A stretch of 64,000 bases of DNA from a virus, in IMG/VR virus record IMGVR_UViG_3300045993_000425, positions 102,844 to 166,843 of that record. One strand, written 5' to 3'. How positions within the stretch are numbered: the stretch's first letter is position 1; each line of letters begins with the position of its first letter. Of this stretch, positions 1-64,000 are shown in pieces. Made by a program: the position numbers and the translations under genes. The notes under the pieces are model-generated. The model was not told the origin of the DNA and did no database searches. It worked only from the letters and a program-made list of their open reading frames with translations.

Positions 1-213
1 GAGGGGTACTGCGCCGACTGGAAGTACGGGGCAATCCTCGTCTCGGACAGCTACTTCACCGAGTACGCTCAGACGTTGGCAGAGGACATCGGGGCGGTCG
101 GGAGCAAGGTGGAGTGGCCCTACACCTGCATCGACTGGGAGGCAGCGGCGCGGGACCTCAGGATGGACTACACGCCCGTCGACTTCGACGGCACCACCTT
201 CTGGTATCGCTAG
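1..213 (+). CDS. C-terminal end of an ArdA-like antirestriction protein (5' partial)
   Basis: Frame 1 is open from the window edge: ...FTEYAQTLAEDIG...WPYTCIDWEAAARDLRMDY...FWYR*. IDWEAAARDL resembles the ArdA C-terminal Y(I/F)D(Y/W)E..(A/G)RDL motif. Confidence 0.6.
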   Translation, partial: EGYCADWKYGAILVSDSYFTEYAQTLAEDIGAVGSKVEWPYTCIDWEAAARDLRMDYTPVDFDGTTFWYR

Positions 214-222
214 GAGAAACCA

Positions 223-966
223 ATGGGATACGACCTGTCCACGCTGGACCTCAAGAAGATCAAGAGCCTGCCGGTACTCGACCTACCGGCTGGCTACTCT
301 GTCCAGAAGAACCCCGGCAGCGGCTGCTTCCTCGACCCGCCTGGCTACCCGTCCTACTTCATCAGAGCCGTCTACAACAAGTACGGCAACGAGCCAGCGA
401 ACTACGACCCCTACTGCTTTGAGGTCGATGGGGTGCGGTACGGCTTCTCGCTGGAGGGGAAGGGGCCAGAGTTTCTCGAAAGCTTCTGGCTCGCCCTTCC
501 TCCGAACCACCCTCGGGTCCACGCCTGGTTCCTGGCCGTCTACCAGCACCTCGTTCACTGTTACGAAAACGAGTCAGCTACCGGGCATGACAAGCTGCTG
601 ATCTACCCGGTGCCTAGCTACCAGCTGAAGAAGGCGAAGATCGACCCTCGCTTCAAGACGGAGATCAACGAAGCCCTCACCAAGGAGGCTGAGAAGAGCA
701 ACAAGGAGCTCCTCGAGCACGCCGAAAAGGTGGGCATCCCTGAGAATCACAAGGGCTACCGGCTGATCAAGGACTTCTACCCGAACGTCCAGCCCGACCT
801 GGAGTTGATCAAGGACCCAGGAGTCAGGAAGCCTGGAGACTGGTGGGAGCGGTACTCCACGAAGCCCTCCCACGAGGACTGCCCTGGAGACGAAATCGGT
901 GGGCATCGGACTCACCCGACCAGCAATAACTGGTGCCAGCTTTGCGGCTGGAAGGACGGAGAGTAA
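223..966 (+). CDS. hypothetical early protein (247 aa)
   Basis: AGGAG RBS upstream, strong C/G third-position bias, C-terminal C..H..CxxC. Confidence 0.85.
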   Translation: MGYDLSTLDLKKIKSLPVLDLPAGYSVQKNPGSGCFLDPPGYPSYFIRAVYNKYGNEPANYDPYCFEVDGVRYGFSLEGKGPEFLESFWLALPPNHPRVHAWFLAVYQHLVHCYENESATGHDKLLIYPVPSYQLKKAKIDPRFKTEINEALTKEAEKSNKELLEHAEKVGIPENHKGYRLIKDFYPNVQPDLELIKDPGVRKPGDWWERYSTKPSHEDCPGDEIGGHRTHPTSNNWCQLCGWKDGE

Positions 967-967
967 C

Positions 968-1141
968 ATGACAAAGACGGAAAAGACGAAGAAGGCAAGG
1001 GACATCTACCAGAAGCTGGGCTGCAACCTCATGAAGGCGACAGCCGTCTGGAGGCAGTTGGAGCCTACTGCGACTGAGCAGGAGGTCGCAGGCCTCATCG
1101 AGGACCGGCACAGCAAGCAGCAGCGAAACGAGATCTACTGA
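968..1141 (+). CDS. small hypothetical protein (57 aa, MTKTEKTKK...)
   Basis: ATG at 968 after GGAGAG; stop overlaps the next ATG (TGATG). Confidence 0.7.
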   Translation: MTKTEKTKKARDIYQKLGCNLMKATAVWRQLEPTATEQEVAGLIEDRHSKQQRNEIY

Positions 1142-1596
1142 TGGACGCCCCCGAGATGACAGAGTCCCGTCTGGCTGCCTATCTGGAGGCAGGCAAGCAA
1201 GCGGCTGAAAACAGCTCCCAGCCTGCTCAGGCGAAGGGCAGGAAGACCAGGCGAGCCAAGGAGGAGGTGGCAGCCGCGCGAGCCGCCAGGGCAGCCTATG
1301 AAGCTGAGAGGGTGCTCTACGAGGGGCGCTACCGGCTGCGCTCTGAGATCCTCGAGCGGATGCTGGAGGGTGCCTGGAAGGGAGCGACGGTGTCAGAGAC
1401 GGATACCGAGCACGTCTTACAGCTAGCAGGGGCGGAACTCCACCTCCGCAAGGGCAACATTGACCTAGACGGCTGGAGCAAGCAAGCGTGCGAACGAGGG
1501 ATCCATCACCGGACGGCTCGTGATGACTATGGATTTGAGAACAGGACTTGCTTCTGCCAGAGCAGGAAGGGTCGAAAGGCTATCAAAAGCACTTGA
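1141..1596 (+). CDS. hypothetical protein (151 aa)
   Basis: Translationally coupled to the upstream gene; C/H-rich C-terminus. Confidence 0.75.
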   Translation: MDAPEMTESRLAAYLEAGKQAAENSSQPAQAKGRKTRRAKEEVAAARAARAAYEAERVLYEGRYRLRSEILERMLEGAWKGATVSETDTEHVLQLAGAELHLRKGNIDLDGWSKQACERGIHHRTARDDYGFENRTCFCQSRKGRKAIKST

Positions 1597-1621
1597 CCGC
1601 TAGCTGGCTGTCTGGTAGTAT
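1593..1621 (+). promoter_or_regulatory. early sigma70-type promoter TTGACC-N17-TAGTAT
   Basis: Member of a family of 7 near-identical promoters, each directly upstream of a + strand gene. Confidence 0.85.
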
Positions 1622-1647
1622 CCTTCTCACCTCAGACAAGGGAGCCC

Positions 1648-2067
1648 ATGATGGTAGCCAAGAACATCACCCCCTCGCTCGCCTCCATCCTGCGGCTCCT
1701 CCTCGACCAGGGTGGGTCGCGCCGCCTGGTCTACAAGAATGGGACCCGTCTCCAGCTGCGGGGGCTCGCCGGGAAGCTGATTCGGCTCCAGAAGGCTGGG
1801 CTGGTCGAGAACGTCAAGACGGAGAACTACAAGACCTACGAACAAGAGGAGGTCTTGGTCCTCCAGGCTGCCCACTTGGCAAGTGTCGAGGAGTCCAAGA
1901 ACCACAACGCTATGGTCCTAGCCAAGAATGGGGTGGTCGAGAACCCAATGTTCGTCGGTCCCTACTTCGGACCCAAGGTCGGTGACAAGATCTTGGTCGA
2001 GGTGGAGTGGCACCACTTCGTGACTGCCGCCGGTTGCGAGGCTCTCAACGCTTTCGAGCAGAAGTAG
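1648..2067 (+). CDS. hypothetical early protein (139 aa)
   Basis: AAGGGAG RBS; follows an early promoter. Confidence 0.8.
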   Translation: MMVAKNITPSLASILRLLLDQGGSRRLVYKNGTRLQLRGLAGKLIRLQKAGLVENVKTENYKTYEQEEVLVLQAAHLASVEESKNHNAMVLAKNGVVENPMFVGPYFGPKVGDKILVEVEWHHFVTAAGCEALNAFEQK

Positions 2068-2096
2068 TTGACGGCTGGTTCCCGTTCTGATAGTAT
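2068..2096 (+). promoter_or_regulatory. early promoter TTGACG-N17-TAGTAT (with TG extended -10)
   Basis: Matches the family consensus. Confidence 0.85.
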
Positions 2097-2122
2097 CGCT
2101 TTCACCTTCAGGGGAGAACACA

Positions 2123-2992
2123 ATGACCAAGACCAAGCTGACCGATGCCGCCAAGGAGCTCGACCTCACCATCAGCAACTACATCCTCTGCAAGTTCGAG
2201 GAAGAGGGAGCCCCGCTCTACGAGAGCCGCAGCGACACCGAGGTGGGTCAGGCCTACCTGAACCTCGACCTGGAGGACGGGGAGGTTTCGGTGACGACCG
2301 GTCACTACCAGGGTGACGGCATCCCCATGAGGGAGTGGCACGGTGAGATCCAGAGCTGGAAGTTCGGCTCGACCTGCATCTCGGGGGAGCAGCTGGAGAA
2401 GCTGGTCCAGAAGGCCCTCCCGCTGCTCGCCCGCGTCAACGACGGGGGGTACATCGAGTGGGATGGCAGCAACCACGTCGGTCAGCTGAACGAGGATGCC
2501 AGCGATGCAGAGCGGGAACTGGAGGACCTGCTGGAGCAGGTGGAGGGCGACATCGAGGCCTGGCAGGCTGGCGACTGGTTCTGCGAGTACCGCGACTCCC
2601 AGTTCCTCCAGGAGCTCTCCGATGCCGGCAGCGTCGAGGCCCTGATCGAGCAGTTGGAGTCGGAAGTCGACCACGACACCGTCATCGAGGGGCTCTCCTC
2701 CTACATCGAGGAGCGGGTGGAGGAGTTCCTGAAGGCCATCGAGGAGTGGATCGAGGACGACCGCCTGGTCGAGGTCCGCTACCGGCTGACCGGGCAGGAC
2801 CCTGAGATGGACGAGGAGAGCGGAATCTGGGAGGGGGAGTCGAGCGAGCAGGCCCTCTCCAAGCACATCGGGGGCATCATCGACTGGCCCACCGACGAGC
2901 GGCCAGAACTCAAGGCGAAGGTCGTCGGGCTGACCATCGATGTAGACAAGGACGGGGACCTCCTGGCGCACTTCACCGTCGAGACGATCTAG
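2123..2992 (+). CDS. highly acidic early protein (289 aa)
   Basis: GGGGAG RBS; very D/E-rich; strong codon bias. Confidence 0.88.
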   Translation: MTKTKLTDAAKELDLTISNYILCKFEEEGAPLYESRSDTEVGQAYLNLDLEDGEVSVTTGHYQGDGIPMREWHGEIQSWKFGSTCISGEQLEKLVQKALPLLARVNDGGYIEWDGSNHVGQLNEDASDAERELEDLLEQVEGDIEAWQAGDWFCEYRDSQFLQELSDAGSVEALIEQLESEVDHDTVIEGLSSYIEERVEEFLKAIEEWIEDDRLVEVRYRLTGQDPEMDEESGIWEGESSEQALSKHIGGIIDWPTDERPELKAKVVGLTIDVDKDGDLLAHFTVETI

Positions 2993-3238
2993 GTGGCTGC
3001 TTACTTCATCGTACCTGCCCCTGGTAGCTATGGGGGCAGGACGAGGGTGATCTCCAGCCATCACACCCTCAAGGCTGCCGAGAGGGCCTTGGGGTCGCAG
3101 AAGGGGCATGCAGTGCAGTACTGCGTCAGGAGGGGCTGGCTGGTGAAAGGCGATCCCTTCTACCAGGCAGATCTCGCCCGCTTCCCGGTAGTCTACCCCT
3201 ATTCTCCATCGAATGTTGACACGCCCGTCCCGTTTTGA
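2993..3238 (+). CDS. small hypothetical protein (81 aa, GTG start)
   Basis: Fills the gap between two genes on the same strand. Confidence 0.55.
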   Translation: MAAYFIVPAPGSYGGRTRVISSHHTLKAAERALGSQKGHAVQYCVRRGWLVKGDPFYQADLARFPVVYPYSPSNVDTPVPF

Positions 3239-3244
3239 TAGTAT
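3216..3244 (+). promoter_or_regulatory. early promoter TTGACA-N17-TAGTAT
   Basis: Matches the family consensus. Confidence 0.88.
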
Positions 3245-3287
3245 CCCTTCATCAGTCAGCCAGCCGGTACAACCAAAGGAGAACACA

Positions 3288-3908
3288 ATGGCCAAGTTCA
3301 CGAAGGCGTCCGCGAAGAAGTTCATCAAGAACGCCAAGATCACGGTCTACGTCAGCAAGCGTAGCGAGTACAACTGCTCGCACGCATTCATCGTCTTCCA
3401 GGAAGGTGAGGACAAGGGCTGGGGTCTGGCTCGGCAGTTCCGCATCGAGTTCCAGGCCAATAACCTGACCCACGCAGAGGATACGTTCTCAGATGTATCG
3501 CCCTACAAGCTGTTCGACTACGGGAACGTCCCGTTCGGCGGCTTCTACGGTGGGCACCTCGACGTGGGGCACGATCTCTCCTTCGACTCCGACTGGTCTG
3601 AGAAGCTGGTCGTCCCGCAGTTGGTCTGCAGCCTCCTTCAGGAGCAGATCCGCAACTGCAACCTGCACCTCGTCACCGAGTGCCAGCTGGGCGGGATCTG
3701 CGAGGCCATCGAGAAGCTGGGTGGCACCTACACCCTCGTTCGCCGGAACCACAACGACCGGGAGATCCTCGACATCCACTCCGATGAGATCAAGTTCGGA
3801 GTCGGGGCAGAGAAGGTCGCTCAGATCCGGGCCAACCTCGCCGCCAGGGACGCAGAGGTGAGGGCGAAGAGGGCGGCAGAGCTGGGGCTGTCCGAGGAGG
3901 TGGCGTAA
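3288..3908 (+). CDS. hypothetical early protein (206 aa, start revised to MAKFTK)
   Basis: AAGGAGAACACA-ATG leader; the listed 3213 start lies within the promoter. Confidence 0.85.
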   Translation: MAKFTKASAKKFIKNAKITVYVSKRSEYNCSHAFIVFQEGEDKGWGLARQFRIEFQANNLTHAEDTFSDVSPYKLFDYGNVPFGGFYGGHLDVGHDLSFDSDWSEKLVVPQLVCSLLQEQIRNCNLHLVTECQLGGICEAIEKLGGTYTLVRRNHNDREILDIHSDEIKFGVGAEKVAQIRANLAARDAEVRAKRAAELGLSEEVA

Positions 3909-4144
3909 TGGCACTCTCCACCCTCGACCAGCAGGCCCTGAAGGCCCTCCTGGCTGGCAACCAGGAGAAGACCAAAGAACTCTCCAACTACGCTCGCCAG
4001 GTTCGAGGGAACACGCTTCCTTGCCCTGCCTGCGACGACACTGGGCCTCACGACGACAACGGAGAGAACGGATATGATCGGATGCTCTGCTGCCGGAAGT
4101 GCGGCGAGCACTGGGATGTCTACACCGAGGCTGTGTACTGGTAG
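3908..4144 (+). CDS. small zinc-ribbon protein
   Basis: CPAC...CCRKC; TAATG coupling. Confidence 0.75.
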   Translation: MALSTLDQQALKALLAGNQEKTKELSNYARQVRGNTLPCPACDDTGPHDDNGENGYDRMLCCRKCGEHWDVYTEAVYW

Positions 4145-4187
4145 TTTGTACTAGATATCTGACAGGTAGTACCACAAGGAGAACAAC

Positions 4188-4577
4188 GTGAAGAATCTGA
4201 CCAAGGCGCAGCTCATCAAGAAGACCGAACTCACCGACGCTATCCAGAAGGCACAGGAGGTACTGGAGGCGAAGATCGCAACCTTCAACGAGATCAAGGC
4301 CACTGAGTGGTGTGAGGTGGAGGATGCTCTCGCCAAACTCAACGACGAGGTCGAGGAGTTCAACGACTTCCGGCAGGAGATCGTGGACGAGCAGAACGAG
4401 TACTACGAGGGGAAGAGCGAGAGGTGGCAGGAGAGCGATGCGGGGCAGGACTACGACGCCTGGCGGCAGGAGTGGGACAACGAGATCTCCACCGCCAACG
4501 ACATCGACGAGCCCGACGACGCCACGTTCGACGAAACCCCCGCTGACGACATCGAGAACCTTCGCGAGGAGCCGTGA
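4188..4577 (+). CDS. acidic coiled-coil early protein (129 aa)
   Basis: AAGGAG RBS, GTG start, D/E-rich. Confidence 0.85.
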   Translation: MKNLTKAQLIKKTELTDAIQKAQEVLEAKIATFNEIKATEWCEVEDALAKLNDEVEEFNDFRQEIVDEQNEYYEGKSERWQESDAGQDYDAWRQEWDNEISTANDIDEPDDATFDETPADDIENLREEP

Positions 4578-4705
4578 CCACAATACTGACCATCGTCATC
4601 ACCCTGGCCGCCAGCCTTGTCATCGACATCCTGGCGGCTGTTTTCATCCTCCGCAGCCGTAGCCGGTCACAGCAGCTAGTCAACTTGATCAAGAGGTGGC
4701 TATGA
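4574..4705 (+). CDS. small single-pass membrane protein (43 aa; not in the ORF track)
   Basis: GTGA overlap, GAGGAG RBS; MTTILTIVITLAASLVIDILAAVFILRSRSRSQQLVNLIKRWL. Confidence 0.6.
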   Translation: MTTILTIVITLAASLVIDILAAVFILRSRSRSQQLVNLIKRWL

Positions 4706-4754
4706 GCATACAGGAAGACGATAACGCCGCCCGAGCCGCCCTGAAGGAGGAGCC

Positions 4755-4994
4755 GTGAACCAGATCGGATGCGACATGTGCGTGCATGAACTTATCGCCA
4801 TGCAGTTGCGTGAGCGGGTGAAGGTGCTGGAGGCTGACTTCCAGAGCTGCGCGCACGAACTGGAAATCTCAGACGCCGCTGCGGACAGGGCTGTGGCCCG
4901 CGCCTCCCAGCTGGAGGCGGCGCTGGTGTGCCCCTGCGGAGGTGACTACGGCACCCACAGGTGCATCCGCTGTGACTCGGAGGTGGGGCCGTGA
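4755..4994 (+). CDS. small Cys-rich coiled-coil protein
   Basis: AAGGAGG RBS; CDMC and CPC...CIRC. Confidence 0.7.
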   Translation: MNQIGCDMCVHELIAMQLRERVKVLEADFQSCAHELEISDAAADRAVARASQLEAALVCPCGGDYGTHRCIRCDSEVGP

Positions 4995-5028
4995 GCCTGC
5001 TATCAAACACGTCTCTAAGAGGTGGGCT

Positions 5029-5298
5029 ATGACTGACAATAGCGATGAATCTCACAAGCGTTATGAGTTCATAGAACTGCACGCTGAGATCTATCGCCTG
5101 CGCGCAAATTGTGAGAGTCTAGAAGCCATCGTAACCGACCTGCTAGTTGGAGCCAGAGATCTCAAGTCTAGAAACGAGCTGCTGAAAACAGCACTACATG
5201 AGATTGTGGCCATAACCAGCGATGCCGACACAAACCATAGAGTTTTCACAGCCATGACAATTGCCAGAGCTGCTATTGAACAGGAGAATGGGCTATGA
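5029..5298 (+). CDS. hypothetical protein (start revised to MTDNSD)
   Basis: GAGGTG RBS; coiled-coil; ends ARAAIE like many small phage proteins. Confidence 0.7.
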   Translation: MTDNSDESHKRYEFIELHAEIYRLRANCESLEAIVTDLLVGARDLKSRNELLKTALHEIVAITSDADTNHRVFTAMTIARAAIEQENGL

Positions 5299-5423
5299 GC
5301 GACAAGGCTGAGATCACATGCCCATTCTGCCGGTCGAGCGACATAGCAGAACTCTGGATCCTCGACCGGCTCCTTCACCTTCGCTGCCTGGCTTGCTGGG
5401 GTCTTTTCTGCAAGGCTAGCTAG
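5295..5423 (+). CDS. 42-aa zinc-ribbon protein (not in the ORF track)
   Basis: ATGA overlap; MSDKAEITCPFCRSSDIAELWILDRLLHLRCLACWGLFCKAS. Confidence 0.6.
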   Translation: MSDKAEITCPFCRSSDIAELWILDRLLHLRCLACWGLFCKAS

Positions 5424-5434
5424 CAGCAATCTTG

Positions 5435-5463
5435 TTGACAGAAAACCCATCGATATGTTATTC
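5435..5463 (+). promoter_or_regulatory. possible sigma70-type promoter (TTGACA, weak -10)
   Basis: Perfect -35 upstream of the 5502 gene; the -10 deviates from the family. Confidence 0.45.
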
Positions 5464-5501
5464 ATCTATCATGCTGCAACGACGCGGCTAGGGAGATACC
5501 A

Positions 5502-5741
5502 ATGGCGAACGAATTGACGGCAGCAGAGCAGGCATACGAGGCGGCACTCATCGGGTGCAAGCGTGCGGCCTATGCTATGCATCGCGCCGCCGACGAGGCC
5601 ACCCAAGAGCAGTACGCGGCACTCAAGGTGCGCCATGTCATGTCACGGGCCACTCTGGCCGCCGCCTCCGCGTCGATGGGATCGTCGGTGAACCGCGAGG
5701 AGATCGAGTCCCGCGTGGCGACGATGAGGATCTCCCGGTAA
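5502..5741 (+). CDS. hypothetical protein (79 aa)
   Basis: AGGGAG RBS; last + strand gene before convergence with the late genes. Confidence 0.7.
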   Translation: MANELTAAEQAYEAALIGCKRAAYAMHRAADEATQEQYAALKVRHVMSRATLAAASASMGSSVNREEIESRVATMRISR

Positions 5742-5743
5742 GG

Positions 5744-8700
5744 CTAGCAGCCAGACCACAGTTTGTTCATGCCCTCTGACAGGTTGCCGTGGATGTCTCG
5801 CAGCTGCCGCAGCCTAGTCATAGGGCATTCAGTACCAACCCCATAAAGTCTAAGCGTTTTCTCGATGACATTCTCATTCAGGTCGAGTAGCCACTCCCTG
5901 AGGTCGATATCGTCCTGACCAGCCAGCTTAGGCATGTAGACAAGCCGGTCCTCTGGGGCCATCTTCATGAAGTCTAGAGGAGCCCATGCTCGCAGGATGT
6001 AAGGCACGAAGCTGCTAGGGTCAGTTCCAGGCGAGTAGTCCGTACCGGCGAAAGCTGACCCATGATCGATGAGGGCGATAGCACCGGCTGGCTCGACCAG
6101 AATGTTCTGGCCATGAGCATCAGTCTCCCCAATGACCCAGAGGTAGCAGGCTAGCCGGTGTAGGAGGCCTGACTTCAGGTAGGGGATGAGCACCTCAGAG
6201 GCTAGCTGCTCTGCCTGCCTGTTCTGCTCGTCCAAGGGCTTGAATTGCGCCCCTAGCAGCCTCATGGCGGCGGTTTCGCGCCCATTGATGAGGAGCAGGT
6301 CGCAGTGGGGGATCGACTGCCCTAGCCCCATCTCCTTCGCAATATGGTAGGCTGCCGCTTCCCTGGCCGACTGGCTGGCGGTTTCCTGCCTGACTCCAGC
6401 AGCCGGTGAAAGTTTCCCACTGCCTGGCTTGAGGAGCCAGATGCCACCAGACTTAGGGTCACGAGCAGCTAGAGCCCCCTTGGAGTGCTTGCCGTTGAGG
6501 TTGAGAGGCCAGACGAGGCCTTCCTTCGCCGCTCTCCCTACCTCGAGTGCTGTGTCACGCGCCTCGAGGACAGCCGGTGTGACAGTCTTGACCCAGTGCT
6601 TCTCCTCTTCAGCCTTCCCAAGGTCCCTTCCGCCAAGCTCTAGGACAGCCTCCAGGGCTCGGAGGTTCTGTTCGTTGTCGGCTAGCTGGACAGCGAAGAG
6701 GACAGCCTTCTTCTTGTCTCCAAGCACCCTGTAGGCAATCTGGTACTGGTCATGGTCGAACGGCCTACCGGCGGCCAGGAAGATAGCTGCACTGACCAAG
6801 CGGTCTAGGTCTGGGTCGTGCCCAAGCTGCCTGGAGGCCTGGATGATCTCCCAGGACTCAAGCTTACCGGCTTCTGGGTCGAGCCCGAGTAGCTGCTCTG
6901 ACTTCTTGGTCTTGTTGGGACTAGCAGGAGCCATCTGAAGGCTGTGACGGTCCGGCTTGCCGGGAGTGCCTTGCTGCACCTTTAGGTCTGGCTGTGTCTC
7001 TAGTGAGTCCCACAGAGCGTAAGACTCTGGTGAGTTTGTGGTGTCTGACCATACCGTCCCGAACCTAGAAGCTAGATGGCGATACAGAGCAGTAGCGACC
7101 CCTTGTCGCTGGAACTTGGGATGGACGACTGTATTGAAAATGGTCATTCCGGTTCTATTCGAGATACCTCTTAGGGTTGCGATGGTCGGTCGCTCTTCGA
7201 TGTGAGTTGGCACGTCTGTTGCCGTGACATTGAAGCGGGACCACGGGATATCTCCTTCGTCCTCTGAGTCTCGATAGTGATGTACCCACCTGCCTTCCCC
7301 CAAGGGGTGAGTGTCGATGTAGGTATCAGGGGTTCCTGGGCGAGCGTCTTCGGCCTGATACCTAGCCTCATTGTCTGGCCATGAAGGGTACTCTAGTGGC
7401 ATCTTTCTTAGCCGCTCTGACTTCCGAGTACTATCAGGTGCAGGAGGCAGCTGACCCGGCAATCTGCGGCGACGAGGGATGGCTCCAGCAGCTGCAATGC
7501 CACCAGCAATGCCCAAGCCAACAGCACCCAGACCGAATCCGACCCGGCTGCCGGTTTGGGCTCCTTCGTAGGTAGACAGGGCGGCCTCTCGCATCTCGGG
7601 ATCAACCGGCATAGGAGCGTGGTCCCAAGCTCTCTTCTCTGACTCCAGAGTGGCCCCACTCAAGGTATTCGCTATAGTCCCCGGTGCAGGAGGGTTGGGG
7701 TCTAGGATGTGACCTGCCTCATGGGAGACTGCACTCGGGTGAGCAGTGTCATTGGCAAAGATGTGCCCCTCGGATGGAATCGAGAAGGGGCTCATCTTTA
7801 CGGAGGTCTTGAACTTCGCCCAGCGTGCTTCCTCCTTTGGGGTGGTGGGAGCTCGTAGGTCTGCTGGGGTAGTCAGCTTGATCCCAGGAAGCTTGGAGGC
7901 ATTGCGGTCGAATATGGCTCGAGTCGGCTCTACTTCATGTGCGTGCCTGGCATTGACCTGACTCCAGTGCTTGGCCTGAGTCAAACTGCCAACCCCACTA
8001 CCCGCCTTGGCTCCCGCTAGCCCACCGGCAGTCGCCATGCCAAGAGCAAGCGCACCTATGACTCCATTACGGATAGCTCCCTTCTCAAGAGAGTCGTCGC
8101 TCTCGGCAATGGAGTCGATCAACCCGTAAATCCAGGTCAGGTTGACCTCGTCCACCTTGGCCTTGTCGGCTGTCAGGGATGTCTCGACAGTGACCGTCAG
8201 AGGGCAGCCCAGATGCTCGAAGACCCCTTGCGTCGTATTGTCAATATCCTTGCAGATGAGCAAGCCGTCTGGGTCTACTGTCCCTTTATTCCCCTCGACA
8301 TCGTAGAGCTCGACCTTCTGCCCAGCCGCAGCCGGTAGAATCTCGGCAGCCTTCTTAGCCACCTCTCGGAGCTGGTCATCGAAGACATAGGCATAGGTAG
8401 ATGGAGGTAGGTCTTTCTTGTCTAGGTCAGAGTCCTGGTGGAGGTCTACCATCGCATCCGGCGTAGGGATGGAGATGATGTCCTCATAGAAGGCTTTAGC
8501 CTCGTCTGAGGCATCAGGAGCTACTCGGACATCGTCATACCGCCGGTCAGCTACCTCGAGCACCCATTTCCCTTTGACCCGGTACTCGATCAAGTGGTTG
8601 GAAGGCGTCCCATCCTTGATGTTTCTCTTGCCTCGCCCCCAGCCGGTAGGATTGTAGAGGGGGTAGATATTCAGACCCACACCCTTCTCCTTGGCGTATT

Positions 8701-9136
8701 TCAGGATGTCAGGAAGCCTCTCGAGGACTGTCAGGGGGCCAACTTGCTCCTCCCCATGTACCCCAGAGATGATCGTCAAGTGCTTCTCACCCTCGGTCAC
8801 CAGCTTGACGAGGGGTAGACCCTCCACCTCGCCATAGCTATCTGAGCCAGCCACCTTCTCCCACTCCTTCAGGAAGGCCTTGTAGGGAGTCTTCCAATCC
8901 TTGGATGTGAAGACGGAGGGCTCAGGCTGCTCTGCCTTGTGGACAGGCTCCTCATGGTGATGGTGCGCCTCATGCTGCAAGGTGCGCCTCAAGGCCTTGA
9001 TGCAGTCAACGTCCTTGGTAGCGATGACTCTGGCGACAGCAGCATCCACCTCCCCCTTGCTCGAGGAGGGATCGAGGATGACTCTCTCGGCATCGATGAG
9101 GATATCGATAGGCTTACTTGTTGTCATGACGTTCAT
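5744..9136 (-). CDS. polyvalent polyprotein 4: M14-type peptidase/deacylase + TM-flanked HExxH zincin + GNAT + PI3/4K/HipA-like kinase
   Basis: GVHGEE/DLHQD/VET; SHEAGH...ESEKRAW; VHPKFQRQGVATALY; WLLKP, REAAAY, DAHGQN, LIDHG. Confidence 0.85.
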   Translation of the reverse strand: MNVMTTSKPIDILIDAERVILDPSSSKGEVDAAVARVIATKDVDCIKALRRTLQHEAHHHHEEPVHKAEQPEPSVFTSKDWKTPYKAFLKEWEKVAGSDSYGEVEGLPLVKLVTEGEKHLTIISGVHGEEQVGPLTVLERLPDILKYAKEKGVGLNIYPLYNPTGWGRGKRNIKDGTPSNHLIEYRVKGKWVLEVADRRYDDVRVAPDASDEAKAFYEDIISIPTPDAMVDLHQDSDLDKKDLPPSTYAYVFDDQLREVAKKAAEILPAAAGQKVELYDVEGNKGTVDPDGLLICKDIDNTTQGVFEHLGCPLTVTVETSLTADKAKVDEVNLTWIYGLIDSIAESDDSLEKGAIRNGVIGALALGMATAGGLAGAKAGSGVGSLTQAKHWSQVNARHAHEVEPTRAIFDRNASKLPGIKLTTPADLRAPTTPKEEARWAKFKTSVKMSPFSIPSEGHIFANDTAHPSAVSHEAGHILDPNPPAPGTIANTLSGATLESEKRAWDHAPMPVDPEMREAALSTYEGAQTGSRVGFGLGAVGLGIAGGIAAAGAIPRRRRLPGQLPPAPDSTRKSERLRKMPLEYPSWPDNEARYQAEDARPGTPDTYIDTHPLGEGRWVHHYRDSEDEGDIPWSRFNVTATDVPTHIEERPTIATLRGISNRTGMTIFNTVVHPKFQRQGVATALYRHLASRFGTVWSDTTNSPESYALWDSLETQPDLKVQQGTPGKPDRHSLQMAPASPNKTKKSEQLLGLDPEAGKLESWEIIQASRQLGHDPDLDRLVSAAIFLAAGRPFDHDQYQIAYRVLGDKKKAVLFAVQLADNEQNLRALEAVLELGGRDLGKAEEEKHWVKTVTPAVLEARDTALEVGRAAKEGLVWPLNLNGKHSKGALAARDPKSGGIWLLKPGSGKLSPAAGVRQETASQSAREAAAYHIAKEMGLGQSIPHCDLLLINGRETAAMRLLGAQFKPLDEQNRQAEQLASEVLIPYLKSGLLHRLACYLWVIGETDAHGQNILVEPAGAIALIDHGSAFAGTDYSPGTDPSSFVPYILRAWAPLDFMKMAPEDRLVYMPKLAGQDDIDLREWLLDLNENVIEKTLRLYGVGTECPMTRLRQLRDIHGNLSEGMNKLWSGC

Positions 9137-12100
9137 AGTCGAGGCCTCCCATAGGAGACTGATAGTAGTATGGGTTCTCGTCCTCTAGGATATGTGTTGG
9201 CGCGTCAAGTAGATGGAAATGCATTTCCCGAACCAGCGAATCGAACATACCACCACGAATCGGAGTCTTTAGGTCAAACCAACCAGAAGAGCCAGTTGTT
9301 GGATGTAGGATGTGTGAGAACTTCCTCGCAGCCCAGACATACCTGTGCCTATCAGTAGAAGCTGGCGGCAGGAGGCCAAATCTCCGATGCAGGAACATCT
9401 GGGAGAGGAACTTCAACCTCTCAGAATGAGACAGCTTCTTGCATTGCAGCGCATACCAGACGACCATGTGGTTTAGCTGCTTGCGCTTCCCTTCCAAGCC
9501 TACCACCGTATTGTCGGGCTTGTTGTCACTGTATGTCGGGTCATCGAGTCCCTCAATGTGTGCGACTAGAGCCCCGAACCTCTGTACCCAACCAACGTAG
9601 GCACAAGCTCGCCTCGCTTGGATGAGCTGTGGCCTCTTGGCTCCCTCTGGCAAGTCATCTGGGTATACACCACCAGGGTAGTCATCTTTGTCATATGAGT
9701 TTTCAGCATGGAGCAACCCACCTCCATCCCCCCACTTCCAAGGAGTTCTGTCGCTCCCTAAGATGTGTCTTATGAACTCAGGAGTGTAGTGCTGGGCCAA
9801 GATCTCCGTCGTCGCCTCCTCTAGGGCCTTGGCGCTATCTGAGTCGTAGTCGTGATATTGGGAGGCACCATGCATGGCTTCGTGCAGGTAGACAGTTACA
9901 GCATCATCATAATCCCACAGGTTCGCACCCGAGTCAGCATCCGACAGTACCTTGGCGAAGTCAGACGCATCCTGGCGACCCATCACGATCTTGCCAGCCC
10001 AGGTGTGATGAGCTCTGGCTTCAGGCAGAGGCAATGCCCGGTCAATCGCACCACCTAAGCGGTTGCCTACAGGATTGCGTGCCCCCACCATAGCAACAAC
10101 AGCTCCACCCAGCTTGATCAGAGCCGACTGGTTGCGAGTGAAGTCATCAGCCCTGTTACCATCCACATCTTCCTGGTCATAGTCCCAGATGGGCTTCCCT
10201 TGGATGTGGGTCGTCGGCTTCCAGTCATCCTTCAGGTCAGGAGCATGGCTCCCCCAAGCCGGTAGAGGGAACTCGATCTCGTGGTTCGGCTTGGAGTCAT
10301 AGGGCTCACCTGACCAGTACAGCTTGGGCTGTGGAGGCAGAGGAGCAATAGCTGGTGCAGGGACGACCTCCACCTTGGGCTCAGACTTGGGCGCCTTCTT
10401 GCGAGGCTTCTTGGCCTTAGGCGGCTCTGCCTTCTCGAGTGCGCCGATGTTGACCTCAGAGCAGGGCACAGCCTCCACCCAGTAAGCCCTTCCATCAGGG
10501 AGTTTCCCTCGAGGTGGCTGGTCGGTGCGGAAGAAGACCAGCTGGCTGCCTGGGGGCAGAGCTAATTGGAGCTCCTGGTAGAGAGGGATCGAGGATGGCC
10601 AAGCTGTTACGGCTTTCCCTTCCACCACCTCGTCTGTCACCTCTGTCGGGATGAGCCTGTCAGCTAGATGCTGCGCTGCGGCAACGATAGGCATGATCGT
10701 CATCCAGCCTGGCACCTCTCGCTTCCGCTCTGCGATCCACCCATGCAATTGAGACAACCAGACGGCCTGCTGGTCATCATCTGAGGATTTACCCAGTTTG
10801 TTCCTCTCTGCATGAGCCGCAATCTCGGCAGGGTTACGCCACCAGTGACCTCCACCCCATCTCTCCTCTACCTGCTGCCTAATGAAACCAGCAGCACCGA
10901 ATGCCCTCTGGGACCCAATGTTGTTGGTCGCAATAAATGCGCGAGCTGGCTTGTCCCCAATGTACTGCTTGAGAGCCCTACCCGCATGACCATTGCCTCG
11001 AGCGGCTGGAGTGATATAAGTCGCACCAGCTCGAATAACACCATCCTCAGTCCTGGGTGTGAAGAAACCTACCGGCTTACCAGCGTGGTCCAGAATGGGG
11101 TGGCGATAGGCTCCATCCTCTGAGTCAACATGCCCACGCAGCTCTGGGTCATTTGAGGCCTCATCGATTAGGTGAGCCAGATTTGGTTGCTCCCCCTTCG
11201 CCAATCCAGCCGGTAGCGGCTTGATGAGGTGTTTCTCTGACCTGTCCTTCTCATACTGCAACCGGAACTGAATCGCCTTCTGAATATCCCTGTAAGCCAC
11301 AGACTTGGCATCAGCCGGTAGGGACTCGTGAAGGAGAGCTATAGGAACCTTCCTGTTGCTCAAGACGGCCTTCCTGACCTTAGGGCTGGTGTGGTTGGCC
11401 AGGAGGGAGATGATCTCAGGGCTCAGGTTCTTCTGTTGAGCCAAGTCCCGTAGCTGAGACTCGATGTTATTGGAGTTTCTGGGATGATTGAATAGCCGGT
11501 ATGCGACCGCCTGAAGGCGAGGAGATATCCCGATATTCACCATCCTCCGACTGAGATCGTCAGCATTCGTCTGTAAGTCGTCGACACCTACACTAGAGCT
11601 TCCAAACCTGTCGAGAGCGGCCTCAATCGCCTCATCACTAAGGCGATGGTTGTGGAGTAGCATCTCAGTCAAGAGATTCTTTGTGCCGACATGCTGCTGG
11701 TGGTTGATCGGGTTCCGACACTTGCTAGCTAGAGACTCCACCGCAGCAGCAGACAGTGGAGCGTTTGCCACCATCTGATTCCCCATGCCAACGGCTGTTA
11801 CCGCTTGCTGGGCGCGAAACAGTCGGTCTGCCTGCTGCTCTGTAAGGTTTGGGTTTCCAGCTAGCCAGTCAATATGATTCAGAGGCTTGCGATTGCTGTG
11901 GTTCTTGGTCGCCCAATCTACCATTTCATCTAGGAGTGAACCCGACACCAGATTGGATTCAACCAAGGGTTGAGGAGCCTCCTCTGGCTTGATTCTCCTC
12001 CATAGCCTTTCCATGTGGGCACTTGTTGCGTTTGGGTGCATGGTCAGGCGTGTGACACCCATGTGGTCATCTGGAGGCACCCGATCGGCAATCAGATTGA

Positions 12101-13076
12101 GGTCTTCCGATGTCAGAGTTTTTGCTCTAGCTGACTCACTATCTGTTCTGGCCAGATCTTCCTTGAACTTATCAAAATGCCTTCGTCTTGATGCAAGGTC
12201 GCCCTTTTTCAGGCCCCTCCACCAGCTGCTGCCGTTATTCAGTATCGACCGCCTGATGTCCTCTGCTCTCGCCTCATATCTAGTGCCTGAGTTGGACACC
12301 AGATACTCATTCTCGTGATTATCGTCACAGTACGAACGGTGGAAGTGCGGATACGCGAACCAGATGTCTTTCAAGGGCACCCAGGCATGGTGCATATTCG
12401 AGCCGAAGCCGGTATCGACTTGGTCAGCGAAGCTCGACAGAGCATGCTCTTGGGTCATTAGGTGGGTGTCGAGCCCCCTAGTGAGGGCGACGTGAGTTTC
12501 CCCATTGATGAGCCGAGTATTCAGCCCACAGCCCCCAAGGATGTCGTTGTGAAGTTCCTGCCGGTGGTCAAGCAGGTCCTGCATGAGACGCGGGTTCTTC
12601 TGAACCCAGAGGTGAAGCTGCTTACTAGTGAGGTGCTTGGTCCTGCTGTTCGCCTCACCTGTCTGGATCAGCTTTAGGAAGTCCCTATCGAGGGTGTGAC
12701 CCGTCTCTGGGTCATCATAGGCTGCCAGATTGTTGAAGCGATGGACGAAGTACTTGGCTACGACAGCCGGTGGCTGGTGGGGGCTCGCCTTGTAGGCCCT
12801 AAATAGATGCTGGGCGGTAGACTCACCCTTGTCGAGGGCTGTGGCACGCTCCCAAGCATCATCATCGACATCAATCGAATCCCACCCACCATTCGTCTTC
12901 CTCTTGGTGTTCGGGTCGACAGGGGTTGGGTGACCTGACTCTAGGTGCTGTTGCTTGAGGTCTGCCCTGGAGGGATGCCTTAGCCACCTCTCCTGGGCGC
13001 GATTCTGCCTGACCATCTGGTCTGCATGGTCAAGACCAACGTCTGCATTTTGGCTTGCGCCTGACTTGTCTGGCAT
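9114..13076 (-). CDS. polyvalent polyprotein 3: R-S-E ADP-ribosyltransferase-like + LRV-like helical repeats + GNAT + unknown + HExxH metallopeptidase
   Basis: LTRG...LSSFAD...ENEYLV; LAGNPNL and VRKAVLSN repeats; ITPAARGNGHAG...NIGSQRAF; YLHEAMH...LEEATTE. Confidence 0.8.
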   Translation of the reverse strand: MPDKSGASQNADVGLDHADQMVRQNRAQERWLRHPSRADLKQQHLESGHPTPVDPNTKRKTNGGWDSIDVDDDAWERATALDKGESTAQHLFRAYKASPHQPPAVVAKYFVHRFNNLAAYDDPETGHTLDRDFLKLIQTGEANSRTKHLTSKQLHLWVQKNPRLMQDLLDHRQELHNDILGGCGLNTRLINGETHVALTRGLDTHLMTQEHALSSFADQVDTGFGSNMHHAWVPLKDIWFAYPHFHRSYCDDNHENEYLVSNSGTRYEARAEDIRRSILNNGSSWWRGLKKGDLASRRRHFDKFKEDLARTDSESARAKTLTSEDLNLIADRVPPDDHMGVTRLTMHPNATSAHMERLWRRIKPEEAPQPLVESNLVSGSLLDEMVDWATKNHSNRKPLNHIDWLAGNPNLTEQQADRLFRAQQAVTAVGMGNQMVANAPLSAAAVESLASKCRNPINHQQHVGTKNLLTEMLLHNHRLSDEAIEAALDRFGSSSVGVDDLQTNADDLSRRMVNIGISPRLQAVAYRLFNHPRNSNNIESQLRDLAQQKNLSPEIISLLANHTSPKVRKAVLSNRKVPIALLHESLPADAKSVAYRDIQKAIQFRLQYEKDRSEKHLIKPLPAGLAKGEQPNLAHLIDEASNDPELRGHVDSEDGAYRHPILDHAGKPVGFFTPRTEDGVIRAGATYITPAARGNGHAGRALKQYIGDKPARAFIATNNIGSQRAFGAAGFIRQQVEERWGGGHWWRNPAEIAAHAERNKLGKSSDDDQQAVWLSQLHGWIAERKREVPGWMTIMPIVAAAQHLADRLIPTEVTDEVVEGKAVTAWPSSIPLYQELQLALPPGSQLVFFRTDQPPRGKLPDGRAYWVEAVPCSEVNIGALEKAEPPKAKKPRKKAPKSEPKVEVVPAPAIAPLPPQPKLYWSGEPYDSKPNHEIEFPLPAWGSHAPDLKDDWKPTTHIQGKPIWDYDQEDVDGNRADDFTRNQSALIKLGGAVVAMVGARNPVGNRLGGAIDRALPLPEARAHHTWAGKIVMGRQDASDFAKVLSDADSGANLWDYDDAVTVYLHEAMHGASQYHDYDSDSAKALEEATTEILAQHYTPEFIRHILGSDRTPWKWGDGGGLLHAENSYDKDDYPGGVYPDDLPEGAKRPQLIQARRACAYVGWVQRFGALVAHIEGLDDPTYSDNKPDNTVVGLEGKRKQLNHMVVWYALQCKKLSHSERLKFLSQMFLHRRFGLLPPASTDRHRYVWAARKFSHILHPTTGSSGWFDLKTPIRGGMFDSLVREMHFHLLDAPTHILEDENPYYYQSPMGGLDYERHDNK

Positions 13077-13083
13077 CAGAGGC

Positions 13084-13091
13084 TAGATTGC
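13084..13091 (-). promoter_or_regulatory. putative late promoter core GCAATCTA
   Basis: Same 8-mer lies upstream of four late minus-strand genes; here it is 7 nt from the ATG. Confidence 0.6.
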
Positions 13092-13106
13092 GGCTGATCG
13101 AAGGTG

Positions 13107-13370
13107 CTAACCGTGCCTGATCCAGGGGTCTTCGGCTTGCTTGAGGTAGTCCTCTGGGATCTGGTTCGGGTCGACATTAGGCCTATAGGGCTCGACCTTG
13201 ACCTCGAGGTCGCCACGCTTGTTGGCGACAGCCACAGCCTCCTCGAGGCTCCTAGCCGTTTCTGCCTCAGGCACATGGAGGTCGATCCAGTTTCGGATGG
13301 TCTGGTGGTCACCAAATACAGCCTCCTGGCGGCCTTCTGTCAGGTGTAGTACCGTCAATTTAAGTAGCAT
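13107..13370 (-). CDS. hypothetical late protein (start revised to MLLKLT)
   Basis: Start overlaps the end of the upstream polyprotein. Confidence 0.65.
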   Translation of the reverse strand: MLLKLTVLHLTEGRQEAVFGDHQTIRNWIDLHVPEAETARSLEEAVAVANKRGDLEVKVEPYRPNVDPNQIPEDYLKQAEDPWIRHG

Positions 13371-16300
13371 CTTTGGCTCTAGGAGAAAGTGGAGAAACCG
13401 CTTGATTTGCTTGGTGATTCTCAATCCTATCAAAACCCATCAGCTTGATGGCAACGTCGTCCTGGTGGGCTAGGTTGCTCATGATCTCAGCCGGTACACC
13501 GCTGCTGCAATCGACCCACCGCCACTCCTCGACCTCATTGTCGGGGTCATTCGCAGAAGTGGGCTCCCCATCAGAGACGCCGAAGAAGATCGAGACAGGA
13601 ACCTCTCCCTTAGGCCCACCATTCGCCTGCCCGACCTCTCTGAGGGTCTTCACCTCTAGGCCAGCCTCTTCCATCAACTCCCTCTTGGCTGCGTCCAGTG
13701 CCTGCTCTCCTGCCTCTACATGGCCACCAGGGAAGGTCCAGCCTCCAGCCTGTCGCCTTCCGAAGAGGATACGCCCATCCCAGTGCTCGATGATGCAGGT
13801 AACGGCAGAGGTCATGGAGGGAGACAACTCACCCTTGCCTAGACTAGGCTTCATTGGCATGGGCTTCATTGGCATGGGCTCCCTAGACCTGATCCCGATG
13901 TCGGAAGGTCGCAAGTCCCCAGGAACGTATCCATTGCGCTCTGGATAGGGGGTAGGGGCAGGGACAGCCGGTAGATATCTAGTGTCACCAGCTAGGTGAT
14001 TGGTGGTGTTCCTCGCGACCCTGACTGGAACCTCCTTCAGTCCAGCAATTCCAGCTGCGATCAAGCGGTGATGACCCTCTCCCAAGGTCAAGGTCTTCTC
14101 TCGCTGGTGATAGGTCAGCATCAGAGGCTCCCTGATGCCGTTCGTCTTGATGTCATCAGCCAGTGCCCTGTTCTGGGCTGCATCGTTCCGGCGATCTACC
14201 TGAATGTACTTCAGAACTTCGTCAATAGGAACCAGTTCAGTATGGTCAGACCAGTTACGTTTCATCGTGCTGTGGGCCTCCTCAGTGAACCGTCCACTCG
14301 CGTCTCGCCACTCTGGAGGCTCCTGCGAGCTCGCCTTCCTGATGTCATTGGTCATGACAGTATCTATAACACGTTTGTCCATCTTTGGACTAGGGCCAAA
14401 TGAGTCTATTTCAGAGGAGGACTTGCCGAGGCCATACTTGTACGGCTTCCCATATTCAGGGTGGTCTGGGTTGCCCTGGTCATACCCCTCCAGCTCGTGG
14501 TCCCTCGTGACAGAGACATGAGTCCTGGCAGCAGGGCCTGAGTGATAACTTCCGAGGACAGTATGGCATCCGAAGTGGTTTCTAGCATGGGCGTTGAAAG
14601 CTTCCACCATCAGCTTCCCAAACCCCTTCTTCTTCATGTCCTCGTCCCGAATCTCCTGGTAGTCGATCCGAGCCGTCTTAGGTGCATCCCAATCAATCCG
14701 GCCATCTAGGACGCCTAGCCGGTTGCCTGAGGGGTACAGGAGAGCGACGGACTGCATTCGTGGCTCAAGTAGAGGCTCCCCAGCAGGCCATCCATCCTGC
14801 CTCTCTCTGACCTCTCTCGTCGTGAGCTTGTCAGACCAATGTCGGACGTGCAGCTTGAAGCCCTTATCCTGGTACTCCTTCGGGAGGCGGAAGCTGTAGT
14901 CATGGCTCGTCACTACCGGCTCATCCGCTTTGGGTGCCCCAGGAGGAACCGGGATGGTAGACAAGGCCATCTTCTCGAGGTCCTCGCCCTTGCCCAGACC
15001 GTACCTGTAGGGCCCGAAGCGATTGTCGAAGCTTGACTCATTGGAATTGTGCTGGATACCATTCCTCTCGGGTTTCAGGTCCCTGGCCCGATAGGGTAGT
15101 TCATGCACCCTGGCCATCTTGTTGTGGACCCTGTTCGCATCAGTCGAGTGGTACTCACCTTGGACCGTATGGCAGCCGTGGTGGTTGCGGACATGGGCGA
15201 GGAAGGTTTCGTACATCAGACTACCCAGCCCCCTCCCCTTCAGGTTGTTGTCTATTAGATCGGTATAGTCAATCTCAGCCACATTGGGAGCAGACAGATG
15301 TGCCTGCCCAGACACCTCGCCAACCTTGTTGTTGCCTTTGTCCAGCAAGTTCGCGTTGATGTGGTACACTCTAGGTCCATTCCCGATTGGTCCCTTACTG
15401 GAAGCAGGGGTGTTATTCACCACCAGCCGGTATCCAAGCCTTTGATACTCCTCAGGAAGCCTCTTGGTGTAGTCATGCTGGATAGCTCCCCTAGCCTGCT
15501 GGAATGGGGTCAGAACTGGGTTACTTACTAGTGGACCCACGGGAATGGTAGACAGGGCCATCTTGGTGAGGCTAGCTGGCAGCTCTGACTTGAGCTCCAT
15601 CTCATGCGGCCCAAACATCCCATCGAATGCCGTATCGCCCTTCTTCCTTCTAGCCATCTCAGAGGGGGTAGGGTGTGGATTCAGGACTGGCTTGTAGTCC
15701 AGCCCCTGCTGCCTGGCTACGCTTGCTCTCGCCCTCGAGGCTGCTGTGCTGTGGACACCCGAGACATCCGTTGTGCAGCCATGGTGATTCTTGGCATGGG
15801 CCATAATAGCCGTATACATCGAACTGCCCATGCCTTGACCCTGGAAGCCGTTGTCGAGGTCCGAGAGCCCGATGTTGAGAGAGCCCTGCTGGTAATTCAT
15901 AGGCTGCTTGCTATTTTGGTGCTCATGCAGGCGACCAACTACCTGCCCGAGGACGTTGTTCTCCTTGTCGTACATGGTAGCCGAGATGTCGCCAGCCTCA
16001 GGGAAACCTCTCTTGTATGTTTTGGCTGACTCGACTATTAGCTGGTGCCCTGCCTTCTGGTGCTCAGGCTTCAGAAGGTGGGAGTAGTCGAACGCTTGAG
16101 TGCCATCACTGCCAGCTGTTCCAGTAGGCTTTCCGAGGGCAATGTTGGCTAGGGCCATCTTCTCGAGGTCTTCCGAGTCGGACTTCTTTACTGGAGGAAG
16201 AGGACGCCCATTGATTGCAGACCTCACCTGCTGGTCATGGTCGAATGGGCGGTATGTGATGTGAGTCTGAAGCTCGTCGGCACCATGGTCTTCAGGGTCT

Positions 16301-17196
16301 GCCAAGTGATCGTATTCTCTACTCAAAGCTTGGATCTCGCCTGGATCTTTCCCGAGTAGGTTTGGAGCAGCCTCGGTCACACCCTGGAAGATGTCTCTGT
16401 GGATAATACCATCATAGCCAAGTCGCTTGCCTACAACTGGCGTCCTGGGGGCATCCACGAAGGCGAAGGTGTCAGCCCTGATGTTGTCAGCATGCTTGAA
16501 AGCTGACTTCGTATCTGTCTCCATGTCCTTGAAGTCATCCCTTGCCTGCATGAGAGGGGTGGACATGTGCATGAAACCAGACTGATCTTCGTAGGGAACC
16601 TTGTTCCAGGGGTCCATCCCTGCATTGACCTTGAAGCTAGACTCTCCATCCATATTCATATCTTTGACATGACGTTTGGATAGGTAATTCAATACCTTGA
16701 CCGCTTCTTCGTGTGTCATCCCATTCGGCTTACCATATTTCATCGCTCTCAGGTAGTGACCAAATGACATTTGAGGACCATGCTTAGTCAGGTCTAGTGG
16801 GTTCTTGAGCACCATATGGACAGGGAACACATTGGCTCCCTCTCCAAACTTGCTGCCGCCCTTGTAGGAAGGTCCTGGGGTTCCCGAGTAGATGCTGCCG
16901 ATGTCGGACGAGTCTGTGTATGAACGAGTCGAAAGAGCACCATGCGGGTTGCCAGCTCGCCTAGTGCCCCGATACAGGACGATAGGCTTACCTTTACTGT
17001 CAACCAGCCTGGAGCCAGCGAACCAAGAAGGGTCGGGTTCGACAGCCTTCATAAGCTCACCCGCACTTACAACATACTCAGACCTCTTATGCAGCCGGAA
17101 ACGCCCATTGGCGCTCTTTTCGGGAGAAGCCGGTACATCGGGCTCATCCGACCCCTTCGTCGCTTGGTGAGCCGCCTTCCTCGCTTTAATCTTCAT
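13360..17196 (-). CDS. polyvalent polyprotein 2: ART-PolyVal-like + 3 paralogous GNATs + ParB/Srx-like + Nudix hydrolase (start revised to MKIKARK, 1278 aa)
   Basis: WFAGS..VD..GKP..LYRGT...KNPL...GYDGII; GQGMGSSMY / GRGLGSLMY / KKGFGKLM; GIREPL...GEGHHR; Nudix box GGHVEAGE...AAKRELMEEAGL. Confidence 0.88.
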   Translation of the reverse strand: MKIKARKAAHQATKGSDEPDVPASPEKSANGRFRLHKRSEYVVSAGELMKAVEPDPSWFAGSRLVDSKGKPIVLYRGTRRAGNPHGALSTRSYTDSSDIGSIYSGTPGPSYKGGSKFGEGANVFPVHMVLKNPLDLTKHGPQMSFGHYLRAMKYGKPNGMTHEEAVKVLNYLSKRHVKDMNMDGESSFKVNAGMDPWNKVPYEDQSGFMHMSTPLMQARDDFKDMETDTKSAFKHADNIRADTFAFVDAPRTPVVGKRLGYDGIIHRDIFQGVTEAAPNLLGKDPGEIQALSREYDHLADPEDHGADELQTHITYRPFDHDQQVRSAINGRPLPPVKKSDSEDLEKMALANIALGKPTGTAGSDGTQAFDYSHLLKPEHQKAGHQLIVESAKTYKRGFPEAGDISATMYDKENNVLGQVVGRLHEHQNSKQPMNYQQGSLNIGLSDLDNGFQGQGMGSSMYTAIMAHAKNHHGCTTDVSGVHSTAASRARASVARQQGLDYKPVLNPHPTPSEMARRKKGDTAFDGMFGPHEMELKSELPASLTKMALSTIPVGPLVSNPVLTPFQQARGAIQHDYTKRLPEEYQRLGYRLVVNNTPASSKGPIGNGPRVYHINANLLDKGNNKVGEVSGQAHLSAPNVAEIDYTDLIDNNLKGRGLGSLMYETFLAHVRNHHGCHTVQGEYHSTDANRVHNKMARVHELPYRARDLKPERNGIQHNSNESSFDNRFGPYRYGLGKGEDLEKMALSTIPVPPGAPKADEPVVTSHDYSFRLPKEYQDKGFKLHVRHWSDKLTTREVRERQDGWPAGEPLLEPRMQSVALLYPSGNRLGVLDGRIDWDAPKTARIDYQEIRDEDMKKKGFGKLMVEAFNAHARNHFGCHTVLGSYHSGPAARTHVSVTRDHELEGYDQGNPDHPEYGKPYKYGLGKSSSEIDSFGPSPKMDKRVIDTVMTNDIRKASSQEPPEWRDASGRFTEEAHSTMKRNWSDHTELVPIDEVLKYIQVDRRNDAAQNRALADDIKTNGIREPLMLTYHQREKTLTLGEGHHRLIAAGIAGLKEVPVRVARNTTNHLAGDTRYLPAVPAPTPYPERNGYVPGDLRPSDIGIRSREPMPMKPMPMKPSLGKGELSPSMTSAVTCIIEHWDGRILFGRRQAGGWTFPGGHVEAGEQALDAAKRELMEEAGLEVKTLREVGQANGGPKGEVPVSIFFGVSDGEPTSANDPDNEVEEWRWVDCSSGVPAEIMSNLAHQDDVAIKLMGFDRIENHQANQAVSPLSPRAKDAT

Positions 17197-20100
17197 TGGC
17201 TTTCCTGACCTTGCCTCGCCACATCTTCCTGCCCTTCCAGGGACCGTCCTGGGTAGGGAACTCCCCGTACTTGGCCTCCTTGAAGCCCCAGAGGCGTCGA
17301 GGAAGCTCATCATAGGAGAAGCGGAAGTGAACCGGCAGTGGGTCCTTTGGGTCTAGACCAGAGATTGGAACTTTGAACTCAGGATGCGGCCAGTGGATGT
17401 CCCCATAAAACTCTCGGTTGCGGAGGTGCTGTAGGAAAGCCTCAGAGATGAGCTCATTAGGGTGCGTGCCACCGTAAAGAATCTCCTGGATACGCTTGAG
17501 CTGTTCTGGAGGGTATTGATTGTTGTAGTCATTCCTGAGGGCCTTTTCATGCTGCTCCCTATCTCGCTCCACGTTCTCTCGAGGTTGCCTCTCTTCGTAC
17601 TCCCTCTCGCGATTGATGAGACTCTCCCTTACATTCGCAATATCTTCCTCTGTCCAGGGGTGATGGGTGTGCTCATTGGCTACATCGTACTTGTTGCCCT
17701 TCTCGTCAACGTAAACAACGTATCCCTCACGGTCATTGTACTCATGCACTCCCTCAAGCATCTTGGGGCTAAACCTCCTCCCATTCGAGATGACGGGCTG
17801 GCAGTTACCCACCTTCAAGCCTGACTCCATCAGATGGGCCATCCTCAAATCTGCCTTCTTGGCGTAGTCAGCTTCTGGGTCGTCTGGGAGGATGGTATCA
17901 TCAGGGAACATATTCAATGCCCTCTGCTTGGCCTTTGACTCCATCCTCTTCGTCCATTCATGCCCGAGGTCGCTCTGCACCTCGTCTACATGGATGGGCT
18001 TGTGCTCCTGCTTGTCCTCATCCCACTCGCCACCCGTAAACCTGACCCAGCCTGCCGTCTTCGGAGAGCCCACAGGGTTGACAGGGTGCCCGCTATTGTA
18101 CCGGGAGTTGAATAACCCCTGGAATAGCTCCATGAGCCCTTCCTTCTTCAGTTGGACCATCCGCTCCATAGGGAAGTCCAGCCGGAAGACGTTGCTCTCC
18201 TGGGCTGAGTGCTGCTGGGTAGGGAGGAGGTCATCAGGCAATACCTCACCCTTGACCTTCCTCATACCATTGCAGCTAGGACAGGTAACCGATGTCTCCT
18301 CCTCGAACTCACCCTTTCCATCGCAGATGTGACAAGGTCCCTTGAGTCCAGCAGGTAGGGCTACACCGGTCTGAGCACACATCAGGCAACGATTGACCCT
18401 TGGCTCCTCATTGAAGCAGCGTCGACATACCTTCGCCTCCGAGCTGCCGGTTCCTACGCAGGCGTGGCAGTCAGCTTCCCCAGCACTCCCGGTCCCATGA
18501 CAGGTTTCACAGTCTTTAGGCAGAGTACTGACGTGCTCTAGGGCTGAATCGAGGTCTGGCCTGTTTCCACGCTTTGTACCATTGCACTCACTGCAAGGGA
18601 CCATCACCGTGGTAGGAACGTGACCCTTCCCGTGGCAATGCTGGCACCACTTCATGTAGTCAGACTCACCCTTGCCCCAGTGCCCCTTCGAGAACCGCCA
18701 GGTTTCCTCTGGCTGCTTGTCGATCTCGGCTTGGATGGACTCTACCGACACATGGCCTGGATTCCTGCTGTCTCTAGGCCAGTTCCCTGGAGGCATCTCC
18801 TTGTGATGGACCGATGTCTTCCCCTGCTCGAGGATGTGGTCCCTAGCTGCCCTGAGCTTGTTGGTACGCAGTCTGAAGGTGATGTTCTCGTCCTCTTCCT
18901 CACCGAAAGGCTGGGTCCAGCTCTCGTCCTTCTCTGTCTTCCTCACCTGCCCTGCCCACATCTTCACCCTGCCCCAAGGCCCATCCTGAGTCGGTAGATC
19001 ACCGTAATGCGCCTCCTTGAAGCCCCAGAGCCGCTTAGGGAGCTCGTCGTAGGAGAAGCGGAAATGTACCGGCGGCTCATCCTCTGGACGCCCCAGAGAG
19101 ATGGGTGCCTTGAACTCTGGGTGCGGCCAGTGGATATCCCCTGTATAGCCCTGGTTCCTGAAATGCTGTAGGAATGCCTCGGCAATAAGCTCGTTAGGGT
19201 GGGTTTGACCAAACAGAATCTGGTTGACTCTCTCCAGCTTCTCGGGTGGGAACTCCTTGTCGAACTGAGCCTGTAGACCAGCAGCGTGCTTGGCTCGCAT
19301 CTCCTCGATGACAGCCTTGGGCTTCCTCTTGTCATTGATCATCATGCTGGTGACGACCTGAGACTCGAGGCTGGCGATGTCCTCCTTGGTCCAGGGATGG
19401 TGGGTGGTTGCATCTGGAACTGAAGTTACCGTGCCATCAGGATGACTAAAGCGAGTGTCTCCATAGAAGGCCTTGATCGTTTCGATCCCATCCTTCATTT
19501 TAGGATAGAATGCCATCGAACCACCGACCCTACCTCCGTCCACATACAGTGGCTTGAACGTGCCTTCTAGCGACTGTTGGGTCCGCATAAGAGCATCCCT
19601 GACTGCCTCCTCTGCGAACTTGGCATACTCAGCCTTGACATCATCAGGCAAGATCATCTCGTTTGGGTATTCCTCGATGGCCTTAGCTCTAGCCTCTGAG
19701 CCTGCCTTCTTCGTCCAGCTCTGACCATAGTCGGACTGCACCTCGTCTACATGGATAGGCTGTCTCTCACCATTCGCACTCACCTTATTGCCACCCGTGA
19801 AGCGAACCCACCCAAGCGTAGGCGCAGCACTATTCTCGCTTACAGGATGCCCTGCACCCAGAGAGGCCTTGTACATATTGCCGAAGAACTCCTCCAGCCC
19901 CTCGTCTCGCAGCTGCTGGAGGTGCCTGTCATGCAGGTCGAGCCGGAAAACGTTGCTCTCCTGGGCTGAGTGCTGCTGGGTAGGGAGGAGGTCGTCCTTG
20001 TTTGGGGTTCCTCCTGTGATCATCCCGCTGCCCTCGCAGTCAACGCAGGTTTCGTTGATAGGCTCTAGCGTGCCATCACCGTGGCAATGATGACAGTAGT

Positions 20101-23100
20101 TTATATAGTTGCCAGGGATGTTGACACCGGTTCCCGCACATGCTTCGCAGTCGTCGACCCTGTCTGCTGCATTGCGGCACTCTCTGCACCTGTCCAGGCC
20201 ACTAAAGCACTGCCCCATGCAATAATCGCAGTCGTCACCGCTGACCTTGACTACACCCTTTTCTTTGCACTCACCACAACCCTCTCCCCCTCCCTCACAG
20301 TCAGGGCACTCCTTGTGCTCATTGCCATCGCCACCACAGAACTCACAGTCCCCACACTTCTGGCCGATATCGGTGATGTACTCGCGAGCCAGTGCTAGTG
20401 TTAGGCCTGTCCTACCAGTCCCATCACATTTCTTGCACTTAGGCACGATTCTGTCGGTGATCCCATCACCACCACAAGTGTCACAGACTTGATGACCGAG
20501 GCCATCTTCCGCCTCCCCATAGTACCCCTTGGAGAAGTTCCAGACATGCGAGGGCTGCTTGTCGATTTCAGCCTGAAGGTGCTCTGCCGAACAGTGTGAG
20601 GGATTCTTGGGGTCCCGTGGCCAGTTCCCAGGAGGCATCTGCTTGTAGTGGATCGAGGGCTTACCCGTAGCCAAGATTTGGTCCCGGCCGAGGCGCAGCT
20701 TGTTGGTCCTGAGCTTGAAGCTGATCTCGCCCTCATTCGGGTTTGAAGGGTCACTGCCTTCAGTCCAGCTCGCATCCGTCTCTGTCTTCTCGAGGTTCTT
20801 GTGCAATTGGTTATCCAGCTGCTGGCTCCCATAGCGGAATAGCTGGTCGCTGAAGTCTCTATGCACCTGAGGGTCCACCATCCAGCTCTTGATTGCCTGG
20901 TTCTCGTCCCTGTCAGCGTCAGTCTTGGCTTCCAGGTTCCGACCCAGCTCAGAGTCCTGGTAGAGGGCGAGGTTGTAGGCATTGACGTGACTGATGATGT
21001 CCTTGTGCCGGTCTAGCCAGTTGAGGGTCCTACCATATGTCTCTTGGTTCTCCCCAGGTAGCCCCACCATGATGTTCGGGATGAGGCTGACACCAGCCTG
21101 CCTGAGCTTCCCTGCCGCCTCCTCGAGTAGCTTCTCTGAGGCTGGCTTCTTGTGAGCCCTCAGGATTGGGTCATTGAAGGTTTCTACCCCTAGCTCGACG
21201 TGCCTGATGCCAGCAGCCTTCAGGAAGTCAGGAGTCATGTTCTTCATGGCAGCTGCTGTCGTCTGGATTACGAACCCCTTGAAGTTAGGGTTCTTCTCCT
21301 TGATCTTCTGGTAGATCTGAGGGAGCAGCTTATGGTTGTCAGCTTGGCCGAACGTCTTGTCATTGAGGTAAATCAGCTTTGTTGGCAGGTGCTTAGAGAT
21401 GGACTCCACCTGCTGCATGACCTCATCGGTGCTCTTCTCCTCTACCTTCTTGGGGACGCAGCAGAATGTGCATTGGTGCCTGCATCCATCCGATAGGGTC
21501 AGCCTGGGGATAGTCGGAGTCCCTTGGAAGTGTCTGTAGTCATGGCCAGGATTGTAGGGAAGTCCGAACTCCTCTACGAAGCTCCGCATGTCAGGATGCA
21601 CCTTGACATTGTTGAGCCCAGCGAAGTGGCTCATGTCGGTGTAGCCCCCTACCGCGATCTTCTGGGTAGGGACAGCCTGGGCTAGCTGCTTGATGAAATC
21701 CTTGTTGACATCCAACGCACTGAAGGCGACATGAGAATACCCAGCGTCCTTGATCATCCTGGCTGCTTCCTCTGGGTTTCGGACTGTCAGATGGTCTGCA
21801 TTCGGGACACTATGGGCCAGATGCGCTTGCCATTGGGGGATTTCCCAGAAATCCTGAGGTCTATCATAGCCTTCCCTGTTTGCGTACAGCTTGTCATAGT
21901 AGGCATCTGAGTCATCCCTCTGACGGTTCCCTTGTAGGAGGTCAGATGAGAACTGCACCATCAGGACTCGATTGGAGTTGCTACCAGATGGATGCTGCCG
22001 TACCCACAGGTTCTGGTCTTGGGTAGGTGATTTGAAGCCCTGCGGCGGCTTTGGCTTCGCTTGGCTTGCCTGCTGGTATGTCTGGTGGGGACTCGTGTGC
22101 TTCGAGCCAGGGACCTCTCCTCCTGCCTCCTGGTGGGCTTCCTTGGGCTGTACCCTTCCAGTAGGTGTACCTAGCGTGACGAGCCCCTTGCTGAGACGCT
22201 CAGGCTCAGGTTCTGCCCATCCGTCCCTATGAGGGCTCTGGTTCAGGTGGCTAGAGAGGACAGCCTTGACTGCCTCCTCGAGCCCTTCCCTTGTGTCCTG
22301 TAGGTTTACCTTGAAGCCTCCACCGCTACCTTCGACACTACCTACCAGCCGTCCACCCTTGCTGACACTAGCGATGTGGTTGGAGTTGATAGCGAGCTTG
22401 TACCCTTCAGCCTCAAGCTGGTGAGGAAGCTGGTGGATGTGCGAAGTGACTACACCCTCGTTCTTCGCTAGCCTTACCCGATATGGACCATACCTGCCAT
22501 CGTAGTCGCTGATAGCTCTCGGATTGATCCACTCTGAGAAGTCATTGTAGGAGCCATCTACTGAGTTGCTCCCATAGTTAGGCTTGGCGGTGTAGACGAG
22601 GTTGTGCTTGTCTGCTAGACGCTCCCTGGTTCTGTGGGCAGAGGTCGAATGCACATCTCCTACCTCCTCCTTGACCCCGAGGTGCCTGACAGCATGCGTC
22701 ATTGCAGCCTCGTATAGAGCCGTTCCTAGCCTATTCTCTTTGCTCCTGTGGTTCGCCTTGACGCAGACATCAATCGTCTTGAGGACCGGCTTGCCATTCT
22801 CCATCTTGATTTCGCCATCCCACATACCTACAGGGACAGAATGGTCCAATGGCTTGACATGAGCTACCAGGCTCTTCAGTTGGGGCTTGTACCTAATGAG
22901 TAGCTGGTACTTGGATCTGGCAGGAATGGGTAGGTGCTCGGAGTAGTCATAGACATGCTCTCCGGTAGGATACTGCCTGACCAGCTTACCCTCTGGTAGT
23001 TCCTCAATTGCCTTCTGTAGCCTTGGTGAGACTGCTTCTCCGTCCTTCTCTCCCTCCTCGGCGGCTTCCTCGTTGCTCCTTACGTTGTCAATGATAGATT

Positions 23101-25579
23101 TTGCGTACTTCGATGGTCTATCCCAGCCAGTTAGTGGACCCTCTGCGACACCCTTGCTGTAGTCAGGAGGAGTCTCAAACTGGTCCCAGGTCGGGTCTAG
23201 GACAGTCTTCGTCTTGGTGTGGAATAGGAAGTGGTGGGTGTCGCCCTCGTGATGGACCCACCTCATCTGCCAGCCTGTCCTGGGAGCCCCGATGAGATGA
23301 GCCAGAGCCTCGGCACCTACATAGCAATAGCCTTTCGTCGGATGCTTGTCGCCACGGTATCTTGGCTTCCGCATCTCGTCTTTGAAGCTATCCCTGACCC
23401 CATGCATCGCTGCCAGGATGTGGTCAGGTAGGTCGATGTGGCTTGCAGGCTCTGGGTAGGGAGCCTCTGCCTTCCTGATTTTGCCACGCCACATCTTTAG
23501 GCCCCTCCAAGGTCCATCCTCGGTAGGGAAGTCATCATCCCCATACAGGCTTTCCTTGAATCCCCAGAGGCGGCTTGGTAGTTCGTCATAGCCGAAACGG
23601 AAATGGACCGGCAGCGGCTTGTCGGGACTCAGTCCAGAAATTGGGGCCTTGAACTCAGGATGGGGCCAGTGAATGTCTCCTGTGTACCCCTTATCGCGGA
23701 AGTGCTGGAGGAAGGCCTCTGAGATCATCTCGTTCGGGTGTACTCCACCAAACAAGATCTCCATGATCCGAGCCCTCTTTTCAGGTGGCAAGTCTCTGTT
23801 TTCACGGTCCTTGTACCTTTGTGCTATCTCAGCACGCAAGATACGCATCCTTTCCAGGGTTGGGCGCTCGTCCTGGCTTCTCAGATGCTCAATCATCTCA
23901 GCCCTTACCCGAGCCAGAGACTGCTCAGTCCAAGGCTGGTGAGTCTTTTCACTTGGATAGTAGTGAGGATTGCCATCAGCATCGATCCAATCGATACCGG
24001 GCTTATTTACGCCAGGATTCAGATCTGGAAAGAACTGCGTACTACCAAACGAACCGTGACTAGAGGAACCCTCCAAGCTCGGAAATGAAACAGTACCTAC
24101 TGGATGATACACCAACAACTCATCAGCTTTTTTCGCATACTCCTCTTCTGCGTTAGCTGGCCGAGCCTTGGAGTCGGGGTAATTATCTTCTGCCACCTTA
24201 TCCCAGTGCTTGCTCCTGTCCTTTGCCCACTTCTGCCCGAAGTCCGATTGCACCTCATCGACGTGGATCGGGTTTCTGCGGTGGTTCTCATGATCCCAAT
24301 CGCCACCAGTGAATCTAACCCACCCTAGATGGTCATCTCCACCAGGGTGTGACTCATAGTGGCTCAGGTCATGCATATTGCGAAATACATCCAGAAGCCC
24401 CTCACTCTCGAGTTGCTTCAAATGTTCCGCTGTCAGGCCAAGCAGGAATGCGTTCGACTCCTGATTTGAGTGCTGCTGCGTGCTTTTCAGGCTCTCTCGA
24501 GTGGGCTCGTACTGAACGTTACCTTTTCCCTCACAGGTAGGGCACTTGCTTCTGACAATGTCGCTGCCGGTTCCACCGCAATGATCGCAATTTCCTCTAT
24601 GACCGATAGGTACATGAACACCTGTCGATCCACAGGTCTCGCAGTCTTCCTTCAGCTCATCTTTATTGTGGCAAGACCGGCATACCTCTAGAGGTCCGAG
24701 CCCAAGCCCTTCACAGCTAAAGCACTGGTTGCCATCGATGTCCTTGCCTACTCCTTCACAAATGGCGCACTCACTTCCATTCAGATTCATGTACCGTTTT
24801 GCATCAACGTAATGACAGTACGATTCATCTTTGCTTGTGCCCGACCCATCGCAGGCAGAGCAAGTATGGTTAACACTGAGCGTTCCAAAATTACAATTGT
24901 CCTCCGGGCAAGGCTTAATCCAATCGCTAGGCCCCTTGCCATAGTAACCAGTCGTTACCATGTAGCGATGCACAGGCCTCTTGTCGATTTCGGCCTGGAT
25001 GGCTTCTACGGATACATGACCTGGGTTGTTAGGGTCGCGTGGCCAATTGCCTGGGGGCATCTGCTTGTGGTGCAAGCTCGTCTTCCCCTGCTCGAGGATG
25101 TGGTCCCTAGCCATCCTGAGCTTGTTGGTTCGGGTCTTGACGTTGACAAGTACATCGTCATCAATGCTCCAGTTGGCGTCCTTTTCGGTCTTCTCAACCT
25201 GCTCGACAGGAACCACCTCATACCCATCGATATACTCCACCCCCTCCTTGGAGGCTGCATCCCAGCGGTGGCTACCATCGAGGATGCGGTAGGCACCTTC
25301 TGGCTGGGCGAGCCGCTGGACGATGACAGGAGGGAGTGTCTCCCCAGCCCTGAGCATCTTGCGGTACAGGTCCCTTCGCTCAGGCCGGTGGACCATGTTG
25401 TAGGGGGTCGAGATCTTGACGGGAACCTTCACAGACCGAAGTTCCTTGCCGGGGCCGCCGAAGACATCCTCTAGCTGCTTGAGGTAGTTCTCGTCCCACT
25501 TCCCCCTGAGCGGATTCTGCTTGCTAGGGAAGCGGACACCATTCCTATCTTCGTACCAGTCTTGTTGTTCATCAGCCAT
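17186..25579 (-). CDS. polyvalent polyprotein 1 (2797 aa): ParB-like + 3x Zn-finger/VDEVQSD module + papain/transglutaminase-like + GNAT + radical SAM
   Basis: LPPVIV..ILDGSHR; CxxCxGxG arrays; GYCY..THHFL..LDPT; RLGTALY; CRHQCTFC with ELGVETF and IMVGLPGE. Confidence 0.88.
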   Translation of the reverse strand: MADEQQDWYEDRNGVRFPSKQNPLRGKWDENYLKQLEDVFGGPGKELRSVKVPVKISTPYNMVHRPERRDLYRKMLRAGETLPPVIVQRLAQPEGAYRILDGSHRWDAASKEGVEYIDGYEVVPVEQVEKTEKDANWSIDDDVLVNVKTRTNKLRMARDHILEQGKTSLHHKQMPPGNWPRDPNNPGHVSVEAIQAEIDKRPVHRYMVTTGYYGKGPSDWIKPCPEDNCNFGTLSVNHTCSACDGSGTSKDESYCHYVDAKRYMNLNGSECAICEGVGKDIDGNQCFSCEGLGLGPLEVCRSCHNKDELKEDCETCGSTGVHVPIGHRGNCDHCGGTGSDIVRSKCPTCEGKGNVQYEPTRESLKSTQQHSNQESNAFLLGLTAEHLKQLESEGLLDVFRNMHDLSHYESHPGGDDHLGWVRFTGGDWDHENHRRNPIHVDEVQSDFGQKWAKDRSKHWDKVAEDNYPDSKARPANAEEEYAKKADELLVYHPVGTVSFPSLEGSSSHGSFGSTQFFPDLNPGVNKPGIDWIDADGNPHYYPSEKTHQPWTEQSLARVRAEMIEHLRSQDERPTLERMRILRAEIAQRYKDRENRDLPPEKRARIMEILFGGVHPNEMISEAFLQHFRDKGYTGDIHWPHPEFKAPISGLSPDKPLPVHFRFGYDELPSRLWGFKESLYGDDDFPTEDGPWRGLKMWRGKIRKAEAPYPEPASHIDLPDHILAAMHGVRDSFKDEMRKPRYRGDKHPTKGYCYVGAEALAHLIGAPRTGWQMRWVHHEGDTHHFLFHTKTKTVLDPTWDQFETPPDYSKGVAEGPLTGWDRPSKYAKSIIDNVRSNEEAAEEGEKDGEAVSPRLQKAIEELPEGKLVRQYPTGEHVYDYSEHLPIPARSKYQLLIRYKPQLKSLVAHVKPLDHSVPVGMWDGEIKMENGKPVLKTIDVCVKANHRSKENRLGTALYEAAMTHAVRHLGVKEEVGDVHSTSAHRTRERLADKHNLVYTAKPNYGSNSVDGSYNDFSEWINPRAISDYDGRYGPYRVRLAKNEGVVTSHIHQLPHQLEAEGYKLAINSNHIASVSKGGRLVGSVEGSGGGFKVNLQDTREGLEEAVKAVLSSHLNQSPHRDGWAEPEPERLSKGLVTLGTPTGRVQPKEAHQEAGGEVPGSKHTSPHQTYQQASQAKPKPPQGFKSPTQDQNLWVRQHPSGSNSNRVLMVQFSSDLLQGNRQRDDSDAYYDKLYANREGYDRPQDFWEIPQWQAHLAHSVPNADHLTVRNPEEAARMIKDAGYSHVAFSALDVNKDFIKQLAQAVPTQKIAVGGYTDMSHFAGLNNVKVHPDMRSFVEEFGLPYNPGHDYRHFQGTPTIPRLTLSDGCRHQCTFCCVPKKVEEKSTDEVMQQVESISKHLPTKLIYLNDKTFGQADNHKLLPQIYQKIKEKNPNFKGFVIQTTAAAMKNMTPDFLKAAGIRHVELGVETFNDPILRAHKKPASEKLLEEAAGKLRQAGVSLIPNIMVGLPGENQETYGRTLNWLDRHKDIISHVNAYNLALYQDSELGRNLEAKTDADRDENQAIKSWMVDPQVHRDFSDQLFRYGSQQLDNQLHKNLEKTETDASWTEGSDPSNPNEGEISFKLRTNKLRLGRDQILATGKPSIHYKQMPPGNWPRDPKNPSHCSAEHLQAEIDKQPSHVWNFSKGYYGEAEDGLGHQVCDTCGGDGITDRIVPKCKKCDGTGRTGLTLALAREYITDIGQKCGDCEFCGGDGNEHKECPDCEGGGEGCGECKEKGVVKVSGDDCDYCMGQCFSGLDRCRECRNAADRVDDCEACAGTGVNIPGNYINYCHHCHGDGTLEPINETCVDCEGSGMITGGTPNKDDLLPTQQHSAQESNVFRLDLHDRHLQQLRDEGLEEFFGNMYKASLGAGHPVSENSAAPTLGWVRFTGGNKVSANGERQPIHVDEVQSDYGQSWTKKAGSEARAKAIEEYPNEMILPDDVKAEYAKFAEEAVRDALMRTQQSLEGTFKPLYVDGGRVGGSMAFYPKMKDGIETIKAFYGDTRFSHPDGTVTSVPDATTHHPWTKEDIASLESQVVTSMMINDKRKPKAVIEEMRAKHAAGLQAQFDKEFPPEKLERVNQILFGQTHPNELIAEAFLQHFRNQGYTGDIHWPHPEFKAPISLGRPEDEPPVHFRFSYDELPKRLWGFKEAHYGDLPTQDGPWGRVKMWAGQVRKTEKDESWTQPFGEEEDENITFRLRTNKLRAARDHILEQGKTSVHHKEMPPGNWPRDSRNPGHVSVESIQAEIDKQPEETWRFSKGHWGKGESDYMKWCQHCHGKGHVPTTVMVPCSECNGTKRGNRPDLDSALEHVSTLPKDCETCHGTGSAGEADCHACVGTGSSEAKVCRRCFNEEPRVNRCLMCAQTGVALPAGLKGPCHICDGKGEFEEETSVTCPSCNGMRKVKGEVLPDDLLPTQQHSAQESNVFRLDFPMERMVQLKKEGLMELFQGLFNSRYNSGHPVNPVGSPKTAGWVRFTGGEWDEDKQEHKPIHVDEVQSDLGHEWTKRMESKAKQRALNMFPDDTILPDDPEADYAKKADLRMAHLMESGLKVGNCQPVISNGRRFSPKMLEGVHEYNDREGYVVYVDEKGNKYDVANEHTHHPWTEEDIANVRESLINREREYEERQPRENVERDREQHEKALRNDYNNQYPPEQLKRIQEILYGGTHPNELISEAFLQHLRNREFYGDIHWPHPEFKVPISGLDPKDPLPVHFRFSYDELPRRLWGFKEAKYGEFPTQDGPWKGRKMWRGKVRKANED
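18189..18232. repeat. 44-bp exact direct repeat (second copy 19950..19993) between modules 3 and 2 of polyprotein 1
   Basis: ACGTTGCTCTCCTGGGCTGAGTGCTGCTGGGTAGGGAGGAGGTC at both sites. Confidence 0.9.
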
Positions 25580-25588
25580 TTTGTAGTC

Positions 25589-26455
25589 CTAGACGTTACT
25601 ACTGAACATCCCCTGGCCGAACTTCTTCTTCAGTTTGTTGAGGAGAGCTGCCTGGTCTGCCATCAATTTCTTGATTCGCTCCTCATACACCTGCGAGCCA
25701 CCCGTATTGACCGACTGCTGGGCCCCATCTAGCCCTACCGAGAACTGTCCTACTCGGTTTGTGGCCTCAATCTCAGATAGTACATTGATGGCTGCTGTAC
25801 ACCCGATTAGTTCATTAACAATGAGAGGCACCCTTCCCTCTTGGAAGCCACTGATGTAGTCAATCTCCCACAAGGCTGGCACCCACCCCATCGAACCCAG
25901 GATGGTTAGGAATGCGCTACCACCAGCCCCAGGTGTAGGAGATGGAAGAACACCACCAGATCCAGCCGGCAGAAGGGGGAGGATGTTGACTTGCCCCCTC
26001 TGGAGGTTCGCTGACTCAAGCCATGCTGGGTCGATGCGGTAGATAATGCCGAGGTCACCAGACGGGCGGATGACGAGGCTCACCACCTTGGTTACCGGCT
26101 TGTTGGGAAGCTGAAAATACCCTAGAGCGTAGTACTCCTGCTTGTCATAGGGCAGCCTCTTGACGTGCTCCACAGGCTGAATGTCGACACCAGCCATCAG
26201 TTCGATCTGGTTGACACCTCGAGTAATGGCATCCTTCAACATCTCATCCGAATAGGCATCCCGCTTCCTGGTGACAGGATTCGGAAGGAAGCTGTAGAGA
26301 GGGATGCCGAAGAGGAATCGCTTCTTGAGCAGGTCTACAGTCAACAGAGGCTCGACCCTACTGAAAGCGGACCCGGCATCTACTACGCCGCCCATCTCGC
26401 TGCCTACAGACCTCTTCTCTGTGCCTGTGAAGATCGCCACCTTAGAACTCGCCAC
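25589..26455 (-). CDS. probable head completion/neck protein
   Basis: Downstream of the capsid gene; FLFGI, YISGF, SVGLDG-type motifs of myophage neck proteins. Confidence 0.6.
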   Translation of the reverse strand: MASSKVAIFTGTEKRSVGSEMGGVVDAGSAFSRVEPLLTVDLLKKRFLFGIPLYSFLPNPVTRKRDAYSDEMLKDAITRGVNQIELMAGVDIQPVEHVKRLPYDKQEYYALGYFQLPNKPVTKVVSLVIRPSGDLGIIYRIDPAWLESANLQRGQVNILPLLPAGSGGVLPSPTPGAGGSAFLTILGSMGWVPALWEIDYISGFQEGRVPLIVNELIGCTAAINVLSEIEATNRVGQFSVGLDGAQQSVNTGGSQVYEERIKKLMADQAALLNKLKKKFGQGMFSSNV

Positions 26456-26843
26456 TCAATGGAGCGACAACGATAGCCTGCTCCACCAACCCATTCGTCA
26501 CTACCAATCCCTCAGTCAGTGTCAGCTTCAATGACCGGGTTCCAGGCAGGCTCTCTGTAGCAGCAATGCTGAAGGTCCAGATGGACAGGTCATTGACATA
26601 AGGCTGCGTGCAGGTCTTGGTCAGCGTTAGCCCACTGTCGATGGACCGCAGCACAACGACTACGGTCGCCCCAACCTGAGGGATGTACCGGCGGCCAGGA
26701 GGAGAACAGTCCCAAGACACAGACCTGTCAACTAGCTGGAAATACACCTGTACGGTATCGCCCTCCATCGCTTCCAGTTGGTCAGCGACAGAGAAGTGAT
26801 TGACATCTACGACATCGTTGAGAAGGTTCGCAGACAGGAGCAT
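26442..26843 (-). CDS. putative virion structural protein (beta-rich, 133 aa)
   Basis: GAGG RBS; follows a GCAATCTA motif. Confidence 0.7.
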   Translation of the reverse strand: MLLSANLLNDVVDVNHFSVADQLEAMEGDTVQVYFQLVDRSVSWDCSPPGRRYIPQVGATVVVVLRSIDSGLTLTKTCTQPYVNDLSIWTFSIAATESLPGTRSLKLTLTEGLVVTNGLVEQAIVVAPLSGEF

Positions 26844-26858
26844 GGTGACCTCGCCCCT

Positions 26859-27443
26859 TTAGATTGCTGCCCTCTTCTGAGCCATTAGACGGCTCCTGGC
26901 TCGCATTACAGCCTTGGGGTAGGCCTCTGCCTCATGTGTCCACTCAAGCCTGCCAGCGAGCATCTCCCTGGCTCTACCGGGGCCCTGGTTGTAGGCCAGA
27001 AGGATGTGCTCAGGCTGCTTGAAGCGACTGGACAGGTAGGTGAGGTACTCGATCCCCACCTTCACGTTGTCCACAGGGTCGAACCTGTCCACATCTGCGT
27101 CCATCCTGTCAGCCATCCACTCCCAGGTAGACCTGACGAACTGCATCAGACCACCGGCACCTGTAGGGCTCTCAGCGTCAGGATTGAAATTGGACTCCAC
27201 CTCGATGACAGCCAGAACGAGAAGAGGGTCGATGCCTCGATAGGAAGCCGCCTCTACCTGAGCAGATAGCTGGTGGATGTCTACCCCCTCTAGACCATCC
27301 TTGGATGACAGGTAGCGGTGTACCCAGCTATCAGGACGGACAGAGGTATGAGACAGAGGGGCTGGTAGCTCTGCGACTGAAGTCGCCCAGAGAAGGAGGA
27401 ACAGAGTAAGTCGGAGTTTCGAGCGCCACCCGATCCGAGCCAT
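26859..27443 (-). CDS. SLT-family lytic transglycosylase with an N-terminal signal peptide
   Basis: IEVESNFNPDAES..GA.GLMQF, AYNQGPG; basic then hydrophobic N-terminus. Confidence 0.92.
   Translation of the reverse strand: MARIGWRSKLRLTLFLLLWATSVAELPAPLSHTSVRPDSWVHRYLSSKDGLEGVDIHQLSAQVEAASYRGIDPLLVLAVIEVESNFNPDAESPTGAGGLMQFVRSTWEWMADRMDADVDRFDPVDNVKVGIEYLTYLSSRFKQPEHILLAYNQGPGRAREMLAGRLEWTHEAEAYPKAVMRARSRLMAQKRAAI
26860..26867 (-). promoter_or_regulatory. putative late promoter core GCAATCTA
   Basis: Upstream of the 26843 ATG, heading the neck + polyprotein operon. Confidence 0.6.
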
Positions 27444-27456
27444 CTGTCCCTCCCCT

Positions 27457-27744
27457 CTAGGTTTCCAGCAGAACCACCAGCCCCTCTAGACGCTGACCTA
27501 CTAGCTGTCCTGAGATGGAGACGCGAGCCCACTCTGGGTTGACATCTAGGTCGAAAGATTCTGGACGGTGTTTGTCCAGCGTGACCTCTACCTCTAGACC
27601 ACCATCGCAGAACGACACCAGGGCTGCCCCCAGTGCCTGCCCAGATGAGTCTTGGACAAGCACCGGGTTCTCCACCTGTATGCCTACGACGATCTTTTTG
27701 AAGACGACCAGATCGGACATATGACCTCCGATCTGCTCTAGCAC
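27457..27744 (-). CDS. hypothetical protein (real start may be MSDLVV)
   Basis: ORF in the operon; GGAGG precedes the internal ATG. Confidence 0.6.
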   Translation of the reverse strand: MLEQIGGHMSDLVVFKKIVVGIQVENPVLVQDSSGQALGAALVSFCDGGLEVEVTLDKHRPESFDLDVNPEWARVSISGQLVGQRLEGLVVLLET

Positions 27745-28073
27745 TACTTGATCTGGATGCTGGTTCCCTTGGCCTCATCGGATAGAGTAAACACTATCGT
27801 CAGAAGCCCATCCTCCAGTGTAGCCAGGGGATTTACCCAGTGTCGCTTCAGACGAACTAGGTGCTTTACTTCTCGCTCACCCTTGCGCCCTTTGATCGTC
27901 AGCTTCCCGTCGACCAGCTCGACCTTGAGCTCGCCCTTCTTGAAGCCTGGAACCTCGACCTCGACCGTCAGCTTCCCTTCACCTAGCAGCACCTTGACTC
28001 GGTCTGACACTGGTTCCGGCCACGCAAAATGATTCATCGGGTACAAGCCACTGATCCACACGTTGTCTGCCAT
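27744..28073 (-). CDS. small heat-shock protein (Hsp20/alpha-crystallin)
   Basis: EVPGFKK..LKVEL..GKLTIKG...ATLEDGLLTI. Confidence 0.88.
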   Translation of the reverse strand: MADNVWISGLYPMNHFAWPEPVSDRVKVLLGEGKLTVEVEVPGFKKGELKVELVDGKLTIKGRKGEREVKHLVRLKRHWVNPLATLEDGLLTIVFTLSDEAKGTSIQIK

Positions 28074-28114
28074 ATAGGCCTCCTAGCAGAAGGATAAACA
28101 CATCTGATAGTGTG

Positions 28115-28519
28115 TCAAGCGTTGCCCATCTTCCATTGCATCCGATTCGGCTCATTGTATCGAAACCGGATCTCATGATGGTCTTCCTCTTGGATCTTGC
28201 CAGCTAGGATAGCCGCCTGGTCGCAGAAGTCCTTGTCGCTGACGAGCAGCTTTGGTAGGAGGTCATCAAAGAAGTCATCAGGCAGCCTAGCTAGCAGATT
28301 GATTGCCCGGTCTACCCTGCCCACCTTGGCTTCATTTGTAGCTAACCCCACCACTTGCTTCATGAAAAGGCTGGGAAGTAGGTCGCCATCCTTCAGCAGG
28401 CTTCTCAGGATGAGTAGCTGGTTCTCGGTTTCTTTCTCTGTCTTCGCCTGGAGCAGGACATCGATCATGCCCTTGGTGGGATTCTCTTGCTCTTCAGTTC
28501 GCTTTCGCTCGTGTCCCAT
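28115..28519 (-). CDS. hypothetical protein (134 aa)
   Basis: GAGGAG RBS. Confidence 0.75.
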   Translation of the reverse strand: MGHERKRTEEQENPTKGMIDVLLQAKTEKETENQLLILRSLLKDGDLLPSLFMKQVVGLATNEAKVGRVDRAINLLARLPDDFFDDLLPKLLVSDKDFCDQAAILAGKIQEEDHHEIRFRYNEPNRMQWKMGNA

Positions 28520-28668
28520 GTTGGCTCCTCTAGTCCAATCAGCCTACCGATGACCTCGTCCAGACATGACCTGTGGTCTACCGCCATTTCATCTGCGACC
28601 AAGCGGAGAGCCTGCTCTACGGGCAGCTTTTCAGCCTTCTTGCACACCTGACACATCGGAACCTCCAC
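28465..28668 (-). CDS. small hypothetical protein with CxxC
   Basis: GGAGG before MCQVC. Confidence 0.5.
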   Translation of the reverse strand: MEVPMCQVCKKAEKLPVEQALRLVADEMAVDHRSCLDEVIGRLIGLEEPTWDTSESELKSKRIPPRA

Positions 28669-28714
28669 TATGTTCTAGCAGAACGAACACCAGCTAGACT
28701 GCCTCCACAAACGC

Positions 28715-28740
28715 AAAAAGGCCCGGTGAGAACCGGGCCT
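28715..28740 (-). terminator. rho-independent terminator after the major capsid gene
   Basis: AGGCCCGG-TTCTCA-CCGGGCCT stem followed by a T-tract on the minus strand. Confidence 0.9.
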
Positions 28741-28769
28741 CTTCGCTGCTATCTAGCCAGGATTACTGA

Positions 28770-30227
28770 CTAAAGAGCACCAACCAGGTTATCCACGATC
28801 ACGTTCTTGCGGGGCTGGAAGCAGGCCAGCGTCAGGAACCGGAAGTGGGCCTCAGGGGTCGAGAGATCCGAAACCGCGAGCTTGAGGCGGCTGTAGGGGC
28901 TCAGTTCCTTGATGCCCATTGTGTCGGGCTGGAGGAGGAAGCCGGTCACGAAGCCAGGGAGCCGGTTGCCGAGGTCGAGGAACGTGGTCGTCCCACCGCT
29001 CGCCGCTACAACGCGGCCGATGAAGCGGAAGTTGACAGCCTTCGTTCCCGCACCAGCCGCAGAGCGGTAGATGTTGTAGAACTTGGCAGTCACGTTCGTG
29101 ATGATGAGACGCGCCGAGCCGGTCGGGCCAGTGATGGCTACCTTGTGGATACCAGCGGTGTCGCCACCGAGGCCGAACGGAGCCGACTCACCAGCCTCGT
29201 TGCAGGCAGTGACGATGTAGCGGTAGGTGCCGGTCGCGAGCGCACCAGCTACAGTCGCACCGTAGTCAGTCAGCGCACCGGCACCGACAGTCGGAGCCGA
29301 AGGGGAGGTCGTGCGAGCACGCGCCCAGGTCGTCTTGCCCGAGAGGAAGCGGCTGGTTTCGATCTTGACGACGCCACCGTGGACATACTGGCGGGAGAGG
29401 TCCGCACCAGAGACATCGACAGCCGAGCCACCAGCCATCATGCGCTGACCGATTGGAGCGAAAGCCCCGTTGACGGCCCCGATGAGGGTCTTGTTGTAGG
29501 CCGAGGCGACGAGCGGGTCAACGTATAGGTCCTTCGCCTCGCCCATGTTCATCTGGCTACGAACGTGCGCGTCTTCGACTACCGACTGAGTGAGAACGCC
29601 ACCGCCAGTGAGGACGATAGAGAGGTTCGAGCCGAACTCCTCGAGCATCAGGTCATGGCTGTTGAACTGGTAATCCGAGGCGCGAACCTGGATGTCGACA
29701 CCGTGGATGTTCGGGAGAGCCGGAACCGCTAGCGGGTTACCATCGAACACGCCCGCGTTGCTGAAGTCAGCGTAACCCCGGAAGATGTCGTACTCCACAT
29801 CCATTGCGATCTTCTTCGCAGCGTCCTCGGCAGCCCGCTCATCAGCCTTCTTGCCGTCAACCGTTTCGACAAGATTCGCAACGACGGTCGTGCGACGAAG
29901 GTGAGAGTAGAAGGCCATCGGTACGACTACCCGGATGATGCTGCTGGTCTCTTCCTGACCGACTGCGCCTTCAAGCTGCGCCGAGCCGCCGAACTGGCCG
30001 TAGTCCAGCTGGCGATCGAATTGCGCGAGGGTCGACTTGCAGCTCTCGACCTTGATCACCTTCTGGAGCTTGATGATGTCTTCCTTCCAGCATACGTTCT
30101 GAATGACTGGAGAAAGGTCTTCGATCTGTAGCGCGGAGCCCTGAGTCTGCGAACCAGGGAAACCACCCTGCTGACCACCTTCGAGTGCCTTCACTAGGCC
30201 CTGGAGATTACCGATGAGATTTTCCAT
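28770..30227 (-). CDS. major capsid protein (SPO1/Herelleviridae-like)
   Basis: N-terminal LVKA..G...ALQIEDL; FDG..IHGV; YRYIVTACNEAGES and YNIYRS insertion; strong codon bias; follows the scaffold. Confidence 0.9.
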   Translation of the reverse strand: MENLIGNLQGLVKALEGGQQGGFPGSQTQGSALQIEDLSPVIQNVCWKEDIIKLQKVIKVESCKSTLAQFDRQLDYGQFGGSAQLEGAVGQEETSSIIRVVVPMAFYSHLRRTTVVANLVETVDGKKADERAAEDAAKKIAMDVEYDIFRGYADFSNAGVFDGNPLAVPALPNIHGVDIQVRASDYQFNSHDLMLEEFGSNLSIVLTGGGVLTQSVVEDAHVRSQMNMGEAKDLYVDPLVASAYNKTLIGAVNGAFAPIGQRMMAGGSAVDVSGADLSRQYVHGGVVKIETSRFLSGKTTWARARTTSPSAPTVGAGALTDYGATVAGALATGTYRYIVTACNEAGESAPFGLGGDTAGIHKVAITGPTGSARLIITNVTAKFYNIYRSAAGAGTKAVNFRFIGRVVAASGGTTTFLDLGNRLPGFVTGFLLQPDTMGIKELSPYSRLKLAVSDLSTPEAHFRFLTLACFQPRKNVIVDNLVGAL

Positions 30228-30275
30228 TTTGCTATCCTTTTCCTTTGCAGCGAGTGTGCCGGCCAGCAGGCGCGG

Positions 30276-31157
30276 TTACTTCGTTTCCTTGAAGATGTCA
30301 GCCAGAGCAGCCCGGTCGACGTTGCGGCAGTAGAAGCCAGTGATGAGATCACGGTCCGATTTCGCGAGCTTCGGGTCGGCAGTCTTGACCTTGAGAGCCT
30401 CGTGAAGTTCAGCCGAAGACATCTCGGTGAAGGCCTTGCCCTTGCGGGGCGATTCCGTCTTGGCCATCGGGATGAAGGTCAGACCATTGACAGCCTTGCG
30501 CTGCGGAGCGGTCGCGAGTTTGCCGAGGCCTTCGACGACCTGAGCCATCTGCTCCATCGACTTACGCAGGGTCGAGAGCTCACCCTCGAGCTCCTTGACT
30601 TTCGCCTCGCTCTTGAAAGCACCAGGAGGAGGAGCCGAGGGACCAGCGGACGGACCAGCCGAGGGGCCGGGACCAGCCGAGGGACCAGGAGGAGGACCGG
30701 CGGGCGGGCCACCAGGACCACCAGCACCCTGACCAGCCTTCATCTGAGCAGCAGCCTGAATCGCCTGGACGTGCATCTCGAAGTCCTGGGGAGGGAGCTG
30801 GGCATAGAGGCTAGTAAGCTCCTCAACAGAGGGAGCCGCACCTTCCGCACCGGCAGCCGGATCGGCCGAGGGAGCACCCTCTGGGCCAGCCGGAGGAGCA
30901 CCTTCAGGGCTCGCGGACGGGCCAGGAGGAGGACCAGCCGAGGCAGACGCATCAGGGCTACCCTCAAGACCAGCCGATGGGGAGGCCTCGGGTGAAGCCG
31001 AGGGGGAAGCCTCGGGGCTGCCTTCGGACTGCTCATTGAACTTCTTCAGGTTCGTGCGCTTCGCCTCATTCTTGGCGATGGTCGCAAGTTCGGTCTGAAC
31101 CTGATTGACGAGGTCGAGAAGCTCTGCTTCCGACATTTTGAATCCTGGGGTTGCCAT
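30276..31157 (-). CDS. capsid scaffolding protein
   Basis: Pro/Ala/Gly low complexity plus coiled coil; several xK|S/T sites (FKSE, LRKS, MAKT, LAKS); directly before the MCP. Confidence 0.75.
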   Translation of the reverse strand: MATPGFKMSEAELLDLVNQVQTELATIAKNEAKRTNLKKFNEQSEGSPEASPSASPEASPSAGLEGSPDASASAGPPPGPSASPEGAPPAGPEGAPSADPAAGAEGAAPSVEELTSLYAQLPPQDFEMHVQAIQAAAQMKAGQGAGGPGGPPAGPPPGPSAGPGPSAGPSAGPSAPPPGAFKSEAKVKELEGELSTLRKSMEQMAQVVEGLGKLATAPQRKAVNGLTFIPMAKTESPRKGKAFTEMSSAELHEALKVKTADPKLAKSDRDLITGFYCRNVDRAALADIFKETK

Positions 31158-31193
31158 AGTAGTCTCTCCAGTAGGGTCGTTGTCAGGAAACGA

Positions 31194-31682
31194 CTAGACC
31201 GAAGCCTGGCTGCCCCATTCGATGCTGTCGAAGGTCGTGATGAGAGTACCGCCGGCGATGTCGGCCTGACCGATGATCTTGGAGCCAACCGAGCGGCCCG
31301 AGGGATCGAATCCGTAAACCTCGACGCGCATGCCAGTGCGGACGAGTTCGCCAAAGACAGTGAGCTCAGTGGCGCGGCTGGTGCTTCCGGCGGCGGCGGT
31401 ATCGAGGACGACCTTGATGACGTTGGGCGAGTAGACTCGCTGGGTCAGGCCGAGAGCATCAACCGCACCCGAGAGAGCGGCAGGCTGCGAACCGAACTTG
31501 ATGACGGCTTCAACCGAGCTGTCAACCGCACCGACAGTGCCGGGGAACGCAACGGTCAGGTAGAGGTCGCCATTGCCGTCGTAGGACTTGGAAACCGGAA
31601 CCGGGTCGAGAGCAACCGCAAGACGCAGGTTGAGACGCTCCTGAAGGGACTGCGCCTGGATTTCGCTTTTCTGAGTAGCCAT
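31194..31682 (-). CDS. putative highly expressed head/structural protein (162 aa)
   Basis: AGGAG RBS; same codon bias as the MCP. Confidence 0.7.
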   Translation of the reverse strand: MATQKSEIQAQSLQERLNLRLAVALDPVPVSKSYDGNGDLYLTVAFPGTVGAVDSSVEAVIKFGSQPAALSGAVDALGLTQRVYSPNVIKVVLDTAAAGSTSRATELTVFGELVRTGMRVEVYGFDPSGRSVGSKIIGQADIAGGTLITTFDSIEWGSQASV

Positions 31683-31745
31683 CTTGGACTCCTATGAAAT
31701 GTTTCGCGGCACGGGCCGCTTGCATCTCAGAGATTCTCATTGGTT

Positions 31746-31775
31746 AAGATAGCCCGGTTTTGTGGCGGCAATCTT
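31746..31775. promoter_or_regulatory. back-to-back late-promoter-like cores: GCTATCTT (minus, toward the capsid operon) and GCAATCTT (plus, 7 nt before ATG 31783)
   Basis: Variants of the GCAATCT motif in a divergent intergenic region. Confidence 0.45.
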
Positions 31776-31782
31776 CTAAACC

Positions 31783-32088
31783 ATGAGAACTTGTACCAGA
31801 TGTGGGATATCGCATACCGATGTACACCATACTCGCTGCTCGGAATGCAGAAGGAAGACTCGAGCGGCAGGCAAATGGCCAGAATGCACCATCTGCGGCT
31901 GGCACCGTAGAGAGGAGTCCCAAGGTGTCTGCTGGCGATGTAGTGGACTGCGGAATTGCACGAAGTGCCTGGAGAGACTTCCTATTCTACTCTTCCAGAC
32001 TAAGAGGCGAGTGTGCCGAGCTTGCCGACAAGAAGCTCGTACTTCCTCTTACGATGCGGACTTCCAGGTGCTCTCTCGCTCTTCTTGA
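31783..32088 (+). CDS. Cys-rich multi-zinc-finger protein
   Basis: Six CxxC pairs in 101 aa. Confidence 0.65.
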   Translation: MRTCTRCGISHTDVHHTRCSECRRKTRAAGKWPECTICGWHRREESQGVCWRCSGLRNCTKCLERLPILLFQTKRRVCRACRQEARTSSYDADFQVLSRSS

Positions 32089-32788
32089 CCATTGGATCAA
32101 GGAGTCCTGCACCAGCAATGGGGCTACGAAGGAGAGGGGCTTGGTTCTTGACGCTGTCTGGGATCTCAGGCTCGTCCCCTACAGGAACCGGACCAGCGGA
32201 GCCAGGGAGCAGCGAATGAGCGTGATTTTTAGCCTGCCCTGGAGGTCTGCCAGCTGCCTTCTTTGCATTCTTGGCATGGATGAGAGCCTGCTCTGCTTGA
32301 TCTGGACTGTCAGCTAGGCCTACGCTGACGCTGTGACGATGCTGCCCCATGATGGGAGGAAGCTGGTCGAGCTCTTCTCGCATTCTACGAACGAAGGCAT
32401 GGGCCTGCTCTGGCTTGTCAAAGTGCGCTCGGAACTCGTCACCACCTACTCGATACAGCTTGCCGCTATTGGACCGGCTAGCGCGACTGATGGCTCCACC
32501 CATCGCCTGGATGGCTTCATCACCTACCGACTGCCCCCACAGCTTGTTGACGACCCCGAAGTCATTGAAGTCGATCATTACATGGACACCAGGCCTATCC
32601 CGACTCAGGAAGTCTTGCGTGTAAGCCAACTTGTTGCCTACGCCAGGAACCATCGTGTCAATAAACAGATGCCGTGCAACGACCTTGGCTGATTCAGGAG
32701 CGACCTGACGCAACAACTTCAGGTGCCGCCCCAGTTCCGATTCGATCTTCCAGAGCTGCTCGCCTGGTTCTCTTTTCGTGATCTGCAT
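32000..32788 (-). CDS. GGDEF-domain (diguanylate cyclase-like) protein
   Basis: MIDFNDF..VN..WG..VGDEAI, YRVGGDEF, SVSVG, A..AK..GR. Confidence 0.9.
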   Translation of the reverse strand: MQITKREPGEQLWKIESELGRHLKLLRQVAPESAKVVARHLFIDTMVPGVGNKLAYTQDFLSRDRPGVHVMIDFNDFGVVNKLWGQSVGDEAIQAMGGAISRASRSNSGKLYRVGGDEFRAHFDKPEQAHAFVRRMREELDQLPPIMGQHRHSVSVGLADSPDQAEQALIHAKNAKKAAGRPPGQAKNHAHSLLPGSAGPVPVGDEPEIPDSVKNQAPLLRSPIAGAGLLDPMVKKSERAPGSPHRKRKYELLVGKLGTLAS

Positions 32789-32796
32789 AAACTCTC

Positions 32797-33090
32797 CTAC
32801 TCGAACTGGAACTCAGGCACAAGGTCTTCGTGATTGCCGTCTTTGATGTCATCCTCATGCACCACTTGCCAGTAGGCACTGTGCTCCAACTGCTGCATAC
32901 GGCTCAGGATGCGACCAGTCAGAGGACCAGGCGGAATCATTCCCTCGAGGAAGTCGTCGTGGTCCTCGAGGATGCTGATGACTCCACCAATGATGGCAAA
33001 CCGCCCCATCAGTCGCCTCTCGACATGAGGGTACTTATCCGCATAGACACGATAGATTCGGTACACACCATTCATTCCGACTTTGCTCAT
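32797..33090 (-). CDS. hypothetical protein (97 aa)
   Basis: Co-oriented between the protease and GGDEF genes. Confidence 0.75.
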   Translation of the reverse strand: MSKVGMNGVYRIYRVYADKYPHVERRLMGRFAIIGGVISILEDHDDFLEGMIPPGPLTGRILSRMQQLEHSAYWQVVHEDDIKDGNHEDLVPEFQFE

Positions 33091-33102
33091 TGGTTTCTCA
33101 GT

Positions 33103-36100
33103 TTAGGTGGCTGGGAACTGCTGCATGGCTACGATACCTTTTGTAGCAGGGTTGCCAGCGAGGAAGGGAGAGAAGAACAGTTGGGCCCGACTCTGGTCTG
33201 GTAGTTTAGCGATCAACTGCAAGTCTCGCAGCCTACGAATCGCCTCACGCTTGGAAGGAGTCGGAATGCCAAGCCTGGTCATGTGGTTGGCTAGGTCGGT
33301 CGACTTGAGTTTACTGATCCAGTTGATGGTGGATGGGTGAGGAGCATTAAATGCCCAAGCGTCGAAAGGATTAGCACGGCTGTTCTTCACCGCTCTATTA
33401 CCTCCGAAGCCCCAGTAATCAGGGATCCAAGGAGTACCCTTACCCCCGCCGAGCGAAAGACCGTTGTCGATCAGATGGATACCTCCAGGTGTCACCATCC
33501 AGTTACCACTGTGACGGTCGTTGTTGCCCAAGATCATATCCATCAAGGCTAGCCTGTCGAGGAGCCCAGACCTGAAATGTTCAGCTACTTGGTCCCTGTG
33601 TCCATTGCCTCTATGTTCAGCCCCATCGACACGCAACTGACTGGAGTAAGGCTCACCATGTCCTGGGTGCAAGAAAGCTGCTGTCACAGGTACATGATCT
33701 CCTAGCCCGAACACCTTGTGGGCCAGTTCGTAGAATGCGGCCTCTCGATGGGCTGGGGTGTAGTCATCAAAGCTAGCATGACCGAAGTAATCCATAGTCG
33801 GACCAGCTGGCTTGACCCACCCTACATGACCAGCAGTGCTGGCTAGCCACTTGGCGTCCCCACCCTCCCGCTCAGTCAACCCCATCCTCTGCCCTATGAG
33901 GTTCTTTTCACCATCTTCGTCCAGATCGATGCCGTCGATCAATGCAATCTGGCCTGGAGAATGAGCATGGTGAGGGATGCCGTGCCTGGATGCGCTGACG
34001 ACGAGCCCGCTGCCTACCTGCCTGGGGTGCCTGATGACATCGAAGTGCGTACTGCTAGTGATATGCTCTGGCAGGATAGCGAGAGTACCCTTGCTATCCA
34101 TGACGAAAGTCCGACGATTGATACCTAGCGGACTAGTCGGATCACCCAATTTGACGAGATGGGTCTCCTGCCCCATCTTAGGACCAGCAGCCCAGCGAAT
34201 GGCACCCAACTCAATGTTCTTGCCCTTGTACTTGATGACCTTTGGAGCCGCTGGCGGATTGACAGGAGCGGGTTGATTGCCTGGGTCGGTAGCCTTCCTA
34301 AGCTGTGCAGCTAGCCGCTCACCCTTGGATAGCGAATGCGAGAGGATGTGCGGAAGCATAAAAGCGTAATAGGCAAACATGGCTGGGGTGGTTCCAAACT
34401 GAAGTTCGAGCTCATGCATGACATGAGCGCACCGAGCAGGCATTGAGCCGCCATCCGACCAATCTGTTTCGTCCGAATCATTGCTCGCCTTGCTTTCATC
34501 CTTGAGTAGCTTCCGGTCGTATGGGACTCCATACCGATCTAGCATATGCTTGGCAGCCATGAAGAAAACCCGATGGTCTGTACCGGCGTTCTCTGCCTGG
34601 TTCTGCCAGCCCCTCTGAAGTTCATGCGGCTCAATAGAGAGCCAGTGCAACCAGAAGCCAGGGAAGAGGGCCTGCTCTCCGATGTCCTCTCCATACCGGC
34701 GGCGGATCTTCTCTCGAGTGAACTGCACCGCTGGGTGCCGGTCATAGTAGTACTTGTCGATATCCTGCCAGAGAGGCTCGTGCTCTGCATTCAGCATGCT
34801 CGACTTGACTTGCTCGATCTGCGGGTCGCCATTCATGAGGCCAAAGGTGTGCCTGAGGAAGTGCGTGTCAGGTACGACGACATTGCCGCTGCCGATCATG
34901 CCAAGGAGATAGCGGAGAGTCTTGACCGCAAAGCCTGAGGCGACAGGCATACCTGGGTCAAGTCCCTTGTTTCTGGAGCTATTCCTGTCCTTCTCGTTCT
35001 GCGACTTCAGCTCCAGGATGTGTCTGCTGATCTCGCGACCATCTGCACCATGCTGACCCACCATTCCACTCAGAAGCTGGTGGAAGGCGTGGTAGTCCTC
35101 AGTGCGGTCCCATTTTCCATCCGAGGGAGGATTGCGACCCTCGAGGCCTACTGGGCGTAGATACGGCTCCCCCTTCGTCTCACCTTCCTTCGTCCAGGCA
35201 GTAGAGCGACGACTGTCTCGGATGGAGAAGAAATCCTTCATGAACTCAGGCATCATGTGACCAACAGATGCCGCCTTGAACTCCTTGAAGTACTGGTCCT
35301 TGAGGTCCTGGGGAAGCTCAACCGTAGGGTCCCACTTGTGGTTGTGCATCATGTCAATAACGCGAGCAAAAGCAAGCTCTTGGAGCGGGACGGCCGTGTT
35401 ACCAGTGATGAATACCTGACCAGATCGTCTGGCAACGAAGAAGCTGTTCGGCACTACAGGACACCAGACTGGTACTTTTCCGACGAACTCCCGCCTGTGG
35501 CTGCTTTCGAGTCGAGTGAACTTGCGCTGCTGTACACTCACATTGAAGCAGCCTGTCATCTTCGGGATGTTCTTCATCTTGTCAGACTTCGGAGAATACA
35601 TCGACATATCGCGCCAGTAGCTGTATGCCACACCACCAGTTAGCGTAACCAAAGCCTGGAAAGCGTCAGCCTGCTCTCTTCTACCAGTTGTCAGCGTTTT
35701 CCTGGCCTTCCAGTTGGAGTGCTCCTTGTGCTGATTGATACAACCGTCACCCAAGATCATGGACTCCTTGAGTCGTTCCAGAGCGTGACGATCTAGATCA
35801 ACAAGAGTGGCAACTGTAAGCGTTCTATCTGGACACCTAGATATTAGCATGTTGCTTAGGCGAGTCCCAATTCGCCATACATACTTGCCATCCTTCGGGA
35901 AACTGTACCGAGTCCACTCACCATCTCTGCCAGATGGACCAAGCCTAGACAACAGAGCATCGATCCTGGCGCACTTCTCTGGATTGGCTGTTGGGCTCTG
36001 AACCAAGAAGCATCCTTGACGATCCGGCTTGGTCTTGTTCTTGAAATGCCTAATGAATCCATCTGTGACAAACCAACCAAGAAGCTCTGCTTCATCTCCA

Positions 36101-37875
36101 GTAAGAGACGACACGCTAGCTGGTTGATACTCACCGGTTCTGTGAATCTGGTCATTTGCCGTACCAATAGTTGCACTGGTTTTTTCTCTGACGACGCCTC
36201 TTCCAGTAGTGACCAACCATCTATGATCAGGGGTCGTGATGACATTGAACGAGCGACTCTTGAACTCAACAAGAGGCCCTTCGTAGTCAGGGAAGAATCG
36301 GAGATCGGTTGGTTTTTGCCATTCGAGAGCGTTTGTTTCAGCGTTCTTCGTCAAGATCTCATCATCCATCCGAAGATCAAAACCAGGAACCCACCCACGC
36401 TTGGTCAAGGCTTCTGTCTTATCGTCAAGACAGTTGGGACTCATGGTAGAGAAGAGCGCAGATAGAGCCACGACACCATGAGGGAGCCGTCCCTCTCGAG
36501 TCAGCTTGTGGAGGGCGAACCAGTGGTCGAGGGCCCGGTTGTGGATCTCATTGATGCCGGGATTGCTCAAGATCTGCATGTAGTGGTCATCATCCGCTTC
36601 TGGGATGTAGATGCGTAGAGGACTCGGGGTCCACATCAGAACCTTGCCGTCAGGCCCCCTCGGCTTTCCCTTGACCTGCTTCTTCGCGAAGTAGACAACT
36701 CCTGTCCTTTTATCGAAGTAGGTCCTAGTCCTGTCCATCTTGCGACGATGGATGTCATCCTTCTCCGCAGGAGGCAGCGAAGGGGCAGGCTCGCCAGCAG
36801 CTTGGGCATCCTTGATGTCCCTGACGACACCACGATAGGCCTTCTCGGGGTCTGGTGCATTCTTGGGAACCGTGACCGTCACCTTGTGAACGACACCACC
36901 TGGAGGGTCGAGGATGGTGTCTCTGACCGGAGGTGCCTTCTCTGCTTTCGGCTTCTTGACCTTGGGTTGCTCCTCGTCCTTGCGGAGGTGCTTGAGGCGT
37001 CCCTTGACAGATAGGTCGTCTACTAGGTCGCTGAAGTGATCAACGAACTCGTCGGAGGCATCAGGCAGCTGCGATTTGAGGTAAGTCTTGAAGGGACCGT
37101 GCTGGAACTTATCATAGTCCCTCAGAGCAGCCTTGGCTCGGTTCTTCTGCTCGCTGGTCGCCAGGTTCTCTGTCTCGAGCGCAGCTTGACCTGTCTGAGC
37201 TCCCGGCATCCCACCCTGCATCTTCCGAAGACCAGCTAGAGCAGCGACCAGCATCTCAGCGGGTGTCGTCTGGTCGACCCACAATCCCTCACCCAGGCGT
37301 CGAAACAGGGTTCCCTCGCCCTTCGCTGTCTCCTCTAGGAAGGAAACGTCGGTCTTAGCTCCACCTTGCTCTGGGTCGAGGAGGACTCCTGTCACAGCGG
37401 ACTTGTTGGCTGGCTTCATCGTTGCGGCACAGCGACGAGCGATGGTCCTCTTCAGGACATTCCCGTCTCGCTCGAGAGTGCTTCCCTCCACTGACCAGCG
37501 GATCGAGAGTGGCTCACCGGCAGCCGCCTGGTCGCGAATGATAGCAGCGGCAGCCTTGGCGTTCTCATGACCTGAGGCATCGAAGAGCCTGACCACCCCA
37601 TAGACGAAGGGAACCTTGCAGGCCTCCCAGTAGGTCTTCTGGCGGTCGTCATCGCAATCCTTGGCACCGAAAATCTTCTTTGCTTTGATGAACTTACCGA
37701 TGATGCTAGATGGACCCTGGTCGTCACCGGCATGCTCCCAGTTGAGTTCAGCACCATTCTGGAGGCTAGAGATATCTGCCCCCTCAACGAGGAGGATTTC
37801 CCCTGAGCTATCAACGTGCTCTGAGCACACGATGCCGTCGATCACTAGTCCCTTGCTGCCCTGGCCATCGGCCAT
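33103..37875 (-). CDS. prohead protease fused to an intein-containing HhH-glycosylase-like domain and a PI3/4K-like kinase
   Basis: IDGIVCSEHVDSSGE...LNWEH...WSVEG; GFAVKT...VVPDTH; REAAFY...NNDRHSGN...LIDNG. Confidence 0.85.
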   Translation of the reverse strand: MADGQGSKGLVIDGIVCSEHVDSSGEILLVEGADISSLQNGAELNWEHAGDDQGPSSIIGKFIKAKKIFGAKDCDDDRQKTYWEACKVPFVYGVVRLFDASGHENAKAAAAIIRDQAAAGEPLSIRWSVEGSTLERDGNVLKRTIARRCAATMKPANKSAVTGVLLDPEQGGAKTDVSFLEETAKGEGTLFRRLGEGLWVDQTTPAEMLVAALAGLRKMQGGMPGAQTGQAALETENLATSEQKNRAKAALRDYDKFQHGPFKTYLKSQLPDASDEFVDHFSDLVDDLSVKGRLKHLRKDEEQPKVKKPKAEKAPPVRDTILDPPGGVVHKVTVTVPKNAPDPEKAYRGVVRDIKDAQAAGEPAPSLPPAEKDDIHRRKMDRTRTYFDKRTGVVYFAKKQVKGKPRGPDGKVLMWTPSPLRIYIPEADDDHYMQILSNPGINEIHNRALDHWFALHKLTREGRLPHGVVALSALFSTMSPNCLDDKTEALTKRGWVPGFDLRMDDEILTKNAETNALEWQKPTDLRFFPDYEGPLVEFKSRSFNVITTPDHRWLVTTGRGVVREKTSATIGTANDQIHRTGEYQPASVSSLTGDEAELLGWFVTDGFIRHFKNKTKPDRQGCFLVQSPTANPEKCARIDALLSRLGPSGRDGEWTRYSFPKDGKYVWRIGTRLSNMLISRCPDRTLTVATLVDLDRHALERLKESMILGDGCINQHKEHSNWKARKTLTTGRREQADAFQALVTLTGGVAYSYWRDMSMYSPKSDKMKNIPKMTGCFNVSVQQRKFTRLESSHRREFVGKVPVWCPVVPNSFFVARRSGQVFITGNTAVPLQELAFARVIDMMHNHKWDPTVELPQDLKDQYFKEFKAASVGHMMPEFMKDFFSIRDSRRSTAWTKEGETKGEPYLRPVGLEGRNPPSDGKWDRTEDYHAFHQLLSGMVGQHGADGREISRHILELKSQNEKDRNSSRNKGLDPGMPVASGFAVKTLRYLLGMIGSGNVVVPDTHFLRHTFGLMNGDPQIEQVKSSMLNAEHEPLWQDIDKYYYDRHPAVQFTREKIRRRYGEDIGEQALFPGFWLHWLSIEPHELQRGWQNQAENAGTDHRVFFMAAKHMLDRYGVPYDRKLLKDESKASNDSDETDWSDGGSMPARCAHVMHELELQFGTTPAMFAYYAFMLPHILSHSLSKGERLAAQLRKATDPGNQPAPVNPPAAPKVIKYKGKNIELGAIRWAAGPKMGQETHLVKLGDPTSPLGINRRTFVMDSKGTLAILPEHITSSTHFDVIRHPRQVGSGLVVSASRHGIPHHAHSPGQIALIDGIDLDEDGEKNLIGQRMGLTEREGGDAKWLASTAGHVGWVKPAGPTMDYFGHASFDDYTPAHREAAFYELAHKVFGLGDHVPVTAAFLHPGHGEPYSSQLRVDGAEHRGNGHRDQVAEHFRSGLLDRLALMDMILGNNDRHSGNWMVTPGGIHLIDNGLSLGGGKGTPWIPDYWGFGGNRAVKNSRANPFDAWAFNAPHPSTINWISKLKSTDLANHMTRLGIPTPSKREAIRRLRDLQLIAKLPDQSRAQLFFSPFLAGNPATKGIVAMQQFPAT
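35398..36432 (-). mobile_element. intein (345 aa) with a LAGLIDADG-type homing endonuclease
   Basis: SPN|CLDDKTEALT...TPDHR...LGWFVTDG...MILGDG...FITGN|T. Confidence 0.92.
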
Positions 37876-37917
37876 ACGCGCTCCGTTCGGATGACCCGCA
37901 GAGTGGAGTCTTTCCGA

Positions 37918-37925
37918 TAGATTGC
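37918..37925 (-). promoter_or_regulatory. putative late promoter core GCAATCTA
   Basis: About 40 nt upstream of the protease ATG. Confidence 0.6.
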
Positions 37926-37945
37926 CTCGCTATAGCAGTAGCATG

Positions 37946-37974
37946 TTGACACCCGCGCAGTGGTTTGATAGTAT
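37946..37974 (+). promoter_or_regulatory. early promoter TTGACA-N17-TAGTAT (probably leaderless)
   Basis: ATG is 6 nt after the -10. Confidence 0.85.
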
Positions 37975-37980
37975 CCGTTC

Positions 37981-38310
37981 ATGACAACAACTCAACTCAC
38001 CGCAGCAGGGCTCAAGGTGGAGTTCACCGAGCACGTTGCCGATTTCGACGTGAACCCATTTCTGGGCATCCTTCGCTTCGGAAAGGTGGTCTCCCAACGC
38101 AAGGACAAGTCGGGAGCCATCAAGGTCGGCTTTGAGGACGGAACCGTCTGTTTCTACTACAAGGGCATCCGCATTCAGGAGGACAAGATGGTTCCCTCTG
38201 GTTACTGGGGGCGGTGGCGTGCCTACACCTACGACACAGAATGCCGGGGCATCTATCACAGCAAACTGAGGGATGTGGTCGAGGAGATCAAGAAGATCGC
38301 AGTGAAATAA
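37981..38310 (+). CDS. hypothetical early protein (109 aa)
   Basis: Lies between two early promoters. Confidence 0.8.
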   Translation: MTTTQLTAAGLKVEFTEHVADFDVNPFLGILRFGKVVSQRKDKSGAIKVGFEDGTVCFYYKGIRIQEDKMVPSGYWGRWRAYTYDTECRGIYHSKLRDVVEEIKKIAVK

Positions 38311-38314
38311 GATG

Positions 38315-38343
38315 TTGACCCCCGCACGGCTTTTTGATAGTAT
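38315..38343 (+). promoter_or_regulatory. early promoter TTGACC-N17-TAGTAT
   Basis: Matches the family consensus. Confidence 0.85.
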
Positions 38344-38383
38344 CTTTTCAGTTCGCAGGGCAGACCAACCGAAGGAGGGCACA

Positions 38384-38854
38384 ATGGCTGACTTCAAGGT
38401 GACCGCAGACGAGGCTCGCGACATCCTGGTGGGCGAAGTGGAAGACCTCTACCTCGATGTCCGCGAGGACCTCTTCTCCAAGGGTCGGTCTTGGGAGGAC
38501 GGGGAGGAGATCGCGGGGTTCCGCTACTCGGTCGTCGCGGAGCAGCGGAACGGCCGCCGGTACACCCACATCATCTCCTTCGCGACCGGGCACGACTGCG
38601 CCACCACCTCCCGCTGCGACGGGGAGTGCAGCATCCCCAAGGAGGAGCAGGGGCTCACCAAGAACCAGGCGAGGGCGAAGGCAGAGTACCTTCTCGCCCG
38701 CATCGAGGTCGCCCGCGCCGCTCGCTGCTGGGACGGTCCTTGGAAGAACAAGAACTGGGTGGAAACCCGCCCCTCCTACGGCTCTGAGGTCTACGCCAAC
38801 GAGGGATGGTCCGCCGAGGAAGCTCGCCTAGAGCAGGAGAGCGAGTTCGACTAG
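38384..38854 (+). CDS. hypothetical early protein (start revised to MADFKV)
   Basis: AAGGAGG RBS. Confidence 0.82.
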   Translation: MADFKVTADEARDILVGEVEDLYLDVREDLFSKGRSWEDGEEIAGFRYSVVAEQRNGRRYTHIISFATGHDCATTSRCDGECSIPKEEQGLTKNQARAKAEYLLARIEVARAARCWDGPWKNKNWVETRPSYGSEVYANEGWSAEEARLEQESEFD

Positions 38855-38868
38855 GCAGCAGGTTGATG

Positions 38869-38897
38869 TTGACAGCCGCGCGCAGCTTTGATAGTAT
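38869..38897 (+). promoter_or_regulatory. early promoter TTGACA-N17-TAGTAT
   Basis: Matches the family consensus. Confidence 0.85.
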
Positions 38898-38930
38898 CTC
38901 TCTTCAACGCAACGAACAAAGGAGAACACA

Positions 38931-40079
38931 ATGGCTGACTCGAAGCAGAAGATGGACGGGCGGCGGGCGACCTACTTCCGAGTGGAGTCGGACGACAAGT
39001 TCAGCGAGATCAAGCTGGTCGTCGACCGGAAGCACCCCCTCTTCGACGGGCGGGCTCTCCTCGCCCCGAACGAGGCTCTGGTGAACTCAATCGCCATCCA
39101 GGGGGTGCTGGAGCCCATCGAGGTCATCGAGGCCCCCCGCGAGCCGGGAAACCCCAAGCGGATCTACCACATCGTCTTCGGGAGGCAGCGTTTCAACGCA
39201 TGGAGGGTCGCCTGCGAGCAGCGCAAGGCAAAGGGGCTCGACAGCCTCTCCCTCCCCTGCCTCGTGTCGCATGGGCAGAGCAACGACGAGAAGGCCCCTC
39301 TGGAGGCGGTGGCGAAAATGGCTGCGGAGAATATCCGCACGGCTGACACGCCTGTCAACATGGCGCACAAAATCGCCGCTTTCCTGAACATCGAGGACGA
39401 CGAGCCCCGCGCCGCTGTCTCGTTCGGACTGACGGTCGCCGCAGTCCGCAACCACCTCGCCCTCTTGAAGCTGCCGGAGGAGATCCAGCAGAAGGTCGAG
39501 ACGGGCGAGATCGGCATCACCGCTGCTCTCATCCTGGGCAAGCTGGACAAGGAGCACCTCAAGGAGACGCTCGCGACCATCGAGCCATCGGTTCCTTGGG
39601 AGAACAGGGAGATCAAGGTCGCCAACCCGGCAGCCCCCACTCCGACCAAACTCAGCATCGCGGACGCCCACAAGGCTCTGCGGGCCTCCAAGGGCAAGAA
39701 GGAGAAGCCGCTCGGTCCCGCTCGCCGCGATGTCGAGAAGGTCCTCGACACCGTCATCGGGGCTCAGGACAACGAGTTCAACCTCGGTGTCCGAGCCGCC
39801 CTCCGCTACCTGACCGGCGAACTCCCCAGCGAGCGGCTGCTGGCGATGGTCAACGAGTCCCGGCAGGAGACGAAGTCCCGGCAGGAGACGAAGGCCTTCG
39901 AGGTCGGTCAGAAGGTTCGTCTCTCTCGCGAGTTCTTGGTGAAGAGCGGGCGGCAGCCCAGCCCCACCGTCTGGGAGGTCGTCTCAAGCCCTGCCTCGGG
40001 TCGGGTCGAGGTTCAGGAGGTGGGCACCGACAAGGTGACCCACCTGCCCATCGCCAACCTCGAGGCTGTCGCGTCATGA
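38931..40079 (+). CDS. ParB-like protein (ParB N-domain + HTH)
   Basis: LVNSIAIQGVLEPI...VFGRQRF.A...AEN.R...HTH...LLKLPEEIQQKV..GEI. Confidence 0.85.
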   Translation: MADSKQKMDGRRATYFRVESDDKFSEIKLVVDRKHPLFDGRALLAPNEALVNSIAIQGVLEPIEVIEAPREPGNPKRIYHIVFGRQRFNAWRVACEQRKAKGLDSLSLPCLVSHGQSNDEKAPLEAVAKMAAENIRTADTPVNMAHKIAAFLNIEDDEPRAAVSFGLTVAAVRNHLALLKLPEEIQQKVETGEIGITAALILGKLDKEHLKETLATIEPSVPWENREIKVANPAAPTPTKLSIADAHKALRASKGKKEKPLGPARRDVEKVLDTVIGAQDNEFNLGVRAALRYLTGELPSERLLAMVNESRQETKSRQETKAFEVGQKVRLSREFLVKSGRQPSPTVWEVVSSPASGRVEVQEVGTDKVTHLPIANLEAVAS

Positions 40080-40324
40080 TTCAGTTCAAGACGCTCGACC
40101 GCCCCGGTCAGTGCCAAGGCTGCGGGGCACACACCCAGGAGGACCTAGATCCAGACCTCCTGACGAAGAAGCTGTGCCTCCTGGGTCTGGGAGGCATCAA
40201 CAACGTCCCTGGCCGCCTCATCATCCTATGCGGAAGCTGCTGCACGCAGTTCAGGGCACATCTGTGGAAGTGGATCAAGTCTGAGGGGCAGGACATGATG
40301 TCGGTGGGTCTCCACAAGAAGTAG
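40076..40324 (+). CDS. small zinc-finger protein (MIQFKTL...)
   Basis: ATGA overlap; CQGC...CGSC. Confidence 0.65.
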   Translation: MIQFKTLDRPGQCQGCGAHTQEDLDPDLLTKKLCLLGLGGINNVPGRLIILCGSCCTQFRAHLWKWIKSEGQDMMSVGLHKK

Positions 40325-40359
40325 GACAAGACAGCCACTCTGTGGTAGAAGGAGGCGAG

Positions 40360-41346
40360 ATGGACACACTACTGTACTCTGGCGAGCCTCCTTGGCACAA
40401 CCTTGGATTCCGACTCGACCGGCCTATGGCTGTCGAAGAAGCCTTCCGCCTTACCCTCGACTGGAGGGTGATCGAGACTCCACTCTACTACGCCAACCCT
40501 GTGACAGGGGAGGCAGTCAAGGTCCACACCAGCAAGGCTCTGGTGCGTAGCAGCAACGGGAAGGACCTGGCGGTCGTCGGAGCCAGCTATTCGGTATTTC
40601 AGAACCAGGAGCATTGCAGCTTCCTCCAGCACCTTTTGGGTCCTGATGGGACGGTCGAGGAGGCTGGTGAACTAGCTGGAGGCAAGAAGATCTGGCTTCT
40701 GTGTCGGCTCAAGGGGCAGATCGAGGTCGGATCTGAGAGGCTCGACAAGTACGTCCTGAGCGTAACCAGCCACGATGGGTCGATGTCTCACTCGATCATC
40801 CCTCTGGTAATGCGGAGATCCTCCCAGAGTTGCTGGGAAGCCAACTTGTCCGGTCAACCTGATGTCAAAATCAGGCACACTAGCAGGATGGACCAGATGG
40901 TCATCGAGGCTGCGAAGACAGCCAGGCTGACCGACCAGCGATTCCAGCAGGTGGAAGCCGAATGCCACAAGCTGGCAGGAGACAGGTTCTCTACCAGCCA
41001 GATGGCGGAAATAGCTGACCGGCTGTTCCCTGAGACTCCTCTAATGAAGTCGGGCAAGATGGACCACCAGAATCTGCACATCTCTGACAGGAACCAGGCG
41101 GCCAGGGACGCTCTCCTGCACCTGTACAAGGATGGGCATGGGCAGCACCACCACCCAGGCAGCCGGTGGGCAGCTCTAGGAGCAGTGACTGAATACGCCT
41201 GCCACCACAGGCCTACCAGGGTAGCGAACGGAAGTCGGGACGAGAGAGCGGTACGAGACACAAGGCTGCAATCAGTCTGGTTCGGAGCCAGCAGGAAGCT
41301 AATCAGGAAGGCGCGAGAGCTAATCCAACCCAAGAGGACACCATGA
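40360..41346 (+). CDS. DUF932 / TIGR03299-like phage-plasmid protein
   Basis: PWHNLG, YSVFQN, AGELAGGKKIW, SHDGS, RHT, W.A...VTEY..H; AAGGAGG RBS. Confidence 0.85.
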   Translation: MDTLLYSGEPPWHNLGFRLDRPMAVEEAFRLTLDWRVIETPLYYANPVTGEAVKVHTSKALVRSSNGKDLAVVGASYSVFQNQEHCSFLQHLLGPDGTVEEAGELAGGKKIWLLCRLKGQIEVGSERLDKYVLSVTSHDGSMSHSIIPLVMRRSSQSCWEANLSGQPDVKIRHTSRMDQMVIEAAKTARLTDQRFQQVEAECHKLAGDRFSTSQMAEIADRLFPETPLMKSGKMDHQNLHISDRNQAARDALLHLYKDGHGQHHHPGSRWAALGAVTEYACHHRPTRVANGSRDERAVRDTRLQSVWFGASRKLIRKARELIQPKRTP

Positions 41347-41654
41347 AAACAGGCACAGGCACCGTGAGGCGATTCGTCGGAGACAATTCTGCTACCTTCA
41401 TCGGCATCGAGAGGGGGATCCAGGGTCCTCTGGGGGCGATGGATGTCCAGCCCAGCCTGAGAGGCAACGAGCACTACTGGTCGAGGGGATCCGCTTTCAT
41501 GCCTGCCCTTCCTGCCCTGGTAGACGACCTCCTCAAGCGGTACGGCACCAGAGAGGGTGACTACACCGACATGCAAGCCATCATCGGGCAGCCATGTCGT
41601 TTTGAGACGACAGAGTGCGGCCTACTAACCAGCCTGACTGTACTGGTGAACTAA
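41343..41654 (+). CDS. hypothetical protein (103 aa)
   Basis: GAGGA RBS, coupled to the upstream gene. Confidence 0.7.
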   Translation: MKTGTGTVRRFVGDNSATFIGIERGIQGPLGAMDVQPSLRGNEHYWSRGSAFMPALPALVDDLLKRYGTREGDYTDMQAIIGQPCRFETTECGLLTSLTVLVN

Positions 41655-41872
41655 TGACACTCATGTCAGCAGAGAAGGCTAGGAGGACGGTCTGCTCGCT
41701 TGCCGGTGGCGAAACCTGCCTGGTCGGATTCGATGAGTGGCTAGCTGTCGAGGACTTCGGCTGGTACGTTCGAGACATCCGAGAGCACATGCTCTCTCCA
41801 CAGAGGACTGTCACATTCGATGCACTAGAACATCACATCCCTGACGGTAGGGAGTACAACGTCAACAAGTAG
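41654..41872 (+). CDS. hypothetical protein (start revised to MTLMSA)
   Basis: TAATG coupling. Confidence 0.6.
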   Translation: MTLMSAEKARRTVCSLAGGETCLVGFDEWLAVEDFGWYVRDIREHMLSPQRTVTFDALEHHIPDGREYNVNK

Positions 41873-41905
41873 CACCCGAGGGCATCTCGTGCCAATCTAG
41901 GGTGG

Positions 41906-42658
41906 GTGCGGGATGCCTACCCATTCGAGCGATTCCGAGCTCTAGTTGAGCAGGCGCAAGACCTTGCCCCGAAGCACCAGTTGGGCGAGTGGAAACAACA
42001 AGATAGCTACCCAGCTACCGCCTTCGCGAACTGCAAGACCTGCGGCATGGGTGTGGTTGTAGACCTCGAGCCGCTAGCCCCCTACCTGGCGATAGACGGT
42101 GAGGCAATGCGCCGGGAGTGCATCAGCCAAGAGCAGCACCACCAGGACAGAATGCTGCATAAAAGGACGGTCAAGTTCGACAGGACTGGTCCGACCTGTG
42201 CCTTCTGTCTCAGGTTGCCCTCTGTCTCTGGTGGGTTCTGCTCCGACAGTTGCCGACACGAGGCCAGGCTCAGACTTAGCCCTCAATACGCCAGGAGCTG
42301 CTGCTTCGAGAGGGACCGAGGCATCTGTAGGAGGTGTGGCAAAGATACAGAGAGGCTTGCCAGGAGGCTAGCTACTCTCGCTCTGAGAAGAAGCAGAGCC
42401 TACTACAAGCTTAAGCAAGAGCTACTCGACCTGGGCTACCCTCCAGGCCGAATAGCTAGTGCCAGCCTCTGGGACTGCGACCACATCAGACCGGTACACC
42501 GCAAGGGTGGAGCCTGCGGCATGGACAACCTACAAACACTATGTATTCCCTGTCACCGTAGGAAGACCAGTGCTGACTTCAGACCTACAGTAAGACGAAG
42601 TCCTGGCTTTCTGGAGAGCCCTGAGTGCCTCGATGGCCTGAACGGCGATCTTGAATAG
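41906..42658 (+). CDS. HNH endonuclease with zinc fingers
   Basis: RDRGICRRC...DHIRPV..GG....NLQTLCIPCH..KT. Confidence 0.88.
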   Translation: MRDAYPFERFRALVEQAQDLAPKHQLGEWKQQDSYPATAFANCKTCGMGVVVDLEPLAPYLAIDGEAMRRECISQEQHHQDRMLHKRTVKFDRTGPTCAFCLRLPSVSGGFCSDSCRHEARLRLSPQYARSCCFERDRGICRRCGKDTERLARRLATLALRRSRAYYKLKQELLDLGYPPGRIASASLWDCDHIRPVHRKGGACGMDNLQTLCIPCHRRKTSADFRPTVRRSPGFLESPECLDGLNGDLE

Positions 42659-42805
42659 TTCCTGCTCTGCGTAGGAGCCTGGAACCCGACCTTCTGTGCA
42701 GATGATATCGCCACCCATGCCGTACTCAAGGTCCCACCAGACATCCTGAGTCATCCCACCCTGCCCGAGATTGCCGTACCAGCCAGCTAGAGGTCGGTCA
42801 GCCAT
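42539..42805 (-). CDS. hypothetical protein
   Basis: Coupled to the receiver-like gene; its 3' end overlaps the HNH gene. Confidence 0.45.
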   Translation of the reverse strand: MADRPLAGWYGNLGQGGMTQDVWWDLEYGMGGDIICTEGRVPGSYAEQELFKIAVQAIEALRALQKARTSSYCRSEVSTGLPTVTGNT

Positions 42806-43214
42806 TGACGGTAGCCTCAGGGACAGCGACAGGAAGAGAGGCTCCCACCTCGAAGGGCTGGTAGGCTGTCGGGATTTCCAGTTCGGTCAGAATGTCGACC
42901 ATTCGTCGGGCTCCAGCTGGGTTCATCGAGTGAATGACGGCAGCCTTCGGACGACGCTCTGGCTTCAGCCCAGTGATGAACATGCAGACATCAGTCCCTG
43001 TCAGTTCCACCCCACCGTAAGCACCAGCAAGAACTGACCTCTTTCCGAAGTCGTTGAGGTCGTGGTCGAGGTAGACGCAGTCGTAGACCTGTGCGCGAAT
43101 GGCATCGCAGGCCTCATCGTATGTCGAGACTGCATCGCACTTCTGGCCAGCCATCGCTGCCAACTGAAGGAACACCTCTGTGCGCTGCGGCGAATCATCG
43201 AGAAACAGAATCAT
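42798..43214 (-). CDS. stand-alone receiver-like protein (cyclic-phosphate-processing receiver type)
   Basis: ILFLDD...YLDHDL...TGTDVC...IHSMNPAGARRM. Confidence 0.85.
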   Translation of the reverse strand: MILFLDDSPQRTEVFLQLAAMAGQKCDAVSTYDEACDAIRAQVYDCVYLDHDLNDFGKRSVLAGAYGGVELTGTDVCMFITGLKPERRPKAAVIHSMNPAGARRMVDILTELEIPTAYQPFEVGASLPVAVPEATVNG

Positions 43215-43247
43215 GACGACCTCCTTGCACCTCTTCTAGCACTATCG

Positions 43248-43276
43248 TTGACAGGGCGCAAGGCTTCTGATAGTAT
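43248..43276 (+). promoter_or_regulatory. early promoter TTGACA-N17-TAGTAT (probably leaderless)
   Basis: ATG is 7 nt after the -10. Confidence 0.85.
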
Positions 43277-43283
43277 CTTTCAC

Positions 43284-43472
43284 ATGAACAAGATTCTGCG
43301 AGCGGGGACAGTCATCCAGATGGTCTACCCGGATGGCACGGTCGGATGCGAGACAATCTTGCGAAGGTCGGTGGAGGTCAAAGTCGTCTCCACCGGGAAG
43401 ACCTACGGGCTGTACCGCAGGAGCAACAGCACCGAGGACATCCTGGTTGTCAAAAAGGAGGGACGACGATGA
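43284..43472 (+). CDS. small hypothetical protein (MNKILRAG...)
   Basis: Directly after an early promoter. Confidence 0.65.
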   Translation: MNKILRAGTVIQMVYPDGTVGCETILRRSVEVKVVSTGKTYGLYRRSNSTEDILVVKKEGRR

Positions 43473-43840
43473 GGACGACTCTAGATACAAAAGAGAAGAT
43501 CGAAAGATATTGGCCTGGGTCGAGGCTGACCTTTCACGGCAAGATCTTGTCGGCTAGGACTGTCGGCTTCATGCCGCAACTGAAGGTCAACGGAGTCGCT
43601 GTCTTGCCCAGCTACTGGGTCTGGGACCTGCTGGTCAAGACATCCTCTGGGCAGTACCAGTGTTTCAGAGGCGATCCTTCCGACCCAACCACCGTGTTTT
43701 CATTCGGGGATTGCAGCCGTCGCCGCAAGGATGCGGAGCAAACGTATGAGAATATGCTCGACCTCGCTCACCCCATCCCGCCTAGTAGAGGCGGTGGATG
43801 GCTGCTCGATGGAGAGCAGCATGGTATCAAAACTCCTTGA
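43469..43840 (+). CDS. hypothetical protein (start revised to MRTTLD)
   Basis: AAGGAGG RBS, ATGA overlap. Confidence 0.7.
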   Translation: MRTTLDTKEKIERYWPGSRLTFHGKILSARTVGFMPQLKVNGVAVLPSYWVWDLLVKTSSGQYQCFRGDPSDPTTVFSFGDCSRRRKDAEQTYENMLDLAHPIPPSRGGGWLLDGEQHGIKTP

Positions 43841-43871
43841 CTCAGGGATGGGCGAGGAGTATAAGGAACCC

Positions 43872-44093
43872 ATGAACGCAACGATCAACATGGTGGTGGT
43901 GACCAAGATGACCTTGGCGGCGGGTACGAAGTACTCCGTCGAGGACACCGTCAACGACTGCCTCTCTGAGAAGATGACCCTTGCGGACGACGCGGATGTT
44001 GAAGCGGTCTGCAACACCGACTTCTTCCACCTCTACACGCTGGCAGGCAAGACCATCTTCGTCGCTGTCGAGGACGAGGTGGTTAGCCAGTAA
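43872..44093 (+). CDS. small hypothetical protein (MNATINM...)
   Basis: AAGGA RBS. Confidence 0.6.
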   Translation: MNATINMVVVTKMTLAAGTKYSVEDTVNDCLSEKMTLADDADVEAVCNTDFFHLYTLAGKTIFVAVEDEVVSQ

Positions 44094-45084
44094 CTACCGG
44101 AACATGGTCGAATCCGACCTGTCTGGCAGCCTCTAGGATGTGGTGCCCATCAACCACCTCATGGAGCACCTGCCCATCCCCCAAGTCGATCTTTCGAGTC
44201 CTGATGGGTCTTACCTTGCCTGGTGTCTCGACCAAGGCCTTCGCATCCCTGGCTACCTTCCACTGATCTGCTGGAAGGACAGCTACCCCAGACACTTGGT
44301 CAATCGGGACATGGATGAAGCCATCCTGAGACGGCTTCCAGGTCTTCATCGGCTTAGGCGCGTTTGGGTCTTCTAGATGACCAGCCTCAATGTATCTAGC
44401 CATCATCTGGGGACCTACAGCCTTATTGGCAGCGATCTTGTTTCTGCTGACCGCAAAAGCATACCTTGGCTTCCTGATAAACTCAAAGCCAGCCCCTCCA
44501 GCATACCTCTCGACCATGTCGTCGTCCATCACACCATCGCAATGACTCTGCTGGATCGGAACAGCGAATCCCCACCCCCTGTGAATCAATTTCTTGGGAT
44601 GATCTCCGGTCCCCGTGTTCTTCAGCTCCCAACCCCAAGGCTTAAGGTACTCAGCGAGATCCTCTGCTCGCATCCCCTTCTGGAGGGACTCGCTCTTGCC
44701 CATGTGGCGAAGGCGTGGCTCCTCTCCTCGAGGGACTCTCTTGAAGTTTCTCTGGAATGCTACTTCGTCGTGCTTCTCGCCAATCCAAGTGACTAGGCCC
44801 TCGGTAGTAAAGCCGAATCCTGGGATCAAGGTAGTGAGGGCGCAGCGGCAATGAGGGTGAAGGAGGCTCCAGCTAGGCCTATCAGTCCCCTTCTTGTGGT
44901 AGCCAGTCTCTACCTCGCTGGAGAGCCAGACTCGAGGTGTCACCCCATCTGGTAACATATGGATCGTCCTGCATTCGTCGCAGTTGTGATTGATTATTCC
45001 ATTTTCAGAGCGGTACACACCGCCCTCGACAGTTAGTTCAACAACCGTCGCCACCCTCTTCGACTTCTTCGTTAGGCGACCCAC
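44083..45084 (-). CDS. split-intein C-part + MuF C-terminal Zn motif + HicA-like + ParB-like domains
   Basis: GTG start; ...VELTVEG...NGIINHN|CDEC...HPHCRC; LKPWGW...GDH..L.H....VPI; VVDGHH..EAA...G...VPV. Confidence 0.82.
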   Translation of the reverse strand: MGRLTKKSKRVATVVELTVEGGVYRSENGIINHNCDECRTIHMLPDGVTPRVWLSSEVETGYHKKGTDRPSWSLLHPHCRCALTTLIPGFGFTTEGLVTWIGEKHDEVAFQRNFKRVPRGEEPRLRHMGKSESLQKGMRAEDLAEYLKPWGWELKNTGTGDHPKKLIHRGWGFAVPIQQSHCDGVMDDDMVERYAGGAGFEFIRKPRYAFAVSRNKIAANKAVGPQMMARYIEAGHLEDPNAPKPMKTWKPSQDGFIHVPIDQVSGVAVLPADQWKVARDAKALVETPGKVRPIRTRKIDLGDGQVLHEVVDGHHILEAARQVGFDHVPVVTG

Positions 45085-45824
45085 TTCTGAAACCCCCTTC
45101 CTTCTTCGATGAAGGCTCTGACTGTTGTCACAATGTCACTATCCTCAAACTGGTCCTTGCGGCACACTAGCCTGATTACCCGAAAGCCAGCCTTCCTGAG
45201 TCGTTGATCTCTGGCATAGTCGATCTTTGCCGTAACCGAACCTCCGCTCTTCTTAACAAGCCGGTCTCTCATATCGTGTCCAGAGCCGTCGTATTCAACA
45301 ACCACACCGTAGTCAGGAGCGTATTGTGCAACCACATATCTAGCGTAGAGGTCCCAGTCATGTACCTCCATTCCGTATCGCTCAAGGACTGCCGCCCGAC
45401 CTTCAGTTCTAATCAGAGTGACGATATCGTTAATATTACTACGCCAATACGACCAACTATCTGCGTGTCCACGCATAAACGATTTAGCCCTGAAAGAATG
45501 AGACAGTCGCTGTCTTTCTCCCTTACCAACCACCTCATCGGCAAATACCACATCATGAGACTCGTTGAGTAACCGAGCCTCGATGAAACAGTACGTCGGC
45601 CCAGCCTTGATCAGCACCGGATGATCTGGCGTGCAGCAAATCCTGCGTCCATTGTCGAACTCAAGGTCCAGCACTTCAGACTCTTTCTTTTCTGTATGCA
45701 AGACCTTGCGTCCTCGACCGACCCCAGGAGAACTAGGATTATCTAGAAGGTCTCCTTTGACCAACTCACCGACCGGTTTAGCCCCCTTCCTGAAAAGACA
45801 TACCTTTTCCGATTGTTCCAAGCA
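44983..45824 (-). mobile_element. split intein: IntN + Vsr/DUF559-like endonuclease (45072..45824) and a 34-aa IntC (44983..45084) in another frame
   Basis: DDRL|CLEQ...CTPDHP; VVEYDG.GH...D.ARDQ.L...G.RVIRL; IntC ends HN|C. Confidence 0.8.
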
Positions 45825-46352
45825 GAGCCGGTCGTCCTTGACCGGGATGAAGAACACTACCGGATCATCGACACCTAGTCCACTATTGATCTGGATGATC
45901 CCATCCCTGAGCCCCATCGTCTTGGCGTTCTCGTTGCTCGTGACGACGACTCTCTCTACGTTGCTCCTGATGGAGTCCCACAGCTCGTGCATTTCACTTT
46001 CACAAGTATTCTGGAACTCATTTGAGTCAATACGCCCACGATGTAGGTCTTGGAGGAGGGATTGGATGCTGTGCCTGGTCTTCGCCTTTGCCTCGCCTCG
46101 GTGCTTCTCGATGTATTGCCTGGCGATCTCAGCCACCCCACTGAGGAGGTCGGTATCCACCCTACCCCCTTCCGCCTCAGTCGCGCTAGCAAAGATTCCA
46201 GGGAGGCTGTAATCCTTGTGTGTCGTGATGAACAGGTTCCGACCCGTCAGCCCATGCCCCAGGAGGCGGGTGATCAGCGAGTCAAAGAGCAAGTCCACCT
46301 TCTGGTCAATGGTGCGACCAGCTGCGGCTGTCAGCTTAGGAAGCCTCGGCAC
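45072..46352 (-). CDS. MuF-like head morphogenesis protein N-part + intein N-part + endonuclease
   Basis: Directly downstream of the portal; VFFIPVKDDRL precedes the intein Cys. Confidence 0.8.
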   Translation of the reverse strand: MPRLPKLTAAAGRTIDQKVDLLFDSLITRLLGHGLTGRNLFITTHKDYSLPGIFASATEAEGGRVDTDLLSGVAEIARQYIEKHRGEAKAKTRHSIQSLLQDLHRGRIDSNEFQNTCESEMHELWDSIRSNVERVVVTSNENAKTMGLRDGIIQINSGLGVDDPVVFFIPVKDDRLCLEQSEKVCLFRKGAKPVGELVKGDLLDNPSSPGVGRGRKVLHTEKKESEVLDLEFDNGRRICCTPDHPVLIKAGPTYCFIEARLLNESHDVVFADEVVGKGERQRLSHSFRAKSFMRGHADSWSYWRSNINDIVTLIRTEGRAAVLERYGMEVHDWDLYARYVVAQYAPDYGVVVEYDGSGHDMRDRLVKKSGGSVTAKIDYARDQRLRKAGFRVIRLVCRKDQFEDSDIVTTVRAFIEEGRGFQKWVA

Positions 46353-46353
46353 A

Positions 46354-49300
46354 CTAGGCTCCAGCCTTCGGGATCTGCCTGTCAGCTACATCGCTGACGA
46401 TCTCAGAGACATCCTTGATCATCTGCTTGGCTTCTGCTCGCCAGGCGTCCATGATCGCTCTGTTGGTGGCAGCGATCTGCTCCTTCAGCTTCTTCTTCGC
46501 AGCCGGTAACTGGTGCTCGCCCTTCTGGAGCCCCTGGCCGACAGCCTGAATCGCCTGGTCGATGCCAGAAGCTAGTTCACTGCCCTGAGATGGACCACCC
46601 TGCTGGGAGCCTCCATCCTGGGCAGGAGGTGCCCCACCCTGCTGTCCTGGGTCGCCACCCTGCTCTGCCCCACCACCCTGGCCTGGAGGCCCGCCTTGGG
46701 GCTGCTGGGCCTGTTGCTGGGCTTGCTGCTGTTGAGCCTGCATCTGAGCTTGTAGCTGCTGCCATTGCATCCACATGGGGTTCTGGTAGAAGGCCTTAGC
46801 TGGATCCTTGGAGGCATCCTTGACCCCCATCAGACGCTCCTGAATCTCCCCAAATGTCAGGTACTGGGTGATGTTCTGCCAAACCGTTGGGTTAAGAGGG
46901 AAGGTTCCGGTCAGTTCTGGCCCAACCGGGTCTTTCTCCACCTTCTGGAGGATTTCATCGTAGGTCAGGTGTAGAGGAGCATCCTGCTGGAGGCGAACGG
47001 ACTCCTTCTCCTCTGTATCGATATCTAGACCGACTAGGTGGATGCGGCAGATCTTGGAGAGCTCACGGTCGATGAGGGGTAGGATGTCGGCACTGAGCCA
47101 ATCCTCGAGCTGTGCCAGTAGGGGGCGGATGCCGACATCTCTGGCTGCGGTCAGCTTATATTCCTCATTGGAATTGTGAACTACCGCACCATCTAGGATA
47201 AAGGAGTGGTCCTCAGAATACATCTCGATATCGACCATAGGCACTGTCACACCCAGGTCTTGCAAAGCCGTCACCTTCTCAATCCGACACTCTTCAAACC
47301 AATCAGGAGGCGATACCTCACACAGCCCAAGAACACGACGCACAAACTGCGACGAACACTTCGTTCTTCCCTTGATTGCGGAACCAACGCTGTCCCGCAA
47401 CCCCTTCTCCAGCCCACCAAACAGCGAGGAATCAGCACACATCTTAAGAAGCCGCAACGCAACGCAACGAGGAAGGTCCCCGATGTTCCAGTTCTGCTTC
47501 CTGTTCTGCTGCTTGCGAGGTTGAACGAACCCGATCTGCTTCCAGAACTCCGCTCTGTCCTTAATCGAAAGTTTGTAGCTGAAGCGAACCTCACCAAATG
47601 ACTCTCGCCAGAGTCCTTTCAGTGCGAGAGTTCTAATTCCAAGCCCAAGCAACAACTGTCTCGTCTGATCTCGCAGAGCATCATTCTGACATGTCAGGAT
47701 TACTGAACCATTGGATGTGCGATGACCATCGGCAGAGAATAGCCCCCTTAGGTAGGCTTGCCGATATTCAGCAGGAAGAGCATGAACAAAGGAAGGGATC
47801 ACCTTTCCAGATGTAGAATCACCGAACCCTAGAGACATCAACCACCGAACAAAGTCAGTATCGTAGACCACATTCTGGATATTGTGGTCTGACACGCTCG
47901 CAAAACCGTACTTGATCTTTACTGCCTCCACCTTCTCGGAAGATAGCTCACTTCTCTGATTCTTGTTATTGAGTCCCCAGGCTGTCAGTACCTCATGATG
48001 GTGCCTCCATACATCAACCTCATTGTGGTGCTGGTATAGCAACTTGAACTGAGCCCCCACTCTGCTCTTTGGAGGGACAATGCAACCATCACCAGCAGCC
48101 CAACCGAGGATTTCCATCATGTCCACGGTTAGCTTGCGCCCCTTGAACGAAGGAATCTCACTTTCGCTACCATCAACCATCTGTCCATTGACGAGAACCC
48201 AGTCACCAATGACCAAGTCCTCTTGTCGCTTCCATGCAACATCACCAGTATCGTCAACTACACGAAACCGATGATCTGGAGATGTCTGGATGATGACACC
48301 ACAAGCGAGCTCAGTCTCTACCAGCCTCTTGTCGCCAGACCGGAACATCCTTCCCGGCACCCACTTAGAACCACTCCAGAACTCTCCTTCCCTAGCGTCT
48401 AGCCCATCAAGAAAAGAAAACGCCGAAACAAGCCCAAGATTTTTGACCAATACATGACCAGTAAAGGGGAAGCATTCAGAAAGAGACTGGCTATTGGAAC
48501 CTCGAGTATTGTGTACAACCACGCCTTCAGCCATAAAGACATGGCTATTATCGTAGACTTCGATGTCCACCATCTCGACTACATCGTCACTTCTATCGCA
48601 AGACAAAACCGACTCAAACGAATACTCCGATACCCAAACTGGCAGGGGTTGTCCATGCTGTTCGGCGTATCGCTCAACGATAGAGCGGCACCGATAGGGA
48701 GTCTTGGGGTCGATCAGAATGTGGCGGATGTCATCACGATCCGCTCCTGACACATCTTTTCTGGCCCTGATCTCGTTCGCAAGCCGAATCGCTACAGAGG
48801 CCGGAATCTTGTCCCACTTACCAAGGCTATCGTGCGGTTTCTTCTGTTCCTTGTGAGGCTGTAGGAATCCGATGACTTCATCGTATTTCCTCTTGTCCTT
48901 GATGAATAGCTTGGACTCGCCAGCGACTAGAGTCCTCTTGGGCTTGCCTGGAACGCCACTCCACTCCCTCTTGTGCGTACCTTCGCAGGCGCGAGTCCTG
49001 ATCCCGAGGCTCAGGAGAAGCATTTTGACATCGCTTCTGAGAACGTCATCAAAAACAGTCACCGAAGGGGTTCCTGACGGCTCCCTAGTCCCATCAGCTG
49101 AGAACAGCCCACGAAGGAATGCCGCCCGGAGATTTCTCGGAAGAGAGTGCAAAAACGAAGGGATCCTCTTGCCGTCAGCCGAGGGACGGAACCCAAGCTC
49201 GATCAACCAGTCTACGAACTTCGTATTATGGAGTGTCGCACTCAGGCGCACAGGAGCGATGGTTTTTACGTCGCAAGCGTCCTTGTAGTACTGAACATCA

Positions 49301-51141
49301 TCATCGCTGAAGTGCCTGTCTCGAACTGTTGGTGTCAGTCCCCAGGAGGTCATGGCAGCTACATGACGCTCTCGAATCCAGGGTTCTTTGACGTGATGGT
49401 AATAGAAGTGAAGCTCCTTGCTGTGCTTTACCTTACCGTTCTTACGAACCAGCAAGGAACCATCTCCAACCAGCCAACCAAGCACCTCCAACATCCCTTC
49501 ATCCAACGTCTTGCCATGATAAGAAGGAACCTTACCGGCTCCAGGAACTTCATTCCTGTTGACGAGAACAAAGTCACCCTCGTTCAGATCTTCCTGACGC
49601 TTCCATACAAGACTGCCGTCATCAGAAACGATTCGGAACAAGTGGTCTGGAGATGTCAGTAGTTTAGAACCATTCGACAGCTTGGTAGTGCAGACCCTGC
49701 GAGGACCGCTGACGAAGGCTCGAGCGTCTACAAGTGCCTCACCTGTCCATACCTTGAAGCCAGAGGCCTCCTTCTTGTCGCCTAGAATCTCACCAATTGT
49801 CCTACATCCTTCATTGGTCCATACGCGAGTGTCGCGATGTACGCAAAGGTGCTGATAGCCCGGCACTTCTTCAGGAGAAATCTGGAAAGCAGCCATGATC
49901 GTCCTGGCATTGCTGTCTGCCAGGAACTGGAACTCCATATCCCTGCCACCCGAGTCAATCGGCTGCCAAGTCAGTTCATCCTCTGGTCCGATACCGAACA
50001 CTGGCATCCGCCAGCTGTTACTGGCTCCATTGATACTAGCGTTGAATTGCTGCTTGACGGCTTGCACCACCTCGACATCGACATCGTTGGACTTGATGAC
50101 CAGCATACCTCGGCTGGCTCGACCGTTCTGGAAGTATACCCGATTGTGAGTCCCGATATTGATATGCGTGGTGACCGCATTGATGGCACAATCCAGAGGG
50201 GTAAGAGGATACCCCTGAAGCTCGATGTCAGTCACAGGATAGAAGTTATGGACCAACATCTCGTCATGTGCGAAGGCCTGCATGGGGCGGCCCTCGATGA
50301 CCTGCACCCAGGAGTACTTGTCTGCCTCGAATAGTTCAGGCTTTAGTTTCTCATTCTTGAGGCGAGACAGGAGAGCGACAGCCTCCTCCCGAACCCGCTG
50401 GCTGGCCTCTCTGTTATGAGAAGCGAAGTAGATGGTGCCCGCATCGGTGGGACGGAAGGAGTGGAACTTTCGCTCATCTGGCCTAGCTGGGTCCACTACA
50501 TGAATGACCTCTGTCGCAGCTCTACCCACCACGATGCCATTGCGAGTCGTCATGTACAAAAACTCACTGAAGCTGCACCGGTCCTGGGTGTCCCATCCCT
50601 CGAGGTGACCACAAGTCAGGAGCAGCTTCTCGGCACGGTCGATCCTCTCCTGTAGGATGTCCTTCTTTTTGTCATCCAATTGGTCGAAGATGGCAGGGTC
50701 TGGCTCGATGACGAAGCCCTTGCTGTGCCGGTCACGCTGCTTCCGGCCGAACTGACCAACGTGATTGCTTCTGGTGTGAACGATTGCCGCAACCAGATCG
50801 TCCTGAATCGCGATTCGTTTCAGGAGGCTGTCTGGAACAAGCTGTACCTTGGCACGATAAATGCTTGCGTATTCGGTAATGCGGCTTGGGTCGCGCTCAA
50901 AGGCCAACCGCTCGATGCTGTCATCGGTTCCATTCAGGACGTTCAGGATGCTCTTGGACAGTGCTCCCTCATGCCTCCAGCCACCAGGCAGGGCTGGTAC
51001 ATCCTGCTTCATGACAGGCTGGGTGACATATCTGATACCCATGCCTCGGCGCACCTGTACATCGTCCGTCTTCTGGAGAGGGCGGTCGATAGCGATCTGC
51101 TGAATCAAGTCTGCGAGCAATGGCTTAGGCGGCTTAGGCAC
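46354..51141 (-). CDS. portal protein with two inteins (about 715 aa after splicing)
   Basis: Follows TerL; GYPLTPLD, YFQNG...RGML, RDMEFQ, AFQISPEE, GIRPLL. Confidence 0.92.
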   Translation of the reverse strand: MPKPPKPLLADLIQQIAIDRPLQKTDDVQVRRGMGIRYVTQPVMKQDVPALPGGWRHEGALSKSILNVLNGTDDSIERLAFERDPSRITEYASIYRAKVQLVPDSLLKRIAIQDDLVAAIVHTRSNHVGQFGRKQRDRHSKGFVIEPDPAIFDQLDDKKKDILQERIDRAEKLLLTCGHLEGWDTQDRCSFSEFLYMTTRNGIVVGRAATEVIHVVDPARPDERKFHSFRPTDAGTIYFASHNREASQRVREEAVALLSRLKNEKLKPELFEADKYSWVQVIEGRPMQAFAHDEMLVHNFYPVTDIELQGYPLTPLDCAINAVTTHINIGTHNRVYFQNGRASRGMLVIKSNDVDVEVVQAVKQQFNASINGASNSWRMPVFGIGPEDELTWQPIDSGGRDMEFQFLADSNARTIMAAFQISPEEVPGYQHLCVHRDTRVWTNEGCRTIGEILGDKKEASGFKVWTGEALVDARAFVSGPRRVCTTKLSNGSKLLTSPDHLFRIVSDDGSLVWKRQEDLNEGDFVLVNRNEVPGAGKVPSYHGKTLDEGMLEVLGWLVGDGSLLVRKNGKVKHSKELHFYYHHVKEPWIRERHVAAMTSWGLTPTVRDRHFSDDDVQYYKDACDVKTIAPVRLSATLHNTKFVDWLIELGFRPSADGKRIPSFLHSLPRNLRAAFLRGLFSADGTREPSGTPSVTVFDDVLRSDVKMLLLSLGIRTRACEGTHKREWSGVPGKPKRTLVAGESKLFIKDKRKYDEVIGFLQPHKEQKKPHDSLGKWDKIPASVAIRLANEIRARKDVSGADRDDIRHILIDPKTPYRCRSIVERYAEQHGQPLPVWVSEYSFESVLSCDRSDDVVEMVDIEVYDNSHVFMAEGVVVHNTRGSNSQSLSECFPFTGHVLVKNLGLVSAFSFLDGLDAREGEFWSGSKWVPGRMFRSGDKRLVETELACGVIIQTSPDHRFRVVDDTGDVAWKRQEDLVIGDWVLVNGQMVDGSESEIPSFKGRKLTVDMMEILGWAAGDGCIVPPKSRVGAQFKLLYQHHNEVDVWRHHHEVLTAWGLNNKNQRSELSSEKVEAVKIKYGFASVSDHNIQNVVYDTDFVRWLMSLGFGDSTSGKVIPSFVHALPAEYRQAYLRGLFSADGHRTSNGSVILTCQNDALRDQTRQLLLGLGIRTLALKGLWRESFGEVRFSYKLSIKDRAEFWKQIGFVQPRKQQNRKQNWNIGDLPRCVALRLLKMCADSSLFGGLEKGLRDSVGSAIKGRTKCSSQFVRRVLGLCEVSPPDWFEECRIEKVTALQDLGVTVPMVDIEMYSEDHSFILDGAVVHNSNEEYKLTAARDVGIRPLLAQLEDWLSADILPLIDRELSKICRIHLVGLDIDTEEKESVRLQQDAPLHLTYDEILQKVEKDPVGPELTGTFPLNPTVWQNITQYLTFGEIQERLMGVKDASKDPAKAFYQNPMWMQWQQLQAQMQAQQQQAQQQAQQPQGGPPGQGGGAEQGGDPGQQGGAPPAQDGGSQQGGPSQGSELASGIDQAIQAVGQGLQKGEHQLPAAKKKLKEQIAATNRAIMDAWRAEAKQMIKDVSEIVSDVADRQIPKAGA
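47173..48474 (-). mobile_element. portal intein 2 (434 aa, LAGLIDADG-type endonuclease)
   Basis: SE|CFPF...TSPDHRF...LGWAAGDG...LRGLFSADG...VVHN|S. Confidence 0.93.
48508..49845 (-). mobile_element. portal intein 1 (446 aa, LAGLIDADG-type endonuclease)
   Basis: HL|CVHR...TSPDHLF...LGWLVGDG...LRGLFSADG...VVHN|T. Confidence 0.93.
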
Positions 51142-51172
51142 GGTTCTATCCTTACCAGGGGCGTTTTGTCTC

Positions 51173-51180
51173 TAGATTGC
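51173..51180 (-). promoter_or_regulatory. putative late promoter core GCAATCTA
   Basis: In the terL-portal intergenic gap. Confidence 0.6.
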
Positions 51181-51196
51181 CTGCGAGTGGCTACTC

Positions 51197-53155
51197 TCAG
51201 AATAAAGCAGTAAACAGACCCTTCTTGATCTTCTTGGAAGAGCCAGTAGCCAAGACACCGGGCTCCAGCTTCTGACCCGTCAATTCCCCAATTTTCTGGG
51301 TCATCCAGTTGTCTGGCCTCAAGTCTGCCTGCCTGGTCTGCTCGACAACCTTCTGCTCAGAGGCTCTACTGGTCGAAATCACCTTGCCAGACTTCTGGAA
51401 GGTGTTCTGGACCATGTATCGGATGGCATCGCAGATGTCGTCCTCGTTGTCGTCTGGGATGTCGGTGGCGTTGCCAGCTTGGTCTAGCTTCCATTTGTAC
51501 CCAGAGAGTCGCTTGGCTAGGTGCTCACAGCCGTCATCCCCTCTAAGAAGATATAGTTCCGGTTGGCGGCTACCTGTCGGCATCATCTTGGACCTGACAG
51601 CCTCAATGCCTCCGATAACATCCTTCTTGTGGGTCCGCATCTTGTAGCCGTGGCGTCGAAAAGTGGCAATGTATGCCGGGTATGCGGTATCAGGCCAACA
51701 GGTTGGATCCCATCTTTTGATCCTAGAGTCGCATAAGTCGAGGCACTGGCTCGGTTCAAGACCTGGGATCTCAAATGCATCTAGGATGAAGAGGCGGCGA
51801 CCGTCTACCCACCCAGTGACGACAGCAAAGCAATGCGTATACCCCCAGTCGATACCTACTACGCACTCGGCCCCCCTCGATTGCAGGAGGCGAATCAGTT
51901 TGTCTCTATCGACATAGGCTGGTGGCGACTCTCCCGTGAGCTCTGTCCACATCTCAGCGGGACCTAGCATGTGCTGCTCACGGTTGAAGTGCGGATAGAC
52001 AGCACCGGCATTTCCAGGCTTTCGGCATAGAAGCTCTGCCTGGGCCATTTCGTTCGACACCTCATCGAACTTTGCGATGGTGTCGCTGACATCCTTCAGG
52101 AGTTTGGCGTTACTGTTCTGGGAGGCTAGTCTCCCCTGGCAAGCTGCTAGGATGCTGCACCGGCTGCATCCATCGTAGGCCTGCATTTTGGCGCACTTGG
52201 AGGCTGCTTTCGGGTCCCGATTCTTGAGGTCATCAAACTCACCGGGGGTGTAGGTCCTTAGAGTTTCATCAGAGTAGAACATCTCCTTCTTTGGGAGCTT
52301 GGTCTTGCACTTCTCCTCTGGGCAGCGAGCGGACACATCCAGCACGTTCCAGTGGCGCAGGATTGTCTTCGTCTTCAGTGCCTCGTCAATCTCCCTCTGT
52401 ACTAATCCTCCTCCAGATTTTCTCGTGCTGGTGAGGACCGTGATAGGAGGCTGCTTGTTTCCATTGACATCGACCTGCATGGAAGGGATGAGCTTCGCCT
52501 GGTCATATGCCTTAGGGAACCGAATTAGGTCAACTTCGTCAGCTGAAAGCCAACTGGTGTGGTCCGAGTTGGCTGATTGTGGAGTGTTTACAATCACCTT
52601 GACGTAGTGGACATGTCTTGTGTAATCATGTCTACCTTTCCTACCGTCTAGCTGCTTCCACTCGTTTCCGGTCAGGATGGAACCGTCTGTTTTGTTCTCA
52701 AACCAGAGGACGGCTACGGTGCGCTTATTGTTTCCGACGAGGAACTCATCAAGGTGCTCCCGCTCGAGGAAGCTTCTCAGGTACTCCTGGGCCTTACTAG
52801 CCTGCTGCTCGATGGCAGCTAGGTGGACTACATTGCGGTCCATATGGAGCATGGCGAGCAGCTCCAGGGCAGCAGCTCCGAGTGTCTTGTAACTGTCTCG
52901 AGAGGCCCAGATCATCACACGTCGGGAGTCGGAACCATCTTCCATCTTCAGCGACCGGCGATTGACTCCAGCATCGTAGATCTCCCACAAGGTGTCCAGG
53001 GTGCTACCCGTTGATAGTTCATCAATTCGGCTGTCTGGGAAGTCAAGCCCGAGATACATCCGTAGCCACTGCCCAAACCCATCTCGACTCTGGCAGGGAG
53101 TCAAGACCAGCTTTCGGAGTAGCTGAACCTCGGGATCGAATGGATTGGAAGCCAT
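51197..53155 (-). CDS. terL: terminase large subunit
   Basis: ASRDSYKT (Walker A), LSADEVD (Walker B), GIDWGY and DDICDAIRY nuclease motifs; upstream of the portal. Confidence 0.92.
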   Translation of the reverse strand: MASNPFDPEVQLLRKLVLTPCQSRDGFGQWLRMYLGLDFPDSRIDELSTGSTLDTLWEIYDAGVNRRSLKMEDGSDSRRVMIWASRDSYKTLGAAALELLAMLHMDRNVVHLAAIEQQASKAQEYLRSFLEREHLDEFLVGNNKRTVAVLWFENKTDGSILTGNEWKQLDGRKGRHDYTRHVHYVKVIVNTPQSANSDHTSWLSADEVDLIRFPKAYDQAKLIPSMQVDVNGNKQPPITVLTSTRKSGGGLVQREIDEALKTKTILRHWNVLDVSARCPEEKCKTKLPKKEMFYSDETLRTYTPGEFDDLKNRDPKAASKCAKMQAYDGCSRCSILAACQGRLASQNSNAKLLKDVSDTIAKFDEVSNEMAQAELLCRKPGNAGAVYPHFNREQHMLGPAEMWTELTGESPPAYVDRDKLIRLLQSRGAECVVGIDWGYTHCFAVVTGWVDGRRLFILDAFEIPGLEPSQCLDLCDSRIKRWDPTCWPDTAYPAYIATFRRHGYKMRTHKKDVIGGIEAVRSKMMPTGSRQPELYLLRGDDGCEHLAKRLSGYKWKLDQAGNATDIPDDNEDDICDAIRYMVQNTFQKSGKVISTSRASEQKVVEQTRQADLRPDNWMTQKIGELTGQKLEPGVLATGSSKKIKKGLFTALF

Positions 53156-53793
53156 TACTCCCTCCCCTTCTCCATAGCGGCTCGCATCAACTCAGCTTGC
53201 TTTGGAGTCAGGCGACCGCTTAGGGCACCGACTATCCCAACATCTTCCATCTTTTGTTCAGCACCACCAACCATCCGGTGTGTAACCGTCCTTGACTGAT
53301 CCGCTCCGACCAACTTAGCAACAGTCTCAATCACAGACTTATAGTTGCCAAAGCTTTCGATGCGGAAGTCACCCAGGTCATCGGGGTTACCACTAGCCAG
53401 GTACTTCTTGAGCTTCTCACCATGCTCACGGTGAGCCACAGCCAGCACCAAGCTTAGGAACTGTAGTGCTTCGGCTGCTGTCTGCCTCAGGAGCCCATTC
53501 GTCTCGCTGAGAAGTTCTGCCGTGTACTGGTCCCGACGCTCGTCCCACCGACCATCTACTCGAGCACAGCAGACCATCCCGAGGCTCAGGCCGGGATTCA
53601 GAACAGCGATAGCATCACAACCAAGACCACGCAGGTACAACTCATAGAGCCGCTTGTTGAAGTCTACAGACACCCTAGCCTTGCCAGACCTGAGGAACTT
53701 GTCATAGGCTACCTGCTCATCGACCGTGAAACGCTCCAAAGATGACTTCGCTGTCAGCTCTGGGTCTGGCTTCCTGATGATTTCATCCGACAT
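53155..53793 (-). CDS. possible terminase small subunit
   Basis: Helical 212-aa gene coupled to terL; HTH-like segment followed by W; assignment from position only. Confidence 0.45.
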   Translation of the reverse strand: MSDEIIRKPDPELTAKSSLERFTVDEQVAYDKFLRSGKARVSVDFNKRLYELYLRGLGCDAIAVLNPGLSLGMVCCARVDGRWDERRDQYTAELLSETNGLLRQTAAEALQFLSLVLAVAHREHGEKLKKYLASGNPDDLGDFRIESFGNYKSVIETVAKLVGADQSRTVTHRMVGGAEQKMEDVGIVGALSGRLTPKQAELMRAAMEKGRE

Positions 53794-53795
53794 GA

Positions 53796-54269
53796 CTAGC
53801 CCTCTTCACCGAAAATAGCCTTGGCTGCCTTCGCCTGGTCAAAGCGTCCATACCGGCGGAAATCGTTGACGATATTGACCCCCTCCTCGGTGTCAACCAG
53901 GGCTCTGCCAGGAACAGGAGCCTTGCGCTCTCCTACGAACAGTTCCTTTGCCCTACCTCTCTTGCCCTTGGACTTCAGGATTAGGAGCCAGTCATCCCCC
54001 AGGAGCTCATGCACCCAAGTCTCGAATGTCTTGAACCGCTTCTCCATGTCTTCTGGTAGTTCGCCGGATGGAACGATGACACAAGTGACGATTCTAGTCT
54101 CGCTGTCATGCCCTAGCTGGTGAGTCTCACAAGGGAACAGAACGAGAGGCCACAGCTTCAATTGGTGAAGCTGTGCCTCGTGGATGCCACCCGTCATCTG
54201 CGTCATGAGGCGTAGCCTAGCTAGCTGCTCCTTTACGCTGGGGTCAGCATTGTCCTTAGGCGAAGGCAT
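53796..54269 (-). CDS. hypothetical protein (157 aa)
   Basis: In the operon. Confidence 0.75.
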   Translation of the reverse strand: MPSPKDNADPSVKEQLARLRLMTQMTGGIHEAQLHQLKLWPLVLFPCETHQLGHDSETRIVTCVIVPSGELPEDMEKRFKTFETWVHELLGDDWLLILKSKGKRGRAKELFVGERKAPVPGRALVDTEEGVNIVNDFRRYGRFDQAKAAKAIFGEEG

Positions 54270-55236
54270 CTACTGCCCCCTTGACCATGCTCGCCAGGAC
54301 ATCCTTATCGGTTCCATTCTTGGGCTTGTAGGCATCGAAGAACTTCTTGAACGCTACAGACAACCCATCCGACTCCTTCACCTTCGCATGATGGAGGTCG
54401 GTAGCAAAGATCCGAAAGCGAACATCGGCCGCCTTCAGTTGTAGCTTCCTCTTGGTACACCATGCCTGAGAACCGACCAAGTCGACGCAGACCTTGTCAC
54501 CACTCTTCACCTTGTCCATCTGACTTTCCACCGAGAGGCCGCCCTCTACCTCATTCTCGGACAGATTCCAGATGCGGCGAAGGCTAGACCCTGTCGGGAT
54601 GTGAACTGGCGTATTGCTGCCATCCAGTACCCAGATTGCTCTTTCGATGTTGGCATCTGATACTGTCTGCCACCTCGGAGCACCTGGATACCAGACCTTC
54701 CCAAACTTTCCTGGGGTGTGAATGTGCCCACTGATGATGGTCTTCTGCGTCACCTTGTTGGGATCGATTGCATCCTTAGCGAAGAAGCCATTGTCATAGG
54801 ATGCACCATCGAATGTCTGATGACAGATTAGGGTGTCGCCACCTAGACTGTTTGCTGCTGCGATGAACTCGTCCTGGTCGTGGCAGTAGGAGACGAACGA
54901 CAATCCGCCGATCTCGATAGGGGAGTCGATTACCTTGATGGCTCCACTATGTACCTGCATGGCATGGGCTACAGCCATGCGGTCCCCTGGCCGGTCGTGG
55001 TTCCCAACCAAAGCAATGACAGAGGCCTCAGTTTCAACGATCTGCTTGAAAGCCTGAATCCAGAACCGCTGCACCTCGACGTTGACGATGGCATGGGTGT
55101 GATACTGGTCACCCAGGAAGATGACCGTATCGATTTCTCGCTGGCGACAGACCCTCACGATGAGTCGAATCAGGTTGCCGCAGTCCTCGAGGTCATCTGG
55201 CTTCGCATGAACATCGCCAACCAGTAGGTACTTCAT
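54256..55236 (-). CDS. calcineurin-like metallophosphoesterase (SbcD/Mre11-like nuclease)
   Basis: GDVH, GDQYH, GNHD, CHQ, SGHIH, YPG. Confidence 0.9.
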   Translation of the reverse strand: MKYLLVGDVHAKPDDLEDCGNLIRLIVRVCRQREIDTVIFLGDQYHTHAIVNVEVQRFWIQAFKQIVETEASVIALVGNHDRPGDRMAVAHAMQVHSGAIKVIDSPIEIGGLSFVSYCHDQDEFIAAANSLGGDTLICHQTFDGASYDNGFFAKDAIDPNKVTQKTIISGHIHTPGKFGKVWYPGAPRWQTVSDANIERAIWVLDGSNTPVHIPTGSSLRRIWNLSENEVEGGLSVESQMDKVKSGDKVCVDLVGSQAWCTKRKLQLKAADVRFRIFATDLHHAKVKESDGLSVAFKKFFDAYKPKNGTDKDVLASMVKGAVDAFA

Positions 55237-55550
55237 GACGCTCTACCTTCCGCCTTCTCGATGGCAGCTCTGGCTTCCCCCTCGGCGTTTTCTTCCTGTG
55301 CTAGCAGCTTTTTGATAGCGTCGTAGAGGTCTGGAGCGGCTGAGATCAACTGTGCATTGGCTCTGGTACGCTTGCCTGGGTCAGGAAACGAACAGATGAC
55401 CCCAGGTCGACCAGAGGGGATGACCTCATCCACGGCACCTCTGTACTCTAGAATTGCCCAAGGACCAGGCGTATGTGCGGACATCGTGATGACCTTTCTG
55501 GCACTCAGGATCTTCCTCATCCCCTTGATGAGTGCCTTAGCTGTGATCAT
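55233..55550 (-). CDS. conserved small phage protein (HTPGPW...ANA.LI.AAPDL family)
   Basis: Motif recognised; the real start may be MSAHTPGPW. Confidence 0.75.
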   Translation of the reverse strand: MITAKALIKGMRKILSARKVITMSAHTPGPWAILEYRGAVDEVIPSGRPGVICSFPDPGKRTRANAQLISAAPDLYDAIKKLLAQEENAEGEARAAIEKAEGRAS

Positions 55551-58500
55551 TCTCTTCAGCCTCTGCTGCCATGACCGCTTCGATACGACGACCCAGCCAT
55601 CTGATCACGGGAACAGCCATGCTGTTGCCCAAGGCCTTGTAGCGGGGACCATCGGCTTTCTTTCCGAAGGGAAGCAACGTATAGGAATCTGGAAATCCCT
55701 GAAGCCTCTCACACTCCTTAGGGGTCAGACGACGAACGGCAGCACCTACCCGAGTACCTGGAGCGTTCTCAACTTCTGTTGGAGACACGATACGAACCCC
55801 TCGATCAGTCTTCTTCGCCTCCGCTACAGTCGTCAGCGAGGGAGCTACATCGATAGGTACGATCTGAAGCTCATTGCCTGATTTCGAAGCCGGGAACATG
55901 TCGAAGACCACTGAATTGGGTTGCCCCTGAGCCTTCAGAGTCTGGTGCGGGTCTTCCATGTCGAGATGAGCCACATTGCCTCCTGAGCCTTGGTTAACAC
56001 TAACTAGCTGACCGATGGGGTTGAACATCACAACAGCGGGAGGGTGAGCCCCAGAAGCAAGAGGGTGACACGGGTCACCAGGCTTGGGGCTGGAGCGATT
56101 GGCAGGATGCGTGAGCTGGGTAGTGTCGAAAGCCAGAAGCACAGCAACAGATGGAACGTGGTTTGTTGCGCTGATCGAGTGGCACGGCACTCCAGGCACA
56201 GGATTGGATCTGTTTTCCTTATCCGAGATGTGTCCAGTGTCGAACGGAATCACCGCATACACAGTGGGAGGAGTGCCTGTATCTAGGGGATGCACCACCG
56301 CATGACGGTCGACGCAGTTCAGGGTGTAGGTGGTGCCATCATCAAGCACCTCACCGTACTGAGGACCATTCTCAGGCTCTCGGCCGATGGCTGCACCCTT
56401 GATGCAGTAGGTAGGAACTACCACAGAAGGACCACAGCCTCCATTCGCATGAGACTGATCGTGGTTGCCAGCACGAAGAGTTGGTGACACCTCTCCCGCA
56501 TCGCCACCATCGCTTTTGCTGGAGAACGCAAGGACACACAATCCATCGGTCTGGAAACCGGGAGACGGAGTCTGAGAAGCACCCCGGCTCGACCTTGCCA
56601 TCAGGGGAGGGACGACAGTCTCTCCGAATACATTGCAAGCACCCGGCCCATCCGAAGAAAGGGCATCGCTGACCCTGGCATCAGGCTTGATCCCGATCTG
56701 GTTGCTGGTCTGGCTGTTGCGAAGTTGGCGAGGACTTATGAAGCCAGGAGACAGTGACGGAATCAAAGCACCGTTCTTGTTGATGTCCCCATTATCTGAG
56801 GCTCCGCACATCCCACCACCTGCGGTCAGGGATTCTGCGATGTCTGGAACAGCGGATGCCTTGGAGACGACAAAGGTGTCCTGAGCGTCCCTGCCGGTTC
56901 CGAACTGGTTTCCGCTGGGACCACCACTCAGGCAGTAAGCGGGGTTGGGGAATCCGACAGGCTGGAGTCCTCCTCCACACTCGAAGTCTGTTCCGAGCCC
57001 GCCACCAGCTGTAGAGCGTGAGCTAATTGTTTCGGTAATACTTTTCCCCGCTTCTCTGCGCGACGGAGGATCCCGAGGCACGCCTTCTTCGATAGGTAGT
57101 AGCGCGTCTCCACAGGCCCATCCTCCAGAACCTGCTCGAGAAAGCACAAAGACACGTCTGCGCCGCTGGGCCACTCCGAAGTACTGGGCATCAAGGACTC
57201 GCCACGCTGCCGTCCTTTTGGGTCCAGTGACCAGACCCGAACGGCTCCATTTGCCGTCTGGGACGATGGGCTCTTCTGCACCGACCAATCCCGCCAAGAA
57301 ACACCCGAATGCGTTGTCTTTGGAGGTGAGGACTCCTGGGACATTCTCCCAGAGGATCCAGGCTGGCTCTTGTCCTGCGTCAACTCTTCGGCGGTCGATG
57401 GCATCTGCGATCCTCACAAACTCAAGTGAAAGGTTTCCACGCTGGTCAGAAAGTCCCTTACGAAGTCCCGCCACCGAGAAGCTCTGGCAGTTGTGAACCA
57501 CGGCTCCGTTGAGGATGTAGGAGTGATCTTCCTCTACTTCGATATTATACACCGTCTGGGTAGTTCCAGAGGAAACAAAACCAGAAACACGCCGCAGTAG
57601 ATGTTGGTCGATCTGATACGACTTCCTAGAAACAGATGCGTGGTGAGCAGACATCGTCCAGTACGACTGCTGATTGACGGTTCGACCTTCGATGACAGTG
57701 GTTGGCTTTTTCTCGTTCCAAACAAGGCTTCCAACCCATCCAAGAGTCTGGACTAGGTCACGCATCCCGAAAGCCAGAGCAGGAGACACCGAATTAGCAA
57801 CCCAGTGAGTGTCTGATACCGTATGCCCATCCGTGGCCCGATAGCCAGACACCAACTCACCACGGTTCTTATCCGACAATACCCAGGAAGGAATCCTCTT
57901 CCCTTCTGAATACATCCCAAAGTTGGACTGAAGCCACTTCGCAAGCTCAGTGTCGCAGATTTGAATCTTGTGAACCGTTCTTTCCTGAGACACAGAGTAC
58001 CGAAGCTTTGGGAACGACCGCTTGAATACCTCTAGCTTGGCAGCAGACAGTCCCAACAGAACCATGCATCGTTCACCTTGCCAACGCACCCATCCATCAC
58101 CAAGATACCAACCAGCCATCTCCATAATCTTTGCCGATGTCAGGGCAGAGGTCGGAGACGTTACAGAGTGTTCATCACCGAACTTGGTTAGAGCAACCCA
58201 GCAGGCCCTATCGCTAGATGTGGTCTCCTGACCAACCAGCTCAGAAGCAGGAATCCAACGAGAATCAGAGATGGTCTCAATCCTTGCGTACTTGCCGTTG
58301 CGGCGAGTGTTCTGTGAATTGACCACCCTAGACAGGTAAGGGTGATTCGGTGTGGTGACATGGTCTGGCTGACCAACCGCCGACAAGTTGCCCACAAGCT
58401 TCTCATCTATGCCGACCCGAACCACTCGTCGCAGTCTACCGAGAGATGTCACAACCAAGTCACCAGACTTCACTTCCTCAATTGGAAGGTATCCATCGCT

Positions 58501-58752
58501 AGTCAGAACCAGATGACCAGCAGTGAAGCACGGTGTCCCTCCTACGAAAACATCTGGTGCCTCGATTTCACCGGCATCCAGCTTGGCAACAAGGGTCGTC
58601 ATGTCTCCAAGGTTTGGCACCTGTGGGTAGTGGTGAGCTAGAACCTGACTCGGGAACTTCTCGATCTCCGAGAACCACACCGGCTGCCACCCAAGGGGCT
58701 CCCAAGCAGCACTAGGAGCCTCAATGCCGCTACATACCGACCCGTACTTCAT
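55537..58752 (-). CDS. DNA (cytosine-5) methyltransferase with an intein and an expanded variable region
   Basis: SVCSGIE (I), GGTP|intein|CQSFS (IV), ENV (VI), QRRRR (VIII), RRLTP.EC.RLQGFP (IX), GNS (X). Confidence 0.95.
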   Translation of the reverse strand: MKYGSVCSGIEAPSAAWEPLGWQPVWFSEIEKFPSQVLAHHYPQVPNLGDMTTLVAKLDAGEIEAPDVFVGGTPCFTAGHLVLTSDGYLPIEEVKSGDLVVTSLGRLRRVVRVGIDEKLVGNLSAVGQPDHVTTPNHPYLSRVVNSQNTRRNGKYARIETISDSRWIPASELVGQETTSSDRACWVALTKFGDEHSVTSPTSALTSAKIMEMAGWYLGDGWVRWQGERCMVLLGLSAAKLEVFKRSFPKLRYSVSQERTVHKIQICDTELAKWLQSNFGMYSEGKRIPSWVLSDKNRGELVSGYRATDGHTVSDTHWVANSVSPALAFGMRDLVQTLGWVGSLVWNEKKPTTVIEGRTVNQQSYWTMSAHHASVSRKSYQIDQHLLRRVSGFVSSGTTQTVYNIEVEEDHSYILNGAVVHNCQSFSVAGLRKGLSDQRGNLSLEFVRIADAIDRRRVDAGQEPAWILWENVPGVLTSKDNAFGCFLAGLVGAEEPIVPDGKWSRSGLVTGPKRTAAWRVLDAQYFGVAQRRRRVFVLSRAGSGGWACGDALLPIEEGVPRDPPSRREAGKSITETISSRSTAGGGLGTDFECGGGLQPVGFPNPAYCLSGGPSGNQFGTGRDAQDTFVVSKASAVPDIAESLTAGGGMCGASDNGDINKNGALIPSLSPGFISPRQLRNSQTSNQIGIKPDARVSDALSSDGPGACNVFGETVVPPLMARSSRGASQTPSPGFQTDGLCVLAFSSKSDGGDAGEVSPTLRAGNHDQSHANGGCGPSVVVPTYCIKGAAIGREPENGPQYGEVLDDGTTYTLNCVDRHAVVHPLDTGTPPTVYAVIPFDTGHISDKENRSNPVPGVPCHSISATNHVPSVAVLLAFDTTQLTHPANRSSPKPGDPCHPLASGAHPPAVVMFNPIGQLVSVNQGSGGNVAHLDMEDPHQTLKAQGQPNSVVFDMFPASKSGNELQIVPIDVAPSLTTVAEAKKTDRGVRIVSPTEVENAPGTRVGAAVRRLTPKECERLQGFPDSYTLLPFGKKADGPRYKALGNSMAVPVIRWLGRRIEAVMAAEAEENDHS
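56928..57404 (-). CDS. out-of-frame nested ORF resembling the beta polypeptide of split C5 MTases (M.EcoHK31I-like); start uncertain
   Basis: RGESLM..TSEWPS....L..LEQVLE...YYLS.KAC.GILRRAEKRGK.LP..L..AL. Confidence 0.6.
   Translation of the reverse strand: MPSTAEELTQDKSQPGSSGRMSQESSPPKTTHSGVSWRDWSVQKSPSSQTANGAVRVWSLDPKGRQRGESLMPSTSEWPSGADVSLCFLEQVLEDGPVETRYYLSKKACLGILRRAEKRGKVLPKQLAHALQLVAGSEQTSSVEEDSSLSDSPTPLTA
57490..58530 (-). mobile_element. intein (347 aa) inserted at the MTase catalytic Pro-Cys
   Basis: TP|CFTAG...TTPNHP...GWYLGDG...GYRATDG...VHN|CQ. Confidence 0.95.
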
Positions 58753-59051
58753 GACTGCACCTCCACCATGACGACAGCGGTGGCAGGAACGAGAATCGCC
58801 TCTCGACCATCAGGGAGCAGGTGCTTGCTGGTTCCGTATGGAGCCTTGACATCTCGCCCAGGTACGAAGACCTTGTCGCCAGGACGAAGCCCATCGGGAC
58901 CGTGAACGAGGACTGTCAGACCGACTAGCCCCTGTAGGTTCTGGATCTGCATCAGACCACTAGAACGGACCTGAGTCACCGCTCCCGTGAAAGGAAACGG
59001 CTCCGTTGCGACGAGTCCGTTGGATGTCCTGAGTGTCCGAGATTCTGTCAT
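58749..59051 (-). CDS. divergent GroES-like co-chaperonin
   Basis: 100 aa; SGL mobile-loop segment, V.V.GP....PGDKVF, YGT, DG.E.ILV; GroEL nearby. Confidence 0.6.
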   Translation of the reverse strand: MTESRTLRTSNGLVATEPFPFTGAVTQVRSSGLMQIQNLQGLVGLTVLVHGPDGLRPGDKVFVPGRDVKAPYGTSKHLLPDGREAILVPATAVVMVEVQS

Positions 59052-60133
59052 GCCTCACTACTAGCAGAAAGATCGACATCTACTCCCCGCAGCCGGAGCA
59101 CCTTGACCTCAAGAACAGGAAGAGACGAGATCTCTCGCGTGAGGATGTCTGCCTCCTGCTTGTACTCTGTAGCTATGTCTGGACGATTCGCATCAACGTC
59201 AGCCCAGTTCTCGATGACTCTAGAGCACAGGTCGTCATCTTTCGTGTGTGTATTGCCAGTACTAGCCAGCAGACCTGTCTCTGTCGTGACGTTGCTAGCG
59301 GACAGGATGTGGAGCATGTCCTCCTGCGTCGTCAGCTTGTCTCCAACCTCCGTCTCCATCTCATTGAGTGAGCGATGAACTGAACCGTAGTCGACGGGGG
59401 CATCCTTGGGCTGCCTTCGCATCAGCTTCCGAACACGATAGAGGATCTTCCTATCGTTGGGGAAGAAGTGTACGAATGTCGCGCTGTTATCGTCGATGAA
59501 GTTGCCCAGCATTCGACCAATGACGACAGCCCTGAAGGTCTTCTTGTAGGGGCCAACGTACTTGTCCACTGCCTCACTTAGGCCTACTGCGGCGATTTGG
59601 TTGAAATCCATCAGGTCCAGGTGCGACTTCTTGTTGCGTCCCCAGAAGATCCTCGCTTGGCTGATCGCTAGGGGTAGGTTGCACTGGATGAGTTGGTGTC
59701 GCAGCTCTCGGATCTTCTCGACCACCCCAAGCATCCGCCTCCCATTGCGCTCAGACTCCCAGCCACCTTGGCGAAGGATGAACTCGATGAAGGTCCAGTT
59801 GAAGTTGAAGCGAGTCAGGGCAATGGGGTCCTTATTCCGCAGAGCCACAGAGATATGAGCCTTGAATGTGACATCTCGCTCTCTGAAGTAAGGCCTAGCA
59901 GTCAGGATGTTTTTGCACTGGTCCACGAAAGCCTGGTAGACAGAAGCACCTCGAGTGTGTCGGACGAGGAGCCGCCTGAGCTCTGTCTCAAGGGTGACTA
60001 GGTGATTGACCTGCCACTCCTGAAGACTGTCTGTATTCTCCCCGTACTCAGCCAGGATGGGCTCCAGCTGCTGGAGGTAGCGGATGTACTGCTCATCGAG
60101 ATGGTACTGCTCAAAGCGATTGTCTGGTCGCAT
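59048..60133 (-). CDS. phage sigma70-family sigma factor (start revised to MRPDNR)
   Basis: Region 2 LIQCNLPLAISQA...DFNQ....GL.EAVDKY...F; truncated region 4 (LPVLEVKVLRLRG). Confidence 0.85.
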   Translation of the reverse strand: MRPDNRFEQYHLDEQYIRYLQQLEPILAEYGENTDSLQEWQVNHLVTLETELRRLLVRHTRGASVYQAFVDQCKNILTARPYFRERDVTFKAHISVALRNKDPIALTRFNFNWTFIEFILRQGGWESERNGRRMLGVVEKIRELRHQLIQCNLPLAISQARIFWGRNKKSHLDLMDFNQIAAVGLSEAVDKYVGPYKKTFRAVVIGRMLGNFIDDNSATFVHFFPNDRKILYRVRKLMRRQPKDAPVDYGSVHRSLNEMETEVGDKLTTQEDMLHILSASNVTTETGLLASTGNTHTKDDDLCSRVIENWADVDANRPDIATEYKQEADILTREISSLPVLEVKVLRLRGVDVDLSASSEA

Positions 60134-60178
60134 TCGTCTAGTCCTTTCGTACAGCCCCAAAAACAGCCCCGAGGCTAG

Positions 60179-60241
60179 ATATGAGCGATTTCTGGCTTGG
60201 GTTCACACCAACCAGCCAACAAGCATCAACATCGCTCATAT
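60179..60241 (-). promoter_or_regulatory. stem-loop between the helicase and sigma genes
   Basis: Perfect 11-bp inverted repeat ATATGAGCGAT/ATCGCTCATAT with an inner stem. Confidence 0.55.
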
Positions 60242-60286
60242 TCGACGACAGAGCCCTTTTCAGGGGTACTGTACTTTTGATAGTTT

Positions 60287-61858
60287 TCATCCGTCTACCC
60301 ACTGCACAGAAGGGTAGATTGAGGCATAGATCTCTGCCCTGGCTACTGCGTGCCGGTAGACAGGGGACTTTCTGTCTCCAGTACCCGCATCATCGAAACG
60401 GCTAGTACTCAGGATAGGAGCGAAGTCAATGAAGTTGCAGGTTAGTTTCTGGGATCCAGACTTGGTCGGAACTCCAACTCCTCTGGGACCACCTCGAGTG
60501 CCTCGACCCACAGCTTGAGACACCTGAATCTCAGACTTGCCACCCTGGAGATAGATAATCGTCTCAGCAGCCCTGACATCTGTCCCAGTTCCAATGCAGC
60601 TGGTCCCAACGAGGATAGGGAACTCCCTTGAGTTGAATTGGTCTACCAGGGCTGTCGGGTTGCTACGCTGGTACTCAGCGGGTAGCTTCTGTTTCGCTGT
60701 TTGAGTCCCGTCCTGCCCATGAGCGAAGCGACAGGGATACTTCAAGCGAGAGTGAATCAGAGGGAATTGCTCAAGTTCATCAACCAGAACGACTACTTGG
60801 TGCCCTAGCAGCTTGACAGACATATTCGCTAGCTGGCAAGCCTTGTCTAGGATATTCTTGTTGTAAAGCAGGTGCTTCTGAGTCATCCGGTTGACATCCT
60901 GGTGATCGAAGTCAATGCCTGAGGGAATCCTGACCATCCTGAAATTAGGTCTAGCTAGCCATCCCTCATCGACTCCCTGCTCGACTGTCTTCTCGTAGAC
61001 AACGGGACCTGTGATCCCCTTGAGCAGCATCTCAGAGCCATCTCCTCGCATGTGAGTAGCTGTGAAGAAAAAGCGATAGGGAGCTTTGGCTAGTAATCCA
61101 GTGCAGACTGATTCCACGGTAGCAGCGGGAGTTAGGTGACATTCGTCTGCGATGAACACCTGGCTTTCAGAAAACCACTTCCAAGCTTCTGAGCCGCGTA
61201 AGACTTTAGTCAGAGAAGCAGCGATCCCGATAGTGATCTGCTTTAGCTGCTTTTTGCTGTCGCCATACATCCCAACGAGCCTATAGCCGAGATGGTGCTG
61301 AAACTCCCTGAGCAACTGACTAGCGATTGAGCGACTTGGAGCCATGACTACAGCCCTTAGGCCTAAATCGTGACACAGCTCTAGGATGACTCGACTCTTG
61401 CCTAGTCCTGTACCTACGCTGACAGCAGCGTGCTTTGCTTGTAGCAGGGCTTCTTTCATCTCCTGCTGGAAAGGGCGAGAGGGGTGCTTTGGCTTCTGTG
61501 ACCAAGCTAGTTGCTTTGCTTCAGGGTAGCTTACCTGCCTGACGACAGGGAGATGTCCTAGAACTACCGATAATTCCTCTGCAATTCCAGAGTAGGTTGA
61601 GGGATCTTCGTAGTCGTTCTCGGTGAGGAGTACTTTCTTGCTTTGGGATTTCAGCTGGGCGAGGTGTTCTGACCAGCCATCAGCGTCTCTGAGTTTCCAG
61701 TTGAGTCTTCGCTTGTGAGTCTGGATCTGAAAGTCGATTGAGCGGTCGTGGTAGGTGAGATAGCTTCTTGCCATGTCGAGTTGAGCTGGAGACAAGCCAG
61801 ACAAGCTGACGACAGCGGGCTGTTGGATTCTCAAGCTTGGCTGAAGTTCCTGGTTCAT
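60287..61858 (-). CDS. superfamily 2 DNA helicase (UvsW-like)
   Basis: TGLGKS, DECH, TAT, GTGTD, QAVGRGTR. Confidence 0.92.
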   Translation of the reverse strand: MNQELQPSLRIQQPAVVSLSGLSPAQLDMARSYLTYHDRSIDFQIQTHKRRLNWKLRDADGWSEHLAQLKSQSKKVLLTENDYEDPSTYSGIAEELSVVLGHLPVVRQVSYPEAKQLAWSQKPKHPSRPFQQEMKEALLQAKHAAVSVGTGLGKSRVILELCHDLGLRAVVMAPSRSIASQLLREFQHHLGYRLVGMYGDSKKQLKQITIGIAASLTKVLRGSEAWKWFSESQVFIADECHLTPAATVESVCTGLLAKAPYRFFFTATHMRGDGSEMLLKGITGPVVYEKTVEQGVDEGWLARPNFRMVRIPSGIDFDHQDVNRMTQKHLLYNKNILDKACQLANMSVKLLGHQVVVLVDELEQFPLIHSRLKYPCRFAHGQDGTQTAKQKLPAEYQRSNPTALVDQFNSREFPILVGTSCIGTGTDVRAAETIIYLQGGKSEIQVSQAVGRGTRGGPRGVGVPTKSGSQKLTCNFIDFAPILSTSRFDDAGTGDRKSPVYRHAVARAEIYASIYPSVQWVDG

Positions 61859-61892
61859 CGAGTCTCCTGTTGACTAGTAGCAGAACTTGGTT

Positions 61893-62035
61893 CCCCCACA
61901 CCCCCTCCAAAACTTGGCATGACTCTTGCGCTTTATAAAGCAAGATCTCTTGTAGTATTAGATCTTAGATCTAAGTAGTAGATCTAGATCTAGTATAATA
62001 CTTATATTAGTAGTTATGTAGGGGGGGTGTGGGGG
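61893..62035. other. putative replication origin
   Basis: AT-rich core with five AGATCT copies, flanked by a 13-bp inverted repeat, at a strand switch. Confidence 0.55.
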
Positions 62036-62384
62036 GGGGATTTTCAGCCGGTTTCCTGAAAAACTCCCACGTTTTCGGCGGCGGTTTTGATAGTTTCTCC
62101 GCCGCAGATCTGTCTCTCGCTTCCGAATATCAGCCCGAGCTTCTCAATTCTCACAGATAAAGACGTTGGCCTGATAGGGTTTACACTAGCTTTTGGGCTT
62201 TTGGCGACTTGGAATCTAAGGCCAAGGTCATGTGGGATACATAGGGATTAACCCCATCAAGCAAAGAACTTGATTGATATTCGTACATCTTCACAGAGAA
62301 CCAGGCTGAAAACATGGTGTTCGATTCACCGGCACATCGGTGCGCTAAAGAGGCCTCAAGGAGCCTTTGTGCTACTCGTCAAGT

Positions 62385-62999
62385 ATGCCCCTGTCCACGC
62401 GAGAAGTACTGAACATGTTCTCCACTCCCCCGGAGCTTGTTCCGCCCCCAGCTCCCAAGCCGTCTGGTCGCCCTGTAGGTGACTTCGCTGCCAAGGTCGA
62501 GCACCTGCACTACGTCCTCGACCAGAACAGCATGCATGACATCGTGAAGATCTCTGACAACGAACTCGCTAGAGACCTGGGGTGTTCACTTACCTCGATC
62601 AACGTCTACCTTCGTGCTCTGCAACGAGCCGAGCCTCCTCGAATCTCTATTCGCGGCAGAGGCAAGAAGAGAGTCATCACCGTTCTTCGCCAGTCTTCCG
62701 TAACCAGGCATGTCCAGCTTGGTGAGGGTCCAGTTCTGTATTCCTATTCCGCTGACAGGGTGGGAGGTCCCAGGCACGGTGGCAAGGTGGCAAGCCTCAA
62801 TCGCCTGATGGAACTCCTAGAGGCAGAAGGCTGCGCGACCAAACCCACTGTACTTACGAACAAGTACCTAGCTGAACGTCTCAATTTCCAGATCGGCTGG
62901 CTGGACTCCTTGCTCCGAGAACTCAAGAGCGGTCCCAGCCCTCGTATCGTGATTCAGCCTGGTGGGAGCCTCACCCGCACTATCTCCATCGTTTCCTAA
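62385..62999 (+). CDS. tandem winged-HTH DNA-binding protein (start revised to MPLSTR)
   Basis: Two repeats: ELARDLGCS..SIN.YLRAL...PRISI and YLAERLNF....LD.LLREL...PRIVI. Confidence 0.7.
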   Translation: MPLSTREVLNMFSTPPELVPPPAPKPSGRPVGDFAAKVEHLHYVLDQNSMHDIVKISDNELARDLGCSLTSINVYLRALQRAEPPRISIRGRGKKRVITVLRQSSVTRHVQLGEGPVLYSYSADRVGGPRHGGKVASLNRLMELLEAEGCATKPTVLTNKYLAERLNFQIGWLDSLLRELKSGPSPRIVIQPGGSLTRTISIVS

Positions 63000-63007
63000 G
63001 GAACACC

Positions 63008-64000
63008 ATGACAGCGTACCAGAAAATCAAGACTCCCTCCAAGTCCATCCATGTTCGCTCTGATGCCCTTAGGGCTAAGATTCTGGACACTGTGGACAAG
63101 ATCTCCGCTATCGTCGGCTCTACTCTGGGTCCAGGTGGGGCAGCCGTCCTGATCGAGCGTCAAGACTTCGGGCTGCCTCCGATGGTGACCAAGGACGGTG
63201 TGACTGTATTCCAATCCTTGGGTTTCGATGACCCAGTTGCTCATGCCATCATGGAGTCCGCTAGAGACGCAGCCGTCAAGACTGTCGGGGAGGCTGGAGA
63301 TGGCACCACTACCGCTACCGTTCTAGCTGCTGCCCTAGTTCGCTACGCTCAGGACTTCCAGCAGGCGAACCCAGAGCTGCCTCCACAGCGAATCGTGGAA
63401 CGTCTGCGAGATACGTTTGAGACTGTCCTCCTGCCTGTCATCGAGAAGATGGCTCGCCATGTCAATGTCGGCACAGACGATGGTCGTAGGACTCTTACTT
63501 CTGTCGCTAGCGTAAGTGCCAATGGTGACACCCGCCTAGCCGATGCCGTCATGCAGTGTTTTGACCTCGTCGGTGACAAGGGCACCGTCACCATCTCCGA
63601 GAGGTCTGGACCTCCAGGCTACGAAGTCGAGAAGATCGAGGGCTACCCTGTACCTGTTGGCTATGAGGATAGCTGCGCTAAGTTCATGAACATCTTCATG
63701 AATGACCCAGCATCGGGTCGGGCTCATCTCAGCAAGCCGTACTTCATCCTGTACAATGGGGTCTGTGCCGATGTTCAGGTGGTTTACGGGCTCCTAGACC
63801 GCATGCAGGGAGCCTGGATGAACAGGCCAGGGGCTCCAGAGCATGACGACAGCCGCCCTTTCCTTACCAGTCCCAACATCGTCCTGGTGGCTTGCGGCTT
63901 CTCTGAGCAGGTGCTGGGGACACTCGCTCTGAACTTCCGAGAGGCATCCACCATCAACGTCCTGCCCCTCGTCGCACCTCGCTCGATCTTGCAAAATGGC
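63008..64000 (+). CDS. groEL: GroEL-like chaperonin (3' partial; not in the ORF track)
   Basis: MTAYQKIK...STLGPGG...VTKDGVTV...EAGDGTTTATVLA...SANGD. Confidence 0.95.
   Translation, partial: MTAYQKIKTPSKSIHVRSDALRAKILDTVDKISAIVGSTLGPGGAAVLIERQDFGLPPMVTKDGVTVFQSLGFDDPVAHAIMESARDAAVKTVGEAGDGTTTATVLAAALVRYAQDFQQANPELPPQRIVERLRDTFETVLLPVIEKMARHVNVGTDDGRRTLTSVASVSANGDTRLADAVMQCFDLVGDKGTVTISERSGPPGYEVEKIEGYPVPVGYEDSCAKFMNIFMNDPASGRAHLSKPYFILYNGVCADVQVVYGLLDRMQGAWMNRPGAPEHDDSRPFLTSPNIVLVACGFSEQVLGTLALNFREASTINVLPLVAPRSILQNG

Follow-up and report, generated by a model that had tools for sequence, protein, structure and literature searches.

Four consecutive late genes of an Mx1-like myophage encode giant polyvalent proteins that are probably loaded into the prohead, split into separate modules when its protease cleaves their LxK↓(S/A)E linkers, and ejected with the DNA (the arrow marks the putative cut). 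The window, the 64,000-nucleotide stretch analysed here, is the head-gene end of this phage's 166.8-kb virus record. The four open reading frames claimed in an earlier note on this DNA, of 2797, 1278, 1320 and 1130 aa (PP1 to PP4), were all found, all on the minus strand, and every pentapeptide that it listed is present in the sequence. The capsid-protein gene, on that strand too, is located 3-24 kb upstream of them (Table 1). PP2 has 1278 aa when read from an ATG overlapping the upstream stop by 11 nt, and 1317 aa from the first ATG.

Domain, PHROG, repeat and fold evidence across PP1-PP4 supports the description of these proteins as strings of unrelated domains. Their modules comprise an ADP-ribosyltransferase (ART)-like, six GNAT-like, two ParB-like, a NUDIX, a radical SAM, a PI3/4-kinase-like and an M14-like module, together with two HExxH segments and one triplicated module without a family name. 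The best domain scores were obtained for NUDIX (E = 2e-19), radical SAM (1e-19) and the DnaJ zinc finger (5e-17), followed by GNAT and the ParB PHROGs (both 4e-9) and the kinase-like fold (Foldseek E = 2e-5, to PI4KII and VPS34). The motif delimits 26 pieces in PP1-PP4. About 20 of these are domain-sized, so that the "about 20 enzymes" proposed earlier is an upper reading, and a family could be assigned to only ~14, in several cases weakly. Megablast of the 20-kb polyprotein region against the phage DNA collection gave no match, nor did a search of IMG/VR with the capsid protein alone, and 80 related loci were collected from IMG/VR with a two-sequence capsid-protein alignment.

Table 1 Features of the polyprotein region and of the head genes. 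Nucleotide positions are those of the window, and residue numbers are those of the named protein.
Feature	Position	Strand	Basis
PP1, 2797-aa polyvalent protein	17186..25579	-	
PP1 putative cut sites	after K130, K703, K856, K1039, K1131, K1598, K2214, K2793	-	motif
PP1 1-130, ParB_N-like module, ends VEK↓TE	25190..25579	-	phrog_2159 at 61-129; Pfam ParB_N weak, E = 0.006
PP1 131-703, repeat module 1	23471..25189	-	self-BLAST, repeat alignment, DnaJ_CXXCXGXG
PP1 704-856, domain	23012..23470	-	phrog_12251 at 725-833; tblastn: also at Mx1 polyprotein start
PP1 857-1039, GNAT-like module, between LQK↓A and LAK↓NE	22463..23011	-	paralogy to PP2 GNAT; Pfam weak
PP1 1132-1598, low-complexity stretch, then radical SAM	20786..22186	-	Pfam Radical_SAM, E = 1.4e-19
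PP1 1599-2214, repeat module 2	18938..20785	-	self-BLAST and alignment
PP1 2215-2793, repeat module 3	17201..18937	-	self-BLAST and alignment
PP2, 1278-aa polyvalent protein	13360..17196	-	
PP2 putative cut sites	after K50, K346, K545, K736/K742, K925, K954, K1121	-	motif
PP2 51-346, ADP-ribosyltransferase-like module	16159..17046	-	weak Pfam match; Mx1 polyprotein homology
PP2 347-925, three tandem GNAT modules	14422..16158	-	Pfam Acetyltransf_1, E = 3.7e-9; self-BLAST repeats
PP2 926-1121, ParB-like module	13834..14421	-	phrog_6218, E = 3.8e-9; phrog_498
PP2 1122-1278, NUDIX hydrolase module, after LGK↓GE	13363..13833	-	Pfam NUDIX, E = 1.9e-19
PP3, 1320 aa	9114..13076	-	
PP3 putative cut sites	after K83, K627, K763, K882	-	motif
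PP3 pieces	84-627 helical, no family match; 628-763 GNAT-like (weak)	-	domain searches
PP3 883-1320	HEAMH at 1065	-	zincin-like lead
PP4, 1130 aa	5744..9136	-	
PP4 putative cut sites	after K67, K352, K578, K745, K841	-	motif
PP4 68-352, M14/AstE-like module	8081..8935	-	stand-alone homologues; Pfam M14 weak
PP4 353-578, HEAGH at 472 between two Gly/Ala-rich hydrophobic stretches	7403..8080	-	direct reading
PP4 746-1130, helical bundle, linker LGK841↓AEE, PI3/PI4-kinase-like domain	5747..6901	-	homologues, AlphaFold, Foldseek
Major capsid protein	28770..30227	-	phrog_752; 51% identity to Mx1 capsid protein
Capsid putative maturation site LVK13↓ALEGG	K13 codon 30189-30191	-	N-terminal site conservation
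Scaffold-like protein, Pro/Ala/Ser-rich, 293 aa	30276..31157	-	4 loose and 2 strict sites
Prohead protease-cargo fusion, 1590 aa	33103..37875	-	fold, homologues, motif
Fusion layout, N-terminal part	protease domain 1-~190 (H48, S128); LRK218↓M in copy of capsid-protein N-arm; LRK299↓DE		
Fusion layout, rest	unassigned region with 345-aa insertion (482-826); LSK↓GE and LRK↓AT; kinase-like C-terminus		
Portal protein with intein	46354..51141	-	LQK↓T, LSK↓S, LQK↓GE near both ends

In PP1, self-BLAST aligned residues 127-704 with 1594-2216 and 2211-2794 at 41-44% identity, and the repeat ends coincide with K130, K703, K1598, K2214 and K2793. Repeat module 1 consists of a conserved N-terminal part, a CxxCxGxG zinc-finger cluster and a C-terminal domain without a family name. 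No relative was found when the repeat alignment was searched in IMG/VR, a repeat HMM gave partial matches in only three of 22 related genomes, and the C-terminal part of the repeat matched only unnamed viral clusters in the protein atlas (scores 0.82-0.83). The GNAT-like module of PP1 aligns with the GNAT repeats of PP2 with the border sites in register, and the homology of PP1 to Mx1 stops at residue 1037. The radical SAM module carries a CxxxCxxC motif and ends in LEK↓TE, and PP1 itself ends in VRK↓ANED, placing a VRK↓AN site four residues from the end. The three GNAT units of PP2, recovered by self-BLAST as repeats 344-535, 543-736 and 740-925, start at K346↓, K545↓ and K742↓, with ends at K736 and K925; each begins with K↓MAL and ends in a linker that contains Lys (LKSE/LTK for the first unit, YGLGK for the other two). 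The ParB assignment in PP2 rests on PHROG matches, the ART match to Pfam PF18760 ART-PolyVal (E = 0.0038, 18.4 bits) is below the curated cutoff of 31.2, and the homology of the NUDIX module to nine relatives begins at about residue 1129. PP3 is the least supported of the four, with a single independent border, at 91, and Pfam and PHROG searches of PP3 and several other segments returned no matches or sub-threshold ones only.

For the M14/AstE-like module of PP4, stand-alone proteins of 286-416 aa occur elsewhere, three of which align to residues 63-348, 67-345 and 72-344, matching the K67 and K352 borders; one stand-alone homologue is a lone gene adjoining a DNA ligase on another phage contig. 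Residues 746-1130 make up a C-terminal module that is conserved in hundreds of multidomain proteins from phages (632 homologues). Foldseek gave 66 matches to the kinase-like module (E ≤ 1e-3), with PI4KII alpha and VPS34 ranking first. It contains DAHGQN at 1006 and IDHG at 1023, and D270, H272, N275 and D288 are invariant in 70 sequences. Its fold, a catalytic loop of the form DxHxxN and an Asp for metal binding identify this module as PI3/PI4-kinase-like.

The loose motif was defined as [LVIM]xK[ASGMTN] and the strict motif as the loose motif with Glu at P2', and the linker consensus reads (L/V/I/M/F)-x-K, then (S/A/G/T/N), then usually E. The loose motif is barely above chance in PP1-PP4, with 36 seen versus ~25 in shuffles and a single protein reaching p = 0.014, and ~12 of the 36 matches, absent from the list in the earlier note, fall within domains. 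In contrast, the strict motif was found 12 times versus 1.8 expected (P = 4e-7), of which three of the five sites in PP1 are paralogous copies and so not independent counts, and it ranks first among 400 patterns of the same form (runner-up P = 1e-3). The genome's other 162 predicted proteins contain 8 strict sites versus 9.0 expected. Some sites lack Glu at P2' or carry an unusual P1' residue, with K↓M in four places. Three sites had been overlooked earlier, namely LRK↓DE at residue 299 of the protease fusion, TKK↓SE at residue 745 of PP4 and the VRK↓AN of PP1, and those reported in the MuF region (MGKSE, LQKG) probably arose by chance, as 22 homologues hold 1 strict site.

The enrichment at domain boundaries that the earlier note had proposed to check was observed. 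Independent borders were set without the motif, at the ends of internal repeats, at the limits of PHROG/Pfam envelopes and where homologues start or stop, and 14 of the 16 defined in this way lie ≤10 aa from a loose site (chance rate 11%, P = 6e-12), with the proviso that the repeat alignments contain motif residues and may shift repeat borders a few residues toward the sites. Among the relatives, breakpoints in large non-core proteins that reach a partner's terminus have a strict site within ≤5 aa in 13 cases versus 1.9 expected. A larger, noisier breakpoint set gave 21 versus 6.3, with R-for-K, reversed and charge-swapped controls flat; over all proteins the test was noisy (1.6-2.1-fold enrichment), and the restricted set was sharper. 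Two strict sites in the window's proteins were first scored as domain-interior, a reading that was dropped since the intervals are two-module homology blocks and the sites are mutually aligned. Duplication units and stand-alone homologues start and stop at the Lys, which fits the release of autonomous modules.

At K841 of PP4, ~130 homologues (≤50% identity) show 2.2 bits for L/F/M at P3, 1.9 for S/A at P1' and 2.9 for E at P2', with K at the aligned position in most sequences and flanks below 0.9 bits. A site just upstream of the start of the C-terminal module is present in 51 of 107 homologues versus 8.7 expected (P = 3e-27). In the AlphaFold model of this module the mean pLDDT is 92 and dips to 67 at 837-846, a coil containing K841, suggesting that this site is accessible; K745 is located in a disordered stretch. 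In the model (pTM 0.87) the helical bundle and kinase domain flanking K841 are packed against each other as a single unit, and cleavage at this site would thus not necessarily part them.

The motif is also a feature of the head proteins. Its sharing by the capsid N-terminus, scaffold, portal and protease, as claimed from this one genome, extends to 80 relatives and a Herelleviridae phage, in which it is concentrated in these positions. The scaffold homologue family contains 16.2 strict sites per 1000 aa (207 versus 12.3 expected, 17-fold, across 80 related phages); the strict motif is the top pattern in scaffolds, and the charge-swapped control is depleted (0.24-fold). The capsid N-terminus of 79 relatives begins with a variable 8-16 aa followed by LxK↓(A/T/S)LEAG, near-invariantly LxK↓ALEAG, and 19 of the 33 strict sites in 34 portal homologues are confined to the terminal tenth at either end. 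Background levels were found in the terminase (0.28 per 1000 aa) and the capsid-protein body (0.12), and 0 strict sites in a tail-fibre-like family. In SPO1L4, a Bacillus phage of the Herelleviridae, the capsid N-terminus reads ...LNK23↓ALEAG, the scaffold has 11 LxK↓S sites and the portal has N-terminal sites. One short motif is common to capsid protein, scaffold, portal, protease and cargo.

The encoded protease has the T4 gp21/herpesvirus assemblin fold, as confirmed by structural comparison of its predicted model. AlphaFold modelled the domain with a pLDDT of 82 overall and >90 over residues 11-170, and VIA-align matched it to T4 gp21 (5jbl) with Z = 10.7 and an rmsd of 2.5 across 123 residues; herpesvirus proteases scored Z = 7-9.3. 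Residues 1-310 had no Pfam or PHROG match even at E = 1, and PDB sequence searches with the protease alone and with a 27-sequence profile returned nothing meaningful, leaving only fold matches. All 27 homologues compared have His48 and Ser128. In 23 of 24 homologues there is an LxK↓(A/T) site behind the catalytic domain, and a further site at about residue 300 is the exact end of the stand-alone protease in three relatives. The C-terminus of the fusion matches Pfam PI3_PI4_kinase (E = 3e-6).

Because one motif is found at the module borders and in the capsid protein, scaffold, portal and protease alike, PP1-PP4 are probably cut inside the capsid by the head protease. The steps from packaging to ejection are inferred, as are the cutting of any individual site and the putative functions of the modules in host takeover or anti-defence. 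PP1-PP4 would enter the prohead core alongside the scaffold and the protease-cargo fusion, where the protease, using its His48/Ser128 pair, would cut them after Lys. The same enzyme would remove 13 residues of the capsid protein, fragment the scaffold, free itself from its own cargo and trim the portal ends. The released modules of ~10-65 kDa, too large to exit the shell, would remain with the DNA and be ejected into the host. A cut after Lys is indistinguishable from a tryptic cut, and ordinary virion proteomics would therefore miss such processing; the genome announcement of Mx1 mentions no capsid or protease findings.

Other explanations of the motif were weighed against this one. It might be a conserved docking or linker peptide that recruits cargo to the protease or the shell interior, with PP1-PP4 travelling largely uncut and cleavage limited to scaffold and capsid protein. 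The N4 virion RNA polymerase travels largely intact, and a recruitment peptide would likewise be conserved and placed at borders. No separate prohead-targeting peptide was found that is common to the N- or C-termini of PP1-PP4 or to these proteins and the scaffold, the model shows the parts on both sides of K841 as a single compact body, and phi24B gp47, of 2811 aa, was detected in virions by proteomics with no evidence of cutting (bioRxiv 10.64898/2026.04.10.717836). However, a basic P1, a small P1' and an acidic P2' in disordered linkers, common to textbook protease substrates, have the look of a cleavage site, and duplication units and stand-alone homologues are bounded exactly by the Lys, making recruitment without cleavage unlikely.

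Alternatively, the linkers could be real processing sites for a different enzyme, either the HExxH (zincin-like) modules within the polyproteins or a protease of the host, acting ahead of packaging or once the proteins have been ejected. HEAGH at PP4 472 and HEAMH at PP3 1065 would suit this reading, zinc-peptidase families predominate among the protein language-model neighbours of PP3 883-1320 (scores 0.77-0.90, a lead only), and zincin autoprocessing has been argued for on the example of phage P1 DdrB (Iyer et al. 2017, PMC5512222). Yet neither HExxH segment has a family match in the Pfam search, and the motif is densest in the scaffold and fixed at the capsid N-terminus, after the protease domain and at the portal ends, substrates on which an effector-borne zincin has no reason to act; SPO1L4 has the same capsid and scaffold sites with no such polyproteins seen near its head genes. 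We therefore consider processing by another protease to be improbable. An artefactual origin, through composition, the periodicity of coiled coils or after-the-fact choice of the motif, was tested and rejected as scarcely credible: the loose motif is near chance, the motif was picked by eye and repeats inflate the counts, but K...E tops all equivalent patterns in PP1-PP4 and again in the scaffolds, where its charge-swapped version is depleted, the genome background is exactly at expectation, and 149 independent proteins from the databases reproduced the signal.

PP1-PP4 are best classed with the polyvalent proteins of phages and conjugative elements described by Iyer, Burroughs, Anand, de Souza and Aravind in 2017 (PMC5512222). 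They share with them the combination of unrelated effector or binding domains in one polypeptide, two to fifteen in that class (here NUDIX and GNAT, with ART, ParB/DdrB-like and zincin-like domains as candidates), phage genes beside those for portal, terminase and capsid, predicted packaging and injection, and extensive domain shuffling among relatives. That paper proposes self-processing by embedded zincin-like metallopeptidases and names no linker motif and no role for a prohead protease, whereas here LxK↓(S/A)E stands at module borders and is common to capsid protein, scaffold, portal and protease. Radical SAM, the PI3/4-kinase-like C-terminus and the triplicated zinc-finger module fall outside the matches to its families.

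Prohead proteolysis itself has well-studied counterparts. LxE is the site at which T4 gp21 processes Alt and the internal proteins. In T4 (gp21), phiKZ (gp175; AxE) and SPN3US (gp245; AxE), as here, one protease of the gp21/assemblin fold is paired with a single short motif in capsid, scaffold, portal, protease and packaged proteins; in SPN3US, nine proteins of the head and ejection sets are all processed by gp245 at a single AxE motif, and the prohead protease cuts itself (PMC10052503). The residue at P1 is Glu in these phages and Lys here, and the protease here, unlike theirs, is fused to ~1300 aa of cargo. In SPN3US, 13 of 14 mapped cleavage sites lie in N-terminal propeptides of single-function proteins, whereas the sites reported here lie between successive enzyme modules in proteins of up to 2797 aa, predicting many enzymes per gene. 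The Herelleviridae (SPO1, A511, K-type), whose hosts are Firmicutes, have a homologous capsid protein (23% identity) with the same N-terminal LxK↓ALEAG, a scaffold dense in LxK↓S and portal N-terminal sites; SPO1L4 differs in having no giant multi-module proteins beside its head genes within the 10 kb examined. SPO1/A511/K-type capsid proteins mature by cleavage after Lys, and the A511 capsid protein reportedly loses ~23 N-terminal residues; the SPO1L4 sequence agrees with such maturation, and no published evidence for post-Lys cleavage in these capsids was found in the papers searched. RNA-virus polyproteins follow the same logic of many enzymes per frame, a short protease consensus and a protease within the polyprotein. 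This is an analogy only, as here a DNA phage has an unrelated protease fold and processing is proposed in the capsid precursor, not the cytoplasm.

Polyvalent proteins may act whole, cut themselves or be cut by another enzyme, and a defined cleavage grammar, conserved and linked to the protease of the capsid, would allow a direct experiment to decide between these fates, which is practical because Mx1 is a cultured phage of a laboratory Myxococcus strain and has the same arrangement. With such a grammar, thousands of giant phage proteins that lack annotation could be divided by rule into their functional units. It would also point to probably injected early enzymes (ART, GNAT, NUDIX, ParB-like, radical SAM, kinase) for counter-defence studies, and capsids could be loaded with foreign proteins after a design taken from nature. 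We suggest, tentatively, that the Mx1-like lineage of large phages, which has its capsid module in common with the Herelleviridae, may use the prohead as a processing chamber, keeping interchangeable effector cassettes in a few giant genes joined by a universal LxK↓(S/A)E linker that the capsid protease recognises, at which recombination would add enzymes that are then automatically loaded, released and injected. If this lineage-wide reading is true, polyvalent proteins would be true polyproteins, and the injected effector repertoire of these phages would be readable from sequence alone.

The source record is a single contig of 166,843 bp, of which the window covers the final 64 kb, and its gene order agrees with that of Myxococcus phage Mx1, running from helicase through the head genes to the major capsid gene; a few small genes separate this last from the very large ones. 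The major capsid protein shares 51% identity with that of Mx1 and is distantly related (23% identity) to the capsid proteins of SPO1-type Herelleviridae. IMG/VR yielded 80 or more related contigs, many of which measure 150-180 kb. Between the capsid gene and PP1, the largest of the four giant late proteins PP1-PP4, lie genes for an SLT lytic transglycosylase (Pfam E = 2e-26) and for a 109-aa Hsp20/alpha-crystallin-like protein. Within the portal gene lies an intein that includes a LAGLIDADG endonuclease (Pfam Intein_splicing, LAGLIDADG_3), and the C5 cytosine methyltransferase gene contains a Hint_2 domain, so several essential genes of this phage bear inteins. Two overlapping ORFs lie downstream of the portal, the upstream one with weak matches to Intein_splicing and DUF559 (endonuclease-like), as would suit a head gene that is split or interrupted.

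Features of the head region and neighboring genes (window positions)
Feature	Position	Strand	Remark
Helicase			precedes terminase in Mx1-like order
C5 cytosine methyltransferase	55537-58752		Hint_2 domain
Terminase	51197-53155
Portal	46354-51141		intein-bearing
Two overlapping ORFs	44083-46352		downstream of portal
Long 'prohead protease' gene	33103-37875	minus	1590 aa
Capsid N-arm copy in protease	36979-37221	minus	residues 219-299
Insertion in protease	35398-36432	minus	residues 482-826
GGDEF cyclase	32000-32788
Scaffold-like protein	30276-31157
Major capsid protein	28770-30227	minus
SLT transglycosylase, Hsp20-like protein	26859-28073
PP1-PP4, four consecutive ORFs	5744-25579	minus	2797, 1278, 1320, 1130 residues
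Triplicated module of PP1	17201-25189	minus	~580 aa each

Family searches resolved PP1, PP2 and PP4 into chains of unrelated modules. PP1 opens with a ParB_N-like module and also holds a phrog_12251 domain, a GNAT-like domain, a radical SAM domain and three copies, at 41-45% identity among themselves, of a ~580-aa module that has a zinc-finger cluster of the DnaJ type. The triplicated module contains the very conserved motifs PIHVDEVQSD, HPNE and DIHWPHPEFK; among 22 related genomes it was matched in three, each time only in part, and it could be given neither a family nor a function. PP2 contains a sub-threshold ART-PolyVal-like region, three GNATs, a ParB-like domain and a NUDIX domain. In PP4, M14/AstE-like and GNAT-like regions were recognized, together with a Gly/Ala-rich hydrophobic segment surrounding HEAGH and, at the C-terminus, a kinase-like domain. 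For PP3 these searches gave no significant match; its GNAT signal is weak, and it has an HEAMH motif. The module functions are family-level guesses, several of them under curated thresholds, and a role in host takeover or anti-defence may be suggested by analogy with the polyvalent-protein literature.

The earlier note had proposed that PP1-PP4 are cut by the prohead protease at a shared motif, and all the pentapeptides it listed are present in the sequence. Its loose form, [LVIM]xK[ASGMTN], is only weakly enriched in PP1-PP4 (36 observed against ~25 in shuffles), whereas the strict form with Glu at the next position (P2') is clearly enriched (12 against 1.8 expected). Because the motif had been chosen by eye, every one of the 400 patterns [LVIM].a[ASGMTN]b was scored as a safeguard, and (K,E) ranked first (P = 4e-7; second-best pattern, 1e-3). 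The remaining 162 predicted proteins of the genome lie at expectation (8 sites against 9.0), and the protease fusion (prohead protease domain plus cargo), scaffold, portal and cyclase together hold 5 sites against 1.0 expected.

Module borders were then defined without reference to the motif, by the limits of internal repeats, of PHROG/Pfam envelopes and of homologues. With ↓ marking a putative cut after Lys, the three repeats of PP1 extend from K130↓ to K703, K1598↓ to K2214 and K2214↓ to K2793, and the PP2 GNAT units start at K346↓, K545↓ and K742↓, with ends at K736 and K925. When PP4 was searched against the full database with phmmer, three stand-alone proteins (286-416 aa) aligned to residues 63-348, 67-345 and 72-344, the segment delimited by K67 and K352; one of the three is encoded by a lone gene adjoining a DNA ligase on another phage contig. 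Altogether, 14 of 16 borders fall within 10 residues of a site (chance rate 11%, P = 6e-12), bearing out the claim that the motif marks the junctions. The exceptions are PP4 ~745, where TKK↓SE has Thr at P3, and PP1 842, 14 residues away from LQK↓A; PP3 offers little independent border evidence. Among large non-core proteins of 80 related loci, a strict site lies no more than 5 residues from a homology breakpoint at a partner-protein end in 13 cases, with 1.9 expected. Adding 20 kb of extra sequence from 25 long contigs gave a noisier 21 against 6.3, and the Arg-for-Lys, reversed and charge-swapped controls were flat.

The C-terminal block of PP4 recurs as the C-terminal module in several hundred clusters of proteins of 233 to 2406 aa. 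In the column aligned to K841, the motif occurs in ~130 homologues with mutual identity of at most 50%, and an independent MAFFT alignment puts conservation of the Lys at 90% or more. Information content reaches 2.2 bits at P3 (Leu 77, Phe 15, Met 13) and 1.9 bits at P1' (Ser 47, Ala 46), both unbiased, and 2.9 bits at P2' (Glu 101), where, as at P1, the signal is partly due to window anchoring; all flanks stay below 0.9 bits. In a 40-residue stretch at the module start, 51 of 107 homologues have a site (P = 3e-27), where their own motif density would predict 8.7. An AlphaFold prediction for PP4 737-1130, based on 70 homologues, has mean pLDDT 92 and a sole internal dip, to 67, at 837-846, the coil joining a helical bundle to a PI3/PI4-kinase-like domain; residues 737-760, including K745, are modeled as disordered. 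The bundle-kinase unit is nearly always C-terminal (proteins P0006-P0154; locus L108) and also closes the protease fusion; such constancy of place suggests that it does more than catalyze, perhaps helping in loading.

The motif common to head proteins is likewise conserved in relatives. Scaffold homologues contain 16.2 strict sites per 1000 residues (207 in 44 proteins), 16.8 times what composition predicts, and the charge-swapped control reaches only 0.24-fold, which rules out coiled-coil periodicity as the cause. At the capsid-protein N-terminus of 79 relatives, 8-16 variable residues lead into a near-invariant LxK↓(A/T/S)LEAGxYNAAP. The Herelleviridae phage SPO1L4 has the same capsid site (LNK23↓ALEAG), eleven LxK↓S sites in its scaffold, and LSK↓A and LEK↓SE at its portal start. 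Of 33 strict portal sites, 19 fall within the outermost tenth at one end or the other. Site density is at background level in terminase (0.28 per 1000 aa), in the body of the capsid protein (0.12) and in a tail-fibre-like family (0 in 11 kaa), and the MuF-region sites cited by the earlier note are not conserved among homologues. As in Mx1, the head module includes a GGDEF diguanylate-cyclase-like gene, placed between protease and scaffold; its product here ends in MVKK↓SE plus a 25-residue basic tail and could thus be a further packaged cargo.

The first ~190 residues of the protease fusion match no sequence-family model, and their high-confidence predicted fold resembles T4 gp21 (Z = 10.7, rmsd 2.5 over 123 residues) and herpesvirus assemblins (Z = 7-9.3), with His48 and Ser128 invariant in 27 homologues. 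Directly behind the catalytic domain, 23 of 24 homologues have LxK↓(A/T) and then a repetition of the capsid N-terminal arm (LxK↓AxxAG...APSxLTGGAALQxED; also at loci L002-L078), which might let the protease co-assemble with shell or scaffold like a capsid subunit. A second site lies at ~residue 300, exactly where the stand-alone 300-aa protease of three relatives ends; it reads LKK↓SE, LRK↓AE or VKK↓SE in fused proteases and LRK↓DE here. Relative to at least 10 homologues, the fusion also carries a 345-residue insertion without a Pfam match at E <= 0.01, probably an intein with a homing endonuclease given its Cys start, Asn↓Thr end and LAGLIDADG-like motifs.

The motif observation is real, and stronger than the earlier note could know. 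In the simplest account, the prohead protease would cleave after Lys in LxK↓(S/A/G/T)E, and the polyproteins would be its substrates because they would lie in the prohead alongside the scaffold and the protease's own cargo; a common targeting peptide was looked for in the PP1-PP4 termini and scaffold and not found. The freed modules would stay with the DNA and then be ejected. T4 and phiKZ are precedents for motif-directed prohead proteolysis. Another is SPN3US gp245, a protease that cleaves nine head and ejection proteins at a single AxE motif (PMC10052503). For polyvalent proteins, packaging has been predicted and self-processing by embedded zincin peptidases proposed, with no linker motif described (PMC5512222; PMC9503650). 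Given the two HExxH segments, in PP4 and PP3, zincin processing is an unlikely but live alternative. That the polyproteins are packaged, and cut by the prohead protease at motif linkers, is predicted from sequence and is the best-supported reading. No paper on this motif or on a prohead-protease role for polyvalent proteins was found in the open-access texts searched, and the pairing of polyvalent proteins with motif-directed prohead proteolysis, each known by itself, appears to be undescribed.

Follow-up and report, generated by a model that had tools for sequence, protein, structure and literature searches.

The giant protein P0001, encoded in the 64,000-nucleotide stretch of phage DNA that we analyzed (the window; positions 102,844 to 166,843 of IMG/VR record IMGVR_UViG_3300045993_000425), contains what its sequence identifies as an intact radical SAM enzyme with a two-domain, class B-like architecture and predicted catalytic activity. 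We think it fairly probable that this enzyme belongs to a cassette that is synthesized late as part of the giant protein, loaded into the head, cleaved free, ejected, and put to use in radical chemistry early in infection. The source phage, which is uncultured and comes from a wetland, is related to Myxococcus phage Mx1 and is itself an Mx1-like myovirus; the sequencing runs listed are DNA from wetland and pond metagenomes, with no RNA run among them. In keeping with the preliminary description of the window, which read the segment as one module of a putative virion polyprotein, domain content and gene order place it within a giant multi-enzyme protein beside head genes, the P0001 locus being directly downstream of the genes for the MCP, a transglycosylase, and a tail-fiber-like protein (Table 1).

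Table 1. Features of P0001 and its radical SAM cassette, in coordinates of the window
Feature	Position	Strand	Description
Giant ORF P0001	17186..25579	-	2,797 aa
P0001 modules, N to C			ParB-like N-terminus, triplicated Zn-finger module copy 1, X1 (unknown domain), GNAT, X2 (small domain), radical SAM cassette, triplicated-module copies 2 and 3
Domain X2	22187..22459	-	~90 aa, immediately upstream of the radical SAM cassette
Upstream junction motif, L-S-K|G	22184-22195	-	Residues 1129-1132, ~65 residues before the conserved domain
Radical SAM cassette by homology (leader plus enzyme)	20804..22117	-	Residues 1155-1592, 438 aa
Leader, embedded forms only	21992..22117	-	~40 aa, pattern PG..VT.P..TY.EA ... 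N.WVR
Enzyme domain piece	20810-21991	-	394 aa, residue 1 = P0001 residue 1197
N-terminal Rossmann-type (B12-binding-like) domain	21512..21991	-	Five strands, no cysteine
S-A-L, end of strand 3	21713..21721	-	Ser 100% conserved
GG, end of strand 4	21644-21649	-	98-100% conserved
Radical SAM core, partial TIM barrel	20957..21511	-	PF04055, RimO and AprD4 alignments, invariant residues
CxxxCxxC motif, CRHQCTFC, predicted [4Fe-4S] cluster site	21461..21484	-	100% conserved, 187 homologues
C-terminal helical part of the enzyme	20810..20956	-	Conserved D-x-N/D-E-N ... K-S
Downstream junction motif, L-E-K|T-E	20780-20794	-	Residues 1596-1600, 6 residues past the domain

Sequence and predicted fold of the radical SAM enzyme

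The segment matches the Radical_SAM family PF04055 with 72.1 bits against a curated cut-off of 29.5 bits (E 7.9e-20, Pfam), a score far beyond chance. The CRHQCTFC motif lies on the minus strand exactly where the preliminary description had placed it, in frame with the giant ORF, and the ELGVETF, IMVGLPGE, VAFSAL, and IAVGG stretches that it had read are all present in the same ORF; only the end of the piece, given there as 21990, had to be shifted to the frame-correct start at 21991. All 121 embedded and all 66 stand-alone homologues compared retain the three cluster cysteines (100% conservation). Other conserved motifs of the core are YLNDKTFGQ, GFVIQTT, VELGVETFND...K, and IPNIMVGLPGE, and the invariant residues of the Rossmann-type domain are Q13, E50, P52, W54, S91, and G115-G116 (numbering of the 394-aa piece). 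Every residue that is at least 95% conserved across the 187 homologues is present in the P0001 copy. The only cysteines within P0001 residues 1132 to 1598 are the four of CRHQCTFCC, and the radical SAM module has neither an auxiliary cluster nor a SPASM domain.

The domain could also be read as a decayed, non-catalytic remnant that serves only as structural filler in the giant protein. However, all catalytic and family-invariant residues are intact in P0001, and conservation of these residues reaches 96 to 100% across the 121 embedded copies, whose overall identity is only ~45 to 70%. This conservation pattern already contradicts such a reading, in favor of which we found nothing and which we consider highly improbable.

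Since AF2 performed poorly from the single sequence (pLDDT 53), we used a model built from the alignment instead (pLDDT 95.7). In this model, a five-stranded Rossmann domain spans module residues 9 to 141, and the core is predicted to adopt the partial (beta/alpha)6 TIM-barrel fold that the preliminary description had suggested looking for. Structural matches over the full length were obtained with QCMT, CysS, OxsB, TsrM, and TokK. The top structural match was the 1,2-diol dehydratase AprD4 (6FD2), which is as good a match as the class B enzymes. Sequence searches of the PDB reached the core only, never the N-domain, and BFVD returned only viral class B-like proteins at 12 to 15% identity. None of the curated class B subfamilies in NCBIfam (PhpK, HpnJ, BchE, RiPP C-methyltransferases, and others) scored above its cut-off: the best scores were at most 58.8 bits against cut-offs of 180 to 700 bits, and every match was confined to the core. 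The B12-binding family PF02310 matches 11 of 63 family members (best E 5.5e-5) and has no match in the P0001 copy; in the ESM Atlas, the closest cluster that carries a name is a bacterial family of B12-binding radical SAM enzymes. Taken together, PF04055, the structural matches, and PF02310 in family members bear out the earlier assignment of a radical SAM enzyme with a class B-type Rossmann front domain.

Whether this front domain binds cobalamin is a closer call. The S-A-L and GG of the Rossmann domain resemble the SxL...GG element of the classical fingerprint for cobalamin binding. A cobalamin-assisted reaction, for example, methylation of an unactivated carbon, is slightly the more likely. 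It is nevertheless quite possible that the enzyme works without cobalamin, like AprD4 or ArsL, in which case the Rossmann domain would bind the substrate and the reaction would be a non-methylating one (dehydration, rearrangement, or 3-amino-3-carboxypropyl transfer, for instance). No cobalamin is bound by AprD4, whose substrate is an aminoglycoside (PMC12931638).

The cassette, its junctions, and its family

In the embedded copies, the enzyme is preceded by a conserved leader, with a Tyr at position -28 in 94% and an Asn at -6 in 98% of them; this leader is absent from the ~383-aa stand-alone genes. P0001 residues ~1151 to 1600 are common to 119 to 126 of 126 giant proteins, versus 23 at most for the flanks. 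No universal partner domain beyond the cassette emerged from BLAST coverage of the 126 giant proteins, and no HhH-glycosylase adjoining the module was found by Pfam in eight of them. Given that this is the only part that the 126 giant proteins have in common and that the stand-alone genes have ends nearly identical to those of the embedded unit, the segment running from motif to motif behaves as an autonomous unit. Phages have put the cassette repeatedly, as a single bead, into giant polyvalent proteins.

The position of the P0001 locus matches that in Mx1 and in the related phages L020 and L022, with modules shuffled between them. The order of X2 and the radical SAM cassette is also kept in L020 and L022 (tblastn), and the upstream flanks in 12 of 16 relatives end with the same ...GL..A...VL..H......DGW pattern. 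A neighboring giant protein of the source phage carries NUDIX, GNAT, and ParB domains, and the giant proteins of close relatives carry ART-PolyVal (PF18760), NUDIX, GNAT, and ParB_N; ART-PolyVal was looked for in the source genome and is absent from it. A DNA-hypermodification context was considered and rejected: the source genome has no thymidylate-synthase-like gene, though Mx1 has one.

The boundary motifs LSK|G and LEK|T named in the preliminary description are both present, but they lie outside the piece that it had said they bounded (Table 1). In close relatives, the upstream equivalent is a hydrophobic-x-K|small sequence 36 to 66 residues before the domain. Downstream, in 13 of 15 close relatives, the module is followed within 5 to 26 aa by the strict junction motif, which we defined post hoc as hydrophobic-x-K|[AST]-E after looking at the data, though the next domain differs; even when the elevated density of the motif itself is allowed for, ~1 such case would be expected. 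P0001 contains four strict motifs (0.65 expected), at K130, K703, K1598, and K2214, all of them module borders, and the scaffold-like protein contains two (0.19 expected). None were found in the portal, terminase, methylase, or helicase, and 3,800 aa of non-head proteins contain no copy of the motif. The looser form is barely enriched in P0001 (20 observed versus 15 expected); it occurs at the MCP N-terminus as LVK|AL, which is conserved as LRK|AM in Mx1. We also considered D[ML]xELW, which follows the module in a distant clade, as a general junction motif; it occurs once per protein and is therefore a module tail.

The junction motif thus appears to be statistically real, albeit defined post hoc, and its occurrence after the cassette is consistent with, rather than proof of, cutting by a prohead protease. 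The ORF at 33103-37875 is homologous to an Mx1 protein annotated as "putative prohead protease," and Pfam, PHROGs, and PDB sequence searches recognized no protease family in it. The Mx1 genome note does not include proteomics.

The enzyme family comprises 315 clusters at E<1e-30, which match residues 4 to 393 and do so at variable positions in proteins of 1,000 to 5,600 aa; its loci in IMG/VR number 77. Open frames of at least 800 aa, some exceeding 5,000 aa, account for 54 of 83 loci, and the remaining copies are stand-alone genes of ~383 to 390 aa. Consequently, the preliminary description's view that such an enzyme inside a polyprotein is "very unusual" holds for the literature searched, in which we found no paper describing this cassette or reporting that giant or virion proteins of phages contain radical SAM domains; it does not hold for sequence space, in which such fusions are common. 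Where the homologue is a stand-alone gene, it is found either within an array of small early-type ORFs or close to genes for DNA polymerase and dCMP deaminase.

The family is large and almost purely viral, with very few cellular copies. The locus had no blastn match among 50,697 phage records, and tblastn of the module against cultured phages gave one distant match, to a Staphylococcus phage (22% identity, 45% coverage); no cultured phage therefore carries the family. One rare cellular member adjoins a cobalamin adenosyltransferase, and two adjoin a class II aldolase and a PNP_UDP_1 phosphorylase, a neighborhood that resembles 5'-deoxyadenosine salvage (PMC6079011). The family was found in 0 of 400 further Alphaproteobacteria.

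A proposed route from late synthesis to early infection

For packaging, cleavage, and delivery, we infer that the giant protein would be made late and loaded into the head, that a prohead protease would probably cut it into modules at hydrophobic-x-K|[A/S/T]-E junctions, and that these modules would be ejected together with the DNA. As to cofactor, chemistry, and target, we infer that the enzyme, after loading and reduction of its cluster, would use SAM to carry out radical chemistry on a target of host or phage origin, timed at the very start of infection. An early role is supported by the early-type gene neighborhoods of the stand-alone homologues, whose existence also implies that the enzyme need not be virion borne. 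One difficulty is that the oxygen-labile [4Fe-4S] cluster would need to survive in, or be rebuilt after, the extracellular particle. The one cultured relative infects an aerobe, which counts against a virion-borne [4Fe-4S] enzyme.

The giant protein could instead be packaged and ejected whole, like N4 vRNAP or P1 DarB, with the junction motifs being linker signatures copied along with the modules. Consistent with this, the looser motif hardly exceeds expectation in P0001, no protease family was detected by sequence, and some polyvalent proteins are packaged unprocessed, N4 vRNAP being the example as cited in PMC5512222. We nonetheless regard this as unlikely, given that the strict motif persists at a variable distance (5 to 26 aa) past the cassette despite differences in both the intervening sequence and the next domain and that the scaffold-like protein has it too, as does the MCP N-terminus in looser form, while the non-head proteins lack it.

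A further alternative is that the enzyme acts late in the producing cell, e.g., on phage DNA or virion components ahead of or in the course of assembly, such that its location in the giant protein would reflect co-expression rather than delivery. The late-operon position fits this possibility, and because Fe-S clusters are oxygen labile, activity in a reducing cytoplasm would be simpler. However, the genes around the stand-alone homologues are of early type rather than structural. SPASM and auxiliary clusters are typical of protein cross-linking radical SAM enzymes, and the module, with no cysteine outside CxxxCxxCC, has neither. In addition, the partner modules ParB, GNAT, NUDIX, and ART-PolyVal constitute the classical early counter-defense set (PMC5512222). 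We thus consider late action quite unlikely and prefer cleavage in the head followed by action early in infection.

A tentative and, in our view, still doubtful extension is that many tailed-phage lineages pack their capsids with a dedicated, virus-specific radical SAM enzyme of the B12 type, as protease-released cargo that is injected with the genome. Radical chemistry, whether on a macromolecule of the host or phage or on a defense-related nucleotide, would then rank with the earliest steps of infection. The modifications that radical SAM enzymes make to DNA, RNA, proteins, and metabolites are chemically difficult ones, and polyvalent and ejected phage proteins are a phage's first weapons against host defenses. 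That a conserved cassette, near-exclusive to viruses and coming from uncultured phages only, has entered giant late proteins repeatedly points to an unrecognized and probably widespread early-infection or counter-defense step. If the extension is correct, no earlier Fe-S radical enzyme is known to act as a virion-delivered effector, and the B12-dependent radical SAM enzymes would gain a new functional class. The family is a large, untouched clade for radical SAM enzymology, B12 use included; it provides a natural test case for how an oxygen-labile metalloenzyme might travel inside a virus particle, and the junctions suggest a candidate system for Lys-specific processing of a polyprotein in the head of a tailed phage. 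Since cellular family members occur in two cultured bacteria, Aliirhizobium smilacinae PTYR-5 and Halovulum marinum 2CG4, where aldolase and phosphorylase genes adjoin the homologue, there is a tractable way in.

Comparison with known systems

Among radical SAM enzymes, the phage module resembles class B enzymes of structural class I, namely, QCMT/MgmA (9CCB), CysS (9N1D), OxsB (5UL3/4), TsrM (6WTE/F), and TokK (7KDX/Y), although sequence identity to the class B enzymes is only 12 to 16%. Relative to TokK, CysS, and OxsB, the phage enzyme is shorter (390 aa) and lacks their extra C-terminal domain. The family is almost entirely viral, and the class B review does not mention phages. AprD4 is 13% identical to the phage enzyme, which has no genomic link to aminoglycoside pathways here. 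In MiaB, RimO, and MtaB, three N-domain cysteines hold an auxiliary [4Fe-4S] cluster and a TRAM domain follows at the C-terminus. The N-domain of the phage module has no auxiliary-cluster cysteines, and Pfam gave no TRAM match, so we rejected a methylthiotransferase identity.

At the level of the whole protein, P0001 resembles the polyvalent proteins of phages and conjugative elements described by Iyer, Burroughs, Anand, de Souza, and Aravind in 2017 (PMC5512222). Like them, it is a giant product of a late gene in which unrelated enzyme domains (ParB-like, GNAT, radical SAM) are strung together, with the hub domains ParB and GNAT here and ART-PolyVal and NUDIX in relatives, and its modules are extensively shuffled between related phages. 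Its late/virion-gene location, downstream of the MCP as in Mx1, is also that of a polyvalent protein. The radical SAM domain goes unmentioned in that article's text, where "radical" has 0 occurrences. The polyvalent hubs metallopeptidase and MuF were not seen here; instead, the junctions of P0001 are marked by a motif resembling a prohead-protease site.

This motif invites comparison with head-internal and ejection proteins that a prohead protease processes, namely, the T4 internal proteins and the phiKZ/SPN3US cargo, which gp245 cuts after A-x-E (PMC10052503). P0001 is likewise encoded with head genes, and a three-residue motif with a charged end recurs at the sites where it is predicted to be cut, within the scaffold-like protein, and close to the N-terminus of the MCP. 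In contrast to the T4 and phiKZ cargo, P1 would be Lys rather than Glu, and whereas processing of the T4/phiKZ type removes a single N-terminal propeptide, the sites in P0001 would separate many enzymes in one chain.

The radical SAM module and its fold

The window is the final 64 kb of a 166,843-bp IMG/VR virus record that CheckV rates as complete. The radical SAM module lies on the minus strand within a single open frame (17186-25579) encoding the 2,797-aa giant protein P0001, and the frame-correct piece 20810-21991 (394 aa; residues 1197-1590) matched Pfam Radical_SAM with 72 bits (E = 7.9e-20). The preliminary description had put CRHQCTFC at about 21461-21484, and the motif was located at exactly 21461-21484; ELGVETF, IMVGLPGE, VAFSAL, and IAVGG, which it also named, were each found in the P0001 frame. 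The boundary motifs that it reported, LSK/G and LEK/T(E) (slashes mark junctions), both exist, although they lie slightly beyond the interval 20810-21990 to which they had been assigned.

The AlphaFold model of the module, for which an alignment with 62 stand-alone homologs was the input, had a pLDDT of 95.7 and contained a five-stranded Rossmann domain (module residues 9 to 141) ahead of the barrel. As far as the fold is concerned, the model bears out the earlier reading of a B12-binding-like Rossmann segment plus a partial TIM barrel. NCBIfam gave only sub-threshold matches, all limited to the core, to class B families (PhpK, HpnJ, RiPP C-methyltransferases, and a ladderane B12 enzyme) and to MiaB/RimO. 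A methylthiotransferase identity was rejected, since CRHQCTFCC supplies all four cysteines found between the two junctions and a TRAM domain is absent.

The three cluster cysteines, DKTFGQ, GF.IQTT, E.G.E, N306/E314, Ser91, and Gly115 were 96 to 100% conserved in both embedded and stand-alone forms (Ser91 and Gly115-Gly116 are numbered in the 394-aa domain piece 20810-21991, whose residue 1 is P0001 residue 1197). Since the P0001 copy also retains every one of these positions, the family members are predicted to be functional enzymes rather than relics.

A viral family with few cellular members

An HMMER scan of the full set of 1.84 billion cluster representatives recovered 315 proteins with E < 1e-30. 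Among the top 150, almost every one aligned to query residues 4-393, at variable locations in proteins of 1,000 to 5,600 aa. A length-restricted search recovered many stand-alone proteins of ~380 to 400 aa (35 to 48% identity). Of 83 loci in fetched DNA, 54 embed the module in open frames ≥800 aa long (the longest reaching at least 5,277 aa), and 26 hold it as a closed gene of ≤520 aa. When mapped onto a tree of 212 modules, the embedded or stand-alone state requires only 5 changes among the 187 rows carrying either label. The family is overwhelmingly viral, with 77 IMG/VR loci versus 8 true matches in 185,579 species (one genome per species), most of the latter being metagenome-assembled genome contigs, one from Polyangiaceae. 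It was absent among 50,697 cultured phage records and from all 400 additional alphaproteobacterial genomes sampled.

True members do occur in two cultured Alphaproteobacteria, Aliirhizobium smilacinae PTYR-5 and Halovulum marinum 2CG4; both are 30 to 33% identical to the P0001 copy and keep nearly all family-invariant residues. Both genes adjoin a class II aldolase and a PNP_UDP_1 phosphorylase, and the Aliirhizobium neighborhood adds an aldehyde dehydrogenase, a cobalamin adenosyltransferase, and an amino-acid-type ABC transporter. The aldolase and phosphorylase neighbors resemble the salvage pathway for 5'-deoxyadenosine, a radical SAM by-product (PMC6079011), and would fit a high-turnover, possibly B12-linked enzyme. 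No aldolase- or phosphorylase-type salvage genes accompany the viral copies.

Module borders and the phage genome

By BLAST coverage, P0001 residues ~1151-1600 are common to 119 to 126 of 126 giant proteins, and the rest of P0001 to at most 23. This shared block begins ~40 residues upstream of the stand-alone enzymes' start, and the leader's Tyr and Asn are conserved in 94% and 98% of copies, respectively. The leader, which is also found in one 469-aa stand-alone gene and is absent from ~383-aa stand-alone genes, may serve as a docking strand or pseudo-substrate, or it may signal packaging. In the Mx1-like clade, the X2 domain consistently precedes the cassette while other modules change order, and it may be a functional partner of the radical SAM module.

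Features of the window and of related loci (slashes mark junctions)
Feature	Coordinates	Strand	Remarks
Leader PG..VT.P..TY.EA ... N.WVR, ~40 aa	window 21992-22117	-	conserved ahead of embedded enzymes in every clade
Upstream boundary motif LSK/G	window 22184-22195	-	
Downstream boundary motif LEK/TE	window 20780-20794	-	
X2, ~90-aa domain	window 22187-22459	-	directly upstream of cassette
X2 counterparts, two related phages	L020:8909-9178; L022:9557-9793		cassette directly downstream
Major capsid protein (MCP)	window 28770-30227	-	N-terminus ...LVK/AL; Mx1 equivalent LRK/AM
Scaffold-like protein, 293 aa	window 30276-31157	-	two strict motifs (K182, K233) vs 0.19 expected
Portal gene, 1,595 aa	window 46354-51141	-	686 aa in Mx1
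DNA methyltransferase ORF, 1,071 aa	window 55537-58752	-	
A. smilacinae and H. marinum gene neighborhoods	L013:5941-10869 and L016:3730-6663		

In a second, distant clade (P0033, P0037, P0044, P0048, P0051, P0055, P0060, P0062, and P0074), a conserved D[ML]xELW tail occurs once, ~20 aa past the cassette. In several of its giant proteins, Q[FY]xP motifs recur and may be this clade's own junction signature, and DUF7178 lies at the C terminus of the three that were scanned with Pfam.

The strict junction motif, [LIVMFA]-x-K-[AST]-E, was selected after inspection of the data. It occurs four times in P0001 (K130, K703, K1598, and K2214) versus 0.65 expected, and all four sites coincide with module borders set independently by internal repeats. 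It also lies 5 to 26 residues past the cassette in 13 of the 15 evaluable closest relatives, where the linker and next domain vary and ~1 such coincidence is expected from the motif's density in these proteins (61 in 24,609 residues); the other two have ELSK/TS after the cassette. One strict motif occurs in the nucleotide cyclase, and the portal, terminase, methylase, and helicase lack it. The motifs in the scaffold-like protein and MCP would fit a Lys-specific prohead protease.

The MCP shares 51% identity with its counterpart in Myxococcus phage Mx1, which has a 169.6-kb genome and a contractile tail (PMC10720576). Gene order is as in Mx1: helicase, terminase, portal, a long "putative prohead protease," nucleotide cyclase, scaffold-like gene, and MCP, followed by a 288-aa tail-fiber-like protein and then the giant proteins. 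The corresponding Mx1 locus encodes a 1,479-aa NUDIX protein and a kinase, with radical SAM absent; the window's phage has four giant proteins there. Two related phages (L020 and L022) carry the same modules rearranged, with X2-rSAM-NUDIX in both. P0001 also contains ParB-like and GNAT modules, and the adjacent giant protein contains GNAT, ParB, and NUDIX, with ART-PolyVal additionally in close relatives.

Two portal segments, residues 12-433 and 1320-1458, match sequence that is contiguous in the Mx1 portal; the ~890 extra aa between them are therefore inserted mid-protein and may be an intein or a cargo domain. The DNA methyltransferase ORF has methylase families at either end and PHROG primase and anaerobic ribonucleotide reductase annotations in the middle, an arrangement that suggests an intein insertion. 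Two opposite-strand islands at window 1-5700 and 38000-43800 (+) have a G+C content of 0.59 to 0.63 versus ~0.55 in the late region.

Proposed delivery and comparison with known systems

Since stand-alone homologs sit among runs of small early-type ORFs or adjoin DNA polymerase, dCMP deaminase, or RtcB genes, the enzyme's activity may be needed early in infection. One related ~178-kb phage contig (L003) carries a stand-alone 469-aa homolog; a few kilobases away are a distinct radical SAM gene (418 aa; L003:4518-5774) and an RtcB ligase. With the enzyme embedded in a late polyvalent protein, a phage would satisfy this demand by sending it in ready-made along with the DNA. For this reason, we favor a sequence in which the giant protein would be synthesized late, loaded into the head, cleaved at the K junctions, and ejected, after which the enzyme would perform a SAM-dependent radical reaction on a target.

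One rival to this sequence is that the giant protein stays unprocessed. The K motifs make P0001 a candidate polyprotein cut at those sites; no protease family was recognizable by sequence search. Another is that the enzyme acts within the producing cell. The main physical objection is that a [4Fe-4S] cluster is oxygen sensitive and the particle extracellular; the wetland metagenome source and a partial match in a pond sample make low-oxygen habitats plausible.

The chemistry could also be independent of cobalamin. Pfam PF02310, the B12-binding domain, is matched by 11 of the 63 family members (best E = 5.5e-5), the P0001 copy not being among them. The family-invariant Ser91-x-Leu (end of strand 3) and Gly115-Gly116 (end of strand 4) resemble the SxL...GG portion of the classical cobalamin fingerprint. 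In the ESM Atlas, the closest cluster that carries a name is a family of bacterial B12-binding radical SAM proteins, and a cobalamin adenosyltransferase gene adjoins one cellular member. AprD4, a tied best match of the module, is without bound cobalamin (PMC12931638). On balance, we lean slightly toward a cobalamin-assisted reaction.

P0001 and its neighbor are "polyvalent proteins" in the sense of Iyer et al. 2017 (PMC5512222), whose text nowhere mentions a radical SAM domain. The junction motif takes the form of the x-E/ sites of T4 and phiKZ/SPN3US prohead proteases (PMC10052503), but with Lys at P1. There is precedent for radical SAM enzymes, for polyvalent proteins, and for head cargo processed by a protease. 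Within the reach of our searches, three aspects are new: a radical SAM family that is class-B-like and virus specific, the repeated insertion of this family as a bead into giant late proteins, and the Lys-type junction motif. The window offers a well-preserved example of the cassette within an Mx1-like genome.

Follow-up and report, generated by a model that had tools for sequence, protein, structure and literature searches.

A probable naturally split intein in a MuF-like minor head protein gene, with a truncated Vsr-like nuclease in frame behind its N-terminal half

The window analysed here is a 64,000-nucleotide stretch of the 167-kb genome of an Mx1-like (Myxococcus-phage-like) virus. A portal gene (46354-51141), which carries two LAGLIDADG inteins of its own, is followed by two adjacent open reading frames on the minus strand. 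According to the ORF listing, ORF-N (45072-46352, 426 aa) comprises a MuF-like N-extein, the N-terminal half of an apparent intein (IntN) and a nuclease remnant, and starts at a GTG codon one base past the portal stop. ORF-C (44083-45084, 333 aa) also starts at GTG and comprises a short C-terminal intein half (IntC) and the C-extein (Table 1). The junction in ORF-N reads ..KDDRL176/C177LEQSEKV.., with CTPDHP at aa 240-245; the corresponding region of ORF-C reads ..ENGIINHN34/C35DEC..HPHCRC. IntC consists of a basic leader followed by blocks F and G (..VVELTVEGGVYRSENGIINHN), and the C-extein opens with C35-DEC, in which Cys35 is the +1 nucleophile, includes LHPHCRC and continues into a long C-terminal extension.

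The helical segment behind IntN continues the IntN frame, with no stop codon between the two. At the other end of ORF-N, ORF-C uses the -1 frame, and its GTG (45084-45082) falls within the ORF-N codons AAG-TGG; the stop codon of ORF-N, TAA, occupies 45074-45072, and the Shine-Dalgarno-like GAAGGAAGGGGG is embedded in the codons of the ORF-N tail. Re-reading of the sequence thus bore out the overlap, start codon and upstream motif reported in the earlier note. A promoter and terminator scan of 43600-46800 gave nothing above chance, and no second copy of the split-intein module occurs in the virus's own 167-kb genome.

Table 1. Features of the split gene and their coordinates in the window
Feature	Coordinates	Strand	Remarks
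N-extein, ORF-N aa 1-176	45825..46352	-	MuF-like minor head protein; ends ..FFIPVKDDRL
IntN, ~104 aa, ORF-N aa 177 to ~280	45513..45824	-	C-terminal limit approximate
Homing-endonuclease region, first helical segment, ORF-N aa 281-348	45309..45512	-	Aligns with P0064 to residue 212
In-frame deletion junction	45303..45314 (between 45309 and 45308)	-	142 aa missing relative to L001
C-terminal half, Vsr/DUF559-like core and conserved tail	45075..45308	-	Sub-threshold Pfam DUF559 (PF04480) match; L001 alignment
Shine-Dalgarno-like GAAGGAAGGGGG	45093..45104	-	8 nt upstream of the ORF-C GTG
ORF-N/ORF-C overlap, 13 nt	45072..45084	-	Sequence reading
IntC, 34 aa, ORF-C aa 1-34	44983..45084	-	Eight-sequence IntC alignment
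C-extein, ORF-C aa 35-333 and stop	44083..44982	-	299 aa

The host gene is best described as encoding a MuF-like protein rather than a certified member of Phage_Mu_F, the SPP1 gp7-like minor head proteins, the profile match being distant and below threshold. None of the homologues yields an above-cut-off Pfam match to Phage_Mu_F (PF04233); matches at E<=0.01 occur in ten of the 37 intein-free homologues (best 3e-4), and P0013 scores 19.1 bits (cut-off 29.6) while covering profile positions 2-111 of 112. PHROG searches returned weak matches to minor head and head morphogenesis proteins. The MuF assignment of the earlier note is supported by gene order: within the head module the gene comes immediately behind that for the portal, an order that recurs in locus L002 and in phage Mx1.

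The N-terminus and the end of the N-extein align with the uninterrupted homologues P0002, P0003, P0004 and P0007 and with the Mx1 protein WNM70317. All of these read ..D-x-x-L-C-D-E-C.. straight through the same point, which makes the extein junction exact and confirms that joining the exteins restores the D.RL-CDEC...HPHCRC pattern originally proposed. HPHCRC is invariant in the 37 intein-free homologues; L001, the closest split relative, has HPNERC instead, and that copy may thus itself be decaying.

The residues expected of a class-1 intein are present in both halves. The first residue, Cys177 of ORF-N, follows ..DDRL and occupies an invariant column of the family alignment A1. Block A (CLEQSEKV) and block B (C-T241-P-D-H244-P) both lie within IntN, and the Thr and His of the block-B T-x-x-H motif are invariant in A1. 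In ORF-C, the 34-aa IntC that had been predicted was found to end in H33-N34/C35, and HN/C is shared by all eight IntC sequences, across which the motifs VVEL.V and Y.S.NG are also conserved. The window retains every family-invariant IntN residue as well as the conserved IntC motifs; direct reading shows that its block F is devoid of the Asp/His common in many inteins, a point against the split-intein reading.

On the Pfam Intein_splicing profile, ORF-N of the window reaches 16.8 bits against a cut-off of 35.8, a low score being expected for a fragment. Since the window halves fall far under the cut-off, the identification as an intein depends on motifs, on the family profile and on the model of a relative. 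P0077, a contiguous relative, scores 30.9 bits (E 2.8e-7) on the same profile, with a match that runs through the IntC segment to the profile end. The family profile A2, searched against the PDB, found the gp41-1 split intein as its best match (E 1.4e-5); such a profile was needed because a phmmer search with the window intein and remnant alone gave only the NrdJ-1 intein at E 0.7. Residues 1 to ~100 of an AF2 model of L001 resemble Npu DnaE IntN (Z 6.9), gp41-1 (Z 6.8) and Prp8 (Z 7.1), values below 8 that are weak when taken alone. IntN of the L001 relative, the half that was modelled, may adopt the N-terminal part of a HINT fold; an AF2 model of P0077 built with the mixed alignment A4 falls below pLDDT 50 from residue 357, and its IntC part is uninformative.

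The two-ORF layout is shared by six further metagenome loci, namely L001, L005, L006, L007, L008 and L023, and IntN and nuclease form one open frame in the window, in L001, in L005 to L008 and in L023. Overlaps of 13 nt with differing bases occur in L001, L005, L006 and L023, while in L007 and L008 the frames are related differently and the overlaps measure 14 and 20-53 nt. In L001, L005, L006, L007 and L023, a purine-rich motif precedes the IntC start by 8-10 nt. Protein identity to L001 is 59-66%, and it is lower to the other loci. Among 1.8 billion representatives, a phmmer search with IntN and nuclease of L001 recovered 23 clusters at E<1e-10, most of them 530-620 aa long, with a match that spans aa ~170-217 to the protein end. 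In ~20 protein clusters (50% identity), N-extein, IntN and nuclease continue up to the protein C-terminus, and the tail ..F..W/C-x-x-stop, which carries the overlapped ATG or GTG, is conserved in A1. A regular expression placed the cut at the same extein site in 21 of 22 intein-bearing sequences (for P0084 the cut failed). Across the diverged natural split inteins, IntC is 33-38 aa long, with Cys at +1.

This recurrence bears directly on two other readings of the broken frame. One contiguous gene with an intein might have been broken by a sequencing or assembly indel or by a recent pseudogenising mutation; the contig is a metagenome assembly, and a one-base change would fuse the frames. However, the six loci come from different samples and show the same stop/start layout in diverged nucleotides, and ~20 protein clusters terminate at this position too. 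The homologue comparison that the earlier note had advised thus contradicts an indel and, the layout recurring in six independent loci, rules it out to the extent that comparing sequences allows; we regard this reading as barely credible.

Another reading would take the element as a contiguous cis-splicing intein with an internal nuclease, in which programmed -1 ribosomal frameshifting within the overlap links the two ORFs. The -1 frame of ORF-C, the overlap of just 13 nt and the existence of contiguous P0077 are compatible with it; however, every locus has its own ATG or GTG with the purine-rich motif upstream, and the overlaps of the window and of L001 contain no X-XXY-YYZ slippery heptamer. 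Since L007 and L008 stand in the other frame relation, no common shift could serve the family. A conserved frameshift site is therefore rejected, and the frameshift reading as a whole is very improbable. The favoured reading, held with considerable confidence, is that of a naturally split class-1 intein at D-x-x-L/C-x-x-C of a MuF-like minor head protein, in which the two halves would act by trans-splicing; the split-intein proposal for this pair of ORFs is strengthened by the recurrence of its overlapping start.

The distribution of the intein is scattered across the N-extein tree, on which the window allele nests among the intein-free P0002, P0003, P0004 and P0007. The intein label has to change 9 times (bootstrap range 8-10, with a minimum of 5 forced), a gain/loss count that is indicative only because the tree rows come from two differently aimed searches. 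In L023/P0075 the whole nuclease is gone while the 13-nt overlap and IntC are kept, and P0077 is the contiguous sister of split P0066. A tblastn search with IntN and nuclease found no match in 50,697 GenBank phage records; its absence from the cultured phages of that collection explains how the module escaped annotation.

The nuclease is a relic in the window and complete in relatives such as L001. The Pfam DUF559 match of the window remnant remains below the cut-off (E 0.0023, 18.2 bits vs 20.6), and PHROG searches with both ORFs gave only a weak 'homing endonuclease' match (E 0.003). The C-terminal half (..VVVEYDGSGHD..DYARD..RVIRL.., with the tail ..GRGFQKWVA) is 53% identical to that of the L001 nuclease, and it still has E-x-D-G-S-G-H-D and D-x-x-R-D. 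Query residues 173-314 of L001 (142 aa, in frame) have no counterpart in the window, where the match (148152-148667 in G000) corresponds to 45309-45824. Lost with them are the helical DNA-binding region, the SKPE helix and strands 1 and 2 with the invariant Asp, as assigned from the L001 structure model, and the equivalents of S279 and D308, which are invariant in A2, are absent. Because this deletion took the DNA-binding region and half of the catalytic core, the window nuclease is probably dead. IntN of the window consequently trails ~146 aa of truncated, possibly misfolding remnant, which could hinder IntN/IntC assembly.

In L001, by comparison, the nuclease has a full core (Pfam DUF559, 32.8 bits vs 20.6). 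The AF2 model of its IntN and nuclease (pLDDT 87.8) places the nuclease closest to Vsr 1cw0 (Z 13.1, rmsd 2.2 over 110 aa), followed by I-Bth0305I (Z 11.4, rmsd 3.1 over 96 aa) and the DUF559 protein 3hrl (Z 11.3). Profile A2 likewise matches 3hrl in the PDB (E 3e-5); 3r3p (I-Bth0305I) gave no sequence match at E<=10. The Vsr/DUF559-like endonuclease originally recognised at this locus is thus right as to fold type, seen on the intact L001, and wrong as to an entire domain in the window.

The decay of the nuclease also invites the suspicion that the intein halves no longer splice, so that the head protein would consist of two polypeptides, either held together non-covalently by IntN and IntC or independent. 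The element in the window is already past its mobile phase, splicing there is predicted from sequence, and a precedent exists in the fragmented NrdA of Aeh1, a fractured phage gene whose products assemble non-covalently by interaction domains (PMC3045599). Against this, Cys1, the block-B Thr and His, the terminal His-Asn and the +1 Cys are kept here and in relatives with less than 50% identity, and also in copies without a nuclease; such retention would be anticipated only under selection for the splicing chemistry. Loss of splicing is therefore considered unlikely, and trans-splicing by the split intein remains the favoured reading.

Under trans-splicing, ORF-N would yield a polypeptide of N-extein (176 aa), IntN (~104 aa) and decayed Vsr-like remnant (~146 aa). 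Translation of ORF-C would begin at the GTG within the last 13 nt of ORF-N, behind the embedded Shine-Dalgarno-like motif, and would probably be coupled to that of ORF-N, giving IntC (34 aa) joined to the C-extein (299 aa). The two intein halves may associate into one HINT fold, in which Cys177 would form the thioester, Cys35 of ORF-C would attack it and Asn34 would cyclise. The predicted product, 475 aa long, is a head protein that shares the junction ..KDDRL-CDEC.. with the intein-free relatives. When phages co-infect a cell, the intact in-frame nuclease of relatives presumably promotes homing into alleles that lack the intein; in the window phage, the 142-aa deletion would have inactivated the nuclease, the splicing parts and the overlapping start being retained.

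The closest known systems are the fractured genes of Dassa et al. 2009 (PMC2677866), from which the split inteins gp41-1, NrdJ-1 and IMPDH-1 come and in which a homing-endonuclease gene lies between the intein halves. In those genes, a stop codon closes IntN, then come a hairpin-bearing non-coding spacer of 27-51 nt and a free-standing nuclease gene, the 3' end of which overlaps the start of the IntC ORF by 6-69 bp (PMC2677866). The present locus resembles them in its adjacent, co-oriented ORFs with one intein half each, in the break at the canonical endonuclease insertion point, in its Vsr-like nuclease and phage origin, in gp41-1 being the best PDB sequence match and in the overlap of the nuclease 3' end with the IntC start (13 nt here, 13-53 nt in relatives). 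It differs in that no stop or spacer follows IntN: the nuclease is an in-frame C-terminal extension of IntN, and only the nuclease/IntC boundary is broken. The hosts also differ, since the eight enzyme types of the Dassa set serve mostly DNA synthesis and repair, along with IMPDH and a phage terminase (PMC2677866), whereas a head-morphogenesis protein is interrupted here.

It is conceivable, and we advance it tentatively, that the in-frame fusion of IntN to a Vsr-like nuclease with a separate IntC is maintained by selection as a stable architecture instead of marking a transient stage of decay; it would then be a bifunctional intein made of two polypeptides. If so, it would be the first bifunctional intein with a sense-strand, in-frame homing endonuclease of the Vsr type, the mobile element itself would carry the embedded start and Shine-Dalgarno motif of IntC, and the excised complex of IntN-nuclease and IntC would be the active homing enzyme. 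With one flank lost, it would represent a half-way form between fractured genes and contiguous inteins, implied and unobserved in Dassa's model, from which both onward routes would be visible, nuclease loss in L023 and the window and re-fusion in P0077. The ~20 clusters would fill a gap in the model that interconverts fractured genes, bifunctional inteins and mini or split inteins, with decay and re-fusion products occurring in sister lineages. Trans-splicing at this locus would furthermore add a virion-assembly protein to the replication and packaging enzymes that host natural split inteins, and a structural component of the head would arise from two gene products ligated after translation. 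The diverged split inteins of the family, whose IntC is short and followed by Cys at +1, are also candidate orthogonal ligation tools. In the literature searched on inteins with MuF, with DUF559 or split in head and structural proteins, this arrangement was not found.

Three further systems delimit it. Contiguous MuF-like inteins with an antisense VSR-like endonuclease ORF have been described in actinobacteriophages by Gosselin, Arsenault and Gogarten, who state that VSR-like HENs are otherwise known only from Dassa's split inteins (bioRxiv 10.1101/2025.01.02.630785). Host family, nuclease superfamily and a non-canonical HEN architecture are shared; however, the intein is split here, its nuclease lies on the sense strand in frame with IntN, and its insertion site, D-x-x-L/C-x-x-C, sits ~45 residues upstream of the HPxCRC motif. 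The antisense layout is rejected for the window, where none of the antisense ORFs (45204-45572, 45631-46212 and 44377-44796) matches a Pfam family. With bifunctional inteins such as PI-SceI and the LAGLIDADG pair in the portal gene, the element shares class-1 residues and a nuclease inserted at the standard position, in frame after the N-terminal splicing blocks; unlike in LAGLIDADG and HNH bifunctional inteins, its open frame ends behind the nuclease, its IntC is made as a polypeptide of its own and its nuclease has a Vsr-like fold. I-Bth0305I, one of the 'EDxHD' Vsr-like homing endonucleases, is intron-encoded and free-standing (Taylor et al. 2011, PMC3239194). The family build is similar to that of I-Bth0305I, with an N-terminal helical DNA-binding region and a C-terminal Vsr-fold catalytic domain, whereas its nuclease sequence is nearer to DUF559 (3hrl) and the window copy has lost half of its core together with the DNA-binding region.

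Judged from sequence, the head gene contains a real, conserved intein that is naturally split, carries a decayed Vsr-like nuclease in frame and is predicted to splice. The two minus-strand ORFs described in the earlier note, with their 13-nt overlap and GTG start, were found as claimed by ORF listing and direct reading of the DNA. ORF-N passes from extein into the N-terminal intein half (IntN) at ..FFIPVKDDRL176/C177LEQSEKV.., followed by the block C-T241-P-D-H244-P and a C-terminal part reading ..VVVEYDGSGHD..GRGFQKWVA. ORF-C, the frame of which is closed 18 codons before its start (24 codons in L001, the closest split relative), begins with a basic leader, continues through the C-terminal intein half (IntC) as ..VVELTVEGGVYRSENGIINHN34/C35DEC.., and reaches the extein motif ..LHPHCRC...

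Features of the split head gene in the window
Feature	Position	Strand	Remark
ORF-N	45072-46352	minus	426 aa; GTG start one base past portal stop
ORF-C	44083-45084	minus	333 aa; GTG start
ORF-C start GTG	45084-45082	minus	within AAG-TGG of ORF-N
ORF-N stop TAA	45074-45072	minus	13-nt overlap; ORF-C in -1 frame
Purine-rich Shine-Dalgarno-like motif GAAGGAAGGGGG	45104-45093	minus	8 nt upstream of ORF-C GTG
Deletion junction in nuclease	45309/45308	minus	BLAST and own-genome search

Searches with either ORF recovered uninterrupted homologues, P0002 (694 aa, 175-kb contig), P0003, P0004 and P0007, in which ..D-x-x-L-C-D-E-C-R.. is unbroken, and the cultured Myxococcus phage Mx1 carries, directly 3' of its portal gene, a 258-aa gene reading ..VVVRDQHL-CDECKK..LHPHCRC... 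Excision of ORF-N residues 177-426 and ORF-C residues 1-34 thus restores the family sequence exactly, which bears out the claim that joining the exteins rebuilds the family pattern. The C-extein of P0006 (L001:1285-2721) has HPNERC in place of the HPHCRC that is invariant in 37 intein-free homologues, which may mark divergence or decay of that head-protein copy.

The comparison of homologues called for in the earlier note revealed the split layout at further loci. The N-terminus of P0006 is the same IntC-like leader as in ORF-C; on its contig, L001, the upstream ORF ends ..NRGFRSWPT-stop, with an ATG 13 nt ahead of the stop. The overlap bases differ between the window and L001 (ATGGCCCACCTAG against GTGGGTCGCCTAA), and the encoded proteins are 59% (ORF-N) and 66% (ORF-C) identical. 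An IMG/VR scan, an ORF script and two contig look-ups added five loci. In L005, L006 and L023 the overlap is 13 nt, and a conserved Trp codon contributes to the ATG (nnA-TGG). The overlap measures 14 nt in L007, where the GTG follows AAGGAG, and 20-53 nt in L008; these two loci use the other frame relation. Since L001, with different bases, and five more loci share the layout, an assembly or sequencing artefact is ruled out to the extent that sequence comparison allows. Programmed frameshifting, by which the ribosome would join the two frames, is disfavoured by the two frame relations and the lack of a slippery heptamer in the overlaps of the window and L001. At every locus the IntC ORF comes with a start codon of its own, preceded at 8-10 nt by a purine-rich motif.

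The L001 intein and nuclease (390 aa), queried with phmmer against 1.8 billion cluster representatives, gave 81 matches, 23 of them at E<1e-10. Most of the strong matches are 530-620 aa long, and the matched part begins near residue 170-217 and extends to the protein end, which is the layout of N-extein, IntN and nuclease followed by a stop. Of 22 intein-bearing sequences examined by regex cut, 21 share the extein site D-x-x-[LTVM]/C (the cut failed in P0084). In the family alignment, Cys1 of the intein and the block-B Thr and His do not vary, and the tail F-x-x-W/C-x-x-stop, which encodes the overlapped start, is conserved. The IntC consensus (eight available sequences) is G-V-x-T-V-V-E-L-x-V .. 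Y-x-S-x-N-G-x-x-x-H-N/C-x-x-C, the last 21 residues following the block F/G pattern of the window's two portal intein ends (..EGVVVHN/T and ..DGAVVHN/S). Conserved layout, exact junction and intein motifs together uphold the split-intein reading. The module was found in none of 50,697 GenBank phage records searched with tblastn.

Against the PDB, the N-part of the family profile matched Hedgehog and several inteins, among them the naturally split gp41-1 (E 1.4e-5), and the C-part the DUF559 protein 3hrl (E 3e-5). In the AF2 model of the L001 intein and nuclease (pLDDT 87.8), residues 1 to ~100 resemble intein N-halves (VIA-align Z 7.1 for Prp8, 6.9 for Npu DnaE IntN, 6.8 for gp41-1), while residues 276-390 align with Vsr 1cw0_A (Z 13.1, rmsd 2.2 over 110 aa), the I-Bth0305I catalytic domain (Z 11.4) and 3hrl (Z 11.3). 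The ~170 residues of confidently modelled helices in between are presumably a DNA-binding part, as in I-Bth0305I (PMC3239194). L001 also exceeds the Pfam DUF559 cut-off (32.8 vs 20.6 bits). The Vsr/DUF559-like endonuclease proposed for the N-half is therefore borne out by fold and DUF559 match in L001, but the window copy is decayed: BLAST and own-genome searches found no counterpart of L001 query residues 173-314, an in-frame loss of 142 aa. Gone are the helical region, the SKPE helix and core strands 1 and 2, and with them the Ser and Asp that are invariant in the family; only the second core half (E-Y-D-G-S-G-H-D, D-Y-A-R-D) and the tail are left. Because the lost Asp is equivalent to Asp51 of Vsr, the role of which is summarised in PMC2677866, the window nuclease is most likely inactive. 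Its 3' part houses the Shine-Dalgarno-like motif and ORF-C start, which may be why it survives.

Two onward routes lead from the split, nuclease-bearing form. In L023/P0075 the entire nuclease is gone (..EWRA-stop, 13-nt overlap) and IntC is kept. In P0077, which the N-extein tree places beside the split P0066 (with nuclease) as its sister, a deletion fuses early nuclease helices in frame with ..VIELTVEGGIYQSANGMISHN/CDIC, giving a contiguous intein that matches Pfam Intein_splicing to the profile end (E 2.8e-7). Besides this intein at D-x-x-L/C, P0077 (Logan SRR14092371) has a second insert within its HPH/C..GQ/CRC motif, that is, two inteins in one small MuF-like head gene. The N-exteins of P0077 and P0066 appear much more similar than the inteins do (identity across residues 1-365 taken together is 58%), suggesting that the inteins evolve faster or that an intein was replaced.

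The assignment to a MuF head gene stands on gene order, portal then head gene in the window, the close intein-free relative L002 and Mx1, but Pfam Phage_Mu_F matched below threshold only (10 of 37 intein-free homologues at E<=0.01, best 3e-4; P0013 spans profile positions 2-111 of 112) and PHROG matches to minor head or head morphogenesis proteins are weak; the host protein is here called MuF-like. Its C-terminal extension is long and variable (window 44083-44700, minus), with a HicA-toxin-like segment in P0002 (E 2.4e-5, below cut-off) and a ParB_N-like tail in P0011 (E 0.008); the ORF-C end, ..HHILEAARQVGFDHVPVVTG, resembles the tails of these relatives.

On a maximum-likelihood N-extein tree of 77 sequences (21 intein-bearing, 56 free, P0084 left out), the intein label requires 9 changes (bootstrap range 8-10, shuffled mean 18.6), at least 5 changes being forced by well-supported branches, counts that are indicative only, as the rows come from two differently aimed searches. 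The window allele is nested among the intein-free P0002, P0003, P0004 and P0007 (support 100/98). Such a scattered distribution is consistent with repeated acquisition through homing, with loss, or with both. The intein content of the phage genome is unusually rich: the portal gene (window 46354-51141, minus, 1595 aa; Phage_portal E 3e-10) is interrupted by two LAGLIDADG-bearing inteins (LAGLIDADG_3 E 8e-18, Intein_splicing E 1e-16), both absent in L002 (700 aa) and Mx1 (686 aa). Intein_splicing also matched above cut-off in a 539-aa frame outside the window (G000:86769-87689, plus), and with its C-terminal block in a 1090-aa frame (window 57490-57600, minus). A second, weak DUF559-like match (G000:77675-77830, minus, outside the window, E 4e-4, 684-aa open frame) may represent a further element with a nuclease. 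At a distance of ~1.4 kb from the split gene there is a free-standing HNH endonuclease gene (window 41906-42658, plus, Pfam HNH E 5e-8), and an I-HmuI/NUMOD-like gene directly follows ORF-C in L001.

A signal scan found no promoter- or terminator-like signals between portal, ORF-N and ORF-C, which are thus probably co-transcribed. Translation of ORF-C would probably be coupled to that of ORF-N, the two products would associate via IntN and IntC (net charge -2 and, with the basic leader, +3), and standard class-1 splicing would follow, joining the exteins.

The layout is undescribed in the literature searched on inteins with MuF, DUF559, head or structural protein. In the fractured genes of Dassa et al. 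2009 (PMC2677866), a stop codon closes IntN, and 27-51 nt of non-coding sequence separate it from a free-standing nuclease gene of GIY-YIG or Vsr-like type, which shares 6-69 bp with the IntC ORF; the hosts are eight enzyme types, mostly of DNA synthesis and repair, plus IMPDH and terminase. Their model derives an in-frame intein by loss of the nuclease gene's flanks; the present family differs in lacking the 5' flank only. Gosselin et al. (bioRxiv 10.1101/2025.01.02.630785) reported MuF-like minor capsid inteins with antisense VSR-like nucleases, stated that the split inteins of Dassa et al. were the one other known source of VSR-like HENs, and speculated that same-strand ORFs could shift into frame. 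The element is a variant form of the fractured-gene kind already known.
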